Shown here: piece by piece, positions 1 through 64,000 of the stretch | Position numbering within the stretch: the stretch's first letter is position 1 | How the letters are laid out: the number at the start of each line of letters is the position of its first letter | NCBI GenBank assembly: GCA_963785235.1 | Contig: CAWAUM010000007.1 | Location: 240,768 to 304,767, forward strand | Length of the DNA: 64,000 nt | Source: an uncultured delta proteobacterium | Lineage (GTDB): Bacteria > Desulfobacterota > Desulfomonilia > UBA1062 | Direction of reading: 5' to 3' | Position numbers and translations under genes: made by a program | The notes under the pieces: model-generated | What the model saw: the letters and a program-made list of their open reading frames with translations, nothing else | The model's database searches: none | What the model was told of the DNA's origin: nothing

Positions 1-141
1 TATGCATACGGTACGGTAGCATGTGTGAGGATGTGATGCACAGCAAGGGCATTCATCCTCAGGATAGAAGTTTTATCTGGCTTTATAAACATCACATGCA
101 CGCAATCCTTTTCAAGGAAAGACGAGCGGGGAGGTCCAATC

Positions 142-2535
142 ATGGCATGTACAATGAGGAGCAAGGTTTTACGGGATGAGACGTGCATCAAGTCACTGGG
201 AAGGCTGGCTGACAAACGGGCGGTGCGCGAAGGGCTCAAGATCTGCCTGGAGCGGGCACGGATCATGACCGAAGTATTCAAGGCAAGCGAGGGAGAGCCC
301 ATGTGCATCCGCAGGGCCAAGGGACTGGCCGCGGTCCTGGACAACATGACCCTTTTCTCCCGAGATAAGGAGCTCATTGCAGGCTGCTTTGCAAGCTCGG
401 AAAAGGCATGCCCGACCTACCCTGAGCTCTACTGGAGGTGGCTTGAAAAGGCTGTTGAAACCAAGCCCGACTATGCCTCCATGCTGACCGAGGTGGGCAA
501 ACAGGAGCTGTTCGCCATCCACGAGTACTGGAAACCCTTTTCCATCCATGGCCGGGAGCGTGACTATATCCCTCCCGGAAGGTCCTGGAGGATAGGCGAC
601 TTCATCACGGGCGGATGGATGTGGCAGTGGGAGATCTCCACGCCCAACTACGAGAAGATCCTGAGTATAGGACTCAGTGGGATTATTGCGGAGATCGACA
701 AGAAGCGCTCCGAGGTCCTGTCCGACATCTCCATCCCGACCGAGAAGCGCATGAAGATGATCGATGAGCTGACCGCCATGAAGATTTCCACCGAGGCGGC
801 AGCACGGTGGGGCCGGCGATATGCGAAGATGCTCCAGGAGCACAAGCTTACCGTGAAGGACAAGGCGAGGCGCTCAGAACTCGACAAGATGATCGAGGCA
901 TGCTCCCAGGTACCCGCAGGGCCGGCTCGCAACCTGCACGAGGCACTGCAGTGCTTCATCATGATCACCTTTATCGTCAACTATATCGACCAGCCCCAGG
1001 TGGGCAACGGCATCCGCTTTGACAAGATCTTCGGGCCATATCTTGAAAAGGATATCAAGGCAGGCGTGCTCAGCCGTGAGCAGGCCAAGGAACTGGTGGA
1101 AGGGGTCTGGGTGAAGATGCAGGAGGGGGGATATGTTCAGCCGCCCCAATGGGTGAACAACGGCGGCGGCGGGCTTGGTTTCCAGACCATCACCCTAGGC
1201 GGCACGGATGAAACGGGAAAGGACATCACCAATGACATGACCTACCTGGCCCTGAAGGTAACCGGAGAGCTCCAGACCATTGCCCCGCAGATTGCGGTTC
1301 GTATCCATGACAATACGCCCAAGGAGCTCTACCAGGCCATCTTCAGGTGCGTACGAACCGGATGCGCCCAGCCGGCGGTGTTCAATGACCAGGTAAACCT
1401 GCTCAGGCTCGAAGGCCTCGGATGCTCAAAGGAAGAGGCGAGGCTCTATTCCATCAACAACTGCATGCAGCCGGTCATACCCGGAAAGAACTGCCACTAC
1501 CGTGCAGGGCACAGCGGAGGATTTGTGCTGCCCATGTGCCTGAACCTGGCCCTTGATGAAGGCAGGTTCAGCGGCAAGGTGGTAGGTGCGCCGACACCCT
1601 CCATCTCAAAGCTGAAGACCTATGATGATGTGTGGAAGGCATTCTGCGCCCAGGTGGAGTTTGCTGCCGAGACCCTGGGCATCATCTCCAACATTGCGGA
1701 TGTACTCCTGAAAGAGTACATCCCCCGGCCGTTCCTCTCGGCCCTGCTGGACGGCAATATCGAGAAGGGATGCGATATGAGGGACTGGGAATATCTGGGC
1801 CTGCGGCATCACCTGGTCTTCGGGGTCAACAATGCGGCAGACGGCCTGGCAGCCATAAAAAAGCTCGTCTTTGACGAGAAGAAGCTTACTCTTGAAGAGT
1901 ACCTGAAGGCGGTCCAGGGCAACTACCAGGGCAAGTATGAGAGCACCTACCGCCTGATAGAACAGGGCGCACCCAAATTCGGCAACGACGATGACTATGT
2001 GGATTTCATCAGCCGAGACATAATGCTCAAGATACGCCAGGAATGCGACAAGTGGACAGACATCTATGGCAAGCCTTTTATCTTAGACGGCACCACTGCA
2101 TCGGCCCCCATTGGTGCAGGAATGATCCTGCCTGCTACCTGCGATGCGCGCATGGAAGCAGAGCCTTTTCATGACGGCAGCATCTCCCCGGTCCAGGGAA
2201 GAGACACCTCGGGCCCCACTGCCACAGTAAGGTCTGTGGGCAAGGTGAAGACGCTTGAGACCGGCAACTTCCTTCTGAACCAGAAGTTCATGCCCTCCTT
2301 CTTTGATGTGCAGAACTACGAGGTCATGGAAGGGTACATGAAAACGCTGCGTGACATGGGCATCCATCATGTGCAGTTCAACTGCGTGGACAAGGGCACC
2401 ATGCTCGAGGCCAAGGCGCATCCCGATAAATACCGGGACCTCATCGTACGGGTTGCAGGGTATTCCGCTTACTTCATAGACCTGGACAACCGGATGCAGG
2501 ACGAGATCATCAAGAGGACCGAGCAGGCGTTCTGA
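142..2535 (+). CDS. Glycyl radical enzyme (PFL2/glycerol dehydratase-like fold), substrate unknown
   Basis: 797 aa; C-terminal Gly-radical motif LIVRVAGYSAYF; Cys loop YSINNCMQP; PKFGNDDDYVD; RBS GGGAGG upstream; activase follows. Confidence 0.93.
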   Translation: MACTMRSKVLRDETCIKSLGRLADKRAVREGLKICLERARIMTEVFKASEGEPMCIRRAKGLAAVLDNMTLFSRDKELIAGCFASSEKACPTYPELYWRWLEKAVETKPDYASMLTEVGKQELFAIHEYWKPFSIHGRERDYIPPGRSWRIGDFITGGWMWQWEISTPNYEKILSIGLSGIIAEIDKKRSEVLSDISIPTEKRMKMIDELTAMKISTEAAARWGRRYAKMLQEHKLTVKDKARRSELDKMIEACSQVPAGPARNLHEALQCFIMITFIVNYIDQPQVGNGIRFDKIFGPYLEKDIKAGVLSREQAKELVEGVWVKMQEGGYVQPPQWVNNGGGGLGFQTITLGGTDETGKDITNDMTYLALKVTGELQTIAPQIAVRIHDNTPKELYQAIFRCVRTGCAQPAVFNDQVNLLRLEGLGCSKEEARLYSINNCMQPVIPGKNCHYRAGHSGGFVLPMCLNLALDEGRFSGKVVGAPTPSISKLKTYDDVWKAFCAQVEFAAETLGIISNIADVLLKEYIPRPFLSALLDGNIEKGCDMRDWEYLGLRHHLVFGVNNAADGLAAIKKLVFDEKKLTLEEYLKAVQGNYQGKYESTYRLIEQGAPKFGNDDDYVDFISRDIMLKIRQECDKWTDIYGKPFILDGTTASAPIGAGMILPATCDARMEAEPFHDGSISPVQGRDTSGPTATVRSVGKVKTLETGNFLLNQKFMPSFFDVQNYEVMEGYMKTLRDMGIHHVQFNCVDKGTMLEAKAHPDKYRDLIVRVAGYSAYFIDLDNRMQDEIIKRTEQAF

Positions 2536-2601
2536 AAAGGAATTTAAGGCCATCCCTTAAGTGAAGATGTACGGGGTGGTGGCAAAGGTCCGAAAAGCCG
2601 G

Positions 2602-2650
2602 CCCGTTCAAATCTGTCAACTCGCTTTTTGAGTTGATGGATTTGAACGGG
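2602..2650. repeat. 21-bp inverted repeat (hairpin) downstream of the GRE
   Basis: CCCGTTCAAATCTGTCAACTC / GAGTTGATGGATTTGAACGGG, two G-U pairs, 7-nt loop. Confidence 0.85.
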
Positions 2651-2740
2651 TAAAATGAAGGAAAGGCGTGAACATGGGCAGGTCCGTGTTTAATGGCTAT
2701 TTACACTTGATCGGGATTGATTTGAGCGTCCAGGTTCTGG

Positions 2741-2794
2741 CCTTTTCAAAGGATCAATCTCCCCGAAAAGGGGGAGATTGATCCTTTGAAAAGG
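2741..2794. repeat. Perfect 24-bp inverted repeat just upstream of the activase RBS
   Basis: CCTTTTCAAAGGATCAATCTCCCC-GAAAAG-GGGGAGATTGATCCTTTGAAAAGG. Confidence 0.9.
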
Positions 2795-2815
2795 TTGATG
2801 AAAAATGGAGTTGCA

Positions 2816-3748
2816 ATGACACGACAAGCATCAGAAGAGCATGAAAGAACACAGGGAACCATATTCAACATCCAGAACTTCAGCATCCATGACGGCCCTG
2901 GAATAAGGACCACAATGTTCCTCAAGGGCTGTCCGTTGCACTGCCCCTGGTGCTCGAACCCCGAGTCCATATATCCGGCCATCCAGATCAAAATCTCGCC
3001 GGAGAAGTGCCGGGGGTGCAAAAAGTGCTCTGATGCCTGCGAGAGCGGCGCCCTTTCAATGGAGAATGGAAAGGTCCGTTTTGAACACTCCTTATGTACG
3101 GATTGTCTTGCCTGTGCGGGTGTATGTGAAAGCGGCTGCATCACGAAAATAGGGTCACGTATCAGCGCTGATGAAGCAATAGAAAAGCTCCTGAGGGACA
3201 GGCCCTTTTATGAGAATACCGGCGGCGGCGTCACTGTATCAGGGGGGGAACCCCTTTTCCAGCAAGAATTCGTATCAGAGATATTGAGCAGGCTCCACAA
3301 GCATGGTGTGAATACGGCTGTTGATACCTCGGGCTTTGCCAGCCGGCCGGCCTTTGCCGGCATCATCGATAACGTGGACCTTTTTCTTTTCGACATCAAG
3401 CACCTGGACAGGGAAAAACACCGAAGCACCATAGGCGTAGACAATGATGTCATCCTGAACAACCTTAAGGAGTGCGCAGCCCGGACTCAGGTTTGGACCA
3501 GGACCCCTCTCATACCGGGATTCAACGATGACTTCGAGGTTACCGACGCTATCGCCAGGCTTGCACATGAAGTCGGTGCCCAGCGATGCTGCTTCCTGCC
3601 CGTGCATCGATGGGGCGAGCACAAGTATTCCCGGCTCGGTCTTGCGAATCCTTATGAAAACATCCGAGAATTTTCAGCAGGGGAGATTGAAATATTCAAA
3701 GAGCGGTACAAAAGACAGCAAGGATTCGTGTTTTTCGAGGCGGCATAA
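2816..3748 (+). CDS. Glycyl-radical enzyme activating protein (radical SAM with 2x[4Fe-4S] insertion)
   Basis: HDGPGIRT..FLKGCPLHCPWCSNPE; ferredoxin insert CRGCKKCSDAC/CTDCLACAGVC; GGVTVSGGEP; ATG 2816 follows GGAG. Confidence 0.93.
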   Translation: MTRQASEEHERTQGTIFNIQNFSIHDGPGIRTTMFLKGCPLHCPWCSNPESIYPAIQIKISPEKCRGCKKCSDACESGALSMENGKVRFEHSLCTDCLACAGVCESGCITKIGSRISADEAIEKLLRDRPFYENTGGGVTVSGGEPLFQQEFVSEILSRLHKHGVNTAVDTSGFASRPAFAGIIDNVDLFLFDIKHLDREKHRSTIGVDNDVILNNLKECAARTQVWTRTPLIPGFNDDFEVTDAIARLAHEVGAQRCCFLPVHRWGEHKYSRLGLANPYENIREFSAGEIEIFKERYKRQQGFVFFEAA

Positions 3749-3943
3749 ATCAAACCATTACGCATATCTTTTTTCCCATTCTATCAAACCTGAGGATTCA
3801 AGCCCTTTTTGCGTATAAGGCTGGCTGCGTATCCAAAAGAAATGATTTGACTTTTAATGAGTAATTATTATTATCGTTAACATTGGAATTAGTTTTCCCT
3901 GTGATAGCTCACCAGTGATGAAGGCATCAAGGAGGTTTCCGGT

Positions 3944-5788
3944 ATGAAGAACAGGCTTACCAGCAACATCAAGGAAGAGCAGGCTGTGGATCTCACCAGA
4001 AAGATCATTGAGCTTGAAGAATCAACCCGCGGGTATGAGCGCAGGAGCACGTTCTTCGAACTGCTCATCAGGAGCCTGCCAGGACTGTTCTACGCCTTTG
4101 ATGACAAGTTCCAGGTGCATATGTGGAACAAGAATGTAGAGAAGGTCACCGGGTATATTGCCGATGAAATCCCGGAGCATAGCCTCTTCGAACTGTTTGA
4201 CGGTGATGACCTCAAGTTCATTCAGGATACCATCCAGAATGTGTTCAAGACCGGCGAGGGAGTGGCGGAGGCGATCCTCATTACAAAAGACGGCAGGCGG
4301 ATCCCCTATTTTTTTACAGGGGTCAGTGCAGTGATCGAGGGCACGCCTTACCTCCTGGGTATGGGGCTGGATATCAGCATCCTGAAAGGGGCCGAAGCTG
4401 CGTTGCTGGAGAGTGAGGCCCTTTACCGCACCTTTGCCGCGCGCATGACCGAAGGAGTGACGCTCATTCATGAAGATAAATTCGTGTTCGTGAACAATGC
4501 CTTTGCCTCCATGCTCGGATTTTCCGATCCCAATGAGATCCTTGGTCAGGATGTCATGGGCTTTGTGAGCAAGGAATTCGAGATGTATTTCAGGGAACTT
4601 TTCGAGTCCATCGTAAAGGGCATGTCAAAGGAACGTTTTTTCCAGGCCCGGTGGATGAGGGACAAAAAACAGGAGATATGGGTAGAAGGCAGGGGCAACC
4701 TTATCCAGTGGAAAGGGAATCCTACCGTTCTGCTCACAGCACGCGACATCACCGAGACCAAGCTCAAAGAGATCTCCATGCAGGAGGAGGCCGCATACCT
4801 CAGAAGGGAAAACGTAACCCTGAGATCATCCATTAAAGACCGTTACCGCTTCGGTGACATCATCGGCAAGAGCTCGGCTATTCAGGAAGTCTATGAGCTC
4901 ATCCTCAACTCGGCAGCCACTGGTGCCAATGTCATCATCTATGGCGAGTCCGGCACCGGCAAGGAGCTGGTAGCCAAGGCCATACACCAGTTTTCCAGCC
5001 GCTCCGCCAGTCCCTTTGTCCCGGTCAACTGTGCGGCCATACCCGATAACCTTATCGAAAGTGAATTCTTTGGTTATAAGAAGGGGGCCTTCACCGGCGC
5101 CAATACCGATAAACAGGGATATTTGGATATGGCCCACGGGGGGACCTTGTTCCTCGACGAGGTGGGCGAACTGGGGTTGAATCTCCAGGCTAAACTCCTT
5201 CGCGCCATAGAGGGCAGCGGCTATTCGCCGGTGGGCGGCAATATCACCAAACATTCGGATTTCAGGATTATCGCGGCAACCAACAAGAACCTGCTGGAGT
5301 ATACGAAAAAGGGCCTCATGCGGGAGGATTTCTTCTACAGGATCCATATCATACCCATACAGCTCCCCGCACTCAGGCAGCGTAAAGATGACATACCTCT
5401 CCTGGTAGAGCACTTCTTGAGAATCTATTCCCCTGGAAAAAGACTTCCTTCCGTCTCGGGCCATGTGCTGGAGGCGCTCCAGAATTATGACTGGCCGGGC
5501 AATGTGCGTGAGCTGCAGAATGTCATCCAGCGTTATCTTACGGTAAAGAGGATCGACTTCCTTACCCCGGCAACCCAGGAGCCACCTGAGATCTTCAACC
5601 AGGCACAGGCCTCGCTGGACAAGGGTAAAAAGGACCTCAAGCTTCATGACTACACCGAGAACATCGAGAAGGCAGTAATCATGGATGCGCTGAGCCAGCA
5701 TCGCTGGAACAAGAGCAAGGCATCAGAGGCATTGATGATTTCCCGCAAGACACTTCAAAGAAAGATGAAACGGCTCGGGCTGGTGTGA
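3944..5788 (+). CDS. PAS-PAS sigma54-dependent transcriptional activator
   Basis: Two PAS-like domains, GESGTGKE, GAFTGA, WPGNVREL, C-terminal Fis HTH. Confidence 0.93.
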   Translation: MKNRLTSNIKEEQAVDLTRKIIELEESTRGYERRSTFFELLIRSLPGLFYAFDDKFQVHMWNKNVEKVTGYIADEIPEHSLFELFDGDDLKFIQDTIQNVFKTGEGVAEAILITKDGRRIPYFFTGVSAVIEGTPYLLGMGLDISILKGAEAALLESEALYRTFAARMTEGVTLIHEDKFVFVNNAFASMLGFSDPNEILGQDVMGFVSKEFEMYFRELFESIVKGMSKERFFQARWMRDKKQEIWVEGRGNLIQWKGNPTVLLTARDITETKLKEISMQEEAAYLRRENVTLRSSIKDRYRFGDIIGKSSAIQEVYELILNSAATGANVIIYGESGTGKELVAKAIHQFSSRSASPFVPVNCAAIPDNLIESEFFGYKKGAFTGANTDKQGYLDMAHGGTLFLDEVGELGLNLQAKLLRAIEGSGYSPVGGNITKHSDFRIIAATNKNLLEYTKKGLMREDFFYRIHIIPIQLPALRQRKDDIPLLVEHFLRIYSPGKRLPSVSGHVLEALQNYDWPGNVRELQNVIQRYLTVKRIDFLTPATQEPPEIFNQAQASLDKGKKDLKLHDYTENIEKAVIMDALSQHRWNKSKASEALMISRKTLQRKMKRLGLV

Positions 5789-5888
5789 CCGGAAGTGGGC
5801 GCTTGTGACCCATGGATATCAATAAATCGACTTTGTATTTTAATAACAGCAAGTTATATGCTCCGATTTTATTTATACCCCTAGATCC

Positions 5889-5904
5889 GGGACACTTCTG
5901 TCCC
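5889..5904. promoter_or_regulatory. Palindromic candidate enhancer (UAS) GGGACA-N4-TGTCCC
   Basis: Perfect 6-bp dyad ~80 bp upstream of the sigma54 promoter, directly after the activator gene. Confidence 0.55.
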
Positions 5905-5980
5905 ACTGTCCATGTACCTGCCTTAATCCTGCCTTAAGAATACCTACGTAATATCAGCAGAGTAAATACGATTATCCTCT

Positions 5981-5996
5981 TGGCACTATCCTTGCT
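5981..5996 (+). promoter_or_regulatory. Sigma54 -24/-12 promoter of the mutase/ass operon
   Basis: TGGCACTATCCTTGCT matches TGGCAC-N5-TTGC. Confidence 0.85.
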
Positions 5997-6088
5997 CTAT
6001 CTTGGATAGGGACATGTAACCACAGATCTGATGTCTCAGCCTTTGAAGTTTTCTTGTTGATTGGCATGTTCCAGCGAAGGGGGTTCAC

Positions 6089-6559
6089 ATGGGTCAGGAT
6101 TCAAAGATCCGCATTCTCATCGCCAAACCAGGTCTTGACGGGCATGAACGGGGCGCACACGTGGTGGCCTACGGGCTCAGGGACGAAGGCTTCGAGGTAA
6201 TTTACACGGGCTTGCGCCAGACTCCAGAGCAGATCGTTTCCGCAGCCGTCCAGGAAGATGTCGCCGTCATCGGTCTCTCCATCCTTTCGGGGGCTCACCT
6301 CTCGCTGACTAAAAAAGTCATGGAAGGCCTCAAGGCCAAAGGCGCAGAAGACATCCTGGTTACCGTTGGGGGCATCATTCCTGAAGGAGACAGAAAAGCC
6401 CTTGAAAAAATGGGTGTGGGCGGCATCTTCACCTCAGGCGCGAAGATCAAGGATATTGCGGCATTCATCCGCACAAAGCTCAGAGAAGAAATGCCGTATG
6501 AAGAAAATATGGGAATATTTGCTGAAGGTGCCCTAACCACTGTCAAGGACAGGACATGA
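6089..6559 (+). CDS. Acyl-CoA mutase cobalamin-binding small subunit
   Basis: AKPGLDGHERGA (DxHxxG), GLSILSGAH, VGGIIP. Confidence 0.92.
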   Translation: MGQDSKIRILIAKPGLDGHERGAHVVAYGLRDEGFEVIYTGLRQTPEQIVSAAVQEDVAVIGLSILSGAHLSLTKKVMEGLKAKGAEDILVTVGGIIPEGDRKALEKMGVGGIFTSGAKIKDIAAFIRTKLREEMPYEENMGIFAEGALTTVKDRT

Positions 6560-8304
6560 AGGACAATAGAAAAAAGATTGAAGAGGCTGCGAGGAAGTGG
6601 GAGGCTGAGATTCTCAATCCTCGCGTGAAGAGGTTTAACCTGGGCAAGAGTCCTACGAGCTTCCACACCCCCTTGTCAATGAATGGTTCTCAATTCCTGG
6701 AAAAAGTCGGATTTCCCGGCCAGTACCCGTTCACTGCAGGGAACAATCCCTTTGACTTCTGGAACGCACATGCACGCTCAGCTGCAAAGCTCGGTTACCG
6801 GCCCGACTGGGGCGGAGCAGGCGGGGTCGGTAAATACGGCGGGTTCGGAACCCCTGCCGATTATCGTGATTATTTATTGAGGATGCAGTCCATGGGACGC
6901 AAGGGCGGGCCCAACATCGCCTTTGACCTGGCGACCCAGTGCGGATACGACTCTGACAGCCCCTATGCCGAGGGAGAAGTGGGCCGGGTTGGGGTTGCCA
7001 TAGACTCTCTGCAAGACTTTGCAGTCATCTACGAGGCCTATACCGGAGATCTCGACATCGACAAGGTGCCGTCCAACTTCACCATCAATGCCCCTGCTGC
7101 AATCATCATCGCCATGTATGCCTGTCTTGCCAAGAAGCGTGGTATCCCGCTTGATAAGTTGAGGGGTACGCCCCAAAACGACATCCTCAAAGAATTCATC
7201 GCCCGAGGAACATACATTTATCCACCAAAGCCTTCCTTGAGGCTGTTCCGCGATACGTGCGTATTCTGCCGTAAGCACATGAGAGCGCTCAACATAAATT
7301 CCATCGGAGGCTACCATATGAGGGAGGCCGGAGCCACACGCACCCAGGATCTGGCATTCTCCATGGCCAACGGCATTGCCTATATCGAGGCCGGTCTCGA
7401 AGGCGGACTTGCCGTCGATGAGTTCGCGCCTGCATTCACCTTCAATGCATTCGGCGGCAGCATGGAGATCTATAATGAAATAGCATTCCAGAGGGCGGCC
7501 CGCAGGATGTGGGCGCATATCCTCAAAGATCGCTTCGGCGCAAAAGATCCCAGGAGCATGATGATCCGCCAGCCCATCACGGCTCACATCGGATGCTCCA
7601 GCACCACGCTCCAGAGACCGCTCAACAATCTCGCCCGAGCCGTTGTCGGCGGAATGGCGGCCGGCATGTCCGGCGGCATTCCCGGTGCATTCCCTCCCTT
7701 TGACGAGCCGCTGGGGCTCGGACATTCCCAGGAGGCAGTCCAGCTACAGCTCGATGCCACCAGGATCATGATCTACGAGGCCAAGGTGACAGACGTATGC
7801 GATCCATGGGCTGGATCCTATTTTATGGAATCGATCACGGACGCCACCGAGGAAGCGGCGGCAACCGAGATGGCAAAGATCGAGAAGATGGGGGGAGCGG
7901 TTGCGGCCATAGAAAACGGTTACATGCAAAAGGCAGTGGCCAAGAGTGCATACGAGCGCCAGAAGCTCATCGAGAAGCAGGAGGATTTCGTGGTGGGGGT
8001 GAACTGCTTTACTGAGGCTACCGAGATAGAGGTGTCAGTCAACCGCATGGTGGAAGCGACCTATGACCCAGGGCTCATGAAGACGGCCGAAGAGCGTCAG
8101 AAAAAAAATCTGGCCCGATTCAAGAGGGAAAGGCATGGCAAGGCTGTCCTTACCACTCTTAAGAATCTTAAAAGTCAGGCCGCAGACAAAGACAAGAACC
8201 TCATGCCCGCCATCTGTGAATGTGTGGAAAACGACGCGACCCTCCAGGAGATCTGCGATGTGCTCCGCGAGGTCTTTGGTGAGTCCCAGCCCATAAAACT
8301 CTAG
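6556..8304 (+). CDS. Acyl-CoA mutase large subunit (putative alkylsuccinyl-CoA mutase)
   Basis: GFPGQYPFT, KYGGFG, GEVGRVGVAIDS, QNDILKEFIARGTYIYP, GYHMREAGA. Confidence 0.9.
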   Translation: MKDNRKKIEEAARKWEAEILNPRVKRFNLGKSPTSFHTPLSMNGSQFLEKVGFPGQYPFTAGNNPFDFWNAHARSAAKLGYRPDWGGAGGVGKYGGFGTPADYRDYLLRMQSMGRKGGPNIAFDLATQCGYDSDSPYAEGEVGRVGVAIDSLQDFAVIYEAYTGDLDIDKVPSNFTINAPAAIIIAMYACLAKKRGIPLDKLRGTPQNDILKEFIARGTYIYPPKPSLRLFRDTCVFCRKHMRALNINSIGGYHMREAGATRTQDLAFSMANGIAYIEAGLEGGLAVDEFAPAFTFNAFGGSMEIYNEIAFQRAARRMWAHILKDRFGAKDPRSMMIRQPITAHIGCSSTTLQRPLNNLARAVVGGMAAGMSGGIPGAFPPFDEPLGLGHSQEAVQLQLDATRIMIYEAKVTDVCDPWAGSYFMESITDATEEAAATEMAKIEKMGGAVAAIENGYMQKAVAKSAYERQKLIEKQEDFVVGVNCFTEATEIEVSVNRMVEATYDPGLMKTAEERQKKNLARFKRERHGKAVLTTLKNLKSQAADKDKNLMPAICECVENDATLQEICDVLREVFGESQPIKL

Positions 8305-8319
8305 GAAGAGGTCTGTTAC

Positions 8320-9303
8320 ATGGAAGACATGCTCAAGAGATTGATCGATAGAGCCAGGCAAGGAGACGAAAGGTCCCTTGCTCGGCTCATCTCGCATGTC
8401 GAAGACCGCAGGCCGGGCTGGAAGGACGCCATGAAGACCATGTACTCCCATACGGGCCGTGCATGTGTCATCGGGATTACGGGTTCTCCGGGGGCGGGCA
8501 AGAGCACCCTGGTGGGCGAGATCGCCAAGAGACTTGCGGATGATGGCTGCACCATCGGCATTATCGCGGTTGACCCGTCGAGCCCGTTCTCGGGCGGGGC
8601 GCTGCTGGGAGACCGCATCAGGATGCGTGACATCAGCACCGTTAAGGGCATCTTCATCCGGTCCATGGCTACCCGCGGTGTGCTGGGAGGCCTGTGCCAG
8701 GCGGCAAAAGACGTGGTGAGGATCATGGATTTTGCGCGCAAGGACGTGGTTCTCATCGAGACCGTGGGTGTGGGACAGGACGAGATCGAGGTGGTGAGCG
8801 CTTCCGACCATGTGATGCTTGTAACCTTTCCGGGAGGCGGTGACGGCATCCAGGCCATCAAGGCAGGCGTTATGGAGATCGCCGACCTGTTCGTGGTGAA
8901 CAAGTCCGACCGCGGCGGCGCCGACGAGACGGCCTCTGAGATCTCGGCCATGCTCGATCTCTCAACCGAGACAAAAGAAGAGATACCGCCCGTCATCAAG
9001 ACCTCGGCCGTCACCAGGGATGGACTGACTGAGCTCGTGACCATCCTCCTGGAATACATCCATCAGAAAAAGGCCGGGCTTCCCATCCGGAAGGCCAATG
9101 TGCGTCAGGAGATTCTGGGCATCCTTGAGCGCGAGGTCACCAGCCTCATCAGGGAGCGGATCATGGGCAACGGGAAACTGGATGCAGACATCGAGAGGAT
9201 AATGGCAGGCAAAAGCGATCCCTACAGCGCGGCAGACGGAATAATCGCCAGGTTCGCTTTCATGAAGGGCTTGGACAAAACACACGAAGGAGACCCTCAA
9301 TGA
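8320..9303 (+). CDS. meaB: Mutase-associated GTPase MeaB/ArgK
   Basis: GITGSPGAGKST, AVDPSSPFSGGALLGDRIRM, IETVGVGQ, NKSD. Confidence 0.93.
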   Translation: MEDMLKRLIDRARQGDERSLARLISHVEDRRPGWKDAMKTMYSHTGRACVIGITGSPGAGKSTLVGEIAKRLADDGCTIGIIAVDPSSPFSGGALLGDRIRMRDISTVKGIFIRSMATRGVLGGLCQAAKDVVRIMDFARKDVVLIETVGVGQDEIEVVSASDHVMLVTFPGGGDGIQAIKAGVMEIADLFVVNKSDRGGADETASEISAMLDLSTETKEEIPPVIKTSAVTRDGLTELVTILLEYIHQKKAGLPIRKANVRQEILGILEREVTSLIRERIMGNGKLDADIERIMAGKSDPYSAADGIIARFAFMKGLDKTHEGDPQ

Positions 9304-10643
9304 GTGGAAATGGTGCAGGCTTTACCGCAAAGCTCGCCTCGTTCATCTCTCATACGGACGCTGATAAAATCCCGCAGTGGGCGTATGAGCATGCCAAGGT
9401 GGCATTCATGGACTGGCTTGCCGTTACCTTTGCCGGCAAGGACGACCCGTTGGTGGCAAAGCTCATGGACTATACCGACATGATGGGGGGCAATGAGCAG
9501 GCCACCATTATCGGCTATCACCGGAAAAAGGACGTGAGCAGCGCAGCCCTCATCAACGGAAGCGCCTCTCATGCCCTGGATTACGATGACACGCTGGTCT
9601 CCTTCCTGGGGCACCCTTCCGTGACCATCTTCCCGGCCCTGCTGGCCCTTTCCGAGTGGAGGGGCAAATCCGGCCGTGAATTCCTCACCGCCTACCTCAT
9701 CGGCCTGCAGGCCGGAGGCACCGTGGGTGCCTGCGCAAGCCTCGACCATTACATGGCAGGATGGCACGCCACCTCGACTTTGGGGCACCTTGCTTCTGCA
9801 GCAGCGTGCTCGCGCCTGCTTGGCCTGTCCGAGAAACAGACCGTCTATGCCCTGGGCATCGGCGGCACCCAGGCCTCAGGGCTCAAGCGCGTGTTCGGGA
9901 CCATGTGCAAGCCATTCCATGCAGGCCGGGCTTCCCAGTCAGGCCTCATGGCGGCCCTTCTGGCAGAGCAGGGGTTTACGAGCGCCGAGGACATCCTGGA
10001 AGGCCCCCAGGGTTTCTTCGAGGCCCTGAAGGGCAAGGTGAACGAAGATATCGTCGCTATGCTGGGTCTGGGATGGGACGTTCAGAACCTTTCGCAGAAA
10101 TACCATGCGTCCTGCCATGCCACCCATTCACCTCTTGAGGCGGCCCTGACTGTGATCAAATCCGAAAACATCACGCTCGATAATATCAAGACCATCACAG
10201 TCCATGCCTCCACCCTATCCCTGCAGGCGGCAGGCAAGACCGAGCCGGCCACCGGTCTGGAGGGAAAATTCAGCATTTCCTACTGTGTGGCCAATGCCCT
10301 GCTGCGAGGCGTGACAGGCATGCAGGCCTTCACGGACGAGAAGGTGAATGACCCAGCGGTAAGGGAGATTATGAAGAAGATCAAGGTGATCAACGACCCT
10401 GAGATAAAGGCACTGGAATCCCTTGTGGAGGTGGAGACTGGGGACGGTAAAAGGTTCAGTTCCTTTTCAGACATCCTCCAGCAGATCCCGCCCCTGGAGG
10501 TCAAGAAGGAGCGCGTGGCCAGCAAGTTCCTCGATCTGTGCGGGCCTGTGCTGGGGAAGAGGAAATCCCTTGCGCTGAAGAAAAGGATCGAGGCCATGGA
10601 TACGCTTCAGGACATGGGAGATATGGCGGAGAGTCTCTTATGA
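9300..10643 (+). CDS. MmgE/PrpD family protein
   Basis: [47 protein letters not shown]. Confidence 0.9.
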
Positions 10644-10711
10644 TCATTTGTGCAAGGCAAGATACTGAAGCTTCATTACCATCATTCACTCGGACACAGG
10701 GGGAGCAAGGA

Positions 10712-11751
10712 ATGGAAGAGCGTGTGCTGATCACCGATATTGCCAGGTTCGCCGTGAATGACGGTCCGGGAATTAGGACAAACGTTTTCATGAAAGGCTG
10801 TCCTCTTAAGTGTGCCTGGTGCCACAATCCCGAAACCATTGCAGCAAAGCCCCGAATTATACTGGAAGAGCAGGCTCTGTGTCGCAGTGCGGGGCATGTC
10901 TTGAGGTCTGCCCGAAGGATGCCATCATGCCTCCCATAGCACCCGAGCGCTCAAGCAGCGAAGGCTCAACCTATCACAAGATAAACCGCACGAGGTGCGA
11001 TGGTTGCATGAAGTGCGTGGATGTCTGCAGGTATGAGGCCCTGCAGGTGACGGGTAAAGCCATGGGCATATCCGAGATCCTTGACGAGGTGGAGCGGGAC
11101 AGGCCATTCTACAACAATCGGGCAGGAGGCATGACCGTAAGCGGCGGCGAGCCCACGGCGCATTCTGCATTCACTCTGGAGCTGCTCAAGGGGGCAAGGG
11201 CGCGTTCGATCCACACCTGCCTTGACACCAATGGATACTGCGACTTCAGTGTCTTAAAGGAGATTGCGGAATATACGGATATCGTCCTTTTTGACCTGAA
11301 GCACCTTGACCCTGGAAGGCACCTCGAAAAGACCGGGGTCAATAACAGCCTCATCCTGAAAAACCTTGAACTGCTCTGCGGAACCGGCTCTGAGATCTGG
11401 ATACGCATTCCCGTGGTTCCGGGGTTCAATGACACCATAGAGTTCCATCGGGAGGCATCCGTTTTTCTCGCCTCCCTTGACGGACATGTGACACGCATCG
11501 ATCTCCTGCCGTTCCACAACTGGTGCCAGGATAAGTATTCCTGGCTCGGTATCGACTGGTCATATCGCGAAACAGAAGCCCTGGATCCCTCGTTCCTGGA
11601 GATCCATGCGGACGTCTATCGCCAATATGGCCTTGTGACAACAGTGGGCGGGTCAGGGTTTGAAGACACAGGCACGGCAGCCAAGCCCGGGGAGTACTCG
11701 GAGACTTCGAGCCGTAAAGGCAATATCATAAGCCAGATGGAAAAGGTGTGA
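10712..11751 (+). CDS. assD: Alkylsuccinate synthase activating enzyme AssD/MasG-like (two apparent +1 indels near 10850-10885)
   Basis: [36 protein letters not shown], then (removing two bases) [36 protein letters not shown]; directly upstream of assC/assA. Confidence 0.88.
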
Positions 11752-11807
11752 TGAGTTTAAACATGAAGCCAAAATTAAAAAATGAGCAGTGAAAGGGGGT
11801 GATATTG

Positions 11808-11972
11808 ATGACGTTATGCAAGGAGTGCAAGAAATTTTTTCCCGTACAGGGAGACCCGAAAAAGGGGGATTGCGTTTCAAGAGAGGTTGATCCGAGGCAG
11901 GCCTACTACAAGGCGAAGCCCGTAGTTGCGGATAAGGATGCGAGTTCGTGCTCTTCGTTTGAGAAGAGATGA
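11808..11972 (+). CDS. assC: Alkylsuccinate synthase gamma subunit (BssC/MasC-like), 54 aa, absent from the ORF track
   Basis: My translation: MTLCKECKKFFPVQGDPKKGDCVSREVDPRQAYYKAKPVVADKDASSCSSFEKR; BssC-type CxxCxxFFP..DCV..KP..CxxF pattern; RBS GGGGGTG. Confidence 0.9.
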   Translation: MTLCKECKKFFPVQGDPKKGDCVSREVDPRQAYYKAKPVVADKDASSCSSFEKR

Positions 11973-12045
11973 AAACAGATCAGGGACTGACCAAAAAAGA
12001 TGGAAGTCAGCTGAGAAGTCAAACGGTAACAAGGGAGGAAATATT

Positions 12046-14553
12046 ATGGCAGAGCCGGCAGCGAACATGAGTATAAAGGAACTGGAAAAAAATCAGAAAT
12101 GGTGGTGGGCCGCAGAGAAGAAGCGATCGAAGAGGTTGGATTACCTCAGAAAGGCCATATGGAAAAAAGGGGCGATCGGGGGGATTTATCCCATCGGATT
12201 GAATATCGATCTGGAGCAGGCCAGACTGCATACCGAAAAGGCGCGCGAACTGGAGTTTGCACCTGACCCGTATGTCGTAAAATTTGCCAAGATGTTCGCT
12301 CATTACCTGGATAACAAGACGATCTTCATCACCGATAAGGCCCAGCTCGTGGGCTACGTGGGCAGCCTGCCCAATACGATCTCCTGGAATCCAAGCTTAG
12401 CCTCGATCCTGAATTACGAGGTTATCAATGATTCTTCGGCCATCCCCGAGCCTATGGATGCGAGTCTGAAGATAATCAATGAGGTGGCCGCTTACTGGTC
12501 CGGAAAATCTGATCTGGACAAGATCCTGCCCCACATGGATCTGGACGACATGACAAAGGTCCTCTCCGGTGCAATCGGGTGGGGTGTCCCGCTCTCCAGA
12601 GGTGGTTATTCCGGCAAGGATTACGAGTACATCATGACCGGCCGGCGGGCCTTTTTAGACATCATCGCCGAACTCGACCGCCAGATCGACGAGGCGGACG
12701 CCAAGGTCCATACACAAGGCGCCACCACGGAAATGAGCGATCTGTATGACAAGATGAACATGTGGGAGGCCATGAAGATAACCCTCGAGGCCGGTATCCG
12801 TCATGCTGGGCGCTATGCTCGTCTGGCCAGGATTATCGCGGAAAATTACGAGACCGACAATGACCGCAAGGAAGAGCTCTTACAGATCGCCGAGGCCTGC
12901 GAACAGGTGCCTGCCAGGCCGCCTAGAACACTGCAGGAGTCGCTCCAGTATGACCTCTTCATCCAGCTCTTCAGCCGGACCGAGGCCATCGAGGGCGCCT
13001 GGCCGTCCCGGCCGGACTACTATCACGGGCCGTATTACGACAAGGACGTCAACATCGACAAGCGCCTCACCAAGGAGCAGGCCATGGATCTGGTCGGTGA
13101 GTTCCTGATCCGGGCCGCCGAGGTCTCTCAGTACAAGCCCAAATGTGCCCGGGAAGGGCTTCAGGGAATAGAAGGGACCTGGGTCTGGACTTTGGGCGGG
13201 GTAAACAAGGACGGGAGCGACGCCTGCAACGACATGACGATCGCGCTCTTACAGGCCGCCCGTCTGGTCAGGGTCGCCAATCCGACCTTCAGCTTCCGCT
13301 GGCACCCCAAGGTCAAGGACGAGGTTCTGCGCGAATGCTTTGAGTGCATCCGCCATGGGCTGGGTTATCCCTCCATGCGCAATGATCCGATTCTGATCGC
13401 CAATTCCATGAACTGGCACGGACATCCTATCGAAGAGGCCCGCACCTGGGTGCACCAGGCCTGCATGTCTCCCAGCCCGACCACCAAGCATGGATTTCAG
13501 CCCATGCGCATGGCCAACGCCACAGCCAACTGCGCCAAGATCATCGAGTATGTCATGACCAGTGGCTTTGACCCGGTCATAAACATGCAGATTGGGGCCG
13601 AAACGCCCGATGCTGCCACCTTCACCGATTTCGAGCAGGTGTACGAAGCATGGATCAGCCAGATGAAAACCATCTTCAGTATCCTGGTCCGTCCGGTGAA
13701 CCGGGCCAGAATCCTGGCCTCCAAGTGGACCCCGCGACCGTACCTTTCGGCCATCTCCGAACGCTCGGTCGAAAGCGGCCTGGAAGTTATGGATCCTTCG
13801 ATCAGCCGCGGGAATTCCTGGATAACGGCCTTTACCTGGGTTGAAAACATCGACAGCCTGGCAGCGATAAAAAAACTGGTCTTCGATGACAAGAAATATA
13901 CCATGGCCGAGCTCAAGCAGGCCATCGCCGACAACTGGGAAGGCCATGAGGAGATGCGGCTGGATTTCGTCCGCAATGCACCCAAGTGGGGCAATGACGA
14001 TGACTATGTCGACAACATCATGCTCAGGTGCCTGCGGGATGTGGCCAAGTTCGGACGCGTACTCAAGGACCCAATGGGCAACAACTGGCCGATTCTACCC
14101 GAAAATGTCAGCGGTAATATTCACTATGCCAATATCGTGGGGGCCTTGCCCAACGGGCGCCGGCTGGGAGACGCCCTGTATGACGGCGGCATCTCGCCCG
14201 GGCCGGGGCTCGATAAAAAGGGGCCGACCGCGGTGCTGAATTCGTGTGCCAAGATCGACCATATCTCCGACGGACGGGCCTTCCTCTTGAACCAGAGACT
14301 GTCCCCCACCCAGCTCGCCGGGGAAAAAGGATACCAGCTCTGGAAATCGTACATGAACACCTGGTACGCACTCGGCATGGATCATATCCAGTTCAACTGC
14401 GTGTCGGACGAGACCCTCAGGAGCGCCCAGAGAGACCCGGAGAAGTACACGGAAGTCATCGTGCGGGTTGCGGGCTACAGCGCCCACTTCGTGGATATCA
14501 GCCGCAAGACGCAGGACAACATCATCCAGCGTACGGTGCAGGGACTGGGTTAA
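12046..14553 (+). CDS. assA: Alkylsuccinate synthase catalytic alpha subunit (AssA/MasD)
   Basis: WWWAAEKKRSKRLDYLRKA, FECIRHGLGYPSMRND, WVHQACMSP, PKWGNDDDY, IVRVAGYSAHF; start at MAEPAAN after GGAGG. Confidence 0.95.
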   Translation: MAEPAANMSIKELEKNQKWWWAAEKKRSKRLDYLRKAIWKKGAIGGIYPIGLNIDLEQARLHTEKARELEFAPDPYVVKFAKMFAHYLDNKTIFITDKAQLVGYVGSLPNTISWNPSLASILNYEVINDSSAIPEPMDASLKIINEVAAYWSGKSDLDKILPHMDLDDMTKVLSGAIGWGVPLSRGGYSGKDYEYIMTGRRAFLDIIAELDRQIDEADAKVHTQGATTEMSDLYDKMNMWEAMKITLEAGIRHAGRYARLARIIAENYETDNDRKEELLQIAEACEQVPARPPRTLQESLQYDLFIQLFSRTEAIEGAWPSRPDYYHGPYYDKDVNIDKRLTKEQAMDLVGEFLIRAAEVSQYKPKCAREGLQGIEGTWVWTLGGVNKDGSDACNDMTIALLQAARLVRVANPTFSFRWHPKVKDEVLRECFECIRHGLGYPSMRNDPILIANSMNWHGHPIEEARTWVHQACMSPSPTTKHGFQPMRMANATANCAKIIEYVMTSGFDPVINMQIGAETPDAATFTDFEQVYEAWISQMKTIFSILVRPVNRARILASKWTPRPYLSAISERSVESGLEVMDPSISRGNSWITAFTWVENIDSLAAIKKLVFDDKKYTMAELKQAIADNWEGHEEMRLDFVRNAPKWGNDDDYVDNIMLRCLRDVAKFGRVLKDPMGNNWPILPENVSGNIHYANIVGALPNGRRLGDALYDGGISPGPGLDKKGPTAVLNSCAKIDHISDGRAFLLNQRLSPTQLAGEKGYQLWKSYMNTWYALGMDHIQFNCVSDETLRSAQRDPEKYTEVIVRVAGYSAHFVDISRKTQDNIIQRTVQGLG

Positions 14554-14565
14554 CTCTGGAGGGTT

Positions 14566-14595
14566 AGGGGGGTTGCCGCCCGGGCGACCCCCTTT
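14566..14595 (+). terminator. GC-rich hairpin after assA (weak terminator or mRNA stabiliser)
   Basis: GGGGGTTGCC-GCCCG-GGCGACCCCC followed by TTT. Confidence 0.55.
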
Positions 14596-14622
14596 GAGCA
14601 ATGAGGCAAAGGAGATGTGAAA

Positions 14623-14991
14623 ATGGCAAGAAGAAATCGGGATGAATATGCAAAGGCCTCGGGGGTATTCGGCCGGACGGCGGCTGATCTGGAAAAGCAG
14701 TCGAATGCCGAAACAATCCCTGAAAAGACCTGCGGCGTATGCAAGCATTATCTGGAGAGCTCCTGGTCGAGCGATGGAAGGGGCAGTTGCAAGCAACTGA
14801 AAGAGGGGTCCGATATCACCAGTGATCCCCCCGTCTTCAATCTGGAGGGGAAAAACGGGTACCTGCTGAGAATCCTTACCGATGCCGCCAGGTGCACGTA
14901 TTTCGAAAAGAGTGAATTCATCGATCATGACGGCCAGGAATGCAGTGACCCCATATACCGTCGCTCGATGAGGCAGCTCATGGACAAGTAA
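14623..14991 (+). CDS. assB: Alkylsuccinate synthase small subunit (AssB/MasB-like)
   Basis: ~122 aa; CGVCKHY..DGRGSC..C..ECSDP.YRR; immediately after assA; RBS AAGGAG. Confidence 0.75.
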   Translation: MARRNRDEYAKASGVFGRTAADLEKQSNAETIPEKTCGVCKHYLESSWSSDGRGSCKQLKEGSDITSDPPVFNLEGKNGYLLRILTDAARCTYFEKSEFIDHDGQECSDPIYRRSMRQLMDK

Positions 14992-15027
14992 GGATAATTC
15001 AAACCACAACCAAAGGAGGAAGAGAAC

Positions 15028-15249
15028 ATGAAGTGTATAGAGTGTAATTACGAGGCCCCGGTTGATAAATTCCGTTACCTCTACAACGCCCGGATCGATT
15101 CATCGCTTACGCTGCGGCAGTGTCCCAACTGCCAGGCCTGGCTGGCCGTGGATGAACTGACCAGTTCGGTCAAGCAGAAGGTCGGCCCGGGCGAGGCTCC
15201 CTGGGGCAAGTCGGCCGGTATCGAGGGTCTGGCGGAGAGCGTGCACTAG
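15028..15249 (+). CDS. masE: MasE-like small subunit
   Basis: MKCIEC..KFRYLYNARIDSSLTLRQCPNCQA..VDEL..PWGKSAGIE. Confidence 0.85.
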   Translation: MKCIECNYEAPVDKFRYLYNARIDSSLTLRQCPNCQAWLAVDELTSSVKQKVGPGEAPWGKSAGIEGLAESVH

Positions 15250-15290
15250 GGTGTGGGGCTACCAAGAGGTACCAGAAGAGGGGTGCGGCC

Positions 15291-15632
15291 ATGGATATGA
15301 CCTGTCATGTCTGCGGATATACCGCCAATTATCTTAAGTTCGACTATCTGTGCAAGAACGGGTGTCCGGCGTGCGGTGAATCCGATATGCGGCTTTGTCC
15401 TGCGTGCGGGACCAAATGCGTCTTCTCACGCGCCGAAAGCCTGGAGGGGGAGGAACTCAAGATGCGAGAGCTTTCCGTAAGGCTGGCCGGCATGGTCAGG
15501 AGCCAGGACACGCAGGTCATGGCGGAAGCCAGAAATCTCCTCGAACAGTTGCACGAGATCAATCGGCGCTGGAATATTCCGGCCCTGCACCAATTCTTAA
15601 AGGAGAGGCAGCACGATTTGTTTCCGGAATGA
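15291..15632 (+). CDS. Cys-rich protein, divergent MasE-like N-terminus plus helical C-terminus
   Basis: CHVC..KFDYLC..CPAC..RLCPAC; RBS GAGGGG. Confidence 0.7.
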   Translation: MDMTCHVCGYTANYLKFDYLCKNGCPACGESDMRLCPACGTKCVFSRAESLEGEELKMRELSVRLAGMVRSQDTQVMAEARNLLEQLHEINRRWNIPALHQFLKERQHDLFPE

Positions 15633-15648
15633 TGGGAAGGAGAAAACA

Positions 15649-15957
15649 ATGAAGTGCGTAGAATGCTCTTACGAGGCACCGGTATCCGGTTTTCACTACC
15701 TCTATAACGCAAGGATCGATGCCTCGGTAGTGTTGCGGCAGTGCCCCAACTGTCAGGCATTGATCGCGGTTGATGAGCTCCTGGGGTTCGTAAAACAGAA
15801 GATAGGACCGGGCGAGGCACTCTGGGGCAAATCCTCAGGGATCGAGGGCTCTGCTGAAAAGCCCCGGGCCGGGCGTAGGAAGTTAATCCACAGGGGACCG
15901 TGGAACAAAGATCCGGGCGCCTCCACCCGGATTATTTGTCCCGGTTCCCCATCTTGA
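15649..15957 (+). CDS. masE: Second MasE-like protein with C-terminal extension
   Basis: MKCVECSYEAPVSGFHYLYNARIDASVVLRQCPNCQA.. near-duplicate of 15028-15249. Confidence 0.8.
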   Translation: MKCVECSYEAPVSGFHYLYNARIDASVVLRQCPNCQALIAVDELLGFVKQKIGPGEALWGKSSGIEGSAEKPRAGRRKLIHRGPWNKDPGASTRIICPGSPS

Positions 15958-15978
15958 GTTGTTTTTGTAGAGAAAGGT

Positions 15979-16856
15979 ATGGGCATGAAGAAACTGCATA
16001 GCGTTGAACAAGGGGCTTTCGAGGGCATCGTTACAGTGCCTGTGCCTGAGGAGCACTTTTTCCTCAAGGACGAGACAAAGGCCAACCTCGAGAGGATTCA
16101 AAAACTTTCAGAGCGCCATCCGGTGAACGTGCTGGTGGCGGGCAAGCAGGGCTGCGGTAAGTCCACGCTCGTCCGCCAGTTCGCTGCCAGGAACAACAGG
16201 CCTTTGGCCACGTTCCAGATCGGTATCCTAGCCGAGCCCGGCCAGCTCTTTGGAGAACACCGGCTCAAGGAAGGAGAGACCTATTACCAGGAGTTTCTCT
16301 TTCCCAAGGCCATACAGACCCCCGGCTGCGTCATACACCTTGAGGAGATCAACCGGCCCGAGCACCCCAAGGCGCTGAACATGCTCCTTTCCGTCCTGGC
16401 GGAAGACCGAAGGATCTGGCTCGATGAGATCGGGCACATCAAGGTGGCGGACAATGTGGTTTTTTTCGCGACCTGAACGAGGGCGAAGAATTCATCGGCA
16501 CCGAGATGCTCGATGCAGCGTTGAGGGACCGGTTTTACGTCACCGTGCTCGACTACCTGCCGCCCGAGGTGGAGACCAAGGTCCTCTCCCTGAAGGCAGG
16601 GGTATCCGATGCTGAGGCGCTCACCATCGTGAACGTGGCGAACAAGCTGCGCAGCAACAAGAACGAGCCCATGGTCGTGTCCACCAGGCACTCCCTCATG
16701 ATCGCCGAAATGGTGGGTGTGGGTGCCACGGTGAAGGAGGCGTTCATAGACAGCCTCCAGATGAACCCGGATATCCTGGAGTCGGTCCTGCTCTCGCTCC
16801 ACCTCGAGCTCGGCCTGACGGACAGAGATACAAAGGGCCGGTATCAACTCTATTAG
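15979..16856 (+). CDS. assE: AAA+ ATPase AssE/BssE-like (frameshift near 16472)
   Basis: GKQGCGKS, IHLEEINR, FFAT|LNEGEEFIGTEMLDAALRDRF after restoring one base. Confidence 0.85.
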
Positions 16857-16862
16857 GAGGAT

Positions 16863-18620
16863 GTGGTGCTGATGAGAGATATTTCTGAAAAGGGCATATT
16901 CCATGAGCTTCAGACACTTTCTTCTTTCTGGAGGAAGAACACCTCCACCCAGGAGGCCATAGAGCTTGCCAACCTGTTGAAGTCCCTGCGCAAGGTGGTG
17001 GGTCACCTGGGCCCCAATGCCGGGAGTGTGGAGTATGCAGGCCTGTCGGGCAATGATCCCTCGGCCATCATCATTGACCCGGCATCTGCCATGGGCTCAT
17101 ACCCTGTTGCGGCAAAAAAGGCCGATCTGCTTGTGGGTGAAGTGGTGCATGAGGCCCTGCTCAGGATAGAGTGGAGCGATCGTGTCTGGAAGATCCTGGA
17201 GCCCTCCTTTGTTGAAATGGGCCCCATTGCCCTGGTGAAATTTCAGATGATCGTAAGGACCGCTGAAGACATCTATGTGGACAGTATCCTCGAAGGTTCG
17301 GTCCTGGGAAACTATCTGGCTGCGGCCAGGAGAAAGGAGCTGAGCGGACCCAGGGTTCAATCCATACTCCTTAAGTCGATATCATCATTTGATACACTGG
17401 TCCTCCTGTGGTGGGCCGTTTCATTCGGGGACCATGGATCAATGGTGACCCACAGACATCATGATGCGCCGCTGACAGCACTTATGCGGCTTTCCCGGGA
17501 GATCACCGAACTGAGCAAGGACAAGTCATTCGTCGTTTTCAGGTGCAAGCAGCGCGCACTGCTCTACAAGGAGCTATGGGCACGGATTGAGGCGCAAGTC
17601 CTGGATCTCCCCCTCATCGACAAGAGGCTCAGCTGGAGCCCTGATCAGCAGCAGAACATGGCCATCAGGAATCAGAGCAACGGTTCATCCGGATACCGTT
17701 CACCCAGCCTGAGCCCGGATCTCGCCAATGACATAGAGCTCCATCTCGCCCCAACCTCATCCGACATCACCCCGCTTATCAGAAGGGTCGCAGGCCTTGA
17801 CAGCCAGGAAGTCATCCCCACCTCCCGCTGGGATTATCACATCCCTGCACATCCCATGGTCGACCGCACTCTGGCGGGGAGGATAAGTTCCATATTCCAG
17901 AGTTATTCGGCAAGAGAGAAGTTGATGAACAGGGGTCTCACGAGTGGAAAGCTCGACAGCAGGAGGCTTCACCGGGCGCCTATCACGGGGAGGTGCTTCA
18001 AATACCTCGAATCACGCCCGTCCATGGACTGGAATGTGACGCTCCTTGCAGACGCCAGCGGATCCATGAGGGGGACCAAATGGAGGATGGTGGAGAATAC
18101 GGTTTCCACACTCCACCGGGCATTGAAGGGATATCGGAACAGTCTGTCCGCCTACGCCTATTTCGAGATCGACGGGATCTGCATGGTCTCTTCGCTCATA
18201 AAGGACGACAAGGTGTTCTCGGTGCCCCCGTGCGGGCAGACGGCCTCGGGCCAGGCCATCATTGCGGCCGCCCTGTTCATGCCGAAAAACAAGAGGCGCA
18301 GGCTGCTCATCCACATTACGGACGGCGAGTCCAACATCGGTCTGAATGTCCCTGCGGCCATCGAGTATTGCAGGTCACAAAATATACACCTGGTGACGCT
18401 CGGCTGCGGATGCAGGGACATGAATGCCATGCAGGCCCAATACGGCAACACCATCGAATTCATCGGCGGCTTCAGGATGCTGCCCCAGTCCATAGAACGT
18501 CTGCTGCGGTGGACATTCCTCTACGGGTCCAGGGCCCCGATGCCCGGTGTGAGGTTCGCAGGCGTCATCCGGAAAAAACTCGGCAGCTGTGAAAACCAAA
18601 CTGTCAAAATAGATATGTAG
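16863..18620 (+). CDS. assF: von Willebrand factor A domain protein (AssF/BssF-like partner of the AAA+ ATPase)
   Basis: SGKLDSRRL, DASGSM and ITDGE MIDAS motifs; follows the AAA gene. Confidence 0.75.
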   Translation: MVLMRDISEKGIFHELQTLSSFWRKNTSTQEAIELANLLKSLRKVVGHLGPNAGSVEYAGLSGNDPSAIIIDPASAMGSYPVAAKKADLLVGEVVHEALLRIEWSDRVWKILEPSFVEMGPIALVKFQMIVRTAEDIYVDSILEGSVLGNYLAAARRKELSGPRVQSILLKSISSFDTLVLLWWAVSFGDHGSMVTHRHHDAPLTALMRLSREITELSKDKSFVVFRCKQRALLYKELWARIEAQVLDLPLIDKRLSWSPDQQQNMAIRNQSNGSSGYRSPSLSPDLANDIELHLAPTSSDITPLIRRVAGLDSQEVIPTSRWDYHIPAHPMVDRTLAGRISSIFQSYSAREKLMNRGLTSGKLDSRRLHRAPITGRCFKYLESRPSMDWNVTLLADASGSMRGTKWRMVENTVSTLHRALKGYRNSLSAYAYFEIDGICMVSSLIKDDKVFSVPPCGQTASGQAIIAAALFMPKNKRRRLLIHITDGESNIGLNVPAAIEYCRSQNIHLVTLGCGCRDMNAMQAQYGNTIEFIGGFRMLPQSIERLLRWTFLYGSRAPMPGVRFAGVIRKKLGSCENQTVKIDM

Positions 18621-18635
18621 CAAAGGGGATGTGAG

Positions 18636-19047
18636 ATGAAAATCAGCGAGACCGTGAAGAACTGTTTTGGGGTCGATGGCAGGGCCAACATACTGGCCAC
18701 GTCGGACAAGTCCGGCAAGCGTGAATGTGGCCATGTTCGGCTCGTACCAGCTCATGGATGATTCATCGGTGATCGTCATGCTTGGTGACAACCGGTCTTA
18801 CAAGAACCTCAAAGAGAATCCCCAAGCGGCCTGCATGGTGATGCTGCACGGGAAAACCGGCCTGGCAACCGAGGGCTGCAGGCTCTACATGAAGGTACGC
18901 ACCATGGAGGATGAAGGACAGAAGTGGGTCGAGGTAAGAGAAAAGATCAGGGCCCGCATCGGGGGCGCCGCGGACATGCTCAAGCACCTGGTGTGGTTTG
19001 ACATCGTGGAGGCCCGTCCCATCCTCGACTTCGGGCAGGGGATCTGA
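18636..19047 (+). CDS. Pyridoxamine 5'-phosphate oxidase-like FMN-binding protein (frameshift near 18720)
   Basis: MKISETV..ILATSDKSGK|VNVAMFGS..SYKNLKENPQA..GCRLY. Confidence 0.75.
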
Positions 19048-19066
19048 TGGAGAAAGGAAAAAAGCA

Positions 19067-19867
19067 ATGACAGGGCAAGCGATCCTCCTGACGGAAATCA
19101 GGTCATGCATAGGAACTATAACCTTTAACAGGACCGAGCGGAAGAATGCCCTGTCCCCGGAACTGCTCCTCATGGTCCATAAGACCCTCCAGGAATGGGG
19201 CCTCTCAGGTGAGGTGCGTGTGGTGGTGATCACGGGCTCTCCGGGAAAGGCCTTTTCATCGGGCTATGATATCGCTGCCATCCCCACCGAGATGAACCCT
19301 GATCTGGCCGAACTCATGAAGTCCCACAACCCCCTGGAGCTGGCGCTTAACAGCGTTGAACAGTTCCCGTACCCCACCATTGCCATGATGAACGGGTATG
19401 CCTTCGGCGCCGGGCTCAACCTGGCCATGTGCTGCGACATGAGGATTGCCCAGTCCGATATCAGTGTGGGCATGCCGCCGGCAAAGCTGGGGCTGGTCTA
19501 CCACCCCGAGGGCCTCAGGCAGTTCATCGAGGTGGTGGGCATGGCAAAGACCCGAGAGATCTTTTTCACCGGGAGGACCTATAAAGGTCCCGAGGCACTT
19601 CATATGGGGCTGGTGGACCGGCTTGTCCAGGCAGAAGAGCTTACCGGAATCACCTATGGGCTTGCCGAAGAGATAGCGGGCAATGCCCCGCTGTCGCTCA
19701 AAGGCACCAAGAGAATATTGTCCATGTTTAGGGAGCGTGTAGGGCTCACGGAAAAGCAGAGGGCCGAAGCGGATAAGCTCATCGGCGAGGCGTTTAACTC
19801 TGATGACCTTAAAGAGGGTATGGCAGCCTTCTTCGAGAAGCGCAAACCCCGCTTCTCCGGAAGGTGA
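19067..19867 (+). CDS. Crotonase-superfamily protein lacking both hydratase Glu residues (ScpB-like)
   Basis: KNALS, FSSGYDI, GAGLNL, GMPPAKLGLVY, EGMAAFFEKRKPRF. Confidence 0.85.
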   Translation: MTGQAILLTEIRSCIGTITFNRTERKNALSPELLLMVHKTLQEWGLSGEVRVVVITGSPGKAFSSGYDIAAIPTEMNPDLAELMKSHNPLELALNSVEQFPYPTIAMMNGYAFGAGLNLAMCCDMRIAQSDISVGMPPAKLGLVYHPEGLRQFIEVVGMAKTREIFFTGRTYKGPEALHMGLVDRLVQAEELTGITYGLAEEIAGNAPLSLKGTKRILSMFRERVGLTEKQRAEADKLIGEAFNSDDLKEGMAAFFEKRKPRFSGR

Positions 19868-19914
19868 GGGCACGATTCGACACGATCATCACTGTTTTTA
19901 AGGAGAGGAAGGCC

Positions 19915-21612
19915 ATGGAGAAAGAGATTGCGCAGGGTGAAAAAAAGATAAGGGTTCAAAGCCAGAATGACACAGGTGTTTTCCAATCCAGAGGCAAGGC
20001 TGTGCCGGAAGACATGGCAATAGAAAAGGCGATGCCGAACATGCCGGTAGAGTGGAGCGTGGGCCATATTCCCTATAAGAGGGCCATGGTTTCACCGCAC
20101 AAGACAGCCATTATCTATGAGGATATATCCATAACCTACAAGGAACTCAACGAGGGGATCAACCGGGCTGCCCATCTTCTGGTGAGAAAAGGCATCAGGA
20201 AAGGTGACCGGGTGGCGGTGCTGCTGCTGAACAGCATTGAATTTCTCGAAATATACTTTGCCGCATCAAAGATCGGTGCGATTCTGTTGCCGCTCAACTG
20301 GCGGCTCGTCGGCCCTGAGCTGGAATATCAGCTCAACAACTGCAGCGCGCGCCTGCTTGTATTCCATGACTCCTTCCTGGGCAGCGTTGACCTCATAAGG
20401 ACCAGACTCAAGGTGGAGCAGGACAAGTTCATATTCTTAAAGAGCGGCAGTCCCCTGCCCAGAGGATTCGAGTCCCCCAGATGCCCTGAGTGGGCAGGGG
20501 ATTATCATGAGCTCGTCAAGGACCAGCCGATCATCGAGCCGCATCCGGAACAGCCGGTGGGCATGGATGACCCCCTTGCCATCCTCTATACCTCCGGGGT
20601 CACGGGCAATCCCAAGGGCGCCATAGTTTCGCACATGCAGACATTTTTCAAGAACTTCCAGGTGGGGATCTATATCGATGCCCAGCAGGATGACGTAGTG
20701 ATAGCGCAGATGCCCCTGTTCCACTCGGGCGGCCTGTTCATCGTCGCAACGCCCGCCCTGTGCAGCGGCATGACCATGGTCATGCGCAGGGGATTCGACC
20801 CGAACGAATTCGCCGAAGACATCCAGAGATACAGGGGCACCATCGTCTTTGCACTTACCACCATGTGGCGGCTCATCCTGGACACCGGCAAGCTGGACCA
20901 GATCGATGTCAGTTCGGTGCGGTGCGTGGTTGGCGGCGGCGAGAGGACCCCGGCGAGCCTCATCGAAGAGCTTGCCAAGCGCAATCTCTACATGCAGCAG
21001 GGGTTCGGCCAGACCGAAAACTCGGCCATGATGCTGCTGCCCAGGGAGGCTATCCAGCACAAGATGGGCTCCATCGGCAAGCCGGGGTTCTTTACCGAGA
21101 TCTGGATCGCAGATGCTGGCGGCAGGAGGCTGCCTCCAGGCGAGATCGGCGAGATCTGTGCCAAGGGCCCTACGGTCATGAGCGGATACTGGGACATGTC
21201 TGAGGAGACCGCCAAGACCATCACAAACGGTGGAGTGCTCCACACAGGTGATCTCGGGTACACGGATGAGGAAGGGTACTTCTATATTGTTGACAGGGCA
21301 AAAGACATGTATCGCAGCGGTGGCGAGAATGTCTATCCGGCAGAGGTCGAAAAGATCCTCATGACCCACCCGAAGATATCCATGGCAGCCATCATCGGGG
21401 TGCCTGATGAGCGGTGGGGAGAGGCAGGAATGGCCTTTATCGTCCCGGCACCCAACGAGACCATCACCGACAAGGAGATCATCGATTATCTGAAAGACAA
21501 GGTGGCCAGATACAAGTATCCGGCCAAGTTCAAGTTCATGACTGAGCTGCCCCTTACCGGGACCATGAAGGTGAGGAAGGCAGAGCTCAAGGAAAAATAC
21601 ACGAAGGTCTAG
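19915..21612 (+). CDS. AMP-forming acyl-CoA synthetase (AssK-like)
   Basis: YTSGVTGNPKG, GFGQTE, HTGDLG, DRAKDMYRSGGENVYPAEVE. Confidence 0.92.
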   Translation: MEKEIAQGEKKIRVQSQNDTGVFQSRGKAVPEDMAIEKAMPNMPVEWSVGHIPYKRAMVSPHKTAIIYEDISITYKELNEGINRAAHLLVRKGIRKGDRVAVLLLNSIEFLEIYFAASKIGAILLPLNWRLVGPELEYQLNNCSARLLVFHDSFLGSVDLIRTRLKVEQDKFIFLKSGSPLPRGFESPRCPEWAGDYHELVKDQPIIEPHPEQPVGMDDPLAILYTSGVTGNPKGAIVSHMQTFFKNFQVGIYIDAQQDDVVIAQMPLFHSGGLFIVATPALCSGMTMVMRRGFDPNEFAEDIQRYRGTIVFALTTMWRLILDTGKLDQIDVSSVRCVVGGGERTPASLIEELAKRNLYMQQGFGQTENSAMMLLPREAIQHKMGSIGKPGFFTEIWIADAGGRRLPPGEIGEICAKGPTVMSGYWDMSEETAKTITNGGVLHTGDLGYTDEEGYFYIVDRAKDMYRSGGENVYPAEVEKILMTHPKISMAAIIGVPDERWGEAGMAFIVPAPNETITDKEIIDYLKDKVARYKYPAKFKFMTELPLTGTMKVRKAELKEKYTKV

Positions 21613-21613
21613 T

Positions 21614-22573
21614 ATGGAAAGCCCCTGGAAAAACAGCATTACTGAACTCCTCGGGTGCGATTACCCGATACTCGCAGGACCCATGAGGCTCATTACCCTG
21701 GGCAGGATGGCTGCATGCATATCCAATGCAGGCGGTTTCGGGGTTATTGCCGCATCGGGCCTTACAAGACATGACCTTGTGCGCGAGCTCAAGACCGCAC
21801 GAAAGCTAACGGACAAGCCCATAGGTGTGAACATTCCGGTGTACAGGCCTAATGCGGAAGATGCCCTGGAGGTAGCAATAGATATGGGCGTGAAGACCGT
21901 GTACACCTCGGCAGGGAACCCGGCCAAGCTCATGGACAAAATCAAGAATGCCCATCTGAAGGTGATCCACAAGGTATCTTCGGTGGATATGGCCCGCAAA
22001 GCCGAGGCAGAAGGTGTTGATGCCGTTGTGGCTATGGGGTTCGAGGCAGGCGGGCATATCGGCAGGGAGGGCATCACAACCTTCTGTCTCATACCTGTCC
22101 TTGTCCGAGCATTGAAAATACCTGTGATAGCATCCGGCGGCATCGGCGATGCGGCAGGCCTGCTCGCGGCTCTGGCCCTGGGTGCCCAGGGTGTGGAGAT
22201 AGGCACCAGGCTTGTTGCGACAAGTGAATGCCCTGTGCCGGAATTTTTTAAAGATGCCCTGTGCCAGGCCCCTTCGAACGCCACCGTGGTGCTCGGCAAG
22301 GAGGCCATGCCCCTTCGTGTACTGAAAAACATCATCACGTCACATGTCGCAGGACTGAGCGATACTGAGGCGGACAGGGCCATCGCTGCAAAGGGAGATG
22401 TCCATTACGTTGCTGACCACGGCAATAAGGACACTGCAGTGATGCCGTGCGGTCAGGTGGTCGGCCTGGTTAACGAGGTGCTATCTGTGCAGGACCTGCT
22501 TTTCAATATGGTGAGCGGTGCACGGTCCATCATGGAGTCCCTTGACATGATGACATCCGGAGAAAGGCAATGA
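21614..22573 (+). CDS. Nitronate monooxygenase/FabK-like FMN enoyl reductase
   Basis: NAGGFGVI, GFEAGGHIG, PVIASGGIGD, GVEIGTR. Confidence 0.88.
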   Translation: MESPWKNSITELLGCDYPILAGPMRLITLGRMAACISNAGGFGVIAASGLTRHDLVRELKTARKLTDKPIGVNIPVYRPNAEDALEVAIDMGVKTVYTSAGNPAKLMDKIKNAHLKVIHKVSSVDMARKAEAEGVDAVVAMGFEAGGHIGREGITTFCLIPVLVRALKIPVIASGGIGDAAGLLAALALGAQGVEIGTRLVATSECPVPEFFKDALCQAPSNATVVLGKEAMPLRVLKNIITSHVAGLSDTEADRAIAAKGDVHYVADHGNKDTAVMPCGQVVGLVNEVLSVQDLLFNMVSGARSIMESLDMMTSGERQ

Positions 22574-23361
22574 GCTGGGAAAATGTACTTCTCCATGTGA
22601 AAGGACACGTGGCCGTTATCACCCTGAACCGGCCCGAGCGCATGAATGCCTTTGGCGGAAGGATGCGACAGGAGATCGTCGAAGTTCTAGATCAAGTTGC
22701 CGGGGACAGCGAAATACGAGCCGTGGTGATTACCGGGGCAGGCAGGGCATTCTGCACAGGCGGGGATGTGGATGAATTCGCATCGGGCGATGTGCAGGCC
22801 ATTTCAAAGGTGGTGAGCAGCGAGCGTCATGCCATGTGCAAGGCAGTGCTTGCCATCAACAGCATGGAAAAACCCGTCATAGCGTCGGTGAACGGCATTG
22901 CTGCGGGCGGCGGCTGCAACTTGGCACTGGCCTGCGATATGAGGATCGCCAGCGATAAGGCCCGGTTCAGCCAGATCTTCACCAAAAGGGGGGTACATCC
23001 GGACTGGGGAGGGATCTACTTCCTGCCTCGCCTGGTGGGTTATGCCAAGGCATGCGAGCTCATTTTCACTGCAGAGATCATCGATGCAGCCGAGGCATTG
23101 CGCATCGGGCTCGTCAACAAGGTAGTGCCGCACGATGATCTTGCAAATGCAGCGGAGGAACTTGCAGGACGTATGGCAAAAAACGCCCCCATACCGAATG
23201 CCTTTGCCAAGCGGGGACTTCAGAACTTCCAGCGCTGGGATCTCCCCCAGGCCCTGGATTACGAGGCCTACGTGCTGGAGGTAACCATGAAGAGCGAGGA
23301 TATTATTGAGGGATTCACCGCATTCCTTGAAAAACGTGAGCCGTGCTTCAAAGGAAGGTGA
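22570..23361 (+). CDS. Enoyl-CoA hydratase/isomerase (PaaG-like)
   Basis: LNRPERMNA, FCTGGDV, GGGCNLALACD, GVHPDWGG. Confidence 0.88.
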   Translation: MSWENVLLHVKGHVAVITLNRPERMNAFGGRMRQEIVEVLDQVAGDSEIRAVVITGAGRAFCTGGDVDEFASGDVQAISKVVSSERHAMCKAVLAINSMEKPVIASVNGIAAGGGCNLALACDMRIASDKARFSQIFTKRGVHPDWGGIYFLPRLVGYAKACELIFTAEIIDAAEALRIGLVNKVVPHDDLANAAEELAGRMAKNAPIPNAFAKRGLQNFQRWDLPQALDYEAYVLEVTMKSEDIIEGFTAFLEKREPCFKGR

Positions 23362-23535
23362 TTGCTCACGATGAAGACGAAGGCGGTGTAGACATATAAA
23401 GCCCTTTCTGGGACTGGTAGCCGGTTGGCTCGCAAGTCAAGTTCCTTTCAGCCAGACCCATGGAGATATGAAAAGGCAGACTTAGGTGAGGTGCTAATCT
23501 CCACATGCAGTCAGGACCGGAAAAGGAGAATTTAC

Positions 23536-24579
23536 ATGAGAAAAAAGATATCATTTCTTGGTGCAGGAAACGTTGGTGCTACCGCTGCCATGCGTCTGGC
23601 AGAACTTGACCTGGCCGATATAGTTCTCATCGATGTTCAGGAAGGCATGCCGAAAGGCAAGGCCTTGGACATGGCAGAGGCTTCGCCGCTGGAAAAACAT
23701 AACAGTAGGATCACGGGATATACGAATGACCTCCGTAAGACGCAGGGTTCGGATATCATCGTTATCTCGGCAGGTGTTCCCAGAAAGCCGGGCATGAGCA
23801 GGGACGATCTGCTCACCACCAACCGTGACATTGTCAGATCGCTGGTGGAGGAGGTTGCCCCCATGTCGAGGGATGCCATTCTGGTCATGATCACCAACCC
23901 GCTTGACGCCATGTGCCATGTGGCCCTTGAGGCGAGTGGGTTTCCCAGAAACAGGGTTGTGGGCATGGCAGGGGTATTGGATTCGTCCAGGTTCGCAACC
24001 TTCATTGCCCTGGAGTTGAACGTATCGGTGGAAAACGTATGCGCCTTCGTGCTTGGCGGCCACGGAGATACCATGGTTCCGCTGCCACGCTATACCTGCG
24101 TGGCAGGCATCCCGGTTACCGAGCTTCTGAGTAGGGATAAGCTTGATGCGATCATGGAGCGGACCCGGAACAGCGGCTCCGAGATCGTGAGTCTCCTCAA
24201 GGTGGGGAGCGCCTACTACGCCCCTGCCTGCGCCATCAAGGAGATGGTGGAGGCTATCTTGAAGGACAAGAAGAAGATCATGCCCTGTTCAGCCTATCTT
24301 GAGGGTGAATACGGTATCGTTGGCCTGTTTGTGGGCGTTCCGGTGAAGCTCGGGGCTGATGGGATCGAGGAGATCATCGAGGTGAAGCTCACAAGCGAGG
24401 AGCAGGATGCCCTCTCCAGATCGGCCGATTCCGTGAGGAAGCTGGTGGATGTTCTTAAAGGATTTGAAGAGAAGGCTGCTAAGAAGCAGATGACACTCAA
24501 GCTCAAGTCAAGGCTACAGCCCAAGGTGAAGCCCGGCCTTCGTGAAGAGCTCGAACAGGGTGCGGCATTGCCCAAGTGA
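23536..24579 (+). CDS. mdh: Malate dehydrogenase (LDH-like) with C-terminal extension
   Basis: [38 protein letters not shown]; RBS AAGGAG. Confidence 0.93.
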
Positions 24580-24631
24580 GGTTACATCACGGGGAAGATA
24601 TCAGGAGTGATTATGAAAGGGGGTATGTCCC

Positions 24632-26645
24632 ATGAAGAGCATTTGTCACGGCGCCTTGGCGGCCGGTCTCCTCGGCGGCCCGTCCGTAAAGGTGATTAAC
24701 CCGGTCAAGGTCCAGGACATTACGCTCAGGGACGGCCATCAGTCAATCTTCGCTACCCGTGGCAGGACTTTGGACTTCATCCCCATTGCCGAGCTCATGG
24801 ACCAGGCAGGCTTCCATTCCATGGAGGTCTGGGGGGGGGCGACCTTCGACACCATGCACCGCTTCTTGGGAGAAGATCCATGGGAGCGCATCAGGACACT
24901 CAAGAAGTACATCGCCAAGACACCGCTTTCCATGCTCCTGCGGGGTCAGAACCTCGTGGGGTACCGGAACTACCCGGATGATGTGGCAAGGGCCTTTGTC
25001 GAAAGGGCCTGCGTCAACGGAATAGACATCTTCCGGGTGTTCGATGCCCTGAATGATTTTCGCAACTTCGAAACCGTTGTTCAGGTGATCAAAGACCATG
25101 GCAGACACTTCCAGGGCGCCATCTGCTACTCGTTGACCGAATCCCGCATGGGCGGAGCAGTCTATAATCTGGAGTATTACGTGAACAAGGCAAAAGAGCT
25201 TCAGGCAATGGGGGCAGACACCATCTGCATAAAGGACATGGCCGGCATCATGGCGCCCTACGATGCCTATGCCCTCATCAAGTCTCTCAAAGACAGCTTA
25301 AGTGTTCCCATTCACCTCCACAGCCACTTTACCTCGGGCATGGCGGACATGACGCTCTTGAAGGCCATAGAGGCAGGCGTCGATATCGTGGACACCTGTC
25401 TTTCCCCCTGGGCCTACCGCACCTCGCACCCGGCCAGCGAGCCTCTTGTGGCCACCCTGAAATATACGAGCCGGGACACGGGCCTTGACCTGAAACTCCT
25501 TGCCCGGTGCAGCGACTATCTGGAGAAGATATCGCCCAAGTACAAACATCTCCTGGACGACCGCACATCCATCATCGATATCAACGTTCTGCTGCACCAG
25601 ACCCCGGGAGGAATGATCTCGAACCTCGTGAACCAGCTCAAGGAGATGGAGGCTGTCGACCGTCTGGACGAGGTCTTCAGCCAGCTCCCCATTGTCCGCA
25701 GGGAACTGGGGCAGGTGCCGCTGGTGACCCCTACAAGCCAGATCGTGGGGATACAGACCGTGAACAACGTCCTGTTCGATAGCGGGAGCGAGCGCTACAC
25801 CATGATGACGGAGCAGGTAAAGGACCTCTGTTACGGACTCTACGGCAGGACCGCTTCCCCCATCGACCCCGAAGTGCAGAAAAAGGCCCTTAAGAATTAC
25901 CCAAGGGGTGAAAAACCCATAACCACAAGGCCGGCCGATGTACTGGATCCGGAGCTCGACAAGGCAAAGACCGAAACAGATGGGCTCGCCAGGGACATGG
26001 ATGACATACTCGTCTATGCGCTGTACCCCACAACCGGGAAACGATTCCTGCGCTGGAAGTACGGCCTCGAGGAGGTGCCTGTGGAGGTGAAGGCCCGGGA
26101 CGCTGGACGAGGTGAAGACCCAAGAAGGGTTGTTGAAAAAGACCGGAGAAGGCCTGCTTGTGGAGAAGCCCGGGAAGCCGGTTCATGAGAAGGGTCCGGA
26201 TGCCCGCACCTTCAGGATTCACCTCAATGGTGATTGCTTTGATGTGGATGTGGAGCAGGTAGGGGGCGAACCTCTGTTCACCCGGGCCTCTGCCGTCCCT
26301 GGACAGAAGACGACCCTCCAACTCGGCCGTCAGCCCGGGAAGACGGTATTGATGACGAGGTCTTTTAAGAAGAATACAGGCATTTTCCCGGAAAAGGCCG
26401 ATCCGGCGGCCCTGCAGCAAGAAATCCTTCAGGAGACCCCGGTCCTCACACCCATGCCCGGCATGGTGGTGAGTTATAAGGTGTGCGAGGGCGACCAGGT
26501 GGTCCAGGGCGAGGTGGTGGTCATCCTGGAGGCAATGAAGATGGAGAACTTCATAACGAGCCCTGTGGCCGGAACCGTGCGCAAGATCACCTTCACGGAA
26601 GGGGCGTCTGCAAAAAAGGGCGATGTGCTTGCATTGATCGCATGA
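24632..26645 (+). CDS. Pyruvate/oxaloacetate carboxyltransferase (transcarboxylase 5S-like) fused to a biotin carrier (frameshift near 26100)
   Basis: TLRDGHQS, MEVWGGATFD, IKDMAG, HSHFTSG, VTPTSQIVG; downstream frame TPMPG..EAMKME. Confidence 0.88.
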
Positions 26646-26679
26646 TGAACCGGTAAGGCCGAATAAGGGGGTAGCCCGG

Positions 26680-28247
26680 ATGGATGAGAAGTATGAGCAG
26701 CGGATAGCAGGCCTGAGGCAGGTCAAAAAAACCGCACAGTTGGGCGGGGGCGATACGAAAATTGCTAAACAGCATGAGGACGGAAAGCTTACGGCACGTG
26801 AGCGTATCGAGTGCCTGCTCGACGATGGCAGCTTTGTGGAGCACAATCTCATCACAGGTCACCTGGAGGGGATACCTGCAGACGGGCTCATCGCAGGACA
26901 CGGCAAGATTCATGGCAGGGCCGTGTGCGTCTACTCCCAGGACCCCACGGTAAAAGGGGGCTCCATAGGCGGGATGCACGGCTTCAAGATGTACCGCACC
27001 ATCGAATGGGCTCTGGAGATGGGAGTGCCCTTTATCGGCATCCACGAGTCGCCGGGCGCCCGGATACCGGATGCGACTGCCAGGAGTGTCTTCGGCGAGG
27101 CCATGGAAAAACACGGTGGGGCGATCTTTTACCCCAACACCCAGGCCTCGGGCATCATACCCCAGGTCTCGGCCATCATGGGAAGTTGTGCGGGCATCTC
27201 GGTGTATTCGCCTGCGCTTACCGATTTCATCTTCATGGTGGACAAGAAGAGCCACATGTTCATCACCGGGCCTTCCGTCGTGGAGGTCGTTACCGGTGAG
27301 AAGCTCTCCAAGGAGAACCTGGGCGGAGCGGAAGTGCACTGCAAGGTGTCGGGCGTTGCCGACAAAAGGTTCAAAGGCGAGCACGAACTCCTGGAGAACA
27401 TCCGGGAACTCATGACCTACCTGCCGCAGAACGCCGACGAACAGCCGCCCATAATCGACCTTGGCGATGACCCGGAACGATCGACCGATGCGCTGGCCGA
27501 CATGGTGCCGTCGGATGCAACAAAGGCCTATGATGTGCGCAGCTGCCATTTCGTGCATCGTGGATGCAGGGGCATTCTTCGAGATCAAGCCCGAGTTCGC
27601 ACCCGAGATGGTGGTGGGACTCGCGCGTCTTGATGGCAGGGTGGTGGGGATCGTGGCAAATCAGCCAAGTTTTCTTGCCGGAAGCCTTACCGTGGACAGC
27701 TCGGACAAGCAGACGCGATTCATGCGCTTCTGCGACTGTTTCAATATCCCTATCATACTCCTGGTCGATACATCTGCGTATATGCCGGGAAAAGACCAGG
27801 AACATCTGGGCATCATACGCCACGGAGCCAAGGTGCTCTATGCCCTGTGCGAGTCAAGCGTGCCGAGGATAGGCCTGGTCATGCGCAAGGCCTACGGGGG
27901 AGGCAATCTTGGCATGGGCGTGATCCCGGCCCAGGCCGGCACGGACATGCTTTTTTACTGGCCCATAACAGAGCTTGGCATCATGGGTGCGAAGGCATCG
28001 GTGGAGCTCTTTTTCGGCAGAGTTCATCCGGAGTTCCCCGACCCCTGAAAAGGTTCGTGAAGATCTCATCAGGGAATATGAGGAGCGCTATGCCAACCCC
28101 CTGCGCGAGGCATCCTACAACCCCTTTATCAACGATGTCATCGAACCCAAGGACACCAGGAAGGTGCTTATCAGATCCCTGGAATTCCTCTCCACCAAGA
28201 AAAGGCCGCTACGGCATGCCAAACGCCACGGGAATATGCCCATGTGA
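26680..28247 (+). CDS. Acyl-CoA carboxyltransferase (PccB/transcarboxylase 12S-like), frameshifts near 27540 and 28020
   Basis: GKLTARERI, MFITGP, LGGAEVH, GIVANQP, RKAYGG, DVIEPKDTR, KRHGNMP spread over three frames. Confidence 0.88.
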
Positions 28248-28297
28248 GGGAGCCGAAGGGGGCACGTGCAGGGGTCTGTCATGAAGGTCTGAGAGAT

Positions 28298-29224
28298 ATG
28301 AAGGGTCTCGTTCTTGCTGAGCAATTCTTTCACGCCCATGGCCTGCCCATGATCCTTCGGGATTTTCCCCTCCATGCAGGGCGAATGGCATGCGGGCTCG
28401 TGGGCGACGGCTCCGAATGCTTTGGGTTTGATGACGAGATCTCCCGCGACCATGACTGGGGACCCGGTTTCTGCATCTGGCTGACTCGAGAGGATTACGA
28501 TGACATCGGAGAAGACCTGAAGCAGAGGTATGAACAGCTCCCTAAAACCTTTTCAGGCTTCGGCCCCAGGAAACTGAGCCAGTGGGGTAATGACAGGGTT
28601 GGTGTATTCGAGATCCACGCGTTTTATTGTCGGTTCACAGGCTACAGTAACATTCCTCAAAATGATAAAGAATGGATCATGGTTCCGGAGTCGGCACTTG
28701 CGGCAGCAACCAACGGCAAGGTTTTTAATGATCCTCTCGGGGAGTTTACTTTGATCCGCAACCGGCTTCTGCACTTCTACCCGGACGATGTCAGGCTCAA
28801 GAAGATGGCTGCGCGATGCATGACCATCGCCCAGTCGGGCCAGTATAACCTTGGACGCTGCCTTAAGAGGGGGGATCAATTCGCTGCCCGGTATGCAGAG
28901 ACTAAATTCTGTGCCGATGTCATCTCTCTGATTTTTCTCCTCAACAGGCAATACACGCCCTTTTACAAGTGGATGAACCCGGCGCTTTCTGCATTGCCAC
29001 GGCTGGGCCGGGAGATCCATGAAAGCATATGCTTATTGATACAGGCCTTGGACTACCGGTTAAAGCTTAAAATAGTAGAGGAGGTATGTTCACTTATCAT
29101 TGCTGAGTGTAAAGCTGAAGGCCTTACGAACTCTTCAAGCAGTTTCCTGCTGGATCACGGCCCGATCATTCAGGGCAAAATAAAGAATAAGGGGCTTCGG
29201 GAGCGAAATGTCTGGATCGGATGA
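28298..29224 (+). CDS. DUF4037-type protein (nucleotidyltransferase-like N-terminus)
   Basis: GLVGDGSECFGFDDEISRDHDWGPGF, ATNGKVF.DPLGEFT, QSGQYN, PFYKW. Confidence 0.75.
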   Translation: MKGLVLAEQFFHAHGLPMILRDFPLHAGRMACGLVGDGSECFGFDDEISRDHDWGPGFCIWLTREDYDDIGEDLKQRYEQLPKTFSGFGPRKLSQWGNDRVGVFEIHAFYCRFTGYSNIPQNDKEWIMVPESALAAATNGKVFNDPLGEFTLIRNRLLHFYPDDVRLKKMAARCMTIAQSGQYNLGRCLKRGDQFAARYAETKFCADVISLIFLLNRQYTPFYKWMNPALSALPRLGREIHESICLLIQALDYRLKLKIVEEVCSLIIAECKAEGLTNSSSSFLLDHGPIIQGKIKNKGLRERNVWIG

Positions 29225-29239
29225 GGAGAGAAGCAGCCA

Positions 29240-30160
29240 GTGAAAAACGTGCTTGTCATCGGTGGAAGCTATTTTGTGGGGAGGGTTTTCGTAGAGGAAC
29301 TCTCAAAGGTTCCGGGATACGTGATGTATGTCATGAACAGGGGGAATGTCCCGCTTGGGATTGAAGGCATAACCGAGATCAGATGTGACCGGCATGACAC
29401 TGAAGCCATGTGCGAGGCCATACCAGGGGTCATGTGGAGCGCTGTAGTGGACTTCTGTGCCTATACGCCTGAAGACATCGCCATGATGATTTCCGTCCTT
29501 CCTTCCCATGCAATAGGTCATTATGTCTATATCAGCACGGCGTCCGTTTATGAGAGGACCCGGGAACTTCCTGTAAAAGAAAATGCTGCGAAAGTGAGCG
29601 GTCCGCAGCCAGGCCCCCATGGTGATTATGCCTACAATAAGTACCTCGCCGAAGAGGAGCTTAAACACCAATGCCGGGAAGACAACATCCCCTGGACCAT
29701 CTTCAGGCCGGCATTCATATACGGGAAATACAACTACGCACCGCGGGAGGGCTATTTTTTCGATCTCCTGGAAGGAGACAAGACCATTATCCTGCCGGAC
29801 AATGAGCTTGCACTCTTCACGTTTGTTGCCGTGTGGGATGTGGCCCGTGCAATCATCGGATGCATCGGGAACCAGGAGGCCTATGCAAAGGCATATAATC
29901 TCTGCTCAGAAGACCTTGTATCCTACCAAAGGCTCATGGAGGTGCTTAGAATCGTCACAGACAAACCCATTGGCACTGAGACCATGAGTATTGAGAGGAT
30001 CGAAGCTCAAGGAATTCCCCTGCCGTTTCCCATTGATGAACATCTGGTCTATTCCGGAACACGTATCACGAAGGATATGGGGTTCTCTTATATGCCGTTC
30101 CTTGAGGGAATGATGGCAACCTATGCATGGTACTCACAGATAAGAGGTGAAAAGATATGA
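29240..30160 (+). CDS. NAD-dependent epimerase/dehydratase family protein
   Basis: VLVIGGSYFVG, YISTASVY, YAYNK, RPAFIYG. Confidence 0.85.
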   Translation: MKNVLVIGGSYFVGRVFVEELSKVPGYVMYVMNRGNVPLGIEGITEIRCDRHDTEAMCEAIPGVMWSAVVDFCAYTPEDIAMMISVLPSHAIGHYVYISTASVYERTRELPVKENAAKVSGPQPGPHGDYAYNKYLAEEELKHQCREDNIPWTIFRPAFIYGKYNYAPREGYFFDLLEGDKTIILPDNELALFTFVAVWDVARAIIGCIGNQEAYAKAYNLCSEDLVSYQRLMEVLRIVTDKPIGTETMSIERIEAQGIPLPFPIDEHLVYSGTRITKDMGFSYMPFLEGMMATYAWYSQIRGEKI

Positions 30161-30759
30161 CGATGGGAACGAAGGAAAAGAAAGATATCATAGAAGAGAT
30201 CCTTTCAAAAGAGCTCAAGATGTTTCTGAGCGTACCTTCCGCACAGAAAAGCACGTGTCAGGAGAACCCGGAAAGCTTCAAGCTCCACCGCAGGGCGCAG
30301 TTCTCATCCTGGTCGAAAGTTACGCTTGAGAGCTATCTGCATGACCTTGAAAGGGCGCAAGAGAATGGGACGAATCTTATGACGCAGAAATATGCACGCA
30401 TGGATAATCTCATTTTGCAGTTAAGCAGCAACCCCCTTATCGATATGATCGTGGGCTACCAATGTGCCTGGCAGCGCTCGATGATGATAAAATATCCCGG
30501 GATAATGAGCGGAGGCCGTCCTCTGTCCAGTGCAGAGGATTCCACCTTCATGACCTCCTTCGAGACGTATTTGAGGGGGGAGCTTGAAACCTATACAGAC
30601 GCTACCCTTGAACTCCTAAGCAAAGACATCCTCGATAAACATGCACATGCCATCAGCATGGCCGAGGAGATCTATACGTGTCTGGTAAAGGACATGGGGT
30701 ATGATTCACTAGATGAAGCCGAACAGACATTGAGAGTCCGGAGGAGTGGACAAGGATAG
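30157..30759 (+). CDS. DUF4125-type protein
   Basis: CQENPESF..R.AQF..W..LESY..DL, N.MTQKYARM, SFETYLRGELETY. Confidence 0.75.
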   Translation: MTMGTKEKKDIIEEILSKELKMFLSVPSAQKSTCQENPESFKLHRRAQFSSWSKVTLESYLHDLERAQENGTNLMTQKYARMDNLILQLSSNPLIDMIVGYQCAWQRSMMIKYPGIMSGGRPLSSAEDSTFMTSFETYLRGELETYTDATLELLSKDILDKHAHAISMAEEIYTCLVKDMGYDSLDEAEQTLRVRRSGQG

Positions 30760-30775
30760 AAGCGGGTGGCGGCAG

Positions 30776-31174
30776 TCAGGCCAGCCTGGCCGAGATGAAA
30801 AACCCGAAAGCCACACACCAGATGTTGATGAAGGCATTCAGGATAAGATCCAGGGAGGAACTCATATAGATCCCATTTTGGATATTGAAGCTGAAATCAA
30901 GTACGCCCAGGAACATGAGGCTCCCGGCGCATACGAGGGACAAGATCCTGCCCAGTGGGTTGCCCTTCATAACCAGGGCGGCAGACGTGATTAGTGCCAG
31001 GCCCAGGATGATATCCGGAAGAGGGAAGGCGTGTTCAAAGGCAAAATAGCACTGGGGAGGATTTGTGGGTGCAAGTCCGATTGTAAAAAATCCTATCCAG
31101 AATAGGAGCAGCCCGAACCCAGTGCACAGTTCAAAGATGGCCAATAATCTCAGCTCCTTCCCGTTCATTTTCAT
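30776..31174 (-). CDS. Small 4-TM membrane protein
   Basis: 132 aa hydrophobic, FEHAFPLPD; RBS AGGGGGG. Confidence 0.7.
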   Translation of the reverse strand: MKMNGKELRLLAIFELCTGFGLLLFWIGFFTIGLAPTNPPQCYFAFEHAFPLPDIILGLALITSAALVMKGNPLGRILSLVCAGSLMFLGVLDFSFNIQNGIYMSSSLDLILNAFINIWCVAFGFFISARLA

Positions 31175-31330
31175 ATCCCCCCTGATGGCCTGTCGCCTTG
31201 TATGGACGGATGATGCAGCTTATTCTCCCGTTGTTTTCCTCAAGCAGAGGTTATAGCCTGAGCTGAAAATAAACCATGTAATGCTTATAGTATTATACTA
31301 CATCCCAGGCTTCATCTTAATCAGATGGTC

Positions 31331-32135
31331 CTATATGGGTTTATCCAGTGCCTTGCGGGCGAAGATAGCAGCTCCCAGTGCCCCGATGATCTGGGGGTCC
31401 ACCGGCAGCGAGGTCACGTCCATGTTGATGATTTTTGCCAGTGCCCTGAGAAGACCCAGGTTTTTGGCACAGCCCCCCGTGACCGTAACCTGTGGACGCA
31501 TGCCGATGCGCTTGAGAAGGGTGAAGCACCGCTTGGACACGGCCGTCTGGATGCCTGCTGCTATCTCTTCCGGCGGATTCTTTCTGGCCAGGAGGCTTAT
31601 GACCTCGCTCTCGGCAAAGACACTGCACTGGGCCGTGACCGGTATGATCTTCCTGGCCTTGAGCGAAAGATCCGAGAACTGTCCCAGGTCCATGCGGAAT
31701 ATCCTGCTCATGGCCTCGAAGAAACGTCCGGTGCCGGCGGCGCACTTGTCGTTCATGGCGAACTCCAGGACAGAGCCGTCACCGTCGAGTGCAATGGCCT
31801 TCACATCCTGGCCGCCGATATCGATGATGGTTTTGATGAGGGGATTGCATGAGAAGGTGCCCATGGCGTGGCAGCTGATCTCCGAGATATTCTTGTTGGC
31901 AAAAGGCACCTCGTTTCTCCCGTAGCCGGTGCCCACCAGGTAGGCGATGTCCCGGTAGCTGCCCATATCCGGAACCTGGGCGCAGGCCTTTTCCAGGGCA
32001 AGTACCGAGGTCAGCTCCGGGATCGATCTCGCTGGGGACAATGGAACTGGCTATGATGGCGCCTGCTTCATTGATAATGACTGCCTTTCCTGTTGTCGAT
32101 CCCACGTCGCATCCGCCGAAATACTTTGTTGCCAT
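31331..32135 (-). CDS. ASKHA-type [4Fe-4S] activator (HgdC/BcrA-D family), frameshift near 32025
   Basis: GCDVGSTTGK, GTGYGR, EISCHA, DIGGQD, NDKCAAGTG, QCSVFAESE, TGGCAKN. Confidence 0.9.
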
Positions 32136-32172
32136 GTCTGTCTCCCTATCGTTATGATGTAGTTATTTATTT

Positions 32173-33483
32173 CTAGATATCAAGCATCCATCCCTTGCCC
32201 TGCAATTTCGCAATAACCTTTGCCGTGCTCAGGAACGTGGATCTGAACATATCGCTCATGATGGCACTCTTGACCGGCGGCAGCCTTAAAAAGGCGCCGA
32301 TAAAGGATCGCATGAATTCCTGGGTCATGCTTTGAGGGTTGTCGAATAACTGATTCTGCAGGGTGCCGCGCTCGAGTGATGACAGCATCGTCACCTCGAA
32401 GAGCGATTCAGGATGGAGAACCCTGCTGCTGCGGGGCATCATCTCAATGGCGCCTGTGGGACACTTTGCAATACAGACCCCACAGCCAACGCATATTCCT
32501 GTATTAACCTGGCCCTTTTTTCTTTTTATATTTTTGGGGTCATTTGCGGAATTCAGACTTAAGGCGTTCACCGGGCATACTTCAACACATTTTCCACATC
32601 CTGTACACTTGACGGTGTCTATCTTTGATATGAAGTTGGAGGTGATAACGCAATTCAAATATCCGAACTTGTTCAAACCGCCGAGGAAATTACAGCAACA
32701 TTTGCAGCAATGACAAATAGCCATGGGTTTCTGTTTGGTGTTAACAGAACAGAATACCAGATTAAAGTCTTTGGACCTGGCAAAATTGTCCATCATTTCA
32801 GACTGTGATACCTCACGTCCAAAATTGTTTCTGATAGCATATTCTGCACCTATCCCCAAAAAACAGCAGCTATCGAGCGGTGCATCGCATTCTTTATTGC
32901 CGGTGTGCAGCTTTTCATTCCTGCAGGAACATAAGCCGATGGCGAGTTTGGGAGAGCTCTCGATAAGCGATGTGGCCTTCTCATAATCAAAGAATTCCGT
33001 ATGGCTGTCTTCTTTAATGGATTCTTCTATGGGGATAACCCGTAGCGCAGAAACCTGTTCACTCTTGGAAAAGTTCGCTGCGTAGACAGAGCCGAAGTAT
33101 TCATGAAACAGCTCGGCCCATCTCTTCATATTGAGACTTTCTCCAGACCTCATCATGGTGAATTCGAATATCCCTATGGCTATGGGCCAGGGCATGTAGT
33201 AGTACTGGCCGTGGACTTCATTCCACAGGTCCATGACGAGCCCTTTCTTGCATAGCCTCTCCAGGATTCCCTGCAGACGGGTTTTCTCAAAGCCGGTGAC
33301 GTGTGAGATTCTCTCCAGCGAGGAGAGGGTGTAGGGCATTCTAACAACGACGTCTGCCTCATCAGTGGTGTACAGTTCCTTCAGAATGCTGTGCCATGTC
33401 TCGTTCCAGGGCGCCCTCACATTCAGGTTGTCTATCTTTTTCCCCAGTTTATAATATACCTGGCCTTCTTCTATCGTATGCAT
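32173..33483 (-). CDS. Multi-[4Fe-4S] protein (HTH-like N-terminus, CxCR..C, CHCCxCCC, ferredoxin domain)
   Basis: LCSCR, ICHCCKCCC, CTGCGKCVEVCP, CVGCGVCIAKCP; start MHTIEEG after AAGGAG. Confidence 0.85.
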   Translation of the reverse strand: MHTIEEGQVYYKLGKKIDNLNVRAPWNETWHSILKELYTTDEADVVVRMPYTLSSLERISHVTGFEKTRLQGILERLCKKGLVMDLWNEVHGQYYYMPWPIAIGIFEFTMMRSGESLNMKRWAELFHEYFGSVYAANFSKSEQVSALRVIPIEESIKEDSHTEFFDYEKATSLIESSPKLAIGLCSCRNEKLHTGNKECDAPLDSCCFLGIGAEYAIRNNFGREVSQSEMMDNFARSKDFNLVFCSVNTKQKPMAICHCCKCCCNFLGGLNKFGYLNCVITSNFISKIDTVKCTGCGKCVEVCPVNALSLNSANDPKNIKRKKGQVNTGICVGCGVCIAKCPTGAIEMMPRSSRVLHPESLFEVTMLSSLERGTLQNQLFDNPQSMTQEFMRSFIGAFLRLPPVKSAIMSDMFRSTFLSTAKVIAKLQGKGWMLDI

Positions 33484-33527
33484 CCTATAACTCCTTAATA
33501 TAAAATTATAAATAATCTGATCATGTC

Positions 33528-34964
33528 TTATTGATCGAGGCGCTGCGCCTTCATGACATTCTCCATGAAGAAATCCACCTGGTTCATCATGCTGTCTTTG
33601 GATACGATGCGTGGGTCGAGCAGGTCGTAATCGAGGATGAGCAGCGGTATCTTCATTTCCCGGCATTTCTCCCGCAGGATGCCGTTCATGGCCTGGCCGC
33701 TCTTGCAGCCCACGTGGTTCGCCACCCACACCATGTCGAGATCGAACTGCTTCACCATGCGGAAGATGTCGTCGAGATAGTTCTCCGCAGGCCCCCTGGT
33801 GTGGCGGACCATGGGACCCTGCATGATGGTCCTGCCCAGACCTCGGAGCATGGATTCGGGGGTCGAGGTGTCTATGGGCTCGTGGCGGTGAAATGTCATG
33901 CTGTCATTGATGACCGTGACCCCATAGGTGCGTTCGGTATGGTTGAAGATATCGATGAAATGGGGGAAGGGCGGGTTCCAGACAACGGCCCGGAATTTCT
34001 CATTATCCGTTGCGGGAATCCCTGCAGAGAGATTCTTCCGTGCCATTTCCACCAGCCGCTCATAATGCTTTATGGATATGGGGTGGCCTGGAAAGAGATT
34101 GACATGCCACATGTGGCTCAGGAATACGGCCTCGGCTGCAAGGGGGGCAGGCCTGACCCGGATCATGTCCCAGAGCTCCAGCTCAAGCTCCAGCATGCGG
34201 TTGCGGCCTTCACAGTTCTGTCTGAGGCGGTTCCAGTCCATGCGGCCGGGGGTATGTTCTTCAAGGAATGCGATCATGCCCTTGAGGTCCTCAGCAAAGA
34301 ACTTTTCCGCCCTTTCATTGTAGAAATTATGCGGGGCATCGATGCGGTATATGGGGATCCCCAGTTCCCGCTCCATGAGGGCATAGGACGCCATACCGGC
34401 ATCGCAGGGCATATTGGAGCTGAGCATGGCAAGACCCTTAGGCATCTGGCCCTTGAGCACCATGCCCATGGTAGCCTTGGGCAGACTGCATGCATCGGGA
34501 TTGACCCCGGCGTTTTCCGCTTCGTCTATGTATTTCAGGTCGCTTTTCCCCGCCAGAAAGGGCAGGAGCAGGCTCATGGATTCCAGCACCCAGACCTTCA
34601 AGCCCATGGCGCGTGCTATGTCGGGTGGGACCATCTCTTCACTGATGATCATACGCTCGGATTGGTAAAACAACTCCTCCAGGTTCTCTGCCAGGGTCAG
34701 CGAGACCGTGTAGACGGTCATGCAGATGGACTCCAGGTAGAAACCGCTCCGGGAGCGGCAGAGCCGCCGCATCAGGCCGGTCACTTTGAGCAGGTACAGC
34801 ATCCAGGGATAGCGGATGAGCTCGCGGACAAATCCCGGTCCCCGTTTCAGGACGAGTTTCGCAATACACAGCCAGATCAGGACCCAGTATCTGGCGTAGA
34901 TAAGGAAATCTTTAGCCGACAGGGTCAGTAAATCGCGTACAATTTCCCTGGATGGAATGCCCAA
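33528..34964 (-). CDS. 2-hydroxyacyl-CoA dehydratase/benzoyl-CoA reductase alpha-like subunit
   Basis: DACSLPK, NMPCDA, HVGCK (three Cys), LDYDLLDPR; hydrophobic N-terminal extension; start uncertain. Confidence 0.85.
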   Translation of the reverse strand: MGIPSREIVRDLLTLSAKDFLIYARYWVLIWLCIAKLVLKRGPGFVRELIRYPWMLYLLKVTGLMRRLCRSRSGFYLESICMTVYTVSLTLAENLEELFYQSERMIISEEMVPPDIARAMGLKVWVLESMSLLLPFLAGKSDLKYIDEAENAGVNPDACSLPKATMGMVLKGQMPKGLAMLSSNMPCDAGMASYALMERELGIPIYRIDAPHNFYNERAEKFFAEDLKGMIAFLEEHTPGRMDWNRLRQNCEGRNRMLELELELWDMIRVRPAPLAAEAVFLSHMWHVNLFPGHPISIKHYERLVEMARKNLSAGIPATDNEKFRAVVWNPPFPHFIDIFNHTERTYGVTVINDSMTFHRHEPIDTSTPESMLRGLGRTIMQGPMVRHTRGPAENYLDDIFRMVKQFDLDMVWVANHVGCKSGQAMNGILREKCREMKIPLLILDYDLLDPRIVSKDSMMNQVDFFMENVMKAQRLDQ

Positions 34965-35072
34965 AGGAGCTGATCAGGCCGGGAAGGGTTTGTAGAAAAG
35001 ACTTAATCCTGTTTATTATGTCATACGAATAGCTGATTTCATCCGGATAGGTATCAGGCACGGTTTTTGTCT

Positions 35073-36609
35073 TCATCTGGTTGCTGAAGCTCCCTTTCCA
35101 TCCAGGCGCGGGGCCTTCATGACGTTCTCCATGAAATGCTCAACCTGCCGCTTCATGTTGTCGTGGGACACGATGCGGGGGTCGCTCAGGTCATAATCAA
35201 GGATGAGCACGGGGATCCCCTTCTCCCGGCATTTCTCCCGCAGGATGCCGTTCATGGCCTGTCCGCCCTTGCAGCCCACGTGGTTTGCCACCCATACCAT
35301 GTCGAGATCGAACTGCTTGTGGGCGCGGAAGATGTCGTCCAGGTAGTTCTCGGCCGGCCCCCTGGTGTGGCGGACCATGGGGCCCTGCATGATGGTCCTG
35401 CCCCATCCCAGCAGCATGGATTCGGGCGTGGAGGTGTCGATGGGCTGGTGATGGTGGTAGGTCATGCTGTCGTTGATGACCGTCACGCCGTAGGTGCGCT
35501 CGGCCCAGTTGAAGATGTCGGAAAAATGAAGGAAGGGGGGGTTCCACACGATGGTCCGGTACCGTTCGTTGAGCGTGGCCGGGGTGTTGGTCTCAAGGTT
35601 CTTCCTGGCCATGTCCACGATCTTCTCGTAGTGCTGGACCGACGCCTCGTAATCCGGAGTGACATTCACATTCCAGAGGTGGCTCAGCCATACCGCCTCC
35701 GATGCCAGGGGGGCGGGCCGTAGCCGGAGCATGTCCCACAGCTCCAGCTCCAGCTCCAGGATGCGGTTGCGGTTGCCGCAGATCTTCCGGAAACGGTCCC
35801 AGTCCATGCGGCCCGGCGTGTGCTTTTCCAGCCAGGCGATCATGCCCTTCACGTCTTCCAAGAAAAGATTCTCCGCGCGCTCATTGAAAAAATGAAACGG
35901 CACGTCGAGACGGTAGGTGGGGATATCAAACATGCGCTGGATGAAGGCGTACGAGGCCGCACCGGCATCACAGGGCAGATTGGAGCTCACCATGGCGATC
36001 CCCTTGGGCAGGTGGCCCTTGATGACCATGCCCACGGTGGTCTTGGGCAGGCTGCAGGCATCTGCGTTCATCCCCTCGTTCTCCGCCTCGTCTATGTATT
36101 TCAGGCACGATTCCGCATCAATTATGGGCAGAACGATGCCCATGACTTCGAGCAGATAGGCGTCAAGCCCCATGGCATGGACGATGTCTATGGGAACCAG
36201 GTCTTCGTTTATGACCATGCGTTCAGGGTGGAAGAACATCTGCCTCAGCATGTCGGTGGTCCCGGTGACCACGGTGTGCAGGGCCAGGCAGACGGATTCA
36301 AGATACAACCCGGTCCTGCCCCGCCCATACCGGCTCATAAGTCTGTTGACCTTCAGAAGTATAAACAGCCAGGGATTTCTGATAAGCGTCCGGGCAGCAC
36401 CAACAGGTCCGAGGGTAACAGTCATCTCGGATAAGGAATTTCCCGATACAGTAATTATTTAAAGACCAGTATTTCAGGTACGTCAGCGCAGCCCCGGAAT
36501 CCCGCGAGCTGATGAGATATTCAGCCAGAGAGTTCTGCCATAAGCTCTTTCCTGGTCTCCGGCAGCTTCCCATCAGGGACGTGAGATATGCGCGCACGTT
36601 TTTCAACAT
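35073..36609 (-). CDS. Paralogous dehydratase/reductase alpha-like subunit (frameshift near 36460)
   Basis: DACSLPK, NLPCDA, HVGCK; N-terminus MLKNVRAY..LKYWSL in the adjacent frame aligns with YARYWVL of the neighbour. Confidence 0.83.
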
Positions 36610-36632
36610 GGAGGGTCCTCCCTGTGCAATCA

Positions 36633-37766
36633 TTATTTGCCCATGCTCTCGATGAAGGCCTGCACACGGGTGCGCAGCTGGCCTTCGCCGCCTGTCCGGT
36701 ATTCACGCTCCAGTTTCAGCACCGGTATCCCTTCTTTGCGCAGGGCGCTCACCAGGGGCATGGAATCCACCCCCCAGAGATCACAGAATTTGATGATCTC
36801 CAGGACCACGCCGTCCACCTTGTATTCCTTCACCGTGTCAATGATGGTCTGGAGCCTGAGATCGAAGTTCTCCATCATGCGCGGGCAGAGCGTCTTTTCA
36901 AAGGTATGCTCCGCCAGGGACCTGATGGGGTCGCCATTGACCTGTACGGGCTTGAATCCGGGAATGGTGCCGGTGCAGAAACGGTCCGCCACCACCATTG
37001 CCCCCTGGGACTCGATGATCTTGATGAAGGCCGGATCGTGCAGATGGCCACCCACCACCATCAGACGGGCCCGGTAATCATTGATTCCTTGGCGCTCTTC
37101 AAGCATTCTGCGGAACTCCATGAGGTCGGGCATGATCAGGTCCTTGGGCGAAACCAGGGAGGCCATGAGCAGGGTGTGGAACTCGGTTCCGGTAATGGGC
37201 GGGTCGGTCCTCTTCCGCAGATCTCCGATGGACCGGATCACTTCTGTGAACGCGTTCCATTCGTCAATGGCCTTCCTGAGCGAAGAATCGCTCATGTCCA
37301 CGCCGAAATGGGCGGAAAGCTTGTCCGCGAGCATCCTGAGTTCCTGGTCCAGCCAGGCAACGGTGTGCCCGTTCACCTTTCGCGGAACATCGATCACATG
37401 GTTGAACGCGGGCTTTTTCAGATACTCGAAGTTGTCGATGAGACGCTGCATGTGGGCGCAGGAAGGGACAAAAACCCATCCCTGTATCTGTTCGAACCGG
37501 TCATCCATGGCGAATTCCAGAATGCTCCGGGTGTACGAGCAGATCAGGCTGGAAAGGTAGTTGTCGGCAAGCTCGGTCCCTGCAACCCCGGGTGTATGCA
37601 GGCGCACGGGAAAGAGCCTGTCCGCCATGAGCAGGGCCTCGGGCACGAAGGAGCAGGAATACCCGATGGGTATGCGGCCATTCTGCGCAGCCTGCTCGAC
37701 CAGAGGGTTCTGTGGGTTTTCAAGAAGCTCTTCGAATACGCGCATTGTCTTGCCGGTTGTCGTCAT
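36633..37766 (-). CDS. Dehydratase/reductase beta-like subunit with six conserved-position Cys
   Basis: GYSCSFVPE, LICSY, PSCAH, RFCTG, LCPRM, KFCDLW, GQLRTRVQAFIE. Confidence 0.87.
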   Translation of the reverse strand: MTTTGKTMRVFEELLENPQNPLVEQAAQNGRIPIGYSCSFVPEALLMADRLFPVRLHTPGVAGTELADNYLSSLICSYTRSILEFAMDDRFEQIQGWVFVPSCAHMQRLIDNFEYLKKPAFNHVIDVPRKVNGHTVAWLDQELRMLADKLSAHFGVDMSDSSLRKAIDEWNAFTEVIRSIGDLRKRTDPPITGTEFHTLLMASLVSPKDLIMPDLMEFRRMLEERQGINDYRARLMVVGGHLHDPAFIKIIESQGAMVVADRFCTGTIPGFKPVQVNGDPIRSLAEHTFEKTLCPRMMENFDLRLQTIIDTVKEYKVDGVVLEIIKFCDLWGVDSMPLVSALRKEGIPVLKLEREYRTGGEGQLRTRVQAFIESMGK

Positions 37767-37844
37767 GACACTTCTCCCGGTACCATGGTGATCCCACGGC
37801 CTTCACCTATTATTTTCATCACCGTCAGCTCCTCCTTCGGCATG

Positions 37845-38687
37845 TCAATAGATACGCTCGCCTGGTTTAACATCGCCAAAGAGGCGGGCAAAGAGCGTGT
37901 TGTAAAGCGAAAAAATCACGATGTTGCCCAGCAGCCAGGACGAGCTTATGGCTTTCTGAGGGCAGATGTTCTGGCAGTGGTAGCACCGGATGCACCGGCC
38001 ATCCAGAACCGGGTAGGGATTCAGGGTAATGCTCTGCACCGGGCATTCGTCGGCGCATATCCCGCACTGATTGCACAGGGTCTGATCAATTTTGGGCTTG
38101 GGCAGGAGGATGCGCAGCAGGAATGGTTTCGCGATGAGGGCAACCAGGTCATAGAATCCCCAGTTGAGGCTTAAGGGGTCTTTTCCCCCTTCGTGTATAA
38201 CGCTTGAACCGCCGGCCTGCAGTTGCCTGTCCACTGCCTGGGCGAACGAGTGGGCACGTTCCAGATCCTCGTGATTCGGGCGCCCAGGCATGCGGCCGAT
38301 CAGGCAGGGTGCAGGATGATGCACCGTGCCGCGCCCCATGAAACCTGCGAGAACCGATGCGCCTTTACCCTGTATGATGTGTGCCAAGTCGTAGAGAACC
38401 CTTCCGGGAGATCCGCCCGAGGTGGCAAAGACAAAGGCGGGTTTGCCATAAAGTGGAGGCAAGGCAGTGAGAAAGTCCTTGACCGGCGTGGGGGCCTGGC
38501 TTTCAAAACAAGGCGTTCCCATGCCCAGCACATCACAGCTCAGGATATCCGCAGGCTGAGCCTCCTTCATGGACAGGGTGCGGACCGTGTGCCCTTTATC
38601 ACGAAAGGCCTCTGCCATGGTCTCGGCAACCTTGCGCGTATTCCCGGTCTGGGAGAAGTACACCAGCAGCATGTTCATCTCACTCAA
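37845..38687 (-). CDS. Flavodoxin-ferredoxin fusion (EFR1-like)
   Basis: YFSQTGNT, FATSGG, CNQCGICADECP, CIRCYHCQNICP. Confidence 0.85.
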   Translation of the reverse strand: MSEMNMLLVYFSQTGNTRKVAETMAEAFRDKGHTVRTLSMKEAQPADILSCDVLGMGTPCFESQAPTPVKDFLTALPPLYGKPAFVFATSGGSPGRVLYDLAHIIQGKGASVLAGFMGRGTVHHPAPCLIGRMPGRPNHEDLERAHSFAQAVDRQLQAGGSSVIHEGGKDPLSLNWGFYDLVALIAKPFLLRILLPKPKIDQTLCNQCGICADECPVQSITLNPYPVLDGRCIRCYHCQNICPQKAISSSWLLGNIVIFSLYNTLFARLFGDVKPGERIY

Positions 38688-38729
38688 GCCCTCCTTTCAA
38701 GTGCAATGATGGTGGACAATGTGACGCTT

Positions 38730-39500
38730 TCATGGCAATAATCCGATCTTTTCGAGGATGTGTGCGACCTTTAAGAGCGCAGGTGAGGTTTCAGGCATGC
38801 CGGTAAGCGGTTCGCCTCTGAAGTCGAACGATCTGATCAGGTCATCGTCGTCGAGCCATCCGTACATTTCAAGGTCTGTTCTGCCCCTGATGTCGTCCAC
38901 CTCTGGCTGGTTCCTCACCCTGTTGAGAACGAGCCCCATGCTCTTGAAGTCCACCGCCTTCTTCTCGTTCGCAACGTGCGCTATCGTATTTGCAACGCCA
39001 AGGCCCTTTACCGAGGTGTCCGACACCAGGACCAGGTGATCCACGGTCTTCATCACCCGCCTGTTGATCTGCTCGATGCCGGCCTCGCCATCGATGAGCA
39101 CGATGTCGAACCTGCCGGCCAGGTCACCGATGATGTCCTTGAGGAGGTTGTTCACCTTGCAGAAGCATCCCTCATCCTCGGGCCTGCCGATGGCAAGAAG
39201 GGCATATCCGTCACGTTCATGGAGGGCATCAAAGACCTCATAGTCCAGGAGCTTGAGCGTCTCCTTGCTCCCCTGGGGCTCGCCTTTCCGGATGTCTGCA
39301 ATGAGTCCCTTCCTGATGTCGTCCACGGTCTTTTTCACTGTAATGCCCAGGGCCGATGCCAGGCCCACTGCCGGGTCCGCGTCTATGGCGAGGATCTTCC
39401 GCCCGTTCCCGCAGGCCAGCAGCTTCACCATGAGGGCCGAGATAGAGGTCTTGCCGACACCCCCCTTGCCGCACAGCGCGATAATCTTTGTATCAGTCAT
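38730..39500 (-). CDS. cooC: CooC/AcsF-type nickel-insertion ATPase
   Basis: CGKGGVGKT, AIDADP, EGCFCKVN (CxC), DGEAGIEQINR; the ORF-track fusion with the upstream gene is caused by a frameshift. Confidence 0.85.
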   Translation of the reverse strand: MTDTKIIALCGKGGVGKTSISALMVKLLACGNGRKILAIDADPAVGLASALGITVKKTVDDIRKGLIADIRKGEPQGSKETLKLLDYEVFDALHERDGYALLAIGRPEDEGCFCKVNNLLKDIIGDLAGRFDIVLIDGEAGIEQINRRVMKTVDHLVLVSDTSVKGLGVANTIAHVANEKKAVDFKSMGLVLNRVRNQPEVDDIRGRTDLEMYGWLDDDDLIRSFDFRGEPLTGMPETSPALLKVAHILEKIGLLP

Positions 39501-40154
39501 GCAATACCTCTCGTGTTTTTTTCCAGGGCGGTTTCTGTCTCCTCGAGGACAGTGATCGCTGATTGCGCATAACCATCCGCCCCGTATTTTTCTGCCAGTT
39601 GCCGGTCCAGGGGGGCTCCGCCTACCATGATAACCGTGCCCGGGGCACGTCTGTTTTACCGTTCTGATTATGTCCGGCATACAGGCCATGGTAGTGGACA
39701 TCATGGCCGACAGGGCCAGGATATCGGCCTTGTTTTCGACAACCGCACGCTCGAACTCATCTGCCTTTACCTGCACACCCAGGTCAACTACCCGGTAGCC
39801 GCACGCCCTGTAGACCCCCGAAATTATGCTCTTGCCCAGATCGTGCGGGTCACCCTCGACAACGCCTATGACAACGGTCAAAGCCTCCTTATCTCCGGTG
39901 TCTCCGAATTCAGAGAGTTTCGCCAGACCCTGTGTTGCTGCGTCGATGCACAGGAGGAATTCGGGCAAAGAGGTATGATTCGACATCAAATTCCTTCTGA
40001 GGGTGTTGAGGCCATCGAGGATGGCGTGGCGCACCTCTTTCATGGAAAGACCGGCATCCATTGCCCTGGTCGTCAGCGCCACGGTTTCATCCACCTGGTA
40101 AGCAGCTACCGCTGCTTTGATTTTTTCCATAAGTCCAACTTCTCTCTTACTCAT
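39497..40154 (-). CDS. Corrinoid (B12-binding) methyl-carrier protein, frameshift near 39642
   Basis: Cap domain, GVVEGDPHDLGK, LSAMMSTT; removing one base restores IMVGGAP..YGADGYA and a TGA overlapping the cooC ATG. Confidence 0.87.
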
Positions 40155-40168
40155 CCGGGTCCCTCTTT

Positions 40169-41338
40169 TCATCCATACAGCTCTGCTGCCTTGACCATGG
40201 CATAGGCATTTTCAAGGGGGGCATTCTGGGGGAACTCGCAGCCGGGTGAAAGGATATAACCCCCGCCGGGAGCGAGGTCATCGATCTGTTTCCTGCATTC
40301 GGTCATGACATCGTAAGGGGTGCCGCGTGTCAGCAGCGGGGTGTCAATCATGCCGATGAGCACGATGTGGTCTCCATAGCGCTTCTTCAGCTCCTTACGG
40401 CTCGAACAGTCGTCCGGGAGGTGTGCGAAGCTTATTGCACAGGGCTCCATGCTTCGAATCTGTGCATCGAAATATATCCCGTGACCGCAGTTGTGCACCC
40501 CAACCAGGCAACCTTTTTTTCTGACTGCCGAGGCGATTTCCCGTGCAAACGGCCCCTCGATCTTTTCCCAGAGCTCCTTGGACAACCCGTTCCATGATGC
40601 GAAGAGGGTGTCGATTACAACCATAACCACCCCGGCGTCGCATTGCGCTTCTGCAAATTCAATGAGCGCACCCGTGATGGTCTCACACGCTGCCATGACA
40701 TCTTCCGGATTAGTAACACAGTCCTTGAAGAGTTCCTGTGTCCCCCGCATCATGTTGAGCACACCCAGCGGGCCGAAGAGAAAGCCTGCTACAAATCCCT
40801 TCAAGCCTATCCGGCGAACCATTATGGATAGCGCTTTTGTATACCCCTGCATGCGTATGGCATGCTTGAAATCGATGGGCTTGAGCTTCCGGTAACCCTC
40901 GATATTCTTGATCACCGGGTTCGCGTAGTCGGGATGTGCGGTGGAGTTGTCCGGGTAAATAAGCCTCTGTCCGAAATCGGCGGCCTCTATTGAGAGGTCC
41001 ACCAGCGCGACTATACCGTCACCGCCGATGAGATTGAAGCCGGCCACGAAGGACTCGGCAGCTATTACGGGGTCGGCGCAGAATTCCGCGTAGGTGTTTC
41101 CGATAAGCCGTCTGCCTGCGCCGCATATTATGGGGCAGCACGGGACATGGTCAGGCTCCTTGTGCCGCAGGGTCACCAGCATCCTCTCGAAATTTGTAAG
41201 GCTGCTGATGCGCCCCCTGGCACTGCATAAACCCCCTGCAGCATCCAGAAGGAAATCCGGCAGCAACGCGGGCGAGGGGGGTATCCCTCCAGCAAGGGTC
41301 TTCAGCGCTCTCCAAATATCCTTTGTTGTGTCAGCCAT
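40169..41338 (-). CDS. UroD-family methylcobalamin methyltransferase (MtaA/CmuA-like)
   Basis: EPDHVP, DLSIEAADFG, GPLG, HNCG and SPGCE Zn-type ligands. Confidence 0.85.
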   Translation of the reverse strand: MADTTKDIWRALKTLAGGIPPSPALLPDFLLDAAGGLCSARGRISSLTNFERMLVTLRHKEPDHVPCCPIICGAGRRLIGNTYAEFCADPVIAAESFVAGFNLIGGDGIVALVDLSIEAADFGQRLIYPDNSTAHPDYANPVIKNIEGYRKLKPIDFKHAIRMQGYTKALSIMVRRIGLKGFVAGFLFGPLGVLNMMRGTQELFKDCVTNPEDVMAACETITGALIEFAEAQCDAGVVMVVIDTLFASWNGLSKELWEKIEGPFAREIASAVRKKGCLVGVHNCGHGIYFDAQIRSMEPCAISFAHLPDDCSSRKELKKRYGDHIVLIGMIDTPLLTRGTPYDVMTECRKQIDDLAPGGGYILSPGCEFPQNAPLENAYAMVKAAELYG

Positions 41339-42069
41339 GCAGTGTCTCTTTTGATTTTTCCATGAGCTTATCCCTCATGCCTTTAAGTCCATCGGCCTCA
41401 TCGCATACATCCTGGTAGTCACAGCTCCCGCACTCGAAATCCATCTCGGCGGCCATCTTGTTCATGGCAGCGATAATCTTCTCCGCAGGCGCAGTGATCT
41501 CCTTGAGCCTGTGTACATCATCCGTGCTGGAGGTGAAGAAGATCACCTCGAAGGCCTTCACATAGGGCATCTCCTTGAAAGAGGGCCATGAGAGACGAGC
41601 CCAGTGACCGGGCGGAAAACCCCTGGGATAGGGATTCCCTGCTGATCCTGCACCACTCTCTCATGTACTGGGACACAGCCCTCATCATGAATCCCTTGAG
41701 GTCGAGGTCGTATCGCAGGAAATCGAGCTCCTTGTGCCGGTCATAGGCATTGTCTTCGGTGAAGCCTTCCACCCCCAACAGGACCACCTTGCCGAAGGGG
41801 AGGCTCTTGCCGACGCTCTCCTGGAAATCAGGGCCGATGAGGGTTATCCTGCCATCTGTAATGGCAGAGAGGTTCTCTGTCCACAGCAGGCATGACACGG
41901 ACTCCATTTCCGGGCTGCCCAGCTCAAGGGCCATGTCCTCCTTCAAGACGATGTTTCTGCCGTGTCCGCCCGGCCACAGCCTTTTATTATCAGCAACCCA
42001 GGACCTTTTGCTGGGCATGTCCTCTACAAAGGCCCGGACTGACTCGATGGTGTTGGTAAAAAGTTCCAT
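41331..42069 (-). CDS. Truncated acetyl-CoA synthase (AcsB/CdhC) middle-domain-like protein, frameshift near 41575
   Basis: LELG, ITDGRITLIGPD, LPFG, WCRISRE..GF, EVIFFT, C-terminal CGSCDYQDVC. Confidence 0.7.
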
Positions 42070-42077
42070 AGATTCCT

Positions 42078-42869
42078 TTATCCTGCCTTGTCAGCAGCCT
42101 GGCGGGCAATGAGCGCCGCACCAAGTGCCCCGATGATCTGTGGGTCGGTGGCCATCTTCTGGAGCTTCACCCCCAGCGCCTCCTCAAGGGCCGCGAACAT
42201 GCCGGTGTTTTTTGCCACCCCTCCGGTCATGGTGATTTCTTTATCGAGCTCTATGCCCCTGGCCAGAGCAGCCACCCGGTGGGCCAGTGACTTGTGCAGC
42301 CCTGCCACGATATCAGAAAGGTTGTTGCCTGCATTGATCAGCGAGATGATCTCCGTCTCTGCGAAGACCACGCACTGGTTGGAGATGGAAAGGGGGTTCT
42401 TAGACTTGGAGGATATTTCTCCCATGTCTTCGAGATTGATCCCCATTGCCCCTGACATCACCTCCAGGAACCTGCCCGTGCCGGAGGCGCACCGGTCGTT
42501 ATAGGCAAAACGGATGACATTGCCGCTATCATCCAGTCTGATGGCCTTGGCGTCCTGACCCCCGATGTCGATCACCATATGCACCTCAGGCATGAGCCAC
42601 TGGGCTCCTTTGCCGTGGCATATGATCTCTGACTCCACGGCATTGGCAAAGGGGATGGAGTTCCTGCCATAGCCTGTGCCCACGCAGTAGGCGATGTCTG
42701 CTAGGGTAAGCCCTGCCTTCTCCAGGGCCTTTTCCATCACTTCCCGGGCCGATTCCTCGGGTTCTGGTTTTGCAAATATAACGTGTGAGGCAAGCACATC
42801 ACCATTTGTCATGATGATTGCCTTGGCGCTCAATGATCCGACGTCACATCCTGCTACATACATGCTCAT
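42078..42869 (-). CDS. ASKHA-type activator subunit (BcrA/D-like)
   Basis: GCDVGS, GTGYGR, EIICHG, DIGGQD, NDRCASGTG, QCVVFAE. Confidence 0.9.
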   Translation of the reverse strand: MSMYVAGCDVGSLSAKAIIMTNGDVLASHVIFAKPEPEESAREVMEKALEKAGLTLADIAYCVGTGYGRNSIPFANAVESEIICHGKGAQWLMPEVHMVIDIGGQDAKAIRLDDSGNVIRFAYNDRCASGTGRFLEVMSGAMGINLEDMGEISSKSKNPLSISNQCVVFAETEIISLINAGNNLSDIVAGLHKSLAHRVAALARGIELDKEITMTGGVAKNTGMFAALEEALGVKLQKMATDPQIIGALGAALIARQAADKAG

Positions 42870-42910
42870 AATCTCTCCGTTACATGGTTTTGTTCTTTTT
42901 TAAAACCTGG

Positions 42911-42992
42911 CCCGTAAAAACTGATCATCTCGCCTCTGGTAAGGATGATGTTTCTCCCGAATCGTTCAGGCGAGATGATCAGTTTTTACGGG
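42911..42992. repeat. Perfect 25-bp inverted repeat with 32-nt spacer (REP/MITE-like)
   Basis: CCCGTAAAAACTGATCATCTCGCCT (42911-42935) and its exact reverse complement (42968-42992). Confidence 0.88.
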
Positions 42993-43054
42993 TTCATTTT
43001 TTTCTCCTGCAAACTATATTTCCACTGATGAAACATTGGCCCATTCTTCTCTCA

Positions 43055-43837
43055 TCAATTCTTTCCGGCCATCTCTTTGGCAAACACCGCAGCCCCCAGT
43101 GCCCCCATGACCTGAGGGTCCACCCTAAGCCTGCGCATGGGAACGCCCAGCTGTTTTTCCATGGCCTCGAGCACCCCGGCGTTCTTTGCAACACCGCCTG
43201 TCATGCACACATCCTTCTCAACACCCACTGACTTGGCCAGGATTGCAACCCTGGCCGCCATGGCCTGGTTGATGCCGGAAGCCAGGTCTGCCTTTGATGT
43301 GTTCGAGTTCAGGTGCATGATGACCTCGGCCTGGGCCCAGGCCGTGCAGGTGGCAGCCAAGGAGATGGGGTTTCTGGCCTGTGCGGATAGCTTGCCCAGG
43401 TCATCGAGCTCCAGGCCCAGGAGCTTTGCCATGACCTCGAGGAACCTGCCCGTACCCGAGGCGCACTTGTCATTGGTGATGAACCTGACAATGTTTCCCT
43501 TCTCATCGAGGCGGATGGCCTTGCAGTCCTGACCCCCGATGTCGATGATGGTCCTCACCGTTTGCAGGAGCCAGTGGGCGCCCTTGGCATGACAGGCGAT
43601 CTCGGACAGCGTCTTGCCCACAAAGGGTATCCGCTCCCTGCCGTAGCCGGTCCCTACGCAGAACCCGATGTCCTTCATGGTGAGCCCGGCAGCGCTCAAT
43701 GCCATATCCATAACCTCAGGGGCGGATTTTTCAGGATTGAAGGATGATGGGATCAGCGCCTGGCTGATGACACGGGTGTTGTTGAGGATCACCGCCTTGG
43801 TGGTGAGTGATCCAACGTCACAGCCTGCTGTGATCAT
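43055..43837 (-). CDS. ASKHA-type activator subunit (BcrA/D-like)
   Basis: MITAGCDVGS, GTGYGR, EIACHA, NDKCASGTG, TCTAWAQAE. Confidence 0.9.
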   Translation of the reverse strand: MITAGCDVGSLTTKAVILNNTRVISQALIPSSFNPEKSAPEVMDMALSAAGLTMKDIGFCVGTGYGRERIPFVGKTLSEIACHAKGAHWLLQTVRTIIDIGGQDCKAIRLDEKGNIVRFITNDKCASGTGRFLEVMAKLLGLELDDLGKLSAQARNPISLAATCTAWAQAEVIMHLNSNTSKADLASGINQAMAARVAILAKSVGVEKDVCMTGGVAKNAGVLEAMEKQLGVPMRRLRVDPQVMGALGAAVFAKEMAGKN

Positions 43838-45239
43838 GACGAAATCCCCCTTACGTGCATGAACTCGCTGATCTTGTCCACGCAGTGCTCCCATGATGCG
43901 ACGCGATCGTCAAAGGCATCGGCAAAGAGCAGCATGGTGGGCAGGCCTTCGCGCTCGCAGTCGCGCTGGATGAGTTTGTTCGCGCCCCAGCTGTTGCGGC
44001 ACCCCATGCTGCCTACATAGACCAGGAAGTCGGGCTTCATGATCTTGGACATGAAGAGGAGGTCGTCGCGCCACATCCCTGGCGCGTCATACGGTCCCCT
44101 GAGCTGTTTGACCATGGGCATGCGGGAGTTGAGATCGGCCAGGGAGTCGATCATGGTGTCCAGATTTGATGTGTCTATATGGTAGGTCTCGTCTTCGCGG
44201 CCTTTTGTATATTGATGCCCTCATTCCAGAAGTTGAATATGAGCGTGGGCAGGAGGCTGATATCCTGTGAGTCGACCCATTCCCAGAACCGTGCGTCAGT
44301 GGTGTAGTGGTCGATGTAGCACATGAGGAGCCGCGCCCGTTCCTTTTTTGAGGTCGTGCCGGCATGGCCCTGTGGCTGCATTTTCACGCACAACCTTGAG
44401 CATGGATTCCAGCACGGCGGTGTATGCCTTTCTGCCCGGCATGCTGAGCCTTCCGGCGTAGATGAAAAGGGTGAATATGGGAGGGACCGGGCATGGTTTG
44501 AGCCTCATGAGGTCATAGAGTTCGATTGAGAGCTCGTCCTGGCGCTTCTGCTCTTCAAGGAGTTCTTTCAGCTTGTCTTCGTTCAGCCTGGAGCCTGACT
44601 GTTCTTCAATGAAGGAGATAAGGGCCTTGTAGTCTTTCCGGTGATAGTCGTCGATCCTTTCCCCTGTGAGCTTTGAGGGGAAGTTGAGCTGGAACATGGG
44701 GAGGTCGAGGTAGGAGGAGAGAAACTGGACCGCATTGGCATTCGTGTCGCAGATGCCGGGAGCTCCGCAGATCAGAAAATCGGGTTTTTCGGCAAGGCCT
44801 GCCAGGTATGCCCCGAACGACCCGCGCTGGGCCGAGCAGGAGGTCTCAGTGAATCCTACCTCGCAGCAATAGTCCATGTACTCCGCCGTGCCCTTTCTCA
44901 ACGCCAGCGTACCGAATACGGTCATGGTCTCAGCCCATGCAGGCACCACGTTGTCAAAGGCGAAGAGCAGATGTTTTGCCGAGACAAAGGTTCCGAGGCA
45001 GAGCTTTTTGCCCTGTCATGCGCTGTCATGATGTCGTCGAGGTATTCTGCAAGCATCTTCATGAAGAGCACGCCGGGCTCCCCGTGCTTTAACATCGTAT
45101 TGCGACGGTCTTGAAGTTCGGTATGACCCGTGGTCAGGCTTTCATACTCCTTCTGCGTCCCATCAAGGGCCTTGGAAGCGGCACTGAAAATGCTCCAGAG
45201 CATCCAGTCGTAGTTATATTCTCTTGTTTCCTTCTTCAT
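43834..45239 (-). CDS. Dehydratase/benzoyl-CoA reductase alpha-like subunit, several frameshifts
   Basis: Fragments in consecutive frames: ETSCSAQRG, GICDT, PMVKQLRGP, MGCRN, ADAFDDR. Confidence 0.8.
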
Positions 45240-45252
45240 AGACTTTGCCTCC

Positions 45253-45495
45253 TCATACTGCCGACATGCTCAGATGTGCCCCGGACTTGATCCTCTGGAT
45301 GTAGAGCTTGGAGCGGTCCTTGAGGACCTCCAGGTCTGTCTTTCGGACAATATATTCCAGTGTCATAACCGCAGAGGTGGGGAACAAGGTGAGTGCATCG
45401 ATGGCCCGCTGCCTTTCGGCCAGCATTCTTTTGTCATCCAGCGCTATATCGCGTAAAACTTCTATGGCTATTGTTTCTCTGTCTATCTGGCACAT
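45253..45495 (-). CDS. Small helical protein (HEAT-like) between reductase subunits
   Basis: 80 aa, RBS AAGGAG, tightly packed between two subunit genes. Confidence 0.7.
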   Translation of the reverse strand: MCQIDRETIAIEVLRDIALDDKRMLAERQRAIDALTLFPTSAVMTLEYIVRKTDLEVLKDRSKLYIQRIKSGAHLSMSAV

Positions 45496-45506
45496 GAGAA
45501 TCTCCT

Positions 45507-46641
45507 TTATGAAATTCGCTCCATGAATGCATCGAGACGCATCCTTATCCTTCCCGTCTCCACCAGGGGGCCGTATTCCCTCTCGAGGCGCATGCAGGGG
45601 ATGCCTGCCGCCTCGAGGTCGCGCTCAAGGACACCGTTTTCCGAGCCATGAAGGTCGCAGAAGCGCACATTCTGAAGGATTACGCCGTCTACTGAGGCCT
45701 TCTTCACGAGGTCCATGATGTAGGAGCGCCGGTCCTTGTAGTAGCCGAGCATGCGCGGGCAGATGCTGTTGTGCAGGTAGTGCGATGCAAGGGCATGGAC
45801 GGGCTCTGCCTTATCGTCCACCAGGCTTGCATAGGTGCGTGACCCGAAGCACACGGTGTCTGCAACGACAACGGCGCCGCCGTCCTCGATAAGCTGATGA
45901 AGTCCAGATCGTCGTTGGCGCTCCCGATGAGCATGAGCCGCTTCTTCTGGTCTGACACGGATGGCGCCTTCTCCAGGTCATTAATGATCAGCCTTGAGCA
46001 TGTGGTTGAATGATTCCCGGGGTATGGCATGGCCTGCAATGAGGATGGCCATGGCATCCTCTCCCGTGATGGGCACTTCTGTGCGGTACCTGAGCGCATC
46101 GATCTTCTGCAGGAGTTCTCTTCCCTCGTTGTAGACCTTGATGGAATTTCTTCAGTGCCTTTGCCGTGATCTTCACCCCGAAATGTTTCTCAAGGGTTGC
46201 GATCATATCCTTGAGCTCGTTCTCGTAGAAATCGATGCTGTAATCCACCGCCTTGTGGGGCACGGAAAAATATTCATAGTATCCGGGTAGCGTCCCTGGG
46301 TAGTCTTCGCTCGCCTTTCTCCAGCACTCCTCGAGCCTGCGCATGGAGTCGCAGCCGTTACTGATAATGGCTCCGTCTAGGAAGTTGTATGACCCCTGTC
46401 CTGCAAGCTGGAGCATGCACTTGGGGAGGCTGCAGTTTACCGGACCGTAGTAAGAGTCGCCGATGGAGAGGGACGTGGTCCCTATGCCCCGCAGCCTGAA
46501 GGGCAGGAGCCCTGCTGCATGAAGGATCTCTTCGGGGATGAAGGTGCAGGAATAACCGACAATCTTGCCCCCTTCATCCTTGTGCTTCTGTACGAGCTCG
46601 CTGCACAAGGTGTTTGCTGCATCTTTCATCTTCTCGATCAT
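45507..46641 (-). CDS. Dehydratase/reductase beta-like subunit with six Cys, several frameshifts
   Basis: GYSCTFIPEE, VNCSL, NGCDS, DTVCFGSR, SICPRM, RFCDLH, GRIRMRLDAFME across frames. Confidence 0.82.
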
Positions 46642-47924
46642 CTCACACCCCCTGATGAGGGCTGGGTATCGCCTTGGAACTTCGAGACATCGGGGTAATT
46701 GCCGTGGCCGGTTGTTTCGTTATCTCCGGTCAATTCGGAGATGCCCCTCTTGAGTATGGGCATTAGGGCAGACGCAAGCGGTTTCAATGCCCCTACCACG
46801 TCTGGCACCAGCCACTCGGCAGTCCTCACGATATCCTGTGTCTTTAAGGAATCGACCACCCCGCTGATGAGATTCGCCACGAGGTCGGGTCTGGCATCAT
46901 GGATCTTGTTGATGACCCTGCTGGCTGTATTGATCAGCTCCGCGGCTTCAAAGGTGTCCAGATCCGTCATACTCTCGCTCACTGCTGCCTTCAGGCCGGT
47001 TTCCTCCAGATTCTCAATGAGGGAAAGCCTGCGGTTCCCGGCCCTGATGCCCGAGCTTTTCACCGCCCCTATGGATGCGATATGGGACAGCAGTATCTGG
47101 GGATTGGCAGAGGCTGCATCAGCATACGCATTCGCTATTGCCTCCTTGTCTTCCGCAAACATGATGCTGACCTTTCTGGCGAGCTCAGGATCAATCTCCT
47201 TGAAATACTCACCCATGAGATCGGTGAGATACATCTGGAGTAGAGGCTTGTTTCCCTTTCCGACCAGGAGACTCCCCGTATGCAGCCGCCTGTAGAGTTC
47301 CTTTACCGTATTCACAAGTTTCGCCGTATCGGTGCCGTTCACACCTTTGACAAGGGAGAGGATGATGTCGGCAAACAGGTCCGGCCCGATGGCGTTCACG
47401 ATGGGGAGCATGACTTCCCGCGAGGCCCTTATGGCGGTATTGATGAGAGGGATAAGGGTCGCAACGACTGTTCCGACCTTTGCAGGATACCTCCAGAGGT
47501 GGGCGTTGAAGGCCCCGAGGGTCTTCAGCACACCCTCGTCGCATCCTTCGACCATCTCCCGGATCTCTCCGAAGTCAGTGTTCACAATGAAGTCCCTTAT
47601 GGAATCACCCCTGGTTTCATCGTGAATGCCGGGGAACAAGGTTCGGTTTTCGTTGACCGATGCGGCAAACAGGGTGATGAGCCTGCCCACGTCGGCAGCG
47701 ATGGAGCCCGGTTCTTCGGGCACATCATGGTGCATGCCCCGGGAGAGCAGGCTCCTCACCGGAGAGGTGATCTTTTTCTTGAAACTGCTTCCGTCCGACC
47801 ATTGATCCAGAAAATTACGGATTACGGACGAGATCAGACGCCCCTTTCCCTCGGTCCGTATGATCTTTCCGGCGATCCGGCCGATGGTATCAATGATCTG
47901 TTCCTGGTACTTGCTCGTCATCAT
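46638..47924 (-). CDS. Hypothetical helical protein, first gene of the reductase operon
   Basis: Long ORF; its stop overlaps the next start (ATGA); no recognised motif. Confidence 0.75.
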   Translation of the reverse strand: MMTSKYQEQIIDTIGRIAGKIIRTEGKGRLISSVIRNFLDQWSDGSSFKKKITSPVRSLLSRGMHHDVPEEPGSIAADVGRLITLFAASVNENRTLFPGIHDETRGDSIRDFIVNTDFGEIREMVEGCDEGVLKTLGAFNAHLWRYPAKVGTVVATLIPLINTAIRASREVMLPIVNAIGPDLFADIILSLVKGVNGTDTAKLVNTVKELYRRLHTGSLLVGKGNKPLLQMYLTDLMGEYFKEIDPELARKVSIMFAEDKEAIANAYADAASANPQILLSHIASIGAVKSSGIRAGNRRLSLIENLEETGLKAAVSESMTDLDTFEAAELINTASRVINKIHDARPDLVANLISGVVDSLKTQDIVRTAEWLVPDVVGALKPLASALMPILKRGISELTGDNETTGHGNYPDVSKFQGDTQPSSGGVR

Positions 47925-48089
47925 GAGTGGAATCCCCCCCGGCGGTTGCAATTGCCGCTCGTCATCATGTAATAGAAGGCCTAAATCGATTTAGTAACAT
48001 ACATCTATTTCCTGTTGCATCTATGGAGCTTTTGAGAAGGGAAGAAGGTCCGTCCGGCAAGGACAAGCTTCTCCCTTCCATCATCCTGG

Positions 48090-49409
48090 TTATTTCTTCT
48101 TTGCTTCACCAAGCAGGTTCTTGGACAGATACCTTCCCATTGCCAGGATTGACTGCACGGGCGGCTTGCCCCATGCCTCCGGGATCACCGAACAGTCGCA
48201 GACATACAGGTTGTCGTACTGAGTCTTCAGGTTCGAATCCACGAACTCGCCGAGCTTTACGGTCCCACCCGGGTGGGCCGCGAAGTAATACGTCTTATAG
48301 ATGCTGTGGCAGCCGGCATGCTCGAGTATTTTTCTGGCACGCTCTCCGCCGTGCTTGAGCTTTTTCCGCTCCTTGTCTCCGAGCATCTTGAGCACCTGGC
48401 CGCCGTCGGTGAGTCTTCCGCCCAGGGCATCCCTTGATTTGACCATGATCCTGAAGGTCTTTTTCCCCTTGAAGAGCTGGTCGAACCGGAAAACCTGTGA
48501 TGAGAAAATGTTTTCCTGCCACCAGGCCATGGCCATGTCGGTCATCAGGTACTCGTCATCCGGGAAGGGGCACCCGCACTGCATGGGCAATTCACCAGTA
48601 TTCTTGGTGATGTATTTGTGCTCTCCGCACACGGTGATGAGCGGATCGAAGAAGAAATCGTATCCCACGTCCTTGATGCCCGTGGTCCTGAGGATAACCG
48701 GGGTCCCGATGCCGCCGGCAGCCAGTACAATGGTGGAGCCGTAGGCGCGGAAAATGTTGCCCTTCATCTTGAACTCGACGCCCACAGCCTTCTTGTTCTC
48801 CAGGATGACTCTGCTCACCTTGGCATGGTTAAGCAGCGTGGCGCCGTCGAGCAAGGCCTCCCTGACCCAGTGCAGCGCGCTCCACTTGATATCCCTCGGG
48901 TCATTGGGGTTCCACTCGTAGTCCGGTGTCCACCTGTCCTGGATGTAATATTTGTCCAGGGGCTTCCAATCATACCCAAGGTCCTGGGCGCTCTCCCGTA
49001 TGGTCTTGGCCATGGTCGTCAGCTGATGCTCTTTCAATGGTCCGATGAACGGGAGTTCCTTCCGTATCTCATTGTCTGCTTCTTTGAGATCAACCCCTTT
49101 TGCCTTGAACATCTCGAACGGTATCGGGTAAGAGGTCCCGTAGTAGTAGATCGAGCTGCCCCCGGTGCAGATACCCCGGACCGCACCGAGAATCTGGGGG
49201 GTAAGAAGCAGGCTTCTGAAAGGTACCAGCATCTCCGCGACACACTGCGCGAAGCCGCCGTTCGGGGCATTGTCCGGTCCCCACTCGAGCATGAGGACCT
49301 TCTTGCCCTTTTTTGCCATGTCCCTGGCGACGGTTGCCCCGCCGGGCCCCGTGCCCACTACTATTACATCATAGTTATTGCTTGTTACGACGCTACCTAG
49401 ATCAGCCAT
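48090..49409 (-). CDS. GMC-family FAD oxidoreductase
   Basis: VVGTGPGG, GGSS, LAAGGIGTP, HPGGT, NLYVCDCSVIP. Confidence 0.85.
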   Translation of the reverse strand: MADLGSVVTSNNYDVIVVGTGPGGATVARDMAKKGKKVLMLEWGPDNAPNGGFAQCVAEMLVPFRSLLLTPQILGAVRGICTGGSSIYYYGTSYPIPFEMFKAKGVDLKEADNEIRKELPFIGPLKEHQLTTMAKTIRESAQDLGYDWKPLDKYYIQDRWTPDYEWNPNDPRDIKWSALHWVREALLDGATLLNHAKVSRVILENKKAVGVEFKMKGNIFRAYGSTIVLAAGGIGTPVILRTTGIKDVGYDFFFDPLITVCGEHKYITKNTGELPMQCGCPFPDDEYLMTDMAMAWWQENIFSSQVFRFDQLFKGKKTFRIMVKSRDALGGRLTDGGQVLKMLGDKERKKLKHGGERARKILEHAGCHSIYKTYYFAAHPGGTVKLGEFVDSNLKTQYDNLYVCDCSVIPEAWGKPPVQSILAMGRYLSKNLLGEAKKK

Positions 49410-49463
49410 AGTAAACCCCCCATATTATTCTGTTAGTTTTTTTTAAGTTCCTTTGCATGATTG

Positions 49464-49835
49464 TCATCCGGTCTTCCCTACGTTGCCAACATCACTGCAA
49501 ATCAATGCCTGGTGTCCCAACCGTGCCATCTCGATGGTCTCGACGCCGGTAAAGCTTGCAATGGAGCTGAACCTGATCTCCGGTGCAGTCTGCGCCATCT
49601 CCATGACCAAGAGCACTTCCTGATAATCGCTGGAGCGGAGGTGCTGCTGCATGTTGTCTTCGTCCTTCCAGAGCTCCTCAAGCATGATAACGTGCTTTTT
49701 CTCCGTGTCCTGATAGACGAAACAGTTGATACAGCCTGCCTTCGTTCTGATTCGACCTACAAGCGAATGCAGGATCTTCGTCGCCTCGGTATGCTTGCCC
49801 GGTGCCAGATCCATCCTCACCGTTGCATGAATCAT
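49464..49835 (-). CDS. Antibiotic biosynthesis monooxygenase (ABM) family protein
   Basis: GCINCFVYQD..LEELW..HLRS..PEI. Confidence 0.78.
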   Translation of the reverse strand: MIHATVRMDLAPGKHTEATKILHSLVGRIRTKAGCINCFVYQDTEKKHVIMLEELWKDEDNMQQHLRSSDYQEVLLVMEMAQTAPEIRFSSIASFTGVETIEMARLGHQALICSDVGNVGKTG

Positions 49836-49999
49836 CTCTTCACCTGTACCCATTCATATTCCTGCTTCAGTGTGCCTGCGGTTGCACGGGTTTCCCAGTT
49901 ACACTCAAACCGGCGGCACTCGTGCTTGATCTGCGATAGTCCGTAGACACCCAGCCTTATGAGCTCTTCAAGGATCTCTCGGCGACTCAATCTGAACAT
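49832..49999 (-). CDS. Small hypothetical protein (55 aa)
   Basis: MFRLSRREILEELIRLGV..; RBS AAGGAG; stop overlaps the ABM start. Confidence 0.55.
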   Translation of the reverse strand: MFRLSRREILEELIRLGVYGLSQIKHECRRFECNWETRATAGTLKQEYEWVQVKR

Positions 50000-50063
50000 G
50001 TGGCCTGCTTCACTCCTTCCATGGCGACTCCCTTTCGTGTTCCTTGCTGCGCATGAAACACAT

Positions 50064-50079
50064 TGCGTGAAACGTGCCA
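50064..50079 (-). promoter_or_regulatory. Candidate sigma54 promoter
   Basis: Minus strand TGGCACGTTTCACGCA (GG-N10-GC). Confidence 0.65.
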
Positions 50080-50174
50080 CAAGGCCTGACCCTTAAGTTT
50101 TTTTTAATGTCTTAATTATATTAGCATTTATGTTGGTCTAGGCAAGTGCCGGTGTTATTGTGCAAATTACATCA

Positions 50175-50209
50175 TGTCGATTATTCGACCTTTTGTCGAT
50201 TAATCGACA
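50175..50209. promoter_or_regulatory. Tandem palindromic enhancer sites TGTCGA-N4-TCGAC(A/C)
   Basis: TGTCGATTATTCGACC (50175-50190) and TGTCGATTAATCGACA (50194-50209). Confidence 0.75.
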
Positions 50210-50442
50210 TCTGGCGTCCTGCGCTCGGGGCCCTTCACCCCGACCCGGTATGCGGGGCCATCCGAACAGTGACCCGTCCTCAGTCTTTGCCCCGGGCGGT
50301 TTCCGGGCACCCGGGCCCGGAATCATGCCTGCTCCGGCTCACGGCTCACGGCCGCTGGAATGCTCCTTGCAAAAAGAAGAAAGTTACCTGTGCTTCGATA
50401 TCCGTGCGGAGTGAGGAGACCAATCAAGGAGGTTTTGGAAAA

Positions 50443-51755
50443 ATGCATGCATCCCCTTATGTCGACATCGCGGAGAAGATTGACAAGGCAGCATTGCGGG
50501 TACCGAGGTCGAAATCCGGAGACGGGATCTCCGAGGCGTTTCTCGAATATCTCCAGCTGCTCTACACGCCTGAAGAAGCGGAGATCGCCAGTCACCTCAA
50601 GATCGCCGAGGACATAGCCTGGGTGACGTTCCAACCGTCACTGCTCATGACCCCCATCCAGATCGCCCGGGTTTCCGGGAAGCCGCTGAAGGAAGTGACT
50701 AGGATCCTGGGGCAGATGTCGAAAAAGAGCTATGTGCTGGACATCAGCAAGGCCTTGAAGGCATCAACCCTCAACTGGCCGGTCAAGCTGGTGGAGCACT
50801 CAGGAAGATCCAGCAGGCGGAGGGGTTCAAAGCGGCCATCAGGCTGGCGAAGGACTTCATCAGGAACATTCTGGCCAATGCGCGCGAATACGGGCTCAGG
50901 TCGGGTTTTGAGTTCCTCTCCCTTAAGTTGTACGCCTTTCCTCAGATTCCCTACCTGATAAATATACAGAGCTTGTTCCCTGAGATCGGCCCGCATGATA
51001 TTCGGGGAGCCGAGCTTTACCACACGTTCTTTGTGGATGAGAAATACTCTAGGTTCTACGAGTCGAGCGTCAAAGGGACAGCCCTCATGCGGACCATCTC
51101 TATTGCCAAGGAACTTGCCCCACAGGAGAAGATCCTCGATACCGAAGAGGCGCACAAGATCATCGATGCCGCCTCCTATGTGGGCTTCATGCCCTGCCCC
51201 TGCCGAACGCGCACCGAGAAGCTCGGCGGCCGCAAGTGCAAGGAAAAGCACCCGGTGGGCACGTGCATCGTGATGGGTCTGCTGGGCATGGCGACGGAAG
51301 GCTTGGGCATGGGGAGGCAGGCCACCCACCAGGAAGCCAAGGAATATCTCGACGAGATGCATGCCAAGGGGTGCGTGGTTACTACGCACAACATCGAGGA
51401 CAACACCAGCTCCATCATCTGCCTCTGCTGCGGGTGCTGCTGCTCCCAGACCAGGGGGCGGATCTTCTGGGGCAACCCCGATTCCGTGGCGCCTTCTAAC
51501 TTCTTCCCCATGCTGGACGAGAAGTTGTGCGATTTCTGCGGGGACTGCGCGGATAAGTGCATGTTCAAGGCCGTGACCGTGGACAAAGAGGGCAAGAAAC
51601 GGTGGCTGGACCCGGAGCTCTGCATCGGCTGCGGTGTGTGCATCGCCGCGTGCGAGCCGAAAGCTCTGAAGCTCCATCGGAGAGAAAGGTCTGCGTGGCC
51701 TGAGAAGCCGCGGGATCTCTACGATAAGATCGGCAGAGAAAACCACGAGGCATAA
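50443..51755 (+). CDS. Multi-[4Fe-4S] protein, same family as 32173-33483 (frameshift near 50800)
   Basis: YTPEEAEIA, PCPCR, ICLCCGCCC, CDFCGDCADKC, CIGCGVCIAAC. Confidence 0.8.
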
Positions 51756-51831
51756 TGTTGATAATTCGACATCATCCCCATAACTTAACGGGAAATATGC
51801 TATGAGAAAGATTTCAACAAGGAGGTAATAC

Positions 51832-54249
51832 ATGTCCGGGTCGTCTAACCCAAGCAATTTCAATTCTGTGAGTGATCATTCGGTTGCAACGTTACCGTTT
51901 CGCATCGAGGTGGACAAGGACAAGTGCATCGGCTGCAGCCTGTGCGTCAAGAAGTGCCCGGTCCAGACCATAGGGATGGTTCCGCGGAAACAGGCCTCCC
52001 AGGAGCAGCAGACGGCGTGCCAGTACCAGTGTCCAGCGGGGAACAACATCAGGGGGTACATGCAGCTCCTGGCCAAAGGCGGGTCGTACGAGGACGCTTG
52101 GAGGATGATCGTGGAGACGAACCCCATGCCGGCGGTGACCGGAAGGGTGTGCCCGCACCCCTGCGAAAATTCCTGCAACCGCAGCGGTGTGGACATCCCG
52201 CTCAACATCCATGGAATGGAGCGTTTCATCGGGGACTACGCTATCGAGAAGGGGCTTTCCTTCGCAAAGCCCGCCAAGGCGGTCAATGAAAAGGTTGCCG
52301 TGGTGGGATCCGGACCCTCGGGCATGTCGTGCGCCTACCAGCTCGCCAGGCTCGGCTATCAGGTTACCGTATACGATTCGGCTTCAAAGCCGGGGGGCAT
52401 GCTCACCTGGGCCATCCCGAGCTACCGCCTGCCTATATGGGTGGTCGAGAGCGAGCTTAAGCGGATAATTGACCTGGGCATCGTTATGAACCTGAACTCA
52501 ACCGTGGGCGGGGACATCACCATTCCGCAGCTTCGCACAGAGGGTTTTAAAGCCATCTATATCGACATCGGCGCACAGGGCGGCAGGAAGCTTGGCCTGG
52601 ACGGCGAGGACGCCCAAGGCGTCATCTCCGGTGTGGATTTCCTCAGAAAGATCAAACAGGGCATATACCCCGACATCAGCGGCAAGGTCGTGGTCATCGG
52701 CGGCGGCAACGTCGCAGCGGACGCGGCGAGGACGGCTGTCCGTACGGGCGCTGCTTCCGTGGCCATGTACTGTCTCGAATCCGCTGGTGAGATGCCAGCC
52801 TCCGCGGACGAGATCGAGGAGGCCGCAGAGGAAAACATTATGATCCACAACGGCTGGGGGCCGAAGCGCATTATCGTCGAGGACGGCAAGGTCAAGGGTG
52901 TGGAATTTAAGAAATGCACCGCCGTGTTTGACGCGGACTGTAAGTTTGCTCCGAAGTATGATGAGAAAGAAACCATCACCATCGAGGCCGATCGTGTTCT
53001 AGTTTCCATCGGCCAGTCAATCCTGTGGGGCGATCTGCTTAACGGTCTGAGTGTTGATCTCAACCCCGGCGGCACTGCAAAGGCGGACGGGCTAACCTAT
53101 CAGACGCGGGAGAAGGGCGTATTTGCAGGCGGTGATGCAGCAAAGGGCCCGGGGCTGGTAACGGAGGCCATCGGGGCCGGGAGAAAGGCGGCCCTCGCCA
53201 TCGATGCCTTCCTCAGAGGCAAGGAAGTGTCGCTGCCCCAGTTGAAGAAGATCGATTTCACGGGCGTGCCGTTCCCCGAGGTAAGGAAGGCGGACCGGAA
53301 TGTGGTCTCCGTCATCCCGCCGGGGAAAAGGCTTGAACAGCCCGATATGGAGGTATGCCCCTCACTAACCGCCTGCCAGGCGTCGTTCGAGCCCGGGAGA
53401 TGCCTCGGGTGCGGCCTGAGCGAGCCGTACTTCTACGGGATGCAGTTCTTAGGCAAGATCTGCATCTCCTGCAAGAACTGCCAGGCGGTCTGTCCGCAGG
53501 AAGCCATTGTGTTCCCCAAGGTGGATGAAGGCAGGCCCGCCTGCGACTTCAATCACCCCGAGGGAGGCCTTGGATTCCCCATTCCCCTCCAGCCGGAGAA
53601 GCCCGTTCCCTTGAGCGGGATCGGCGACAGGCACTCCGTGAGGGTCTATAAGGACCAGCCCGTGCCAAGGGGGCTCATCGCCAGGGTCATCGATGCGTGC
53701 ACGTTCGCGGGCAACTGCCAGGGGTGGAAGTTCGTGGTGGTCACGGACAGGAAGCTCCTCGCCGACCTGTCGGAATCCTCGCTCAAGTTCCACAGCATCT
53801 TCACCACGCTCTACCAGGGCATGGGGGAAGGCTTCACCAATCTGAAGCAGGCCCTGGCGTTCCCCAAGCCGGTCGCCATCGACCAGAGACCCATGTGCGC
53901 CATCCAGGGCTCGCCGTTGCCGAAGCTCGGAGACGGCATGTTCAACGCGCCGGTGGCTATTTTCCTTCTGAAGCACGGGATGCACATTTCCGAGCCCGAG
54001 CTCGGCATGGGCATCCTTGGGCAGAACATGGTGATGGCCGCCCATTCGCTCGGACTAGGAACCTGCTACGTGGGATTCGTGTCGAATGCGCTGAACCTCA
54101 ATCCCATCACCAGGAAGAAGTTCGGCAAGAGGCTTGGACTCGAGTGGCCCTACAGCTCCGTGTCCCTCGTGATCACCCTCGGCTACCCAGCGGTGCAGGT
54201 GGACATGCCCGTGATTCGTGAGTCCCCCGAGTTTGCGTGGGTGGAGTAG
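51832..54249 (+). CDS. Ferredoxin + GltD/NfnB-like FAD oxidoreductase + ferredoxin + nitroreductase fusion
   Basis: CIGCSLCVKKCP, CQYQCPAG, GRVCPHPCENSC, VVGSGPSG, IGGGNVA, FAGGD, RCLGC, RHSVRVY, AHSLGLGTC, LGYP. Confidence 0.82.
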   Translation: MSGSSNPSNFNSVSDHSVATLPFRIEVDKDKCIGCSLCVKKCPVQTIGMVPRKQASQEQQTACQYQCPAGNNIRGYMQLLAKGGSYEDAWRMIVETNPMPAVTGRVCPHPCENSCNRSGVDIPLNIHGMERFIGDYAIEKGLSFAKPAKAVNEKVAVVGSGPSGMSCAYQLARLGYQVTVYDSASKPGGMLTWAIPSYRLPIWVVESELKRIIDLGIVMNLNSTVGGDITIPQLRTEGFKAIYIDIGAQGGRKLGLDGEDAQGVISGVDFLRKIKQGIYPDISGKVVVIGGGNVAADAARTAVRTGAASVAMYCLESAGEMPASADEIEEAAEENIMIHNGWGPKRIIVEDGKVKGVEFKKCTAVFDADCKFAPKYDEKETITIEADRVLVSIGQSILWGDLLNGLSVDLNPGGTAKADGLTYQTREKGVFAGGDAAKGPGLVTEAIGAGRKAALAIDAFLRGKEVSLPQLKKIDFTGVPFPEVRKADRNVVSVIPPGKRLEQPDMEVCPSLTACQASFEPGRCLGCGLSEPYFYGMQFLGKICISCKNCQAVCPQEAIVFPKVDEGRPACDFNHPEGGLGFPIPLQPEKPVPLSGIGDRHSVRVYKDQPVPRGLIARVIDACTFAGNCQGWKFVVVTDRKLLADLSESSLKFHSIFTTLYQGMGEGFTNLKQALAFPKPVAIDQRPMCAIQGSPLPKLGDGMFNAPVAIFLLKHGMHISEPELGMGILGQNMVMAAHSLGLGTCYVGFVSNALNLNPITRKKFGKRLGLEWPYSSVSLVITLGYPAVQVDMPVIRESPEFAWVE

Positions 54250-54293
54250 AGTTTGGAGGCGCAGGGTTCCGTAAAAAGGAGAGCATTGATCTG

Positions 54294-54455
54294 TTCAGAT
54301 GGAGACTGAACCCGGAGCTCTGCATCGGCTGCAGGGTATGCGTCGTGGGGTGCGGGCAGGACGCAGTGAAGCTCTCCCGCAGGGAGAGGTCTACGCCCTT
54401 CAAGACGCGGTTCGAACTCTGCCGGAAGATCGACGCGGAGGACCACGAAGGGTGA
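54294..54455 (+). pseudogene. Remnant 3' end of a [4Fe-4S] protein paralogous to 50443-51755
   Basis: WRLNPELCIGCRVCVVGC..RRERS..DHEG versus WLDPELCIGCGVCIAAC..RRERS..NHEA. Confidence 0.65.
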
Positions 54456-54515
54456 TGCCGACGGCTCGGCATCACTATTTGCGCATGGGGCATCAATGAC
54501 CGCTATAGAAGTCTT

Positions 54516-55763
54516 TCATGGAGTGTCTGTCTGGGTGAGCGGCAGCTCTGTGCTTTGAGCAGGTCTGAACAGGATTTTGGAAAAGATTAAAGGCGAGATC
54601 GTGCATGTAACCACTGCCGTCAGGATGACAGCCGTATTCGTTGCCGCATTGATGACCCCAAGTTTCAGTGCAATGGCCGATGCTGCAATGATAAGAGACA
54701 TCCGTGATGAGAGCAGGAATCCAGCGGCAATACTCTGCCGCAACGTAAAGAGGTAATTGAATAGCAGGGCTGGCAGCAGCTTCACCAGATAGGCCACCGC
54801 GATCAGGATGACGACCAGAGGCATTGCCGCATGGGAGACCATAAGCGACCTCAGATCAAATCCTACGCCGACGTTGATGAAAAAGATGGGAATGAAGAAG
54901 CCGTAGCCGACCGCATCGAGCTTTTCCCGCAATGGCGTCTCGTGTTTCGGGCTGTTCACGCTCAGGATCAGTCCGGCCAGAAAGGCTCCCAGGATTACCT
55001 CTATCCCTAGGATTTCCGCAAGCACCACCCAGATGACCATGAGGGCGAAGGCGCCACGCACTTGAATCTGGGCCGTAGCGTGCGAGAGATTCTCCACGAT
55101 GCGCCCCAGCATGGGCATCTTTTTTATCCGGACAGACACCTTCATCGTCACCACAAAGGTGACCAGAAGTATCAAGAAGAACAGGATATTCACTAGATGC
55201 CCCTGACTCATTAACGTTATCATAAGGCTGAGAAGGACTAATGTTATGAAGTCGCTGAAGAAAGCGGTGATCAATAATGTCTGACCATAGGTGGTGCTGG
55301 TTAGTCCCTTCTCCTTGAGAATCGGCACCACAACTCCCAGAGAGGTAGTGCACAGGATCAATCCCATGAGAATGGCATTGCTCGCGAGCTCCATGTAAGC
55401 CAAACCTATACCGAACATTCCCGCGATGAATAAGGTCATGGAGAAATAGATCAATGAGATGGAGATGGGACTCCTCCATCTAAAACGGGAACCTCCTGGT
55501 TCTGCTGCAGCGAAGAGTGTTTCAAGATTTACCTCCAGGCCTGAAAGGAACATCAGGAAGGTAAACCCGAACTGCGAAAGAAACTCGATGGCAGCGGTGG
55601 GCTGAACCAGATTGCAGCCGCTCTTGCCGATAAGAATTCCAGCCAGGATCTCCCCAACAACGATTGGCAGCTGGATCCGCTTAAAGCGGTCGGTCAGGAT
55701 CGGCACAACAACAGCCAAGCCTGTGATGAGTAAAAGCGGGATATATTGGGAACCAATAACCAT
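54516..55763 (-). CDS. Monovalent cation:proton antiporter (CPA2)
   Basis: VGEILAGILIG, LMFLSGLE, TTSLGVV, LGAFLAG, FFIPIFF; ~12 TM. Confidence 0.9.
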   Translation of the reverse strand: MVIGSQYIPLLLITGLAVVVPILTDRFKRIQLPIVVGEILAGILIGKSGCNLVQPTAAIEFLSQFGFTFLMFLSGLEVNLETLFAAAEPGGSRFRWRSPISISLIYFSMTLFIAGMFGIGLAYMELASNAILMGLILCTTSLGVVVPILKEKGLTSTTYGQTLLITAFFSDFITLVLLSLMITLMSQGHLVNILFFLILLVTFVVTMKVSVRIKKMPMLGRIVENLSHATAQIQVRGAFALMVIWVVLAEILGIEVILGAFLAGLILSVNSPKHETPLREKLDAVGYGFFIPIFFINVGVGFDLRSLMVSHAAMPLVVILIAVAYLVKLLPALLFNYLFTLRQSIAAGFLLSSRMSLIIAASAIALKLGVINAATNTAVILTAVVTCTISPLIFSKILFRPAQSTELPLTQTDTP

Positions 55764-56030
55764 AATATATTCCTTTCACTAAATATTATTCTTTGATTTC
55801 CTCATCTCGCAAATTCCTGGTGGAACGATATACTCATACGCAAGATAAGTACGGATCGCAGGACGATGGACCCTGAATGCCGCAGACGGGCCAGCAACAG
55901 AATGCGGGGATCTGGATGAAGAATATCATCAGCTGAAGAGGAATAAATTTCTGCATGCCCCGACCTTTCAATTCGTCATGGGGTAAGGACCGTCAGCCGG
56001 ACGGTCTTTCCCCTGCATGACGCATTGTTA

Positions 56031-56046
56031 AGCCAGAACCATGCCA
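56031..56046 (-). promoter_or_regulatory. Candidate sigma54 promoter for the antiporter
   Basis: Minus strand TGGCATGGTTCTGGCT (GG-N10-GC). Confidence 0.6.
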
Positions 56047-56142
56047 GTAAGGGGCCACCCTTCTGATTGCCCCATGGATAAGGGCTGTTCACAGCCTTGC
56101 GCGGAAAACGGGAAGGGGTAGAGTGCGGAAGCGAAAGGTTTC

Positions 56143-56158
56143 TGTCGATTATTCGACA
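56143..56158. promoter_or_regulatory. Palindromic enhancer site TGTCGATTATTCGACA
   Basis: Same motif as at 50175/50194; abuts the regulator stop codon. Confidence 0.75.
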
Positions 56159-58459
56159 TCAGTCTTTCTGCTGCCTTATGCCCAGCACTTTCATCCTCGA
56201 AATGAGTGTGGTGCGCTTGAGCCCGAGCTTTTCCGCGGCGCCTCCTTTACCGGCGATGCGCCACCCAGTGCTCTTGAGCACCTTGGTAATGTGCCTGCGC
56301 TCCACTTCCTTGAGGTTGTGCTGAGGCGGATCTTCATGGGGGGAAGAGTCGGGAAGCAGTACGTCGAGGGTTTTCCTGCTCACGATCATGGCGCGCTCGA
56401 CCACGTTCTTGAGCTCCCGGATGTTGCCGGGCCACGAGTACCGTCTGAGGGCCTCCATGCTCTTCTGGGGGATGCCTTCGATGCGTTTGCCAAGCTCCTT
56501 TTCATATTGCCTTACAAATACCCAGACCAGGGCGGGGATATCCTCGGCCCGTTCGCGCAGCGGAGGGATCACGATAGGGAATACATTCAGGCGGTAGTAC
56601 AGGTCTTTCCTGAACTTACCCTCTTTCACGGCCTCTGCCAGATCGCGGTTGGTTGCGGCTATCAGGCGGACATTGACATGAATGGTTTTTGTGGACCCCA
56701 ACCTCTCGAATGTGCCGGCTTCGATAACCCTTAGAAGTTTGCTCTGCAGCTCGATAGGAAGCTCGCCGATCTCATCCAGGAAGAGGCTCGACCCGTCGGC
56801 TGTTTCGAAGCGGCCGGCTATTCTCGTCATGGCACCGGTGAAAGCGCCCTTTTCCCGGCCGAAGAGCTCGCTCTCGATCAGGGTTGGCGGCAGTGACGCA
56901 CAGTTCACCGTGATGAGCGGCCGGTCACTCCTCCTGCTCATGTTATGAATCGCACGGGCAAACAGCTCTTTGCCTGTACCCGTCTCGCCGAGGATGAGTA
57001 CGGTGGAGTCCGTGGGCGCCACCTGCTCGGCATTGACAAGCACGTGCCTGATGGCCTCGCTTTCTCCGACGATGTCGCTGTGCTCAAAGAGCAGTTTGAC
57101 TTCCTCCCGGAGGTAGACATTCTCCTTTTCCAGCCTCTCCTTAAGTCTTTCGATCTCCGACAGCCGATCCCTGAGCTGTTCCTCCATGAGCTTGCGATCG
57201 GTGATGTCTATGGACACACCCATGAGGCGGTCAGGTTCTCCGGCTGAATCCGAATGCGGACGCCCGAGGCCGACAAGCCAGCGGATCCCCCCATCTGAGA
57301 GTTTGACGCGGTATTCGATCCTGGAAACATGTTGTGATTGCATGGCATCCTGAAGGGCTTGTCTGACATTATCGCGATCCTCCGGGTGAATGACTTCGAG
57401 CAGACCTTCCAGGGTCAATTCGCCCTCACGGACAACATCGTGCAGTTCGAGGGCTTTCGGTGTGGTCAGGATTCTGCCGGTCGACATATCCAGAGACCAG
57501 AGACCGGCATCTGCGGATTCTGCTGCGAGACTGAGGCGTAACTCGCTCTCTTCTAAGGCCTTTAGAGCCTGCTCAAGATCTGCTCTATCTATGCCGACTC
57601 CAACCATGTAGTAGTCGTCATTGATAACAGTCCTTACCCCGGTCAGGAAAAAGGGAATACCCACTCCATCTTTTGTAAGACCTGTCGAATAAGTACTCGA
57701 CCTTCCAGATGTAAAGGCTTCCTGCATCTTTACCTTGATGACCTTTGCATCTTCTTTACTGTAAAAGTCCAACGCATTGAAACCAGCAAGTTCCTGAGGA
57801 GAATATCCAAGTACTTGCTCAAAATATTGATTCCATTTCACGAGCCGTAAATTTTTATCAAAAACATAAAATATTGACGGTATGGCCTCGATAACGTCTT
57901 CAGCAAATTGTGTTTCCTTGCGCAGTTTCTCTTCGGCAAGCCTCCGGACCTCGATCTCTTTCTTGAGACTCTGGTTCGCCTTTCTCAGCTTTTCCGTACG
58001 CTTGTGTACCAGCTTCTCAAGGTGTTCCTTGAGTTGTAACACTTCGAGCTGCGATTCCCGTATGTCAGTTATGTCACGGGCGATGCCCCTGAACCCCACC
58101 GGAGCATTGTTGTTATCTCTCATCAGGGTTATAGAGAGCTGGATGGTCCTTTTCGACCCATCCTTTCTGACAACTTCCACTTCCTCGGACTTCAAAGGCT
58201 TGCCGCTCAGGTAGACTTGATTGAATTTCGTAAAAATCTCTCTGGCATATTTGCTGCCTTTTAAATCCCTGTAGGATTTGCCGCGCAGCTCCTCTGCAGA
58301 GTATCCAAGAATCCTTGTGAGGGCGCTGTTAAAAAAGGTGATGCGGCCATTAAGATCTATCTCGTAGTAGCCGTCTTCAATCTGATCGAGGATGGTATTT
58401 GATTTCTGCTCGCATGCAAGCAGTGCATCTTCAGCCTTCTTGGTTGGTGATTTTTTCAT
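56159..58459 (-). CDS. Triple-PAS FhlA-like sigma54 activator
   Basis: Three PAS domains, [36 protein letters not shown]. Confidence 0.92.
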
Positions 58460-59010
58460 GTATAGCCTCCTTTAAATCCTATCAAACGGCCTGTCTCAGA
58501 TCAGAGATGATAAAAATATTTGTGCATACCAAGCGCCTTCATTTTGAAATAGAGGCTCATGCGTTTCATGCCCAAGGTCTAGGCAGCACCTCTGGGTATA
58601 CTGACCGTGGTTCCTGTAACAATCATTATAATATTGATTATGAATGATGTCTACGAATCACATATCATGAGTAGTAACCAGCCAATCGATCATTAAAATA
58701 AGTTTTTCTACAGTACTCTCAAGATATCTGTAATAACCTTGGCTGGGAGATATCAAGAACCTTTCTCAAATGGGGCATCAACAGTCTATATATCTGAGGC
58801 TATCGGTGGTTGATATGTTTTTAATAGAAATTCAATCAGATATCTGAAGATCAATCTATGTATGTTCTTATATAAACCATTAATCTCTTTAATAAATTAC
58901 TGGCCCCAATCTCAGATTATGAACCATTGATCTCTGCAATTGATCAGCTCTACGAGTCCTGATAAATCGATGATCCAGTTCCAGGAGGCCTATGGTTATT
59001 CCAGAGTATA

Positions 59011-59083
59011 GATTACTTTTCATAATCATCGGAAAAGAGTGGCAATGGAAAGTGATGATATCATGCCAGATGTCACGCTCTGG
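59011..59083. repeat. Dispersed non-coding repeat, copy A (partial)
   Basis: GATTACTTTTCATAATCATCGGAAAAGAG..GGAAAGTGATGATATCATGCCA, similar to the copies at 60755 and 63443. Confidence 0.75.
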
Positions 59084-59157
59084 TATGAATGAGAGGCATC
59101 ATATGTTGCAAACCATAATCAACACTTCAACTGACAGCACTGTAAGGCAGTTTCACT

Positions 59158-59191
59158 ATAGAGATTGCTTTGGACATAGAGATTGCTTTGG
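59158..59191. repeat. 16-bp direct repeat
   Basis: ATAGAGATTGCTTTGG at 59158 and 59176. Confidence 0.8.
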
Positions 59192-59320
59192 TCTTGTAAT
59201 ATAACCATAATACTTTATAATTAGACCTGTAGCTCATCCAACCCTAGATTCTTTTCTGGCAACATGAGAGCCCTTTCATTTCGTGCAAGAGGGAAGTCTG
59301 TGGGCGAGAACAATATATCT

Positions 59321-59392
59321 ATTGAATCCGAAAGCCGTAGTGCCACAGTTATGTTTGCCGACATCTCAGGCTTTTCGATGATGTCCGTGAAG
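59321..59392 (+). pseudogene. Class III adenylate/guanylate cyclase remnant
   Basis: Translates IESESRSATVMFADISGFSMMSVK. Confidence 0.6.
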
Positions 59393-59412
59393 ATCTATGG
59401 AGGGTCTTTTTT

Positions 59413-60627
59413 ATGACGTATAAGGTTTTTGAACCTATGCAATTAGCAGGAATACCATTTAAGAACAAACTCATCCGTTCTGCAACCCATGAAGGAATGT
59501 CCGATGAACGAGGTTATCCCACCGAACAACTGAAAAAGTGTTACATCCAACTGGCAAAAGGTGAAGTGGGGGCAATAATAACCGGACTTGCCGGAATCCA
59601 GCAGAATGGCAAATCCATATATAGGATGCAGATGATCGATAAAGATGATTGCATTGCACCCTACAGACTCCTCGTGGATGTTATCCATGATTATAACACC
59701 CCAATGATCATGCAGATTGCACACTGCGGTAGACAAACCCGTTCAAAGATTACCGGTGAGACCCCTGTTGCCCCTTCTGCCCTTAGAGACAAGATGTTCA
59801 GTGAGGAACGGCCTCATGAATTGTCTGATGCAGAGATTGAAGGGATCATAGATCATTTTGTCCAAGCTATAGGAAGGGCACAAAAGGCTGGATTTGACGG
59901 GGTGCAACTCCATGCAGCCCATGGGTATTTACTGGCAGAATTTCTTTCCCCATACATGAATCGTCGCCAAGATAAATGGGGAGGAAACACTCAGAACAGG
60001 TTCCGCATCATACAAGAAATCTACCAACGATCTAGAAAGGTCTTTGGGGATTTCCCCATACTGATAAAGATGAATGCCTATGATGGCCGCAGGAATGGTA
60101 TGCGTCTTGAGGAGGCAGTTAAGATTGCAGAACTCCTTGAGCAGTCCGGATGTTCCGCAATTGAGGTGTCATGCGGAGTTATTGAAGATGGCTTTTATAC
60201 GGTCCGGGGTGAATCCTTACCATTGGACGCATTGTTTGCATATCACTTCAAATTCAAGGCATTGCCGTCTTTTATAAAAGCTATGATGAGGCCATTTGCC
60301 AATATCGTTATGCCGCCTGTCCGGCCCCTGACGAATTACAACGTCCCTGCAGCCCAAACCATCAAGGCCCATGTTTCCATCCCGGTTATTGTAGTCGGAG
60401 GGATACGGTCACTGGATGATCTGAATCAGGTCATAATGAATCAACAGGCTGACATGGTGTCTATGTGCCGTCCCTTTATTATTGAACCGGATATTGTAAA
60501 AAAACTTAAAGAAGGCAGGCAGCAAGTTTCAAAGTGCATCTCCTGTAATTATTGCATTATTGCAGCAGAAGAACGACCTCTGCACTGTTATTACGGCAAG
60601 ATAAAGCCAGAAAGGCACGATCTTTGA
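59413..60627 (+). CDS. NADH:flavin oxidoreductase (Old Yellow Enzyme family)
   Basis: RSATHEG, QIAHCGRQ, GFDGVQLHAAHGYLL..FLSP..NRR.D.WGG, C-terminal CISCNYC. Confidence 0.92.
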   Translation: MTYKVFEPMQLAGIPFKNKLIRSATHEGMSDERGYPTEQLKKCYIQLAKGEVGAIITGLAGIQQNGKSIYRMQMIDKDDCIAPYRLLVDVIHDYNTPMIMQIAHCGRQTRSKITGETPVAPSALRDKMFSEERPHELSDAEIEGIIDHFVQAIGRAQKAGFDGVQLHAAHGYLLAEFLSPYMNRRQDKWGGNTQNRFRIIQEIYQRSRKVFGDFPILIKMNAYDGRRNGMRLEEAVKIAELLEQSGCSAIEVSCGVIEDGFYTVRGESLPLDALFAYHFKFKALPSFIKAMMRPFANIVMPPVRPLTNYNVPAAQTIKAHVSIPVIVVGGIRSLDDLNQVIMNQQADMVSMCRPFIIEPDIVKKLKEGRQQVSKCISCNYCIIAAEERPLHCYYGKIKPERHDL

Positions 60628-60754
60628 ATCTCATTTTTTACTGTTTGGTATTTACTCTTTAGTAGTGTGGAAAGTGGCTCAATTTTATTGGGGTTAAAGC
60701 ATAAATTTAGGGCTAGAAGTCTCATTTATCAAAGATGAAGATGCATCCTGTGTT

Positions 60755-60912
60755 GATTTCTTTTGATAATCATCGCAAAGGACGGGTAAGGGAAACCGTT
60801 GATATCATGCCATCAGGTTCGCTCTAGATCGAGTGTCTATTTGTGTAGGTAATATTTATAAGATCATCGATCTTGGGACATCCTGAAACCGCCCATCTTA
60901 TATTGCAAAATC
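60755..60912. repeat. Dispersed non-coding repeat, copy B
   Basis: ..ATAATCATCG..GGGAAACCG..TCATGCCA..GAGTGTCT..TGTGTAGGTAATATTT..AGATCATCG..TGGGAC..CTGAAAC..TATTGCA. Confidence 0.8.
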
Positions 60913-60934
60913 ATTAGTCTGAGAAAAGTGAAGA

Positions 60935-61406
60935 TTATTGGCACTTGAATGTATCCCGATAGCTTGAGGCGTACTCAGGCCTCGGATATGCGAATCTCGC
61001 CTCTTTCAGCACAAAAGGTTCTCCAATCACGTCGGACATCATTCTCAGAACTGAGACAAACTCCCTCTCATAGATGAAGCGGCGGATATCTTTCAGGTCG
61101 ATAAGCTCTTTCATTGTTATATATGCAAGGGGCTCCACCACGCTCAGTTCATAGCTGAAATACGTCTGGGTCCGATACCAGTTCAGCCAGCCTGAGCATG
61201 ACTGACATTTCCTGCTTTGGGCTTACGAACATCTCGGGATCATCCAGGTCTTTCGGTTTTATACCGCTGACTGCCAGCAGCTTCTCAGCATCGATGCCCC
61301 GTCCTGCGGCATAGCGGGCAAGGATGTCGATGCAGTTGATTGAGCGATACATCGGCAGGGATGATCTCGATGCAAGGTGAATTTTATCAGGAACAGTTTT
61401 TTTCAA
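60935..61406 (-). pseudogene. AraC-family (OruR-type) regulator N-terminal remnant
   Basis: GIDAEKLL..SGI..L.DP and FAYPRPE..Y..F in two frames; internal deletion, no HTH. Confidence 0.65.
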
Positions 61407-61504
61407 ATATCTACCTGTGGCAGCTAATCACAATATAATTGTCAATACGCAACAAGATAAATTATATTGCATGAGAACAATTCAATGTAGATGGAGGGTC
61501 AACC

Positions 61505-62500
61505 ATGGGGTATATATATCTGAAAATACGGAATGTCAGTGCATCTCTATGGGTTGAAATTGTAAACCCACCAGTCAACTTTCTCACCACCAAAGTGGTG
61601 GAGGAGATTTACTCCCTCATCAAGGAAGTGGAGAAAGACCAGTCCATACGGGTATTCATCCTCACTGGCGGCATTGAGGACACCTATATCCGGCACTTCT
61701 CCATCCCTGAGCTCGTCCAGCTCAATCCTGACCTCAAGAAGATCTTCTTCGACAAGGTTTTTGCATCGAGGATTGCAGGAAGGCTTTTCGCCTGGGGGAC
61801 GACCATGACAAACTGGCTCATGGATTGGATCCCCGGGCTTGAGGAGATGATGATTAAATTGACAAAGGCCTTCAGCGGTTACTCTTCCGGACTTTACCTG
61901 TGGTTCATGATGCATCGGCTTTATTTCGCCATCGAAAGGATGAACAAGATCACCATTGCCGCCATCAATGGCTCCGTAAACGGAGGCGGAGCCGAGATGT
62001 CCGCCTGCTTCGATTTCAGGTTCATGATCAATGACCAGGATTTTACCATCGGACAGCTGGAAGTGCTCCTAGGCATACCTCCGGGAGGCGGTGGAACTCA
62101 GAGGTGGCCCAGGCTTATCGGCAAGGCCAAGGCTTTGGAGCTTATGCTGAAAGGGGATCTTATCTCTCCTGGAGAGGCTGAAAGGACCGGCATGATCACA
62201 GGCAGTTTCAAGAAAAAGGATTTCCAAGCAAAGGTACAGGAGTTCGCGGACACTATGAGCAAACGTCCTCCGATAGGAGTAAGAGCTGTTAAACAGGCTG
62301 TGCACCAGGGCTTTGAAACAAGCCTCCGACAGGGTCTGAGTGTCGAACTGGAGGAGAGCATCCATTGCTACACATCGAACCCGACAAAAATAATCCTGGA
62401 ATCCTATAACACCTACATCAAAGAAAAGGTCGAAAACCCTGATGTAAAGCCTGCTACTATAAGGGACGCGGTAAGTATACTGAGAATAAAGGGCCGGTAG
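61505..62500 (+). CDS. Enoyl-CoA hydratase/isomerase with internal hydrophobic insertion
   Basis: NPPVN, AAING..GGGAE, GQLEVLLGIPPGGGGTQRWPRLIG. Confidence 0.87.
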   Translation: MGYIYLKIRNVSASLWVEIVNPPVNFLTTKVVEEIYSLIKEVEKDQSIRVFILTGGIEDTYIRHFSIPELVQLNPDLKKIFFDKVFASRIAGRLFAWGTTMTNWLMDWIPGLEEMMIKLTKAFSGYSSGLYLWFMMHRLYFAIERMNKITIAAINGSVNGGGAEMSACFDFRFMINDQDFTIGQLEVLLGIPPGGGGTQRWPRLIGKAKALELMLKGDLISPGEAERTGMITGSFKKKDFQAKVQEFADTMSKRPPIGVRAVKQAVHQGFETSLRQGLSVELEESIHCYTSNPTKIILESYNTYIKEKVENPDVKPATIRDAVSILRIKGR

Positions 62501-62538
62501 AGATAGGCACAGTAAAGGCAAGGGGGAGAATAATATTC

Positions 62539-63372
62539 ATGAAGATAAACCTCAAAGGTAAAAACGTGCTTGTGACAGGTTCTTCCATGGGGATCGGGAA
62601 GTCCTTATCAGAGTGTTTTGCAAAGAAAGGGGCGAACGTCATCATTACAGACCATCCTTCAAGGAGGGAAGAAACTGGGCTCTGGGCCATGAATCTCGCG
62701 GACAGATACTGTATAAGGACATGGTCTTTCCTTGAGGATCTTACTATGGAAAAGGGCCCTGAAAAACTCCATGACCAGGTGACAGGCGCCGTGCCGGACG
62801 TGCATGTCCTCGTTAATAACGCCGGGATAGCCTGGTACGGGAGATACGAAGAAATTCCCATCGAAAAGATGGAGGCAATGGTCAAACTCAATTGCCTTGC
62901 CTATGCGAAGATGTGCCGTCTCTTTCTTCCCACAATCATCAGGCTGGGCGAAGGGGGTATATTGAATATCTCGTCGATAGCGGCCCTCACTCCGGTGCCC
63001 ACCGAGACACTTTATTCAGCAACCAAATATTTCGTCCAGGGTCTCACAGAAGCAATCCGGTCAGAACTTCGCATCCATAAGGGGATTGTCGTGTCCACAC
63101 TGAATCCCCCCTTTACGAAGACCCATCTCCTCGAAGACGGGGGGTATCCATCTGATTTGTTTCCGCTCACCAGGATGAAGGTGTGGGAGCCGGATATCGT
63201 TGCCGCCCTGGGAGTCGAGGCATTTGTTAAGGGCAGGATCTTGTATGTCCCTGGCATCGACAACCAGGTTCTCTATTTCCTGATGTTGAGGTTAGTGCCC
63301 AGAAGATTCATTAACTGGCTTACATGGTTCCTGTGCCGGAGGGAGTCGGAGATCAGAGGGACACATGGATGA
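62539..63372 (+). CDS. Short-chain dehydrogenase/reductase
   Basis: TGSSMGIG, LVNNAG, NISS, YSATK. Confidence 0.9.
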   Translation: MKINLKGKNVLVTGSSMGIGKSLSECFAKKGANVIITDHPSRREETGLWAMNLADRYCIRTWSFLEDLTMEKGPEKLHDQVTGAVPDVHVLVNNAGIAWYGRYEEIPIEKMEAMVKLNCLAYAKMCRLFLPTIIRLGEGGILNISSIAALTPVPTETLYSATKYFVQGLTEAIRSELRIHKGIVVSTLNPPFTKTHLLEDGGYPSDLFPLTRMKVWEPDIVAALGVEAFVKGRILYVPGIDNQVLYFLMLRLVPRRFINWLTWFLCRRESEIRGTHG

Positions 63373-63442
63373 GCTCGAGAAGCTGAAGTTGCACATAGGA
63401 ACATGATCATATTGGTTTAGATTGATAGCAGTGGGAGCCGGA

Positions 63443-63598
63443 GATTATTTTTCATAATCATCGAAAAAGAGGGGCGTGGGAAACCGATGATTTCATGCCA
63501 CCATGTCTGCTCAGGATTGAGTGTCTGTCTGTGTAGGTAATATTTGCAGATCATCGGTTCTGGGACTTTCTGAAACTGTCAGTCGTTATTGCATAATC
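63443..63598. repeat. Dispersed non-coding repeat, copy C
   Basis: Colinear with copy B over ~155 bp. Confidence 0.8.
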
Positions 63599-64000
63599 TA
63601 TCACTTCAGCAAATGTGTATATTTCTGATTCTAATCTACTGTGTTTTTGGTTATTGATCTTGTAGGGATTTTCAATAATATTCGTCATGACTCGGAGACA
63701 GCATGGGTTGCATTCCTTTACTATGAGGAACGTTCACCCTTTAACCCTTGCTGGTCTCCCGGCTCACCAAAGAAGTCTATACTTTTGTTAGCTTGCCTTG
63801 AGTAATCCGAGGCTGCTTTCAAGGAAAGTGAATGGTACTTGATCCATGCGCCTATGGCAATGGACTGACCTGCCTGGATCCATGACAACATGGGAGCATG
63901 AATGATATTGCTTCTGTATCCTTCGGGCAGTTTAAACCAGAGGAAGATTACCAGGGGAACGATGAGGCAGTTCTTGATACCTACTTGAAGCAGAAATTAT

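Follow-up and report, generated by a model that had tools for sequence, protein, structure and literature searches.

A conserved, putatively ATP-driven iron–sulfur enzyme system with an ACS fragment and CooC in Smithella-like syntrophs

A cluster of 16 genes in the 64,000-nucleotide stretch of DNA analysed here (the window), from an uncultured delta proteobacterium, is one of three copies in its genome of an operon typical of Smithella-like syntrophs. Judged from sequence, the encoded proteins appear to constitute an undescribed, ATP-driven iron–sulfur system of the benzoyl-CoA-reductase / 2-hydroxyacyl-CoA-dehydratase / double-cubane superfamily. It is probable, in our assessment, that this system is accompanied by a mini-ACS and a CooC protein as accessory parts, that a B12 methyl-transfer pair is an optional insertion, and that the broken reading frames of this copy are likelier assembly errors. 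A preliminary description of this DNA had claimed an uncharacterised ATP-driven low-potential reductase combined with an ACS fragment and CooC; the synteny of these genes is indeed conserved, and our literature search found no description of such a reductase/mini-ACS/CooC system.

Gene content and conserved core

All 16 genes lie on the minus strand, running from 47924 to 31331, and Pfam matches and coordinates recover every one of them in the order first described. Several of the stop/start overlaps claimed at that time are also true by coordinates (hyp/beta, ACS fragment/MtaA and MtaA/corrinoid). Two beta-like and three alpha-like subunits match the Pfam family HGD-D (E from 1e-25 to 3e-83, apart from the final piece of the first alpha at only 2e-06), and three ASKHA ATPases match BcrAD_BadFG (E 4e-47 to 8e-60). 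The 428-aa and 80-aa proteins have no Pfam or NCBIfam match.

The core order across relatives is hyp, beta, (80 aa), alpha, two ATPases, mini-ACS and CooC, mostly followed by beta, alpha, (polyferredoxin) and ATPase. As far as contigs reach, the context of the mini-ACS gene is kept in 20 of 20 related loci: an ATPase gene lies directly upstream in all 19 loci that have upstream sequence, and CooC follows directly in 17 of 20 and after an inserted gene pair in two more, the last locus being cut. Module A (the first set of subunits) is complete in 14 of the 20, and module B (the second set of subunits) is present in 16, absent from two (L040 and L042) and undecidable in two cut loci. Within the family, 19 of 24 genomes encode the mini-ACS, as against none of 16 in the sister family. 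Conservation of gene order had been named beforehand as a test of the proposed system; the core order is conserved, but the order of the methyl genes mostly is not. Two further copies of the cluster reside in the same genome, on contig 13 and contig 5, the latter comprising module A with the B12 pair and lacking module B.

Subunits and cluster ligands of modules A and B

The first core gene (hyp, 46638..47924) encodes an all-helical protein of 428 aa whose family is unassigned. In 14 of 20 related loci an orthologue holds the corresponding position, the remaining loci being cut by contig ends; its relatives in the Atlas are hypothetical proteins only, and its AlphaFold model, at a pLDDT of 39.5, is too poor for use. 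The 80-aa protein, likewise of unassigned family, is encoded by an open frame (45253..45495) between beta and alpha, a position that it holds in 14 of 20 related loci; it is absent in the relative G002.

For the metal sites we used the Cys ligands of the BzdN [8Fe-9S] double-cubane and the BzdO [4Fe-4S] cluster, as given in PMC11971306. In these alignments both betas keep the six Cys that hold the BzdN double-cubane. The BzdN-like beta of module A (45507..46641) is frame-broken, with HGD-D matches on two pieces that map onto a single frame in G002 and in the contig 13 and contig 5 copies; its six Cys line up with BzdN Cys36/73/100/263/293/327 and are present in each of 15 orthologues. Its best solved relatives are BzdN and HadC, of which HadC lacks the first of the six cluster Cys. 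The alpha subunits keep the three Cys that hold the substrate-facing [4Fe-4S] in BzdO, while being only remotely like solved ones (E 6e-07 to 2e-09). In the BzdO/HadB-like alpha of module A (43834..45239; frame-broken, HGD-D on pieces), the residues aligning with Cys95/128/380 of BzdO are C135, C164 and C414 (16/16). Four further Cys are conserved, with no ligand role assigned (C125, C126 and C158 in 16/16, C307 in 14/16).

Two distinct ASKHA ATPases belong to module A, an arrangement like that of BzdPQ, and a single one belongs to module B. ATPase 1 (43055..43837; PF01869 at 8e-60) is HgdC/BzdQ-like, with 232 bits against a cut-off of 125 for TIGR00241 and 205 against 380 for bzdQ. ATPase 2 (42078..42869; PF01869 at 6e-59) is preceded by a 185-base spacer, and cross-matches between the first two ATPases show 49-51% identity. 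ATPase 3 (31331..32135), which is frame-broken near 32025 and matches PF01869 on its larger piece, has an intact 270-aa orthologue in G002. Each keeps a Cys pair: C144/C183 in 16 of 16 sequences for ATPase 1, C127/C166 in 17 of 17 for ATPase 2 and C131/C170 in 9 of 9 for ATPase 3.

The beta of module B (36633..37766; HGD-D at 3e-83) is intact and of the same six-Cys double-cubane type, with all six BzdN ligand Cys aligned and kept in 15 of 15 orthologues. Two alphas accompany it. Alpha B1 (35073..36633; HGD-D at 1.5e-53) has a frame break near 36430 that places its N-terminal conserved segment in frame -3 and the remainder in frame -1; three of its Cys, kept in 15 of 15, align with or adjoin BzdO Cys95/128/380. 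Alpha B2 (33528..34964; HGD-D at 1.4e-53) is intact, and a second alpha B is also found in loci L027, L031, L034 and L037.

Two candidate electron-transfer proteins are encoded alongside. The flavodoxin-ferredoxin fusion (37845..38687), with Flavodoxin and Fer4 domains, belongs to the EFR1 family (NF038196, 107.7 bits against a cut-off of 75). Its gene is found in 3 of 20 related loci, and each of the three cluster copies in this genome has it. The Cys-rich polyferredoxin-like protein (32173..33483; Fer4 families) has two Fer4 motifs, a CxC and a CHCCxCCC stretch, with 20 Cys kept in 6 of 6 sequences; its gene is present in 9 of 20 related loci.

Enzyme class and candidate electron path

The cluster-ligand architecture is of the benzoyl-CoA reductase type, but profile scores fall far below every curated cut-off. 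No subunit reaches the curated cut-off for benzoyl-CoA reductase, 2-hydroxyacyl-CoA dehydratase or double-cubane protein: examples are bzdN at 147 against 454, bcrC at 153 against 421 and HadC at 154 against 700, with beta B at 163.5 against 350 for NF040772 and 107 against 454 for bzdN, and alpha B2 at 32 bits against 449 for bzdO. Because every equivalog model is missed widely, it is the cluster ligands by themselves that speak to reductase versus dehydratase chemistry.

These scores bear on another reading, that the cluster encodes an ordinary class I benzoyl-CoA (or analogue) reductase beside an ordinary 2-hydroxyacyl-CoA dehydratase, the other genes being unrelated neighbours. Module A does have the four-subunit make-up and cluster ligands of BzdNOPQ, beta A finds its best solved relatives in BzdN and HadC, and the window also carries genes of anaerobic hydrocarbon breakdown. 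We nevertheless consider this reading improbable: all scores are far under the curated cut-offs, the beta of module B is a six-Cys protein unlike dehydratases, and the mini-ACS, CooC, hyp and 80-aa proteins accompany the enzyme in nearly every locus.

In the system that we favour, the flavodoxin-ferredoxin fusion and the polyferredoxin would reduce a [4Fe-4S] cluster between two ATPase subunits, and ATP hydrolysis would drive an electron onto the double-cubane, which would hand it on to the cluster of the alpha subunit, where an acyl-CoA-type substrate would be reduced, or dehydrated via a ketyl radical. Flanking genes point to a candidate CoA thioester as the substrate. Of the 9 flanks examined, 6 have a TetR gene and all 9 a paired acyl-CoA-dehydrogenase-like set, of which L042 shows one member. 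Both features also stand beside the contig 5 copy, and G002 has TetR. Downstream genes are FadD and AOR in the contig 13 copy and AOR in G002. It is because TetR, the acyl-CoA-dehydrogenase-like pair, an acyl-CoA ligase and an aldehyde:ferredoxin oxidoreductase lie in these flanks that a CoA thioester is the putative substrate. In the window, genes for a GMC-type flavoprotein and an ABM-domain protein (Pfam; 48090..49853, minus strand) precede the cluster; these are common to the contig 13 copy only, where they are 97% and 85% identical and also lie upstream of the cluster. In their stead, other loci have a TetR regulator and two paired acyl-CoA-dehydrogenase-like genes.

Mini-ACS and CooC as probable accessory proteins

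The mini-ACS gene (41331..42069; PF03598, CdhC, 2e-12; frame-broken near 41600) encodes the ACS middle domain with a C-terminal CxxCx5C motif. A model of its paralogue (pLDDT 85) aligns with residues 316-495 of Moorella ACS (1oao) over 172 residues (VIA Z 20.0, rmsd 2.2 Å), and its fold matches ACS chains only. All 20 loci preserve the CxxCx5C motif, as do 118 of 122 distant full-length representatives. Compared with the full ACS of the same genome, the CxxC is placed no more than 3 residues from the first CxxC of the cubane motif. The protein retains three of the four Cys that hold the ACS A-cluster cubane and lacks the whole A3 domain of ACS, hence its nickel-binding part. That neither CODH nor a full ACS is to be found here, as remarked earlier, is correct for the window; contig 5, however, carries a gene for full-length ACS.

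The adjoining CooC/AcsF-type ATPase (38730..39500; CbiA/AAA_31) has a P-loop and a CxC motif. Its best solved relative is CooC1 (3kje; E 2.8e-18), to which it aligns along its entire length, CxC included, and C112/C114 are kept in 19 of 19 sequences. Judged from homology with ACS and its nickel insertase, CooC would most likely supply the three-Cys site with a metal or cluster in the mini-ACS, which would then serve as an extra module A subunit binding a CoA ester or metal. We judge the chances of such a CooC-loaded extra subunit to be about even. Nickel may take part, a suggestion that derives solely from CooC homology.

The B12 pair as a probable lineage-specific insertion

Between the mini-ACS and CooC genes lie an MtaA-like methyltransferase gene and a corrinoid protein gene. 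The methyltransferase (40169..41338; PF01208 at 2e-57), a member of the URO-D family, reaches 99.9 bits with TIGR01463, whose cut-off is 235, and carries the zinc motif HxC...C, with H282, C284 and C367 invariant in 9 of 9 sequences. The corrinoid protein (39497..40172; PF02310/PF02607) comprises a cap and a B12-binding domain with DxHxxG, and is frame-broken near 39645: the two Pfam families cover its first 175 residues only and its last 50 lie in another frame. Intact orthologues have 224-225 aa, with DPHDLGK invariant in 6 of 6.

The pair is a rare, lineage-specific add-on to the conserved core. The proposal that the B12 genes belong to the conserved set is not borne out, since only 2 of 20 loci from genomes and 2 of 18 from metagenomes have them within the operon; the intact arrangement does recur on an independent metagenome contig (L046). 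In this genome, two of the three cluster copies have the pair and the contig 13 copy does not. Copies of MtaA within operons are 92-98% identical to each other, and stand-alone copies are 52-64% identical. In our reading, the two genes would have inserted between mini-ACS and CooC in a young sub-lineage, with stop/start overlaps kept, as an optional co-expressed module that would handle a methyl group on a substrate-related thiol-type compound, outside the core mechanism.

Only slightly short of an even chance, we estimate, is that the pair is a passenger, a self-sufficient two-gene module that is co-transcribed, has its own substrate and has no chemical link to the reductase. The MtaA-like gene followed directly by the corrinoid gene stands alone in 13 of 18 metagenome loci and in G007, G009, G012, G015 and G024, every other gene is open in the contig 13 copy that does without the pair, and the identity of at least 92% among all in-operon copies fits one recent event. 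Against a passenger, the insertion falls exactly between two overlapping genes with overlaps rebuilt on both sides, at least four species-level lineages retain the pair, as do two cluster copies of this genome, and the site adjoins an ACS-derived protein. To our knowledge, no enzyme family but ACS is known to accept methyl groups that a corrinoid protein carries. Stop/start coupling, which is tight on both sides of the pair, speaks for more than a passenger.

A corrinoid carrier also raises the matter of reactivation. The earlier statement that RamA and RACo are not seen here is true of the window; outside it, the genome has two RACo-type genes. Because these exist in trans, corrinoid reactivation by the ASKHA ATPases, as had been proposed, is not needed. 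That the ATPases replace RamA/RACo for Co(II) re-reduction, making the whole operon one reductive methylation/demethylation machine, is accordingly very improbable, even though Pfam finds no RACo or RamA gene in the operon and ASKHA metallo-ATPases are described in PMC7317905 as delivering very low-potential electrons; the three ATPases are also present in many loci without any corrinoid protein.

Origin of the frame breaks

Six of the 16 genes are not open: the first beta, first alpha, ACS fragment, corrinoid, alpha B1 and third activator genes. About 11 single-base indels, common to no relative, cause these breaks. They lie near 46150, 45990 and 45893 in the first beta (three frames), near 45133, 45102, ~45018, 44374 and 44216 in the first alpha, and at the single sites given above for the remaining genes, of which the ACS fragment and the third activator are each split into two frames. 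The corrinoid frame reads through into that of CooC as one 480-aa ORF, so that the B12-binding and CbiA/AAA_31 matches fall in a single ORF.

Assembly error is the likelier cause, because the same assembly also has rpoC broken into two frames and acsB into three; a carboxyltransferase gene in the window is split as well. Six of the indel sites are one-base differences from short-read contigs of other samples. That the breaks are instead real mutations in a decaying, redundant paralogue, with only the other two copies at work, seems to us rather unlikely. Decay would fit a genome with three copies, and the one in the window combines the other two as a mosaic, showing 91% identity to them in different parts. 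This copy carries ~11 indels in 16.6 kb, as against none in the 14-kb contig 13 copy, which like the G002 orthologue is open throughout, and one in the contig 5 copy; the indels are absent in all relatives, including short-read contigs of three DNA runs and one RNA run. However, the split rpoC and acsB are essential or central genes, L044, another long-contig MAG locus, is equally fragmented, and substitution divergence is otherwise ordinary, with 10 of 16 genes open.

The breaks are locally dense, with 8 of the ~11 falling within 2 kb and one seen in the other ~47 kb of the window, a distribution that local decay or mis-polishing between paralogues would explain as readily as random error.

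Gene content of the operon

The operon lies on the minus strand and runs from 47924 to 31331. Pfam searches and open reading frame (ORF) coordinates bear out the 16 genes of the preliminary description, and their order. HGD-D domains mark two beta-like and three alpha-like subunits, and BcrAD_BadFG domains mark three ASKHA ATPases. The remaining matches are CdhC in a short protein related to acetyl-CoA synthase (ACS), URO-D in an MtaA-like protein, a B12-binding protein, a CbiA/MinD-type ATPase (CooC), a flavodoxin–ferredoxin fusion and a Fer4-rich protein, hereafter called polyferredoxin. Several adjacent genes share stop/start codon overlaps. A promoter and terminator scan of positions 30700–50200 yielded terminator-like sites at a level not above that of shuffled sequences, with none convincing within the operon on the minus strand. 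The genes are real, as had been proposed, but they are not all intact, six of them being frame-broken in the window copy.

We refer to the 428-residue hypothetical protein, beta A, an 80-residue protein, alpha A and the ATPases act1 and act2 as module A, and to beta B, alpha B1, alpha B2, the polyferredoxin and the third ATPase as module B. Between the two modules lie the genes for the short ACS-like protein (mini-ACS), the MtaA-like and corrinoid proteins (together the B12 pair), CooC and the flavodoxin–ferredoxin fusion. Neither the 428-residue nor the 80-residue protein matches a family in Pfam or NCBIfam. The AlphaFold model of the larger one, built from 14 orthologues, has a mean pLDDT of 39.5, and its matches in the Atlas are to unnamed clusters only (best 0.91). 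A spacer of 185 bases (42870–43054) separates act1 and act2 in the window; the corresponding spacer has 187 bases at locus L028, from a related genome, and 8–30 bases at the other loci.

A middle domain of ACS next to a CooC-type ATPase

The 245-residue mini-ACS was modelled from its paralogue on contig 13 of the same genome using 33 sequences (pLDDT 85). A Foldseek search with this model returned only ACS entries at E < 0.001 (23 chains). Structural alignment with VIA-align places mini-ACS on residues 316–495 of Moorella ACS (1oao_C) with a Z score of 20.0 and an r.m.s.d. of 2.2 Å over 172 residues; the next unrelated fold reaches a Z score of 3.6, and only ACS chains lie above 4. The modelled fold of mini-ACS is that of the middle (A2) domain of ACS, a domain that reportedly was thought to bind CoA when the first ACS structure appeared. 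Complete ACS proteins (AcsB/CdhC) also have an N-terminal domain and an A3 domain, both of which mini-ACS lacks, and the cdhC family model gives it 35 bits against 356.

The A-cluster domain of ACS carries four Cys that bind a cubane and a nickel-binding Cys-Gly-Cys motif. After its middle domain mini-ACS has a CxxCx5C motif, the CxxC of which falls at most three residues from the place of the first CxxC in the cubane motif of the genome's own full-length ACS (C-x2-C-x8-C-x9-C). Because the mini-ACS chain ends about 25 residues past this motif and offers three Cys only, it has neither the fourth cubane Cys nor the nickel-binding part. The locus had been described as lacking both CODH and a full ACS, and indeed no CODH or CFeSP gene lies nearby, the full acsB gene being on contig 5.

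Mini-ACS belongs to a sizeable family. When 1.84 billion representatives, each standing for a cluster at 50% identity, were searched with a profile, 662 matched at E ≤ 1e-3, 486 at 1e-10 and 171 at 1e-30. Nearly all of the best 150 of these 662 are 230–250 residues long. The CxxCx5C motif near the C terminus is present in 118 of the 122 representatives of at least 220 residues within that best 150, with a ferredoxin-type motif in one and no motif in three. Source annotations of these relatives read either ‘hypothetical’ or ‘CODH/ACS beta subunit’.

The operon CooC aligns over its full length with CooC1 of Carboxydothermus (3kje; E 2.8e-18), including the P-loop GKGGVGKT and a CxC motif. It thereby shares with the CooC/AcsF insertases both a deviant Walker A P-loop and the CxC on a MinD-type fold. 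The CxC, which we take to be the nickel-binding motif of CooC, is conserved in 19/19 sequences, and the mini-ACS and CooC genes overlap. The most economical reading is that CooC would hand a metal or cluster to the three-Cys site of mini-ACS, with homology pointing to nickel as the metal. Our literature searches found no description of an ACS fragment or CooC in such operons, or of this operon in Smithella. By term search, PMC7317905 has no match for CooC, gene clusters, operons or genomic context, and PMC12583861 has nothing on this cluster. As far as these searches show, the mini-ACS/CooC accessory has no described counterpart.

Both modules share ligand positions with BzdNO

According to PMC11971306, the benzoyl-CoA reductase subunit BzdN binds an [8Fe-9S] double-cubane cluster through Cys36, Cys73, Cys100, Cys263, Cys293 and Cys327, and BzdO binds an open-site [4Fe-4S] cluster through Cys95, Cys128 and Cys380; its Discussion notes that the beta subunits of 2-hydroxyacyl-CoA dehydratases have lost the double-cubane and retain a [4Fe-5S] remnant. 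HMMER alignments against solved chains place a Cys of both beta A and beta B at all six BzdN ligand positions, and these Cys are conserved in 15/15 orthologues of beta A and 15/15 of beta B (counted over ORFs that span 85% or more of the reference, with cut or broken copies dropped). The dehydratase subunit HadC has no Cys at the first of the six positions in the alignment. Against 8s02_A, alpha A and alpha B1 each place a Cys on positions 95 and 380 and a third on or beside 128, in alignments that are weak (E 4e-03 and 6e-07, respectively). The three Cys are conserved in 16/16 alpha A and 15/15 alpha B sequences, the equivalence in numbering for alpha B being judged from spacing. Given six-Cys betas and three-Cys alphas, both modules have, by these alignments, the lay-out of BzdNO rather than that of the dehydratases.

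Alpha A has four extra conserved Cys, namely a CC pair at 125/126, C158 and C307 (numbering of the orthologue L019:12497–13903; window 43834–45239). Neither BzdO nor HadB has an equivalent of them in the alignments, and alpha A may therefore hold an additional metal or cluster site. Each ATPase carries two conserved Cys, spaced like the pair that bridges the cluster in HgdC. The two ATPases of module A, act1 and act2, are 49–51% identical to each other, and module B has one ATPase only.

Besides these Cys, module A shares with the Bzd/Mbd class I reductases (BzdNOPQ and MbdNOPQ; 8s02, 9g87) the possession of two different ASKHA ATPase subunits, as in BzdPQ. Among solved structures BzdN ranks first or second for both betas, but at only about 130 and 110 bits, and BzdO matches the operon alphas at E 6e-07 to 4e-03. 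The operon differs from bzd in adding the conserved 428-residue protein, the 80-residue protein, mini-ACS and CooC, and both module A ATPases are short, of HgdC size. Furthermore, class I enzymes are tied to facultative anaerobes (PMC11971306, Discussion), whereas the operon is found in strict syntrophs.

The double-cubane proteins DCCP and DCCP-R (6eno, 7yyl) also have six-Cys subunits like the betas, and module B, like them, is served by one homodimer-type ATPase. However, each subunit of the DCCP homodimer has a double-cubane of its own, whereas the operon encodes heterodimers in which alpha has three ligand-position Cys only. The dehydratases HadBC/HadI and HgdAB/HgdC (3o3m) fall in the same superfamily (Pfam HGD-D). 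HadB is the closest solved relative of alpha A (E 2e-09) and HadC, by a narrow margin, that of beta A, although HadC is without the first of the six Cys that both operon betas keep.

All subunits stay well short of the curated equivalog cut-offs. None of the Bzd/Bcr equivalog cut-offs (TIGR03190, TIGR03191, TIGR03192, TIGR02263) is reached: the bzdN model gives 147 and 107 bits against a cut-off of 454, bcrC 153 against 421, bzdO 32 against 449 and bzdQ 205 and 194 against 380. The HadC and HadB models (NF052456 / NF052455) give 154 and 110 bits against 700, and 36 and 37 against 750. For both betas the highest-scoring NCBIfam model is double_cubane (NF040772), at 173 and 164 bits, about half its cut-off of 350. 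Only the generic ‘acyl-CoA dehydratase activase’ domain model is passed, by ATPases with 232 and 248 bits against 125. Judged by curated models, the two modules stand outside every characterised subfamily; the comparison with BCR, HAD and DCCP enzymes was made by family scores and by ligand alignments to solved chains.

The core is conserved among Smithella-like syntrophs

The genome carries three copies of the operon: that in the window, one on contig 13 and one on contig 5. The contig 13 copy is 91.5% identical to the window over the first 7 kb and has the same GMC flavoprotein and ABM protein genes upstream. It has no MtaA-like, corrinoid or polyferredoxin gene and is followed by genes for an acyl-CoA ligase and an aldehyde:ferredoxin oxidoreductase. 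The contig 5 copy shares 91% identity with the window across the middle 5 kb and includes the MtaA-like/corrinoid pair. It stops after the flavodoxin–ferredoxin gene, with no module B; upstream of it lie one TetR gene and two genes of the acyl-CoA-dehydrogenase-like kind.

A pattern scan with one genome per species yielded 20 related loci, all from metagenome-assembled genomes (MAGs) labelled Smithella, Smithellaceae, Syntrophaceae, Syntrophales, Desulfomonilia, ‘delta proteobacterium’ or, in three cases, Bacteriovoracaceae. An ATPase gene directly precedes the ACS fragment at 19/19 loci with upstream sequence. CooC follows it directly at 17/20 and after an inserted B12 pair at 2/20 (L026, which is genome G002 of the same genus, and L028), the last locus being cut. 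The synteny of the core, an ACS fragment with an ATPase before it and CooC after it, is therefore kept across the related loci. Module A is complete (428-residue protein, beta, alpha and two ATPases) at 14/20, the remainder being cut by contig ends. The 80-residue protein gene is present at 14/20 loci, the polyferredoxin gene at nine and the flavodoxin–ferredoxin gene at three.

Module B is present at 16/20 loci, absent despite downstream sequence at two (L040 and L042) and beyond the available sequence at two. Together with the contig 5 copy, L040 and L042 make three loci that have module A, the ACS fragment and CooC without module B; module B without module A was not seen among the 20 related loci and the genome copies. 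In the nine flanks examined, a TetR gene occurs in six and an acyl-CoA-dehydrogenase-like pair in all nine, with only one member of the pair seen at L042. A profile of the ACS fragment found it in 19/24 genomes of the same family and 0/16 of a sister family, numbers that describe samples and are not proof of absence. Smithella-like syntrophs thus carry this system as a rule.

Frame breaks in the window copy

Breaks were located by mapping the gene pieces on relatives, by DNA alignment with the contig 13 paralogue and by mapping intact orthologues back on the window. Single-base indels interrupt beta A at three places (near 46150, 45990 and 45893), alpha A at five (near 45133 and 45102, about 45018, and near 44374 and 44216), and the ACS fragment (about 41600), alpha B1 (about 36430) and the third ATPase (about 32025) at one each. 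An indel at about 39645 makes the corrinoid gene run on into the CooC frame, giving a single ORF of 480 residues. Contigs assembled from short reads of relatives, in four runs, show a one-base difference at six of the break sites. This marks the indels as peculiar to the window sequence, whether real or artefactual. All genes are open in the orthologous cluster of G002 and in the contig 13 paralogue, and the mini-ACS and corrinoid genes are unbroken in L046, an independent metagenome contig.

Other genes of the assembly are split as well. The rpoC gene is spread over two frames (contig 3, 146059–150280) and the full-length acsB gene over three (contig 5, 292132–295515; locus L001), and a carboxyltransferase gene outside the cluster (window 26680–28048) consists of two overlapping ORFs in different frames, matching positions 1–262 and 254–418 of the Carboxyl_trans profile. 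These splits show that the assembly contains indel errors, which seem to be common in it; rpoB and secA are whole. The window breaks are therefore probably errors of assembly. Mis-polishing among paralogues, or real decay of this copy, would also fit the uneven density of the indels, with about 11 in 16.6 kb of the window, eight of them within 2 kb, and none in the contig 13 copy; on balance we still favour assembly error, by a modest margin. No sequencing run contained more than 0.21 of the sampled words of the source sequence. One RNA library gave contigs that cover parts of relatives' genes at 90–95% identity, which is not evidence of transcription. Fragmentation like that of the window occurs in another long-contig MAG (L044), in which the 428-residue protein gene is in five pieces, beta A in three and one ATPase in three.

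The B12 pair is a lineage-specific addition

The MtaA-like protein has a URO-D fold (PF01208, E 1.6e-56) in which H282, C284 and C367 are invariant (9/9). They form an HxC...C motif, presumably the zinc site of thiol-methylating MtaA-type members. The corrinoid protein joins a cap to a B12-binding Rossmann domain (PF02607 and PF02310), with DPHDLGK (DxHxxG) invariant in 6/6 sequences. A URO-D enzyme with HxC...C encoded beside such a cap-plus-Rossmann protein is the arrangement of MtaA/MtaC-kind pairs, and MtsAB and MtpCA are two-gene thiol methyltransferase systems. Scores for the narrower models are low: TIGR01463 gives the MtaA-like protein 99.9 bits against 235.4, NF040654 gives it 74 against 400, and TIGR02370 gives the corrinoid protein 110 against 215, below the subfamily cut-off. 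Unlike MtaA/MtaC systems, the operon has no substrate-specific methyltransferase and no activase, and its host, unlike the MtaA-type setting, is a bacterium in which we know of no coenzyme M. The absence of RamA or RACo, already remarked on, holds for the operon; RACo-type activases are encoded elsewhere in the genome.

In-operon copies of the MtaA-like protein (window, contig 5, G002, a second related genome G011, L028, and the contigs L046 and L047) are 92–98% identical, and all other relatives are at 52–64%. Wherever a contig end does not cut the MtaA-like gene, the corrinoid gene comes immediately after it, and no stand-alone relative adjoins a mini-ACS, CooC or HGD-D gene. Since the in-operon copies are nearly identical and the others stand alone, the pair appears to be a self-sufficient unit that joined the operon in a single recent event. 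It is found in the operon at 2/20 genome loci and 2/18 metagenome loci; the other metagenome loci comprise 13 stand-alone pairs, two cut inside the MtaA-like gene and the short contig L063, where the start of the MtaA-like gene is 88% identical and the 680 bases upstream hold no mini-ACS match. Thus, the B12 genes, which the preliminary description treated as a defining part of the system, are a lineage-specific addition; in most lineages no corrinoid gene accompanies the core operon, which works without one.

The pair sits exactly between two overlapping genes, with overlaps kept on both sides. Given this precision and the ACS ancestry of its neighbour, the pair may be functionally linked to the core operon. 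One complex prediction of the corrinoid protein with mini-ACS scored 0.01, a value that speaks neither for nor against such a link.

Stand-alone pairs lie beside an enolase gene in two species of one genus (G009 and G012; L023 9940–11797 and L025 1177–3034), and no further methyltransferase or activase gene is close by. One related genome has, a few kb past the end of the operon (L030 16469–20738; G003 contig 12, about 38700–42000), genes for an SDR protein, a RACo-type activase, a corrinoid protein and URO-D paralogues. Other genomes carry the set, including the corresponding URO-D paralogue, on contigs separate from mini-ACS, and we treat the adjacency as chance.

Possible function

As far as literature searches show, the locus represents a conserved system that is undescribed. 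The union of reductase modules, ACS fragment and CooC that had been proposed as a combined system is conserved, but the B12 genes are not integral to it. Members of the benzoyl-CoA-reductase/dehydratase/double-cubane superfamily carry out the most reducing chemistry known in biology, and only a few substrates have been assigned to them. To our knowledge, none needs a nickel-chaperone-type ATPase or an ACS-derived subunit, and finding out the roles of mini-ACS and CooC might bring to light a novel metal site or an unfamiliar route for assembling Fe-S enzymes. Smithella-like syntrophs live near the thermodynamic limit, where ATP spent per electron is costly, so the substrate of this system must matter to them.

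One reading, which we consider very improbable, couples ACS-like methyl chemistry to ATP-driven radical thioester chemistry. In such a scheme, mini-ACS with a nickel or nickel-iron-sulfur site loaded by CooC would accept methyl from the corrinoid protein in the manner of the A-cluster of ACS, and would pass it on to, or remove it from, a radical or carbanion acyl-CoA formed by the ATP-driven benzoyl-CoA-reductase-like module, resulting in an ATP-powered reductive C-methylation or demethylation. In the commoner operons without B12 genes, this metal site would then serve a different one-carbon or thioester reaction. The B12 insertion offers a natural variant for asking whether these two chemistries have been joined.

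Other genes in the window

Positions 142–14553 hold two glycyl-radical enzymes (PFL-like plus Gly_radical domains; 797 and 875 residues), each near a radical-SAM activase. Between them are genes for a sigma-54 regulator, a B12 mutase (small and large subunit), MeaB and an MmgE/PrpD protein. From its gene content, this region looks like one for hydrocarbon activation by fumarate addition. Adjacent DUF4037, NAD-dependent epimerase-type and DUF4125 genes on the plus strand (28244–30759) face the end of the cluster, and an 805-residue fusion protein encoded at 51832–54249 combines ferredoxin, pyridine-nucleotide-disulfide oxidoreductase and nitroreductase domains.
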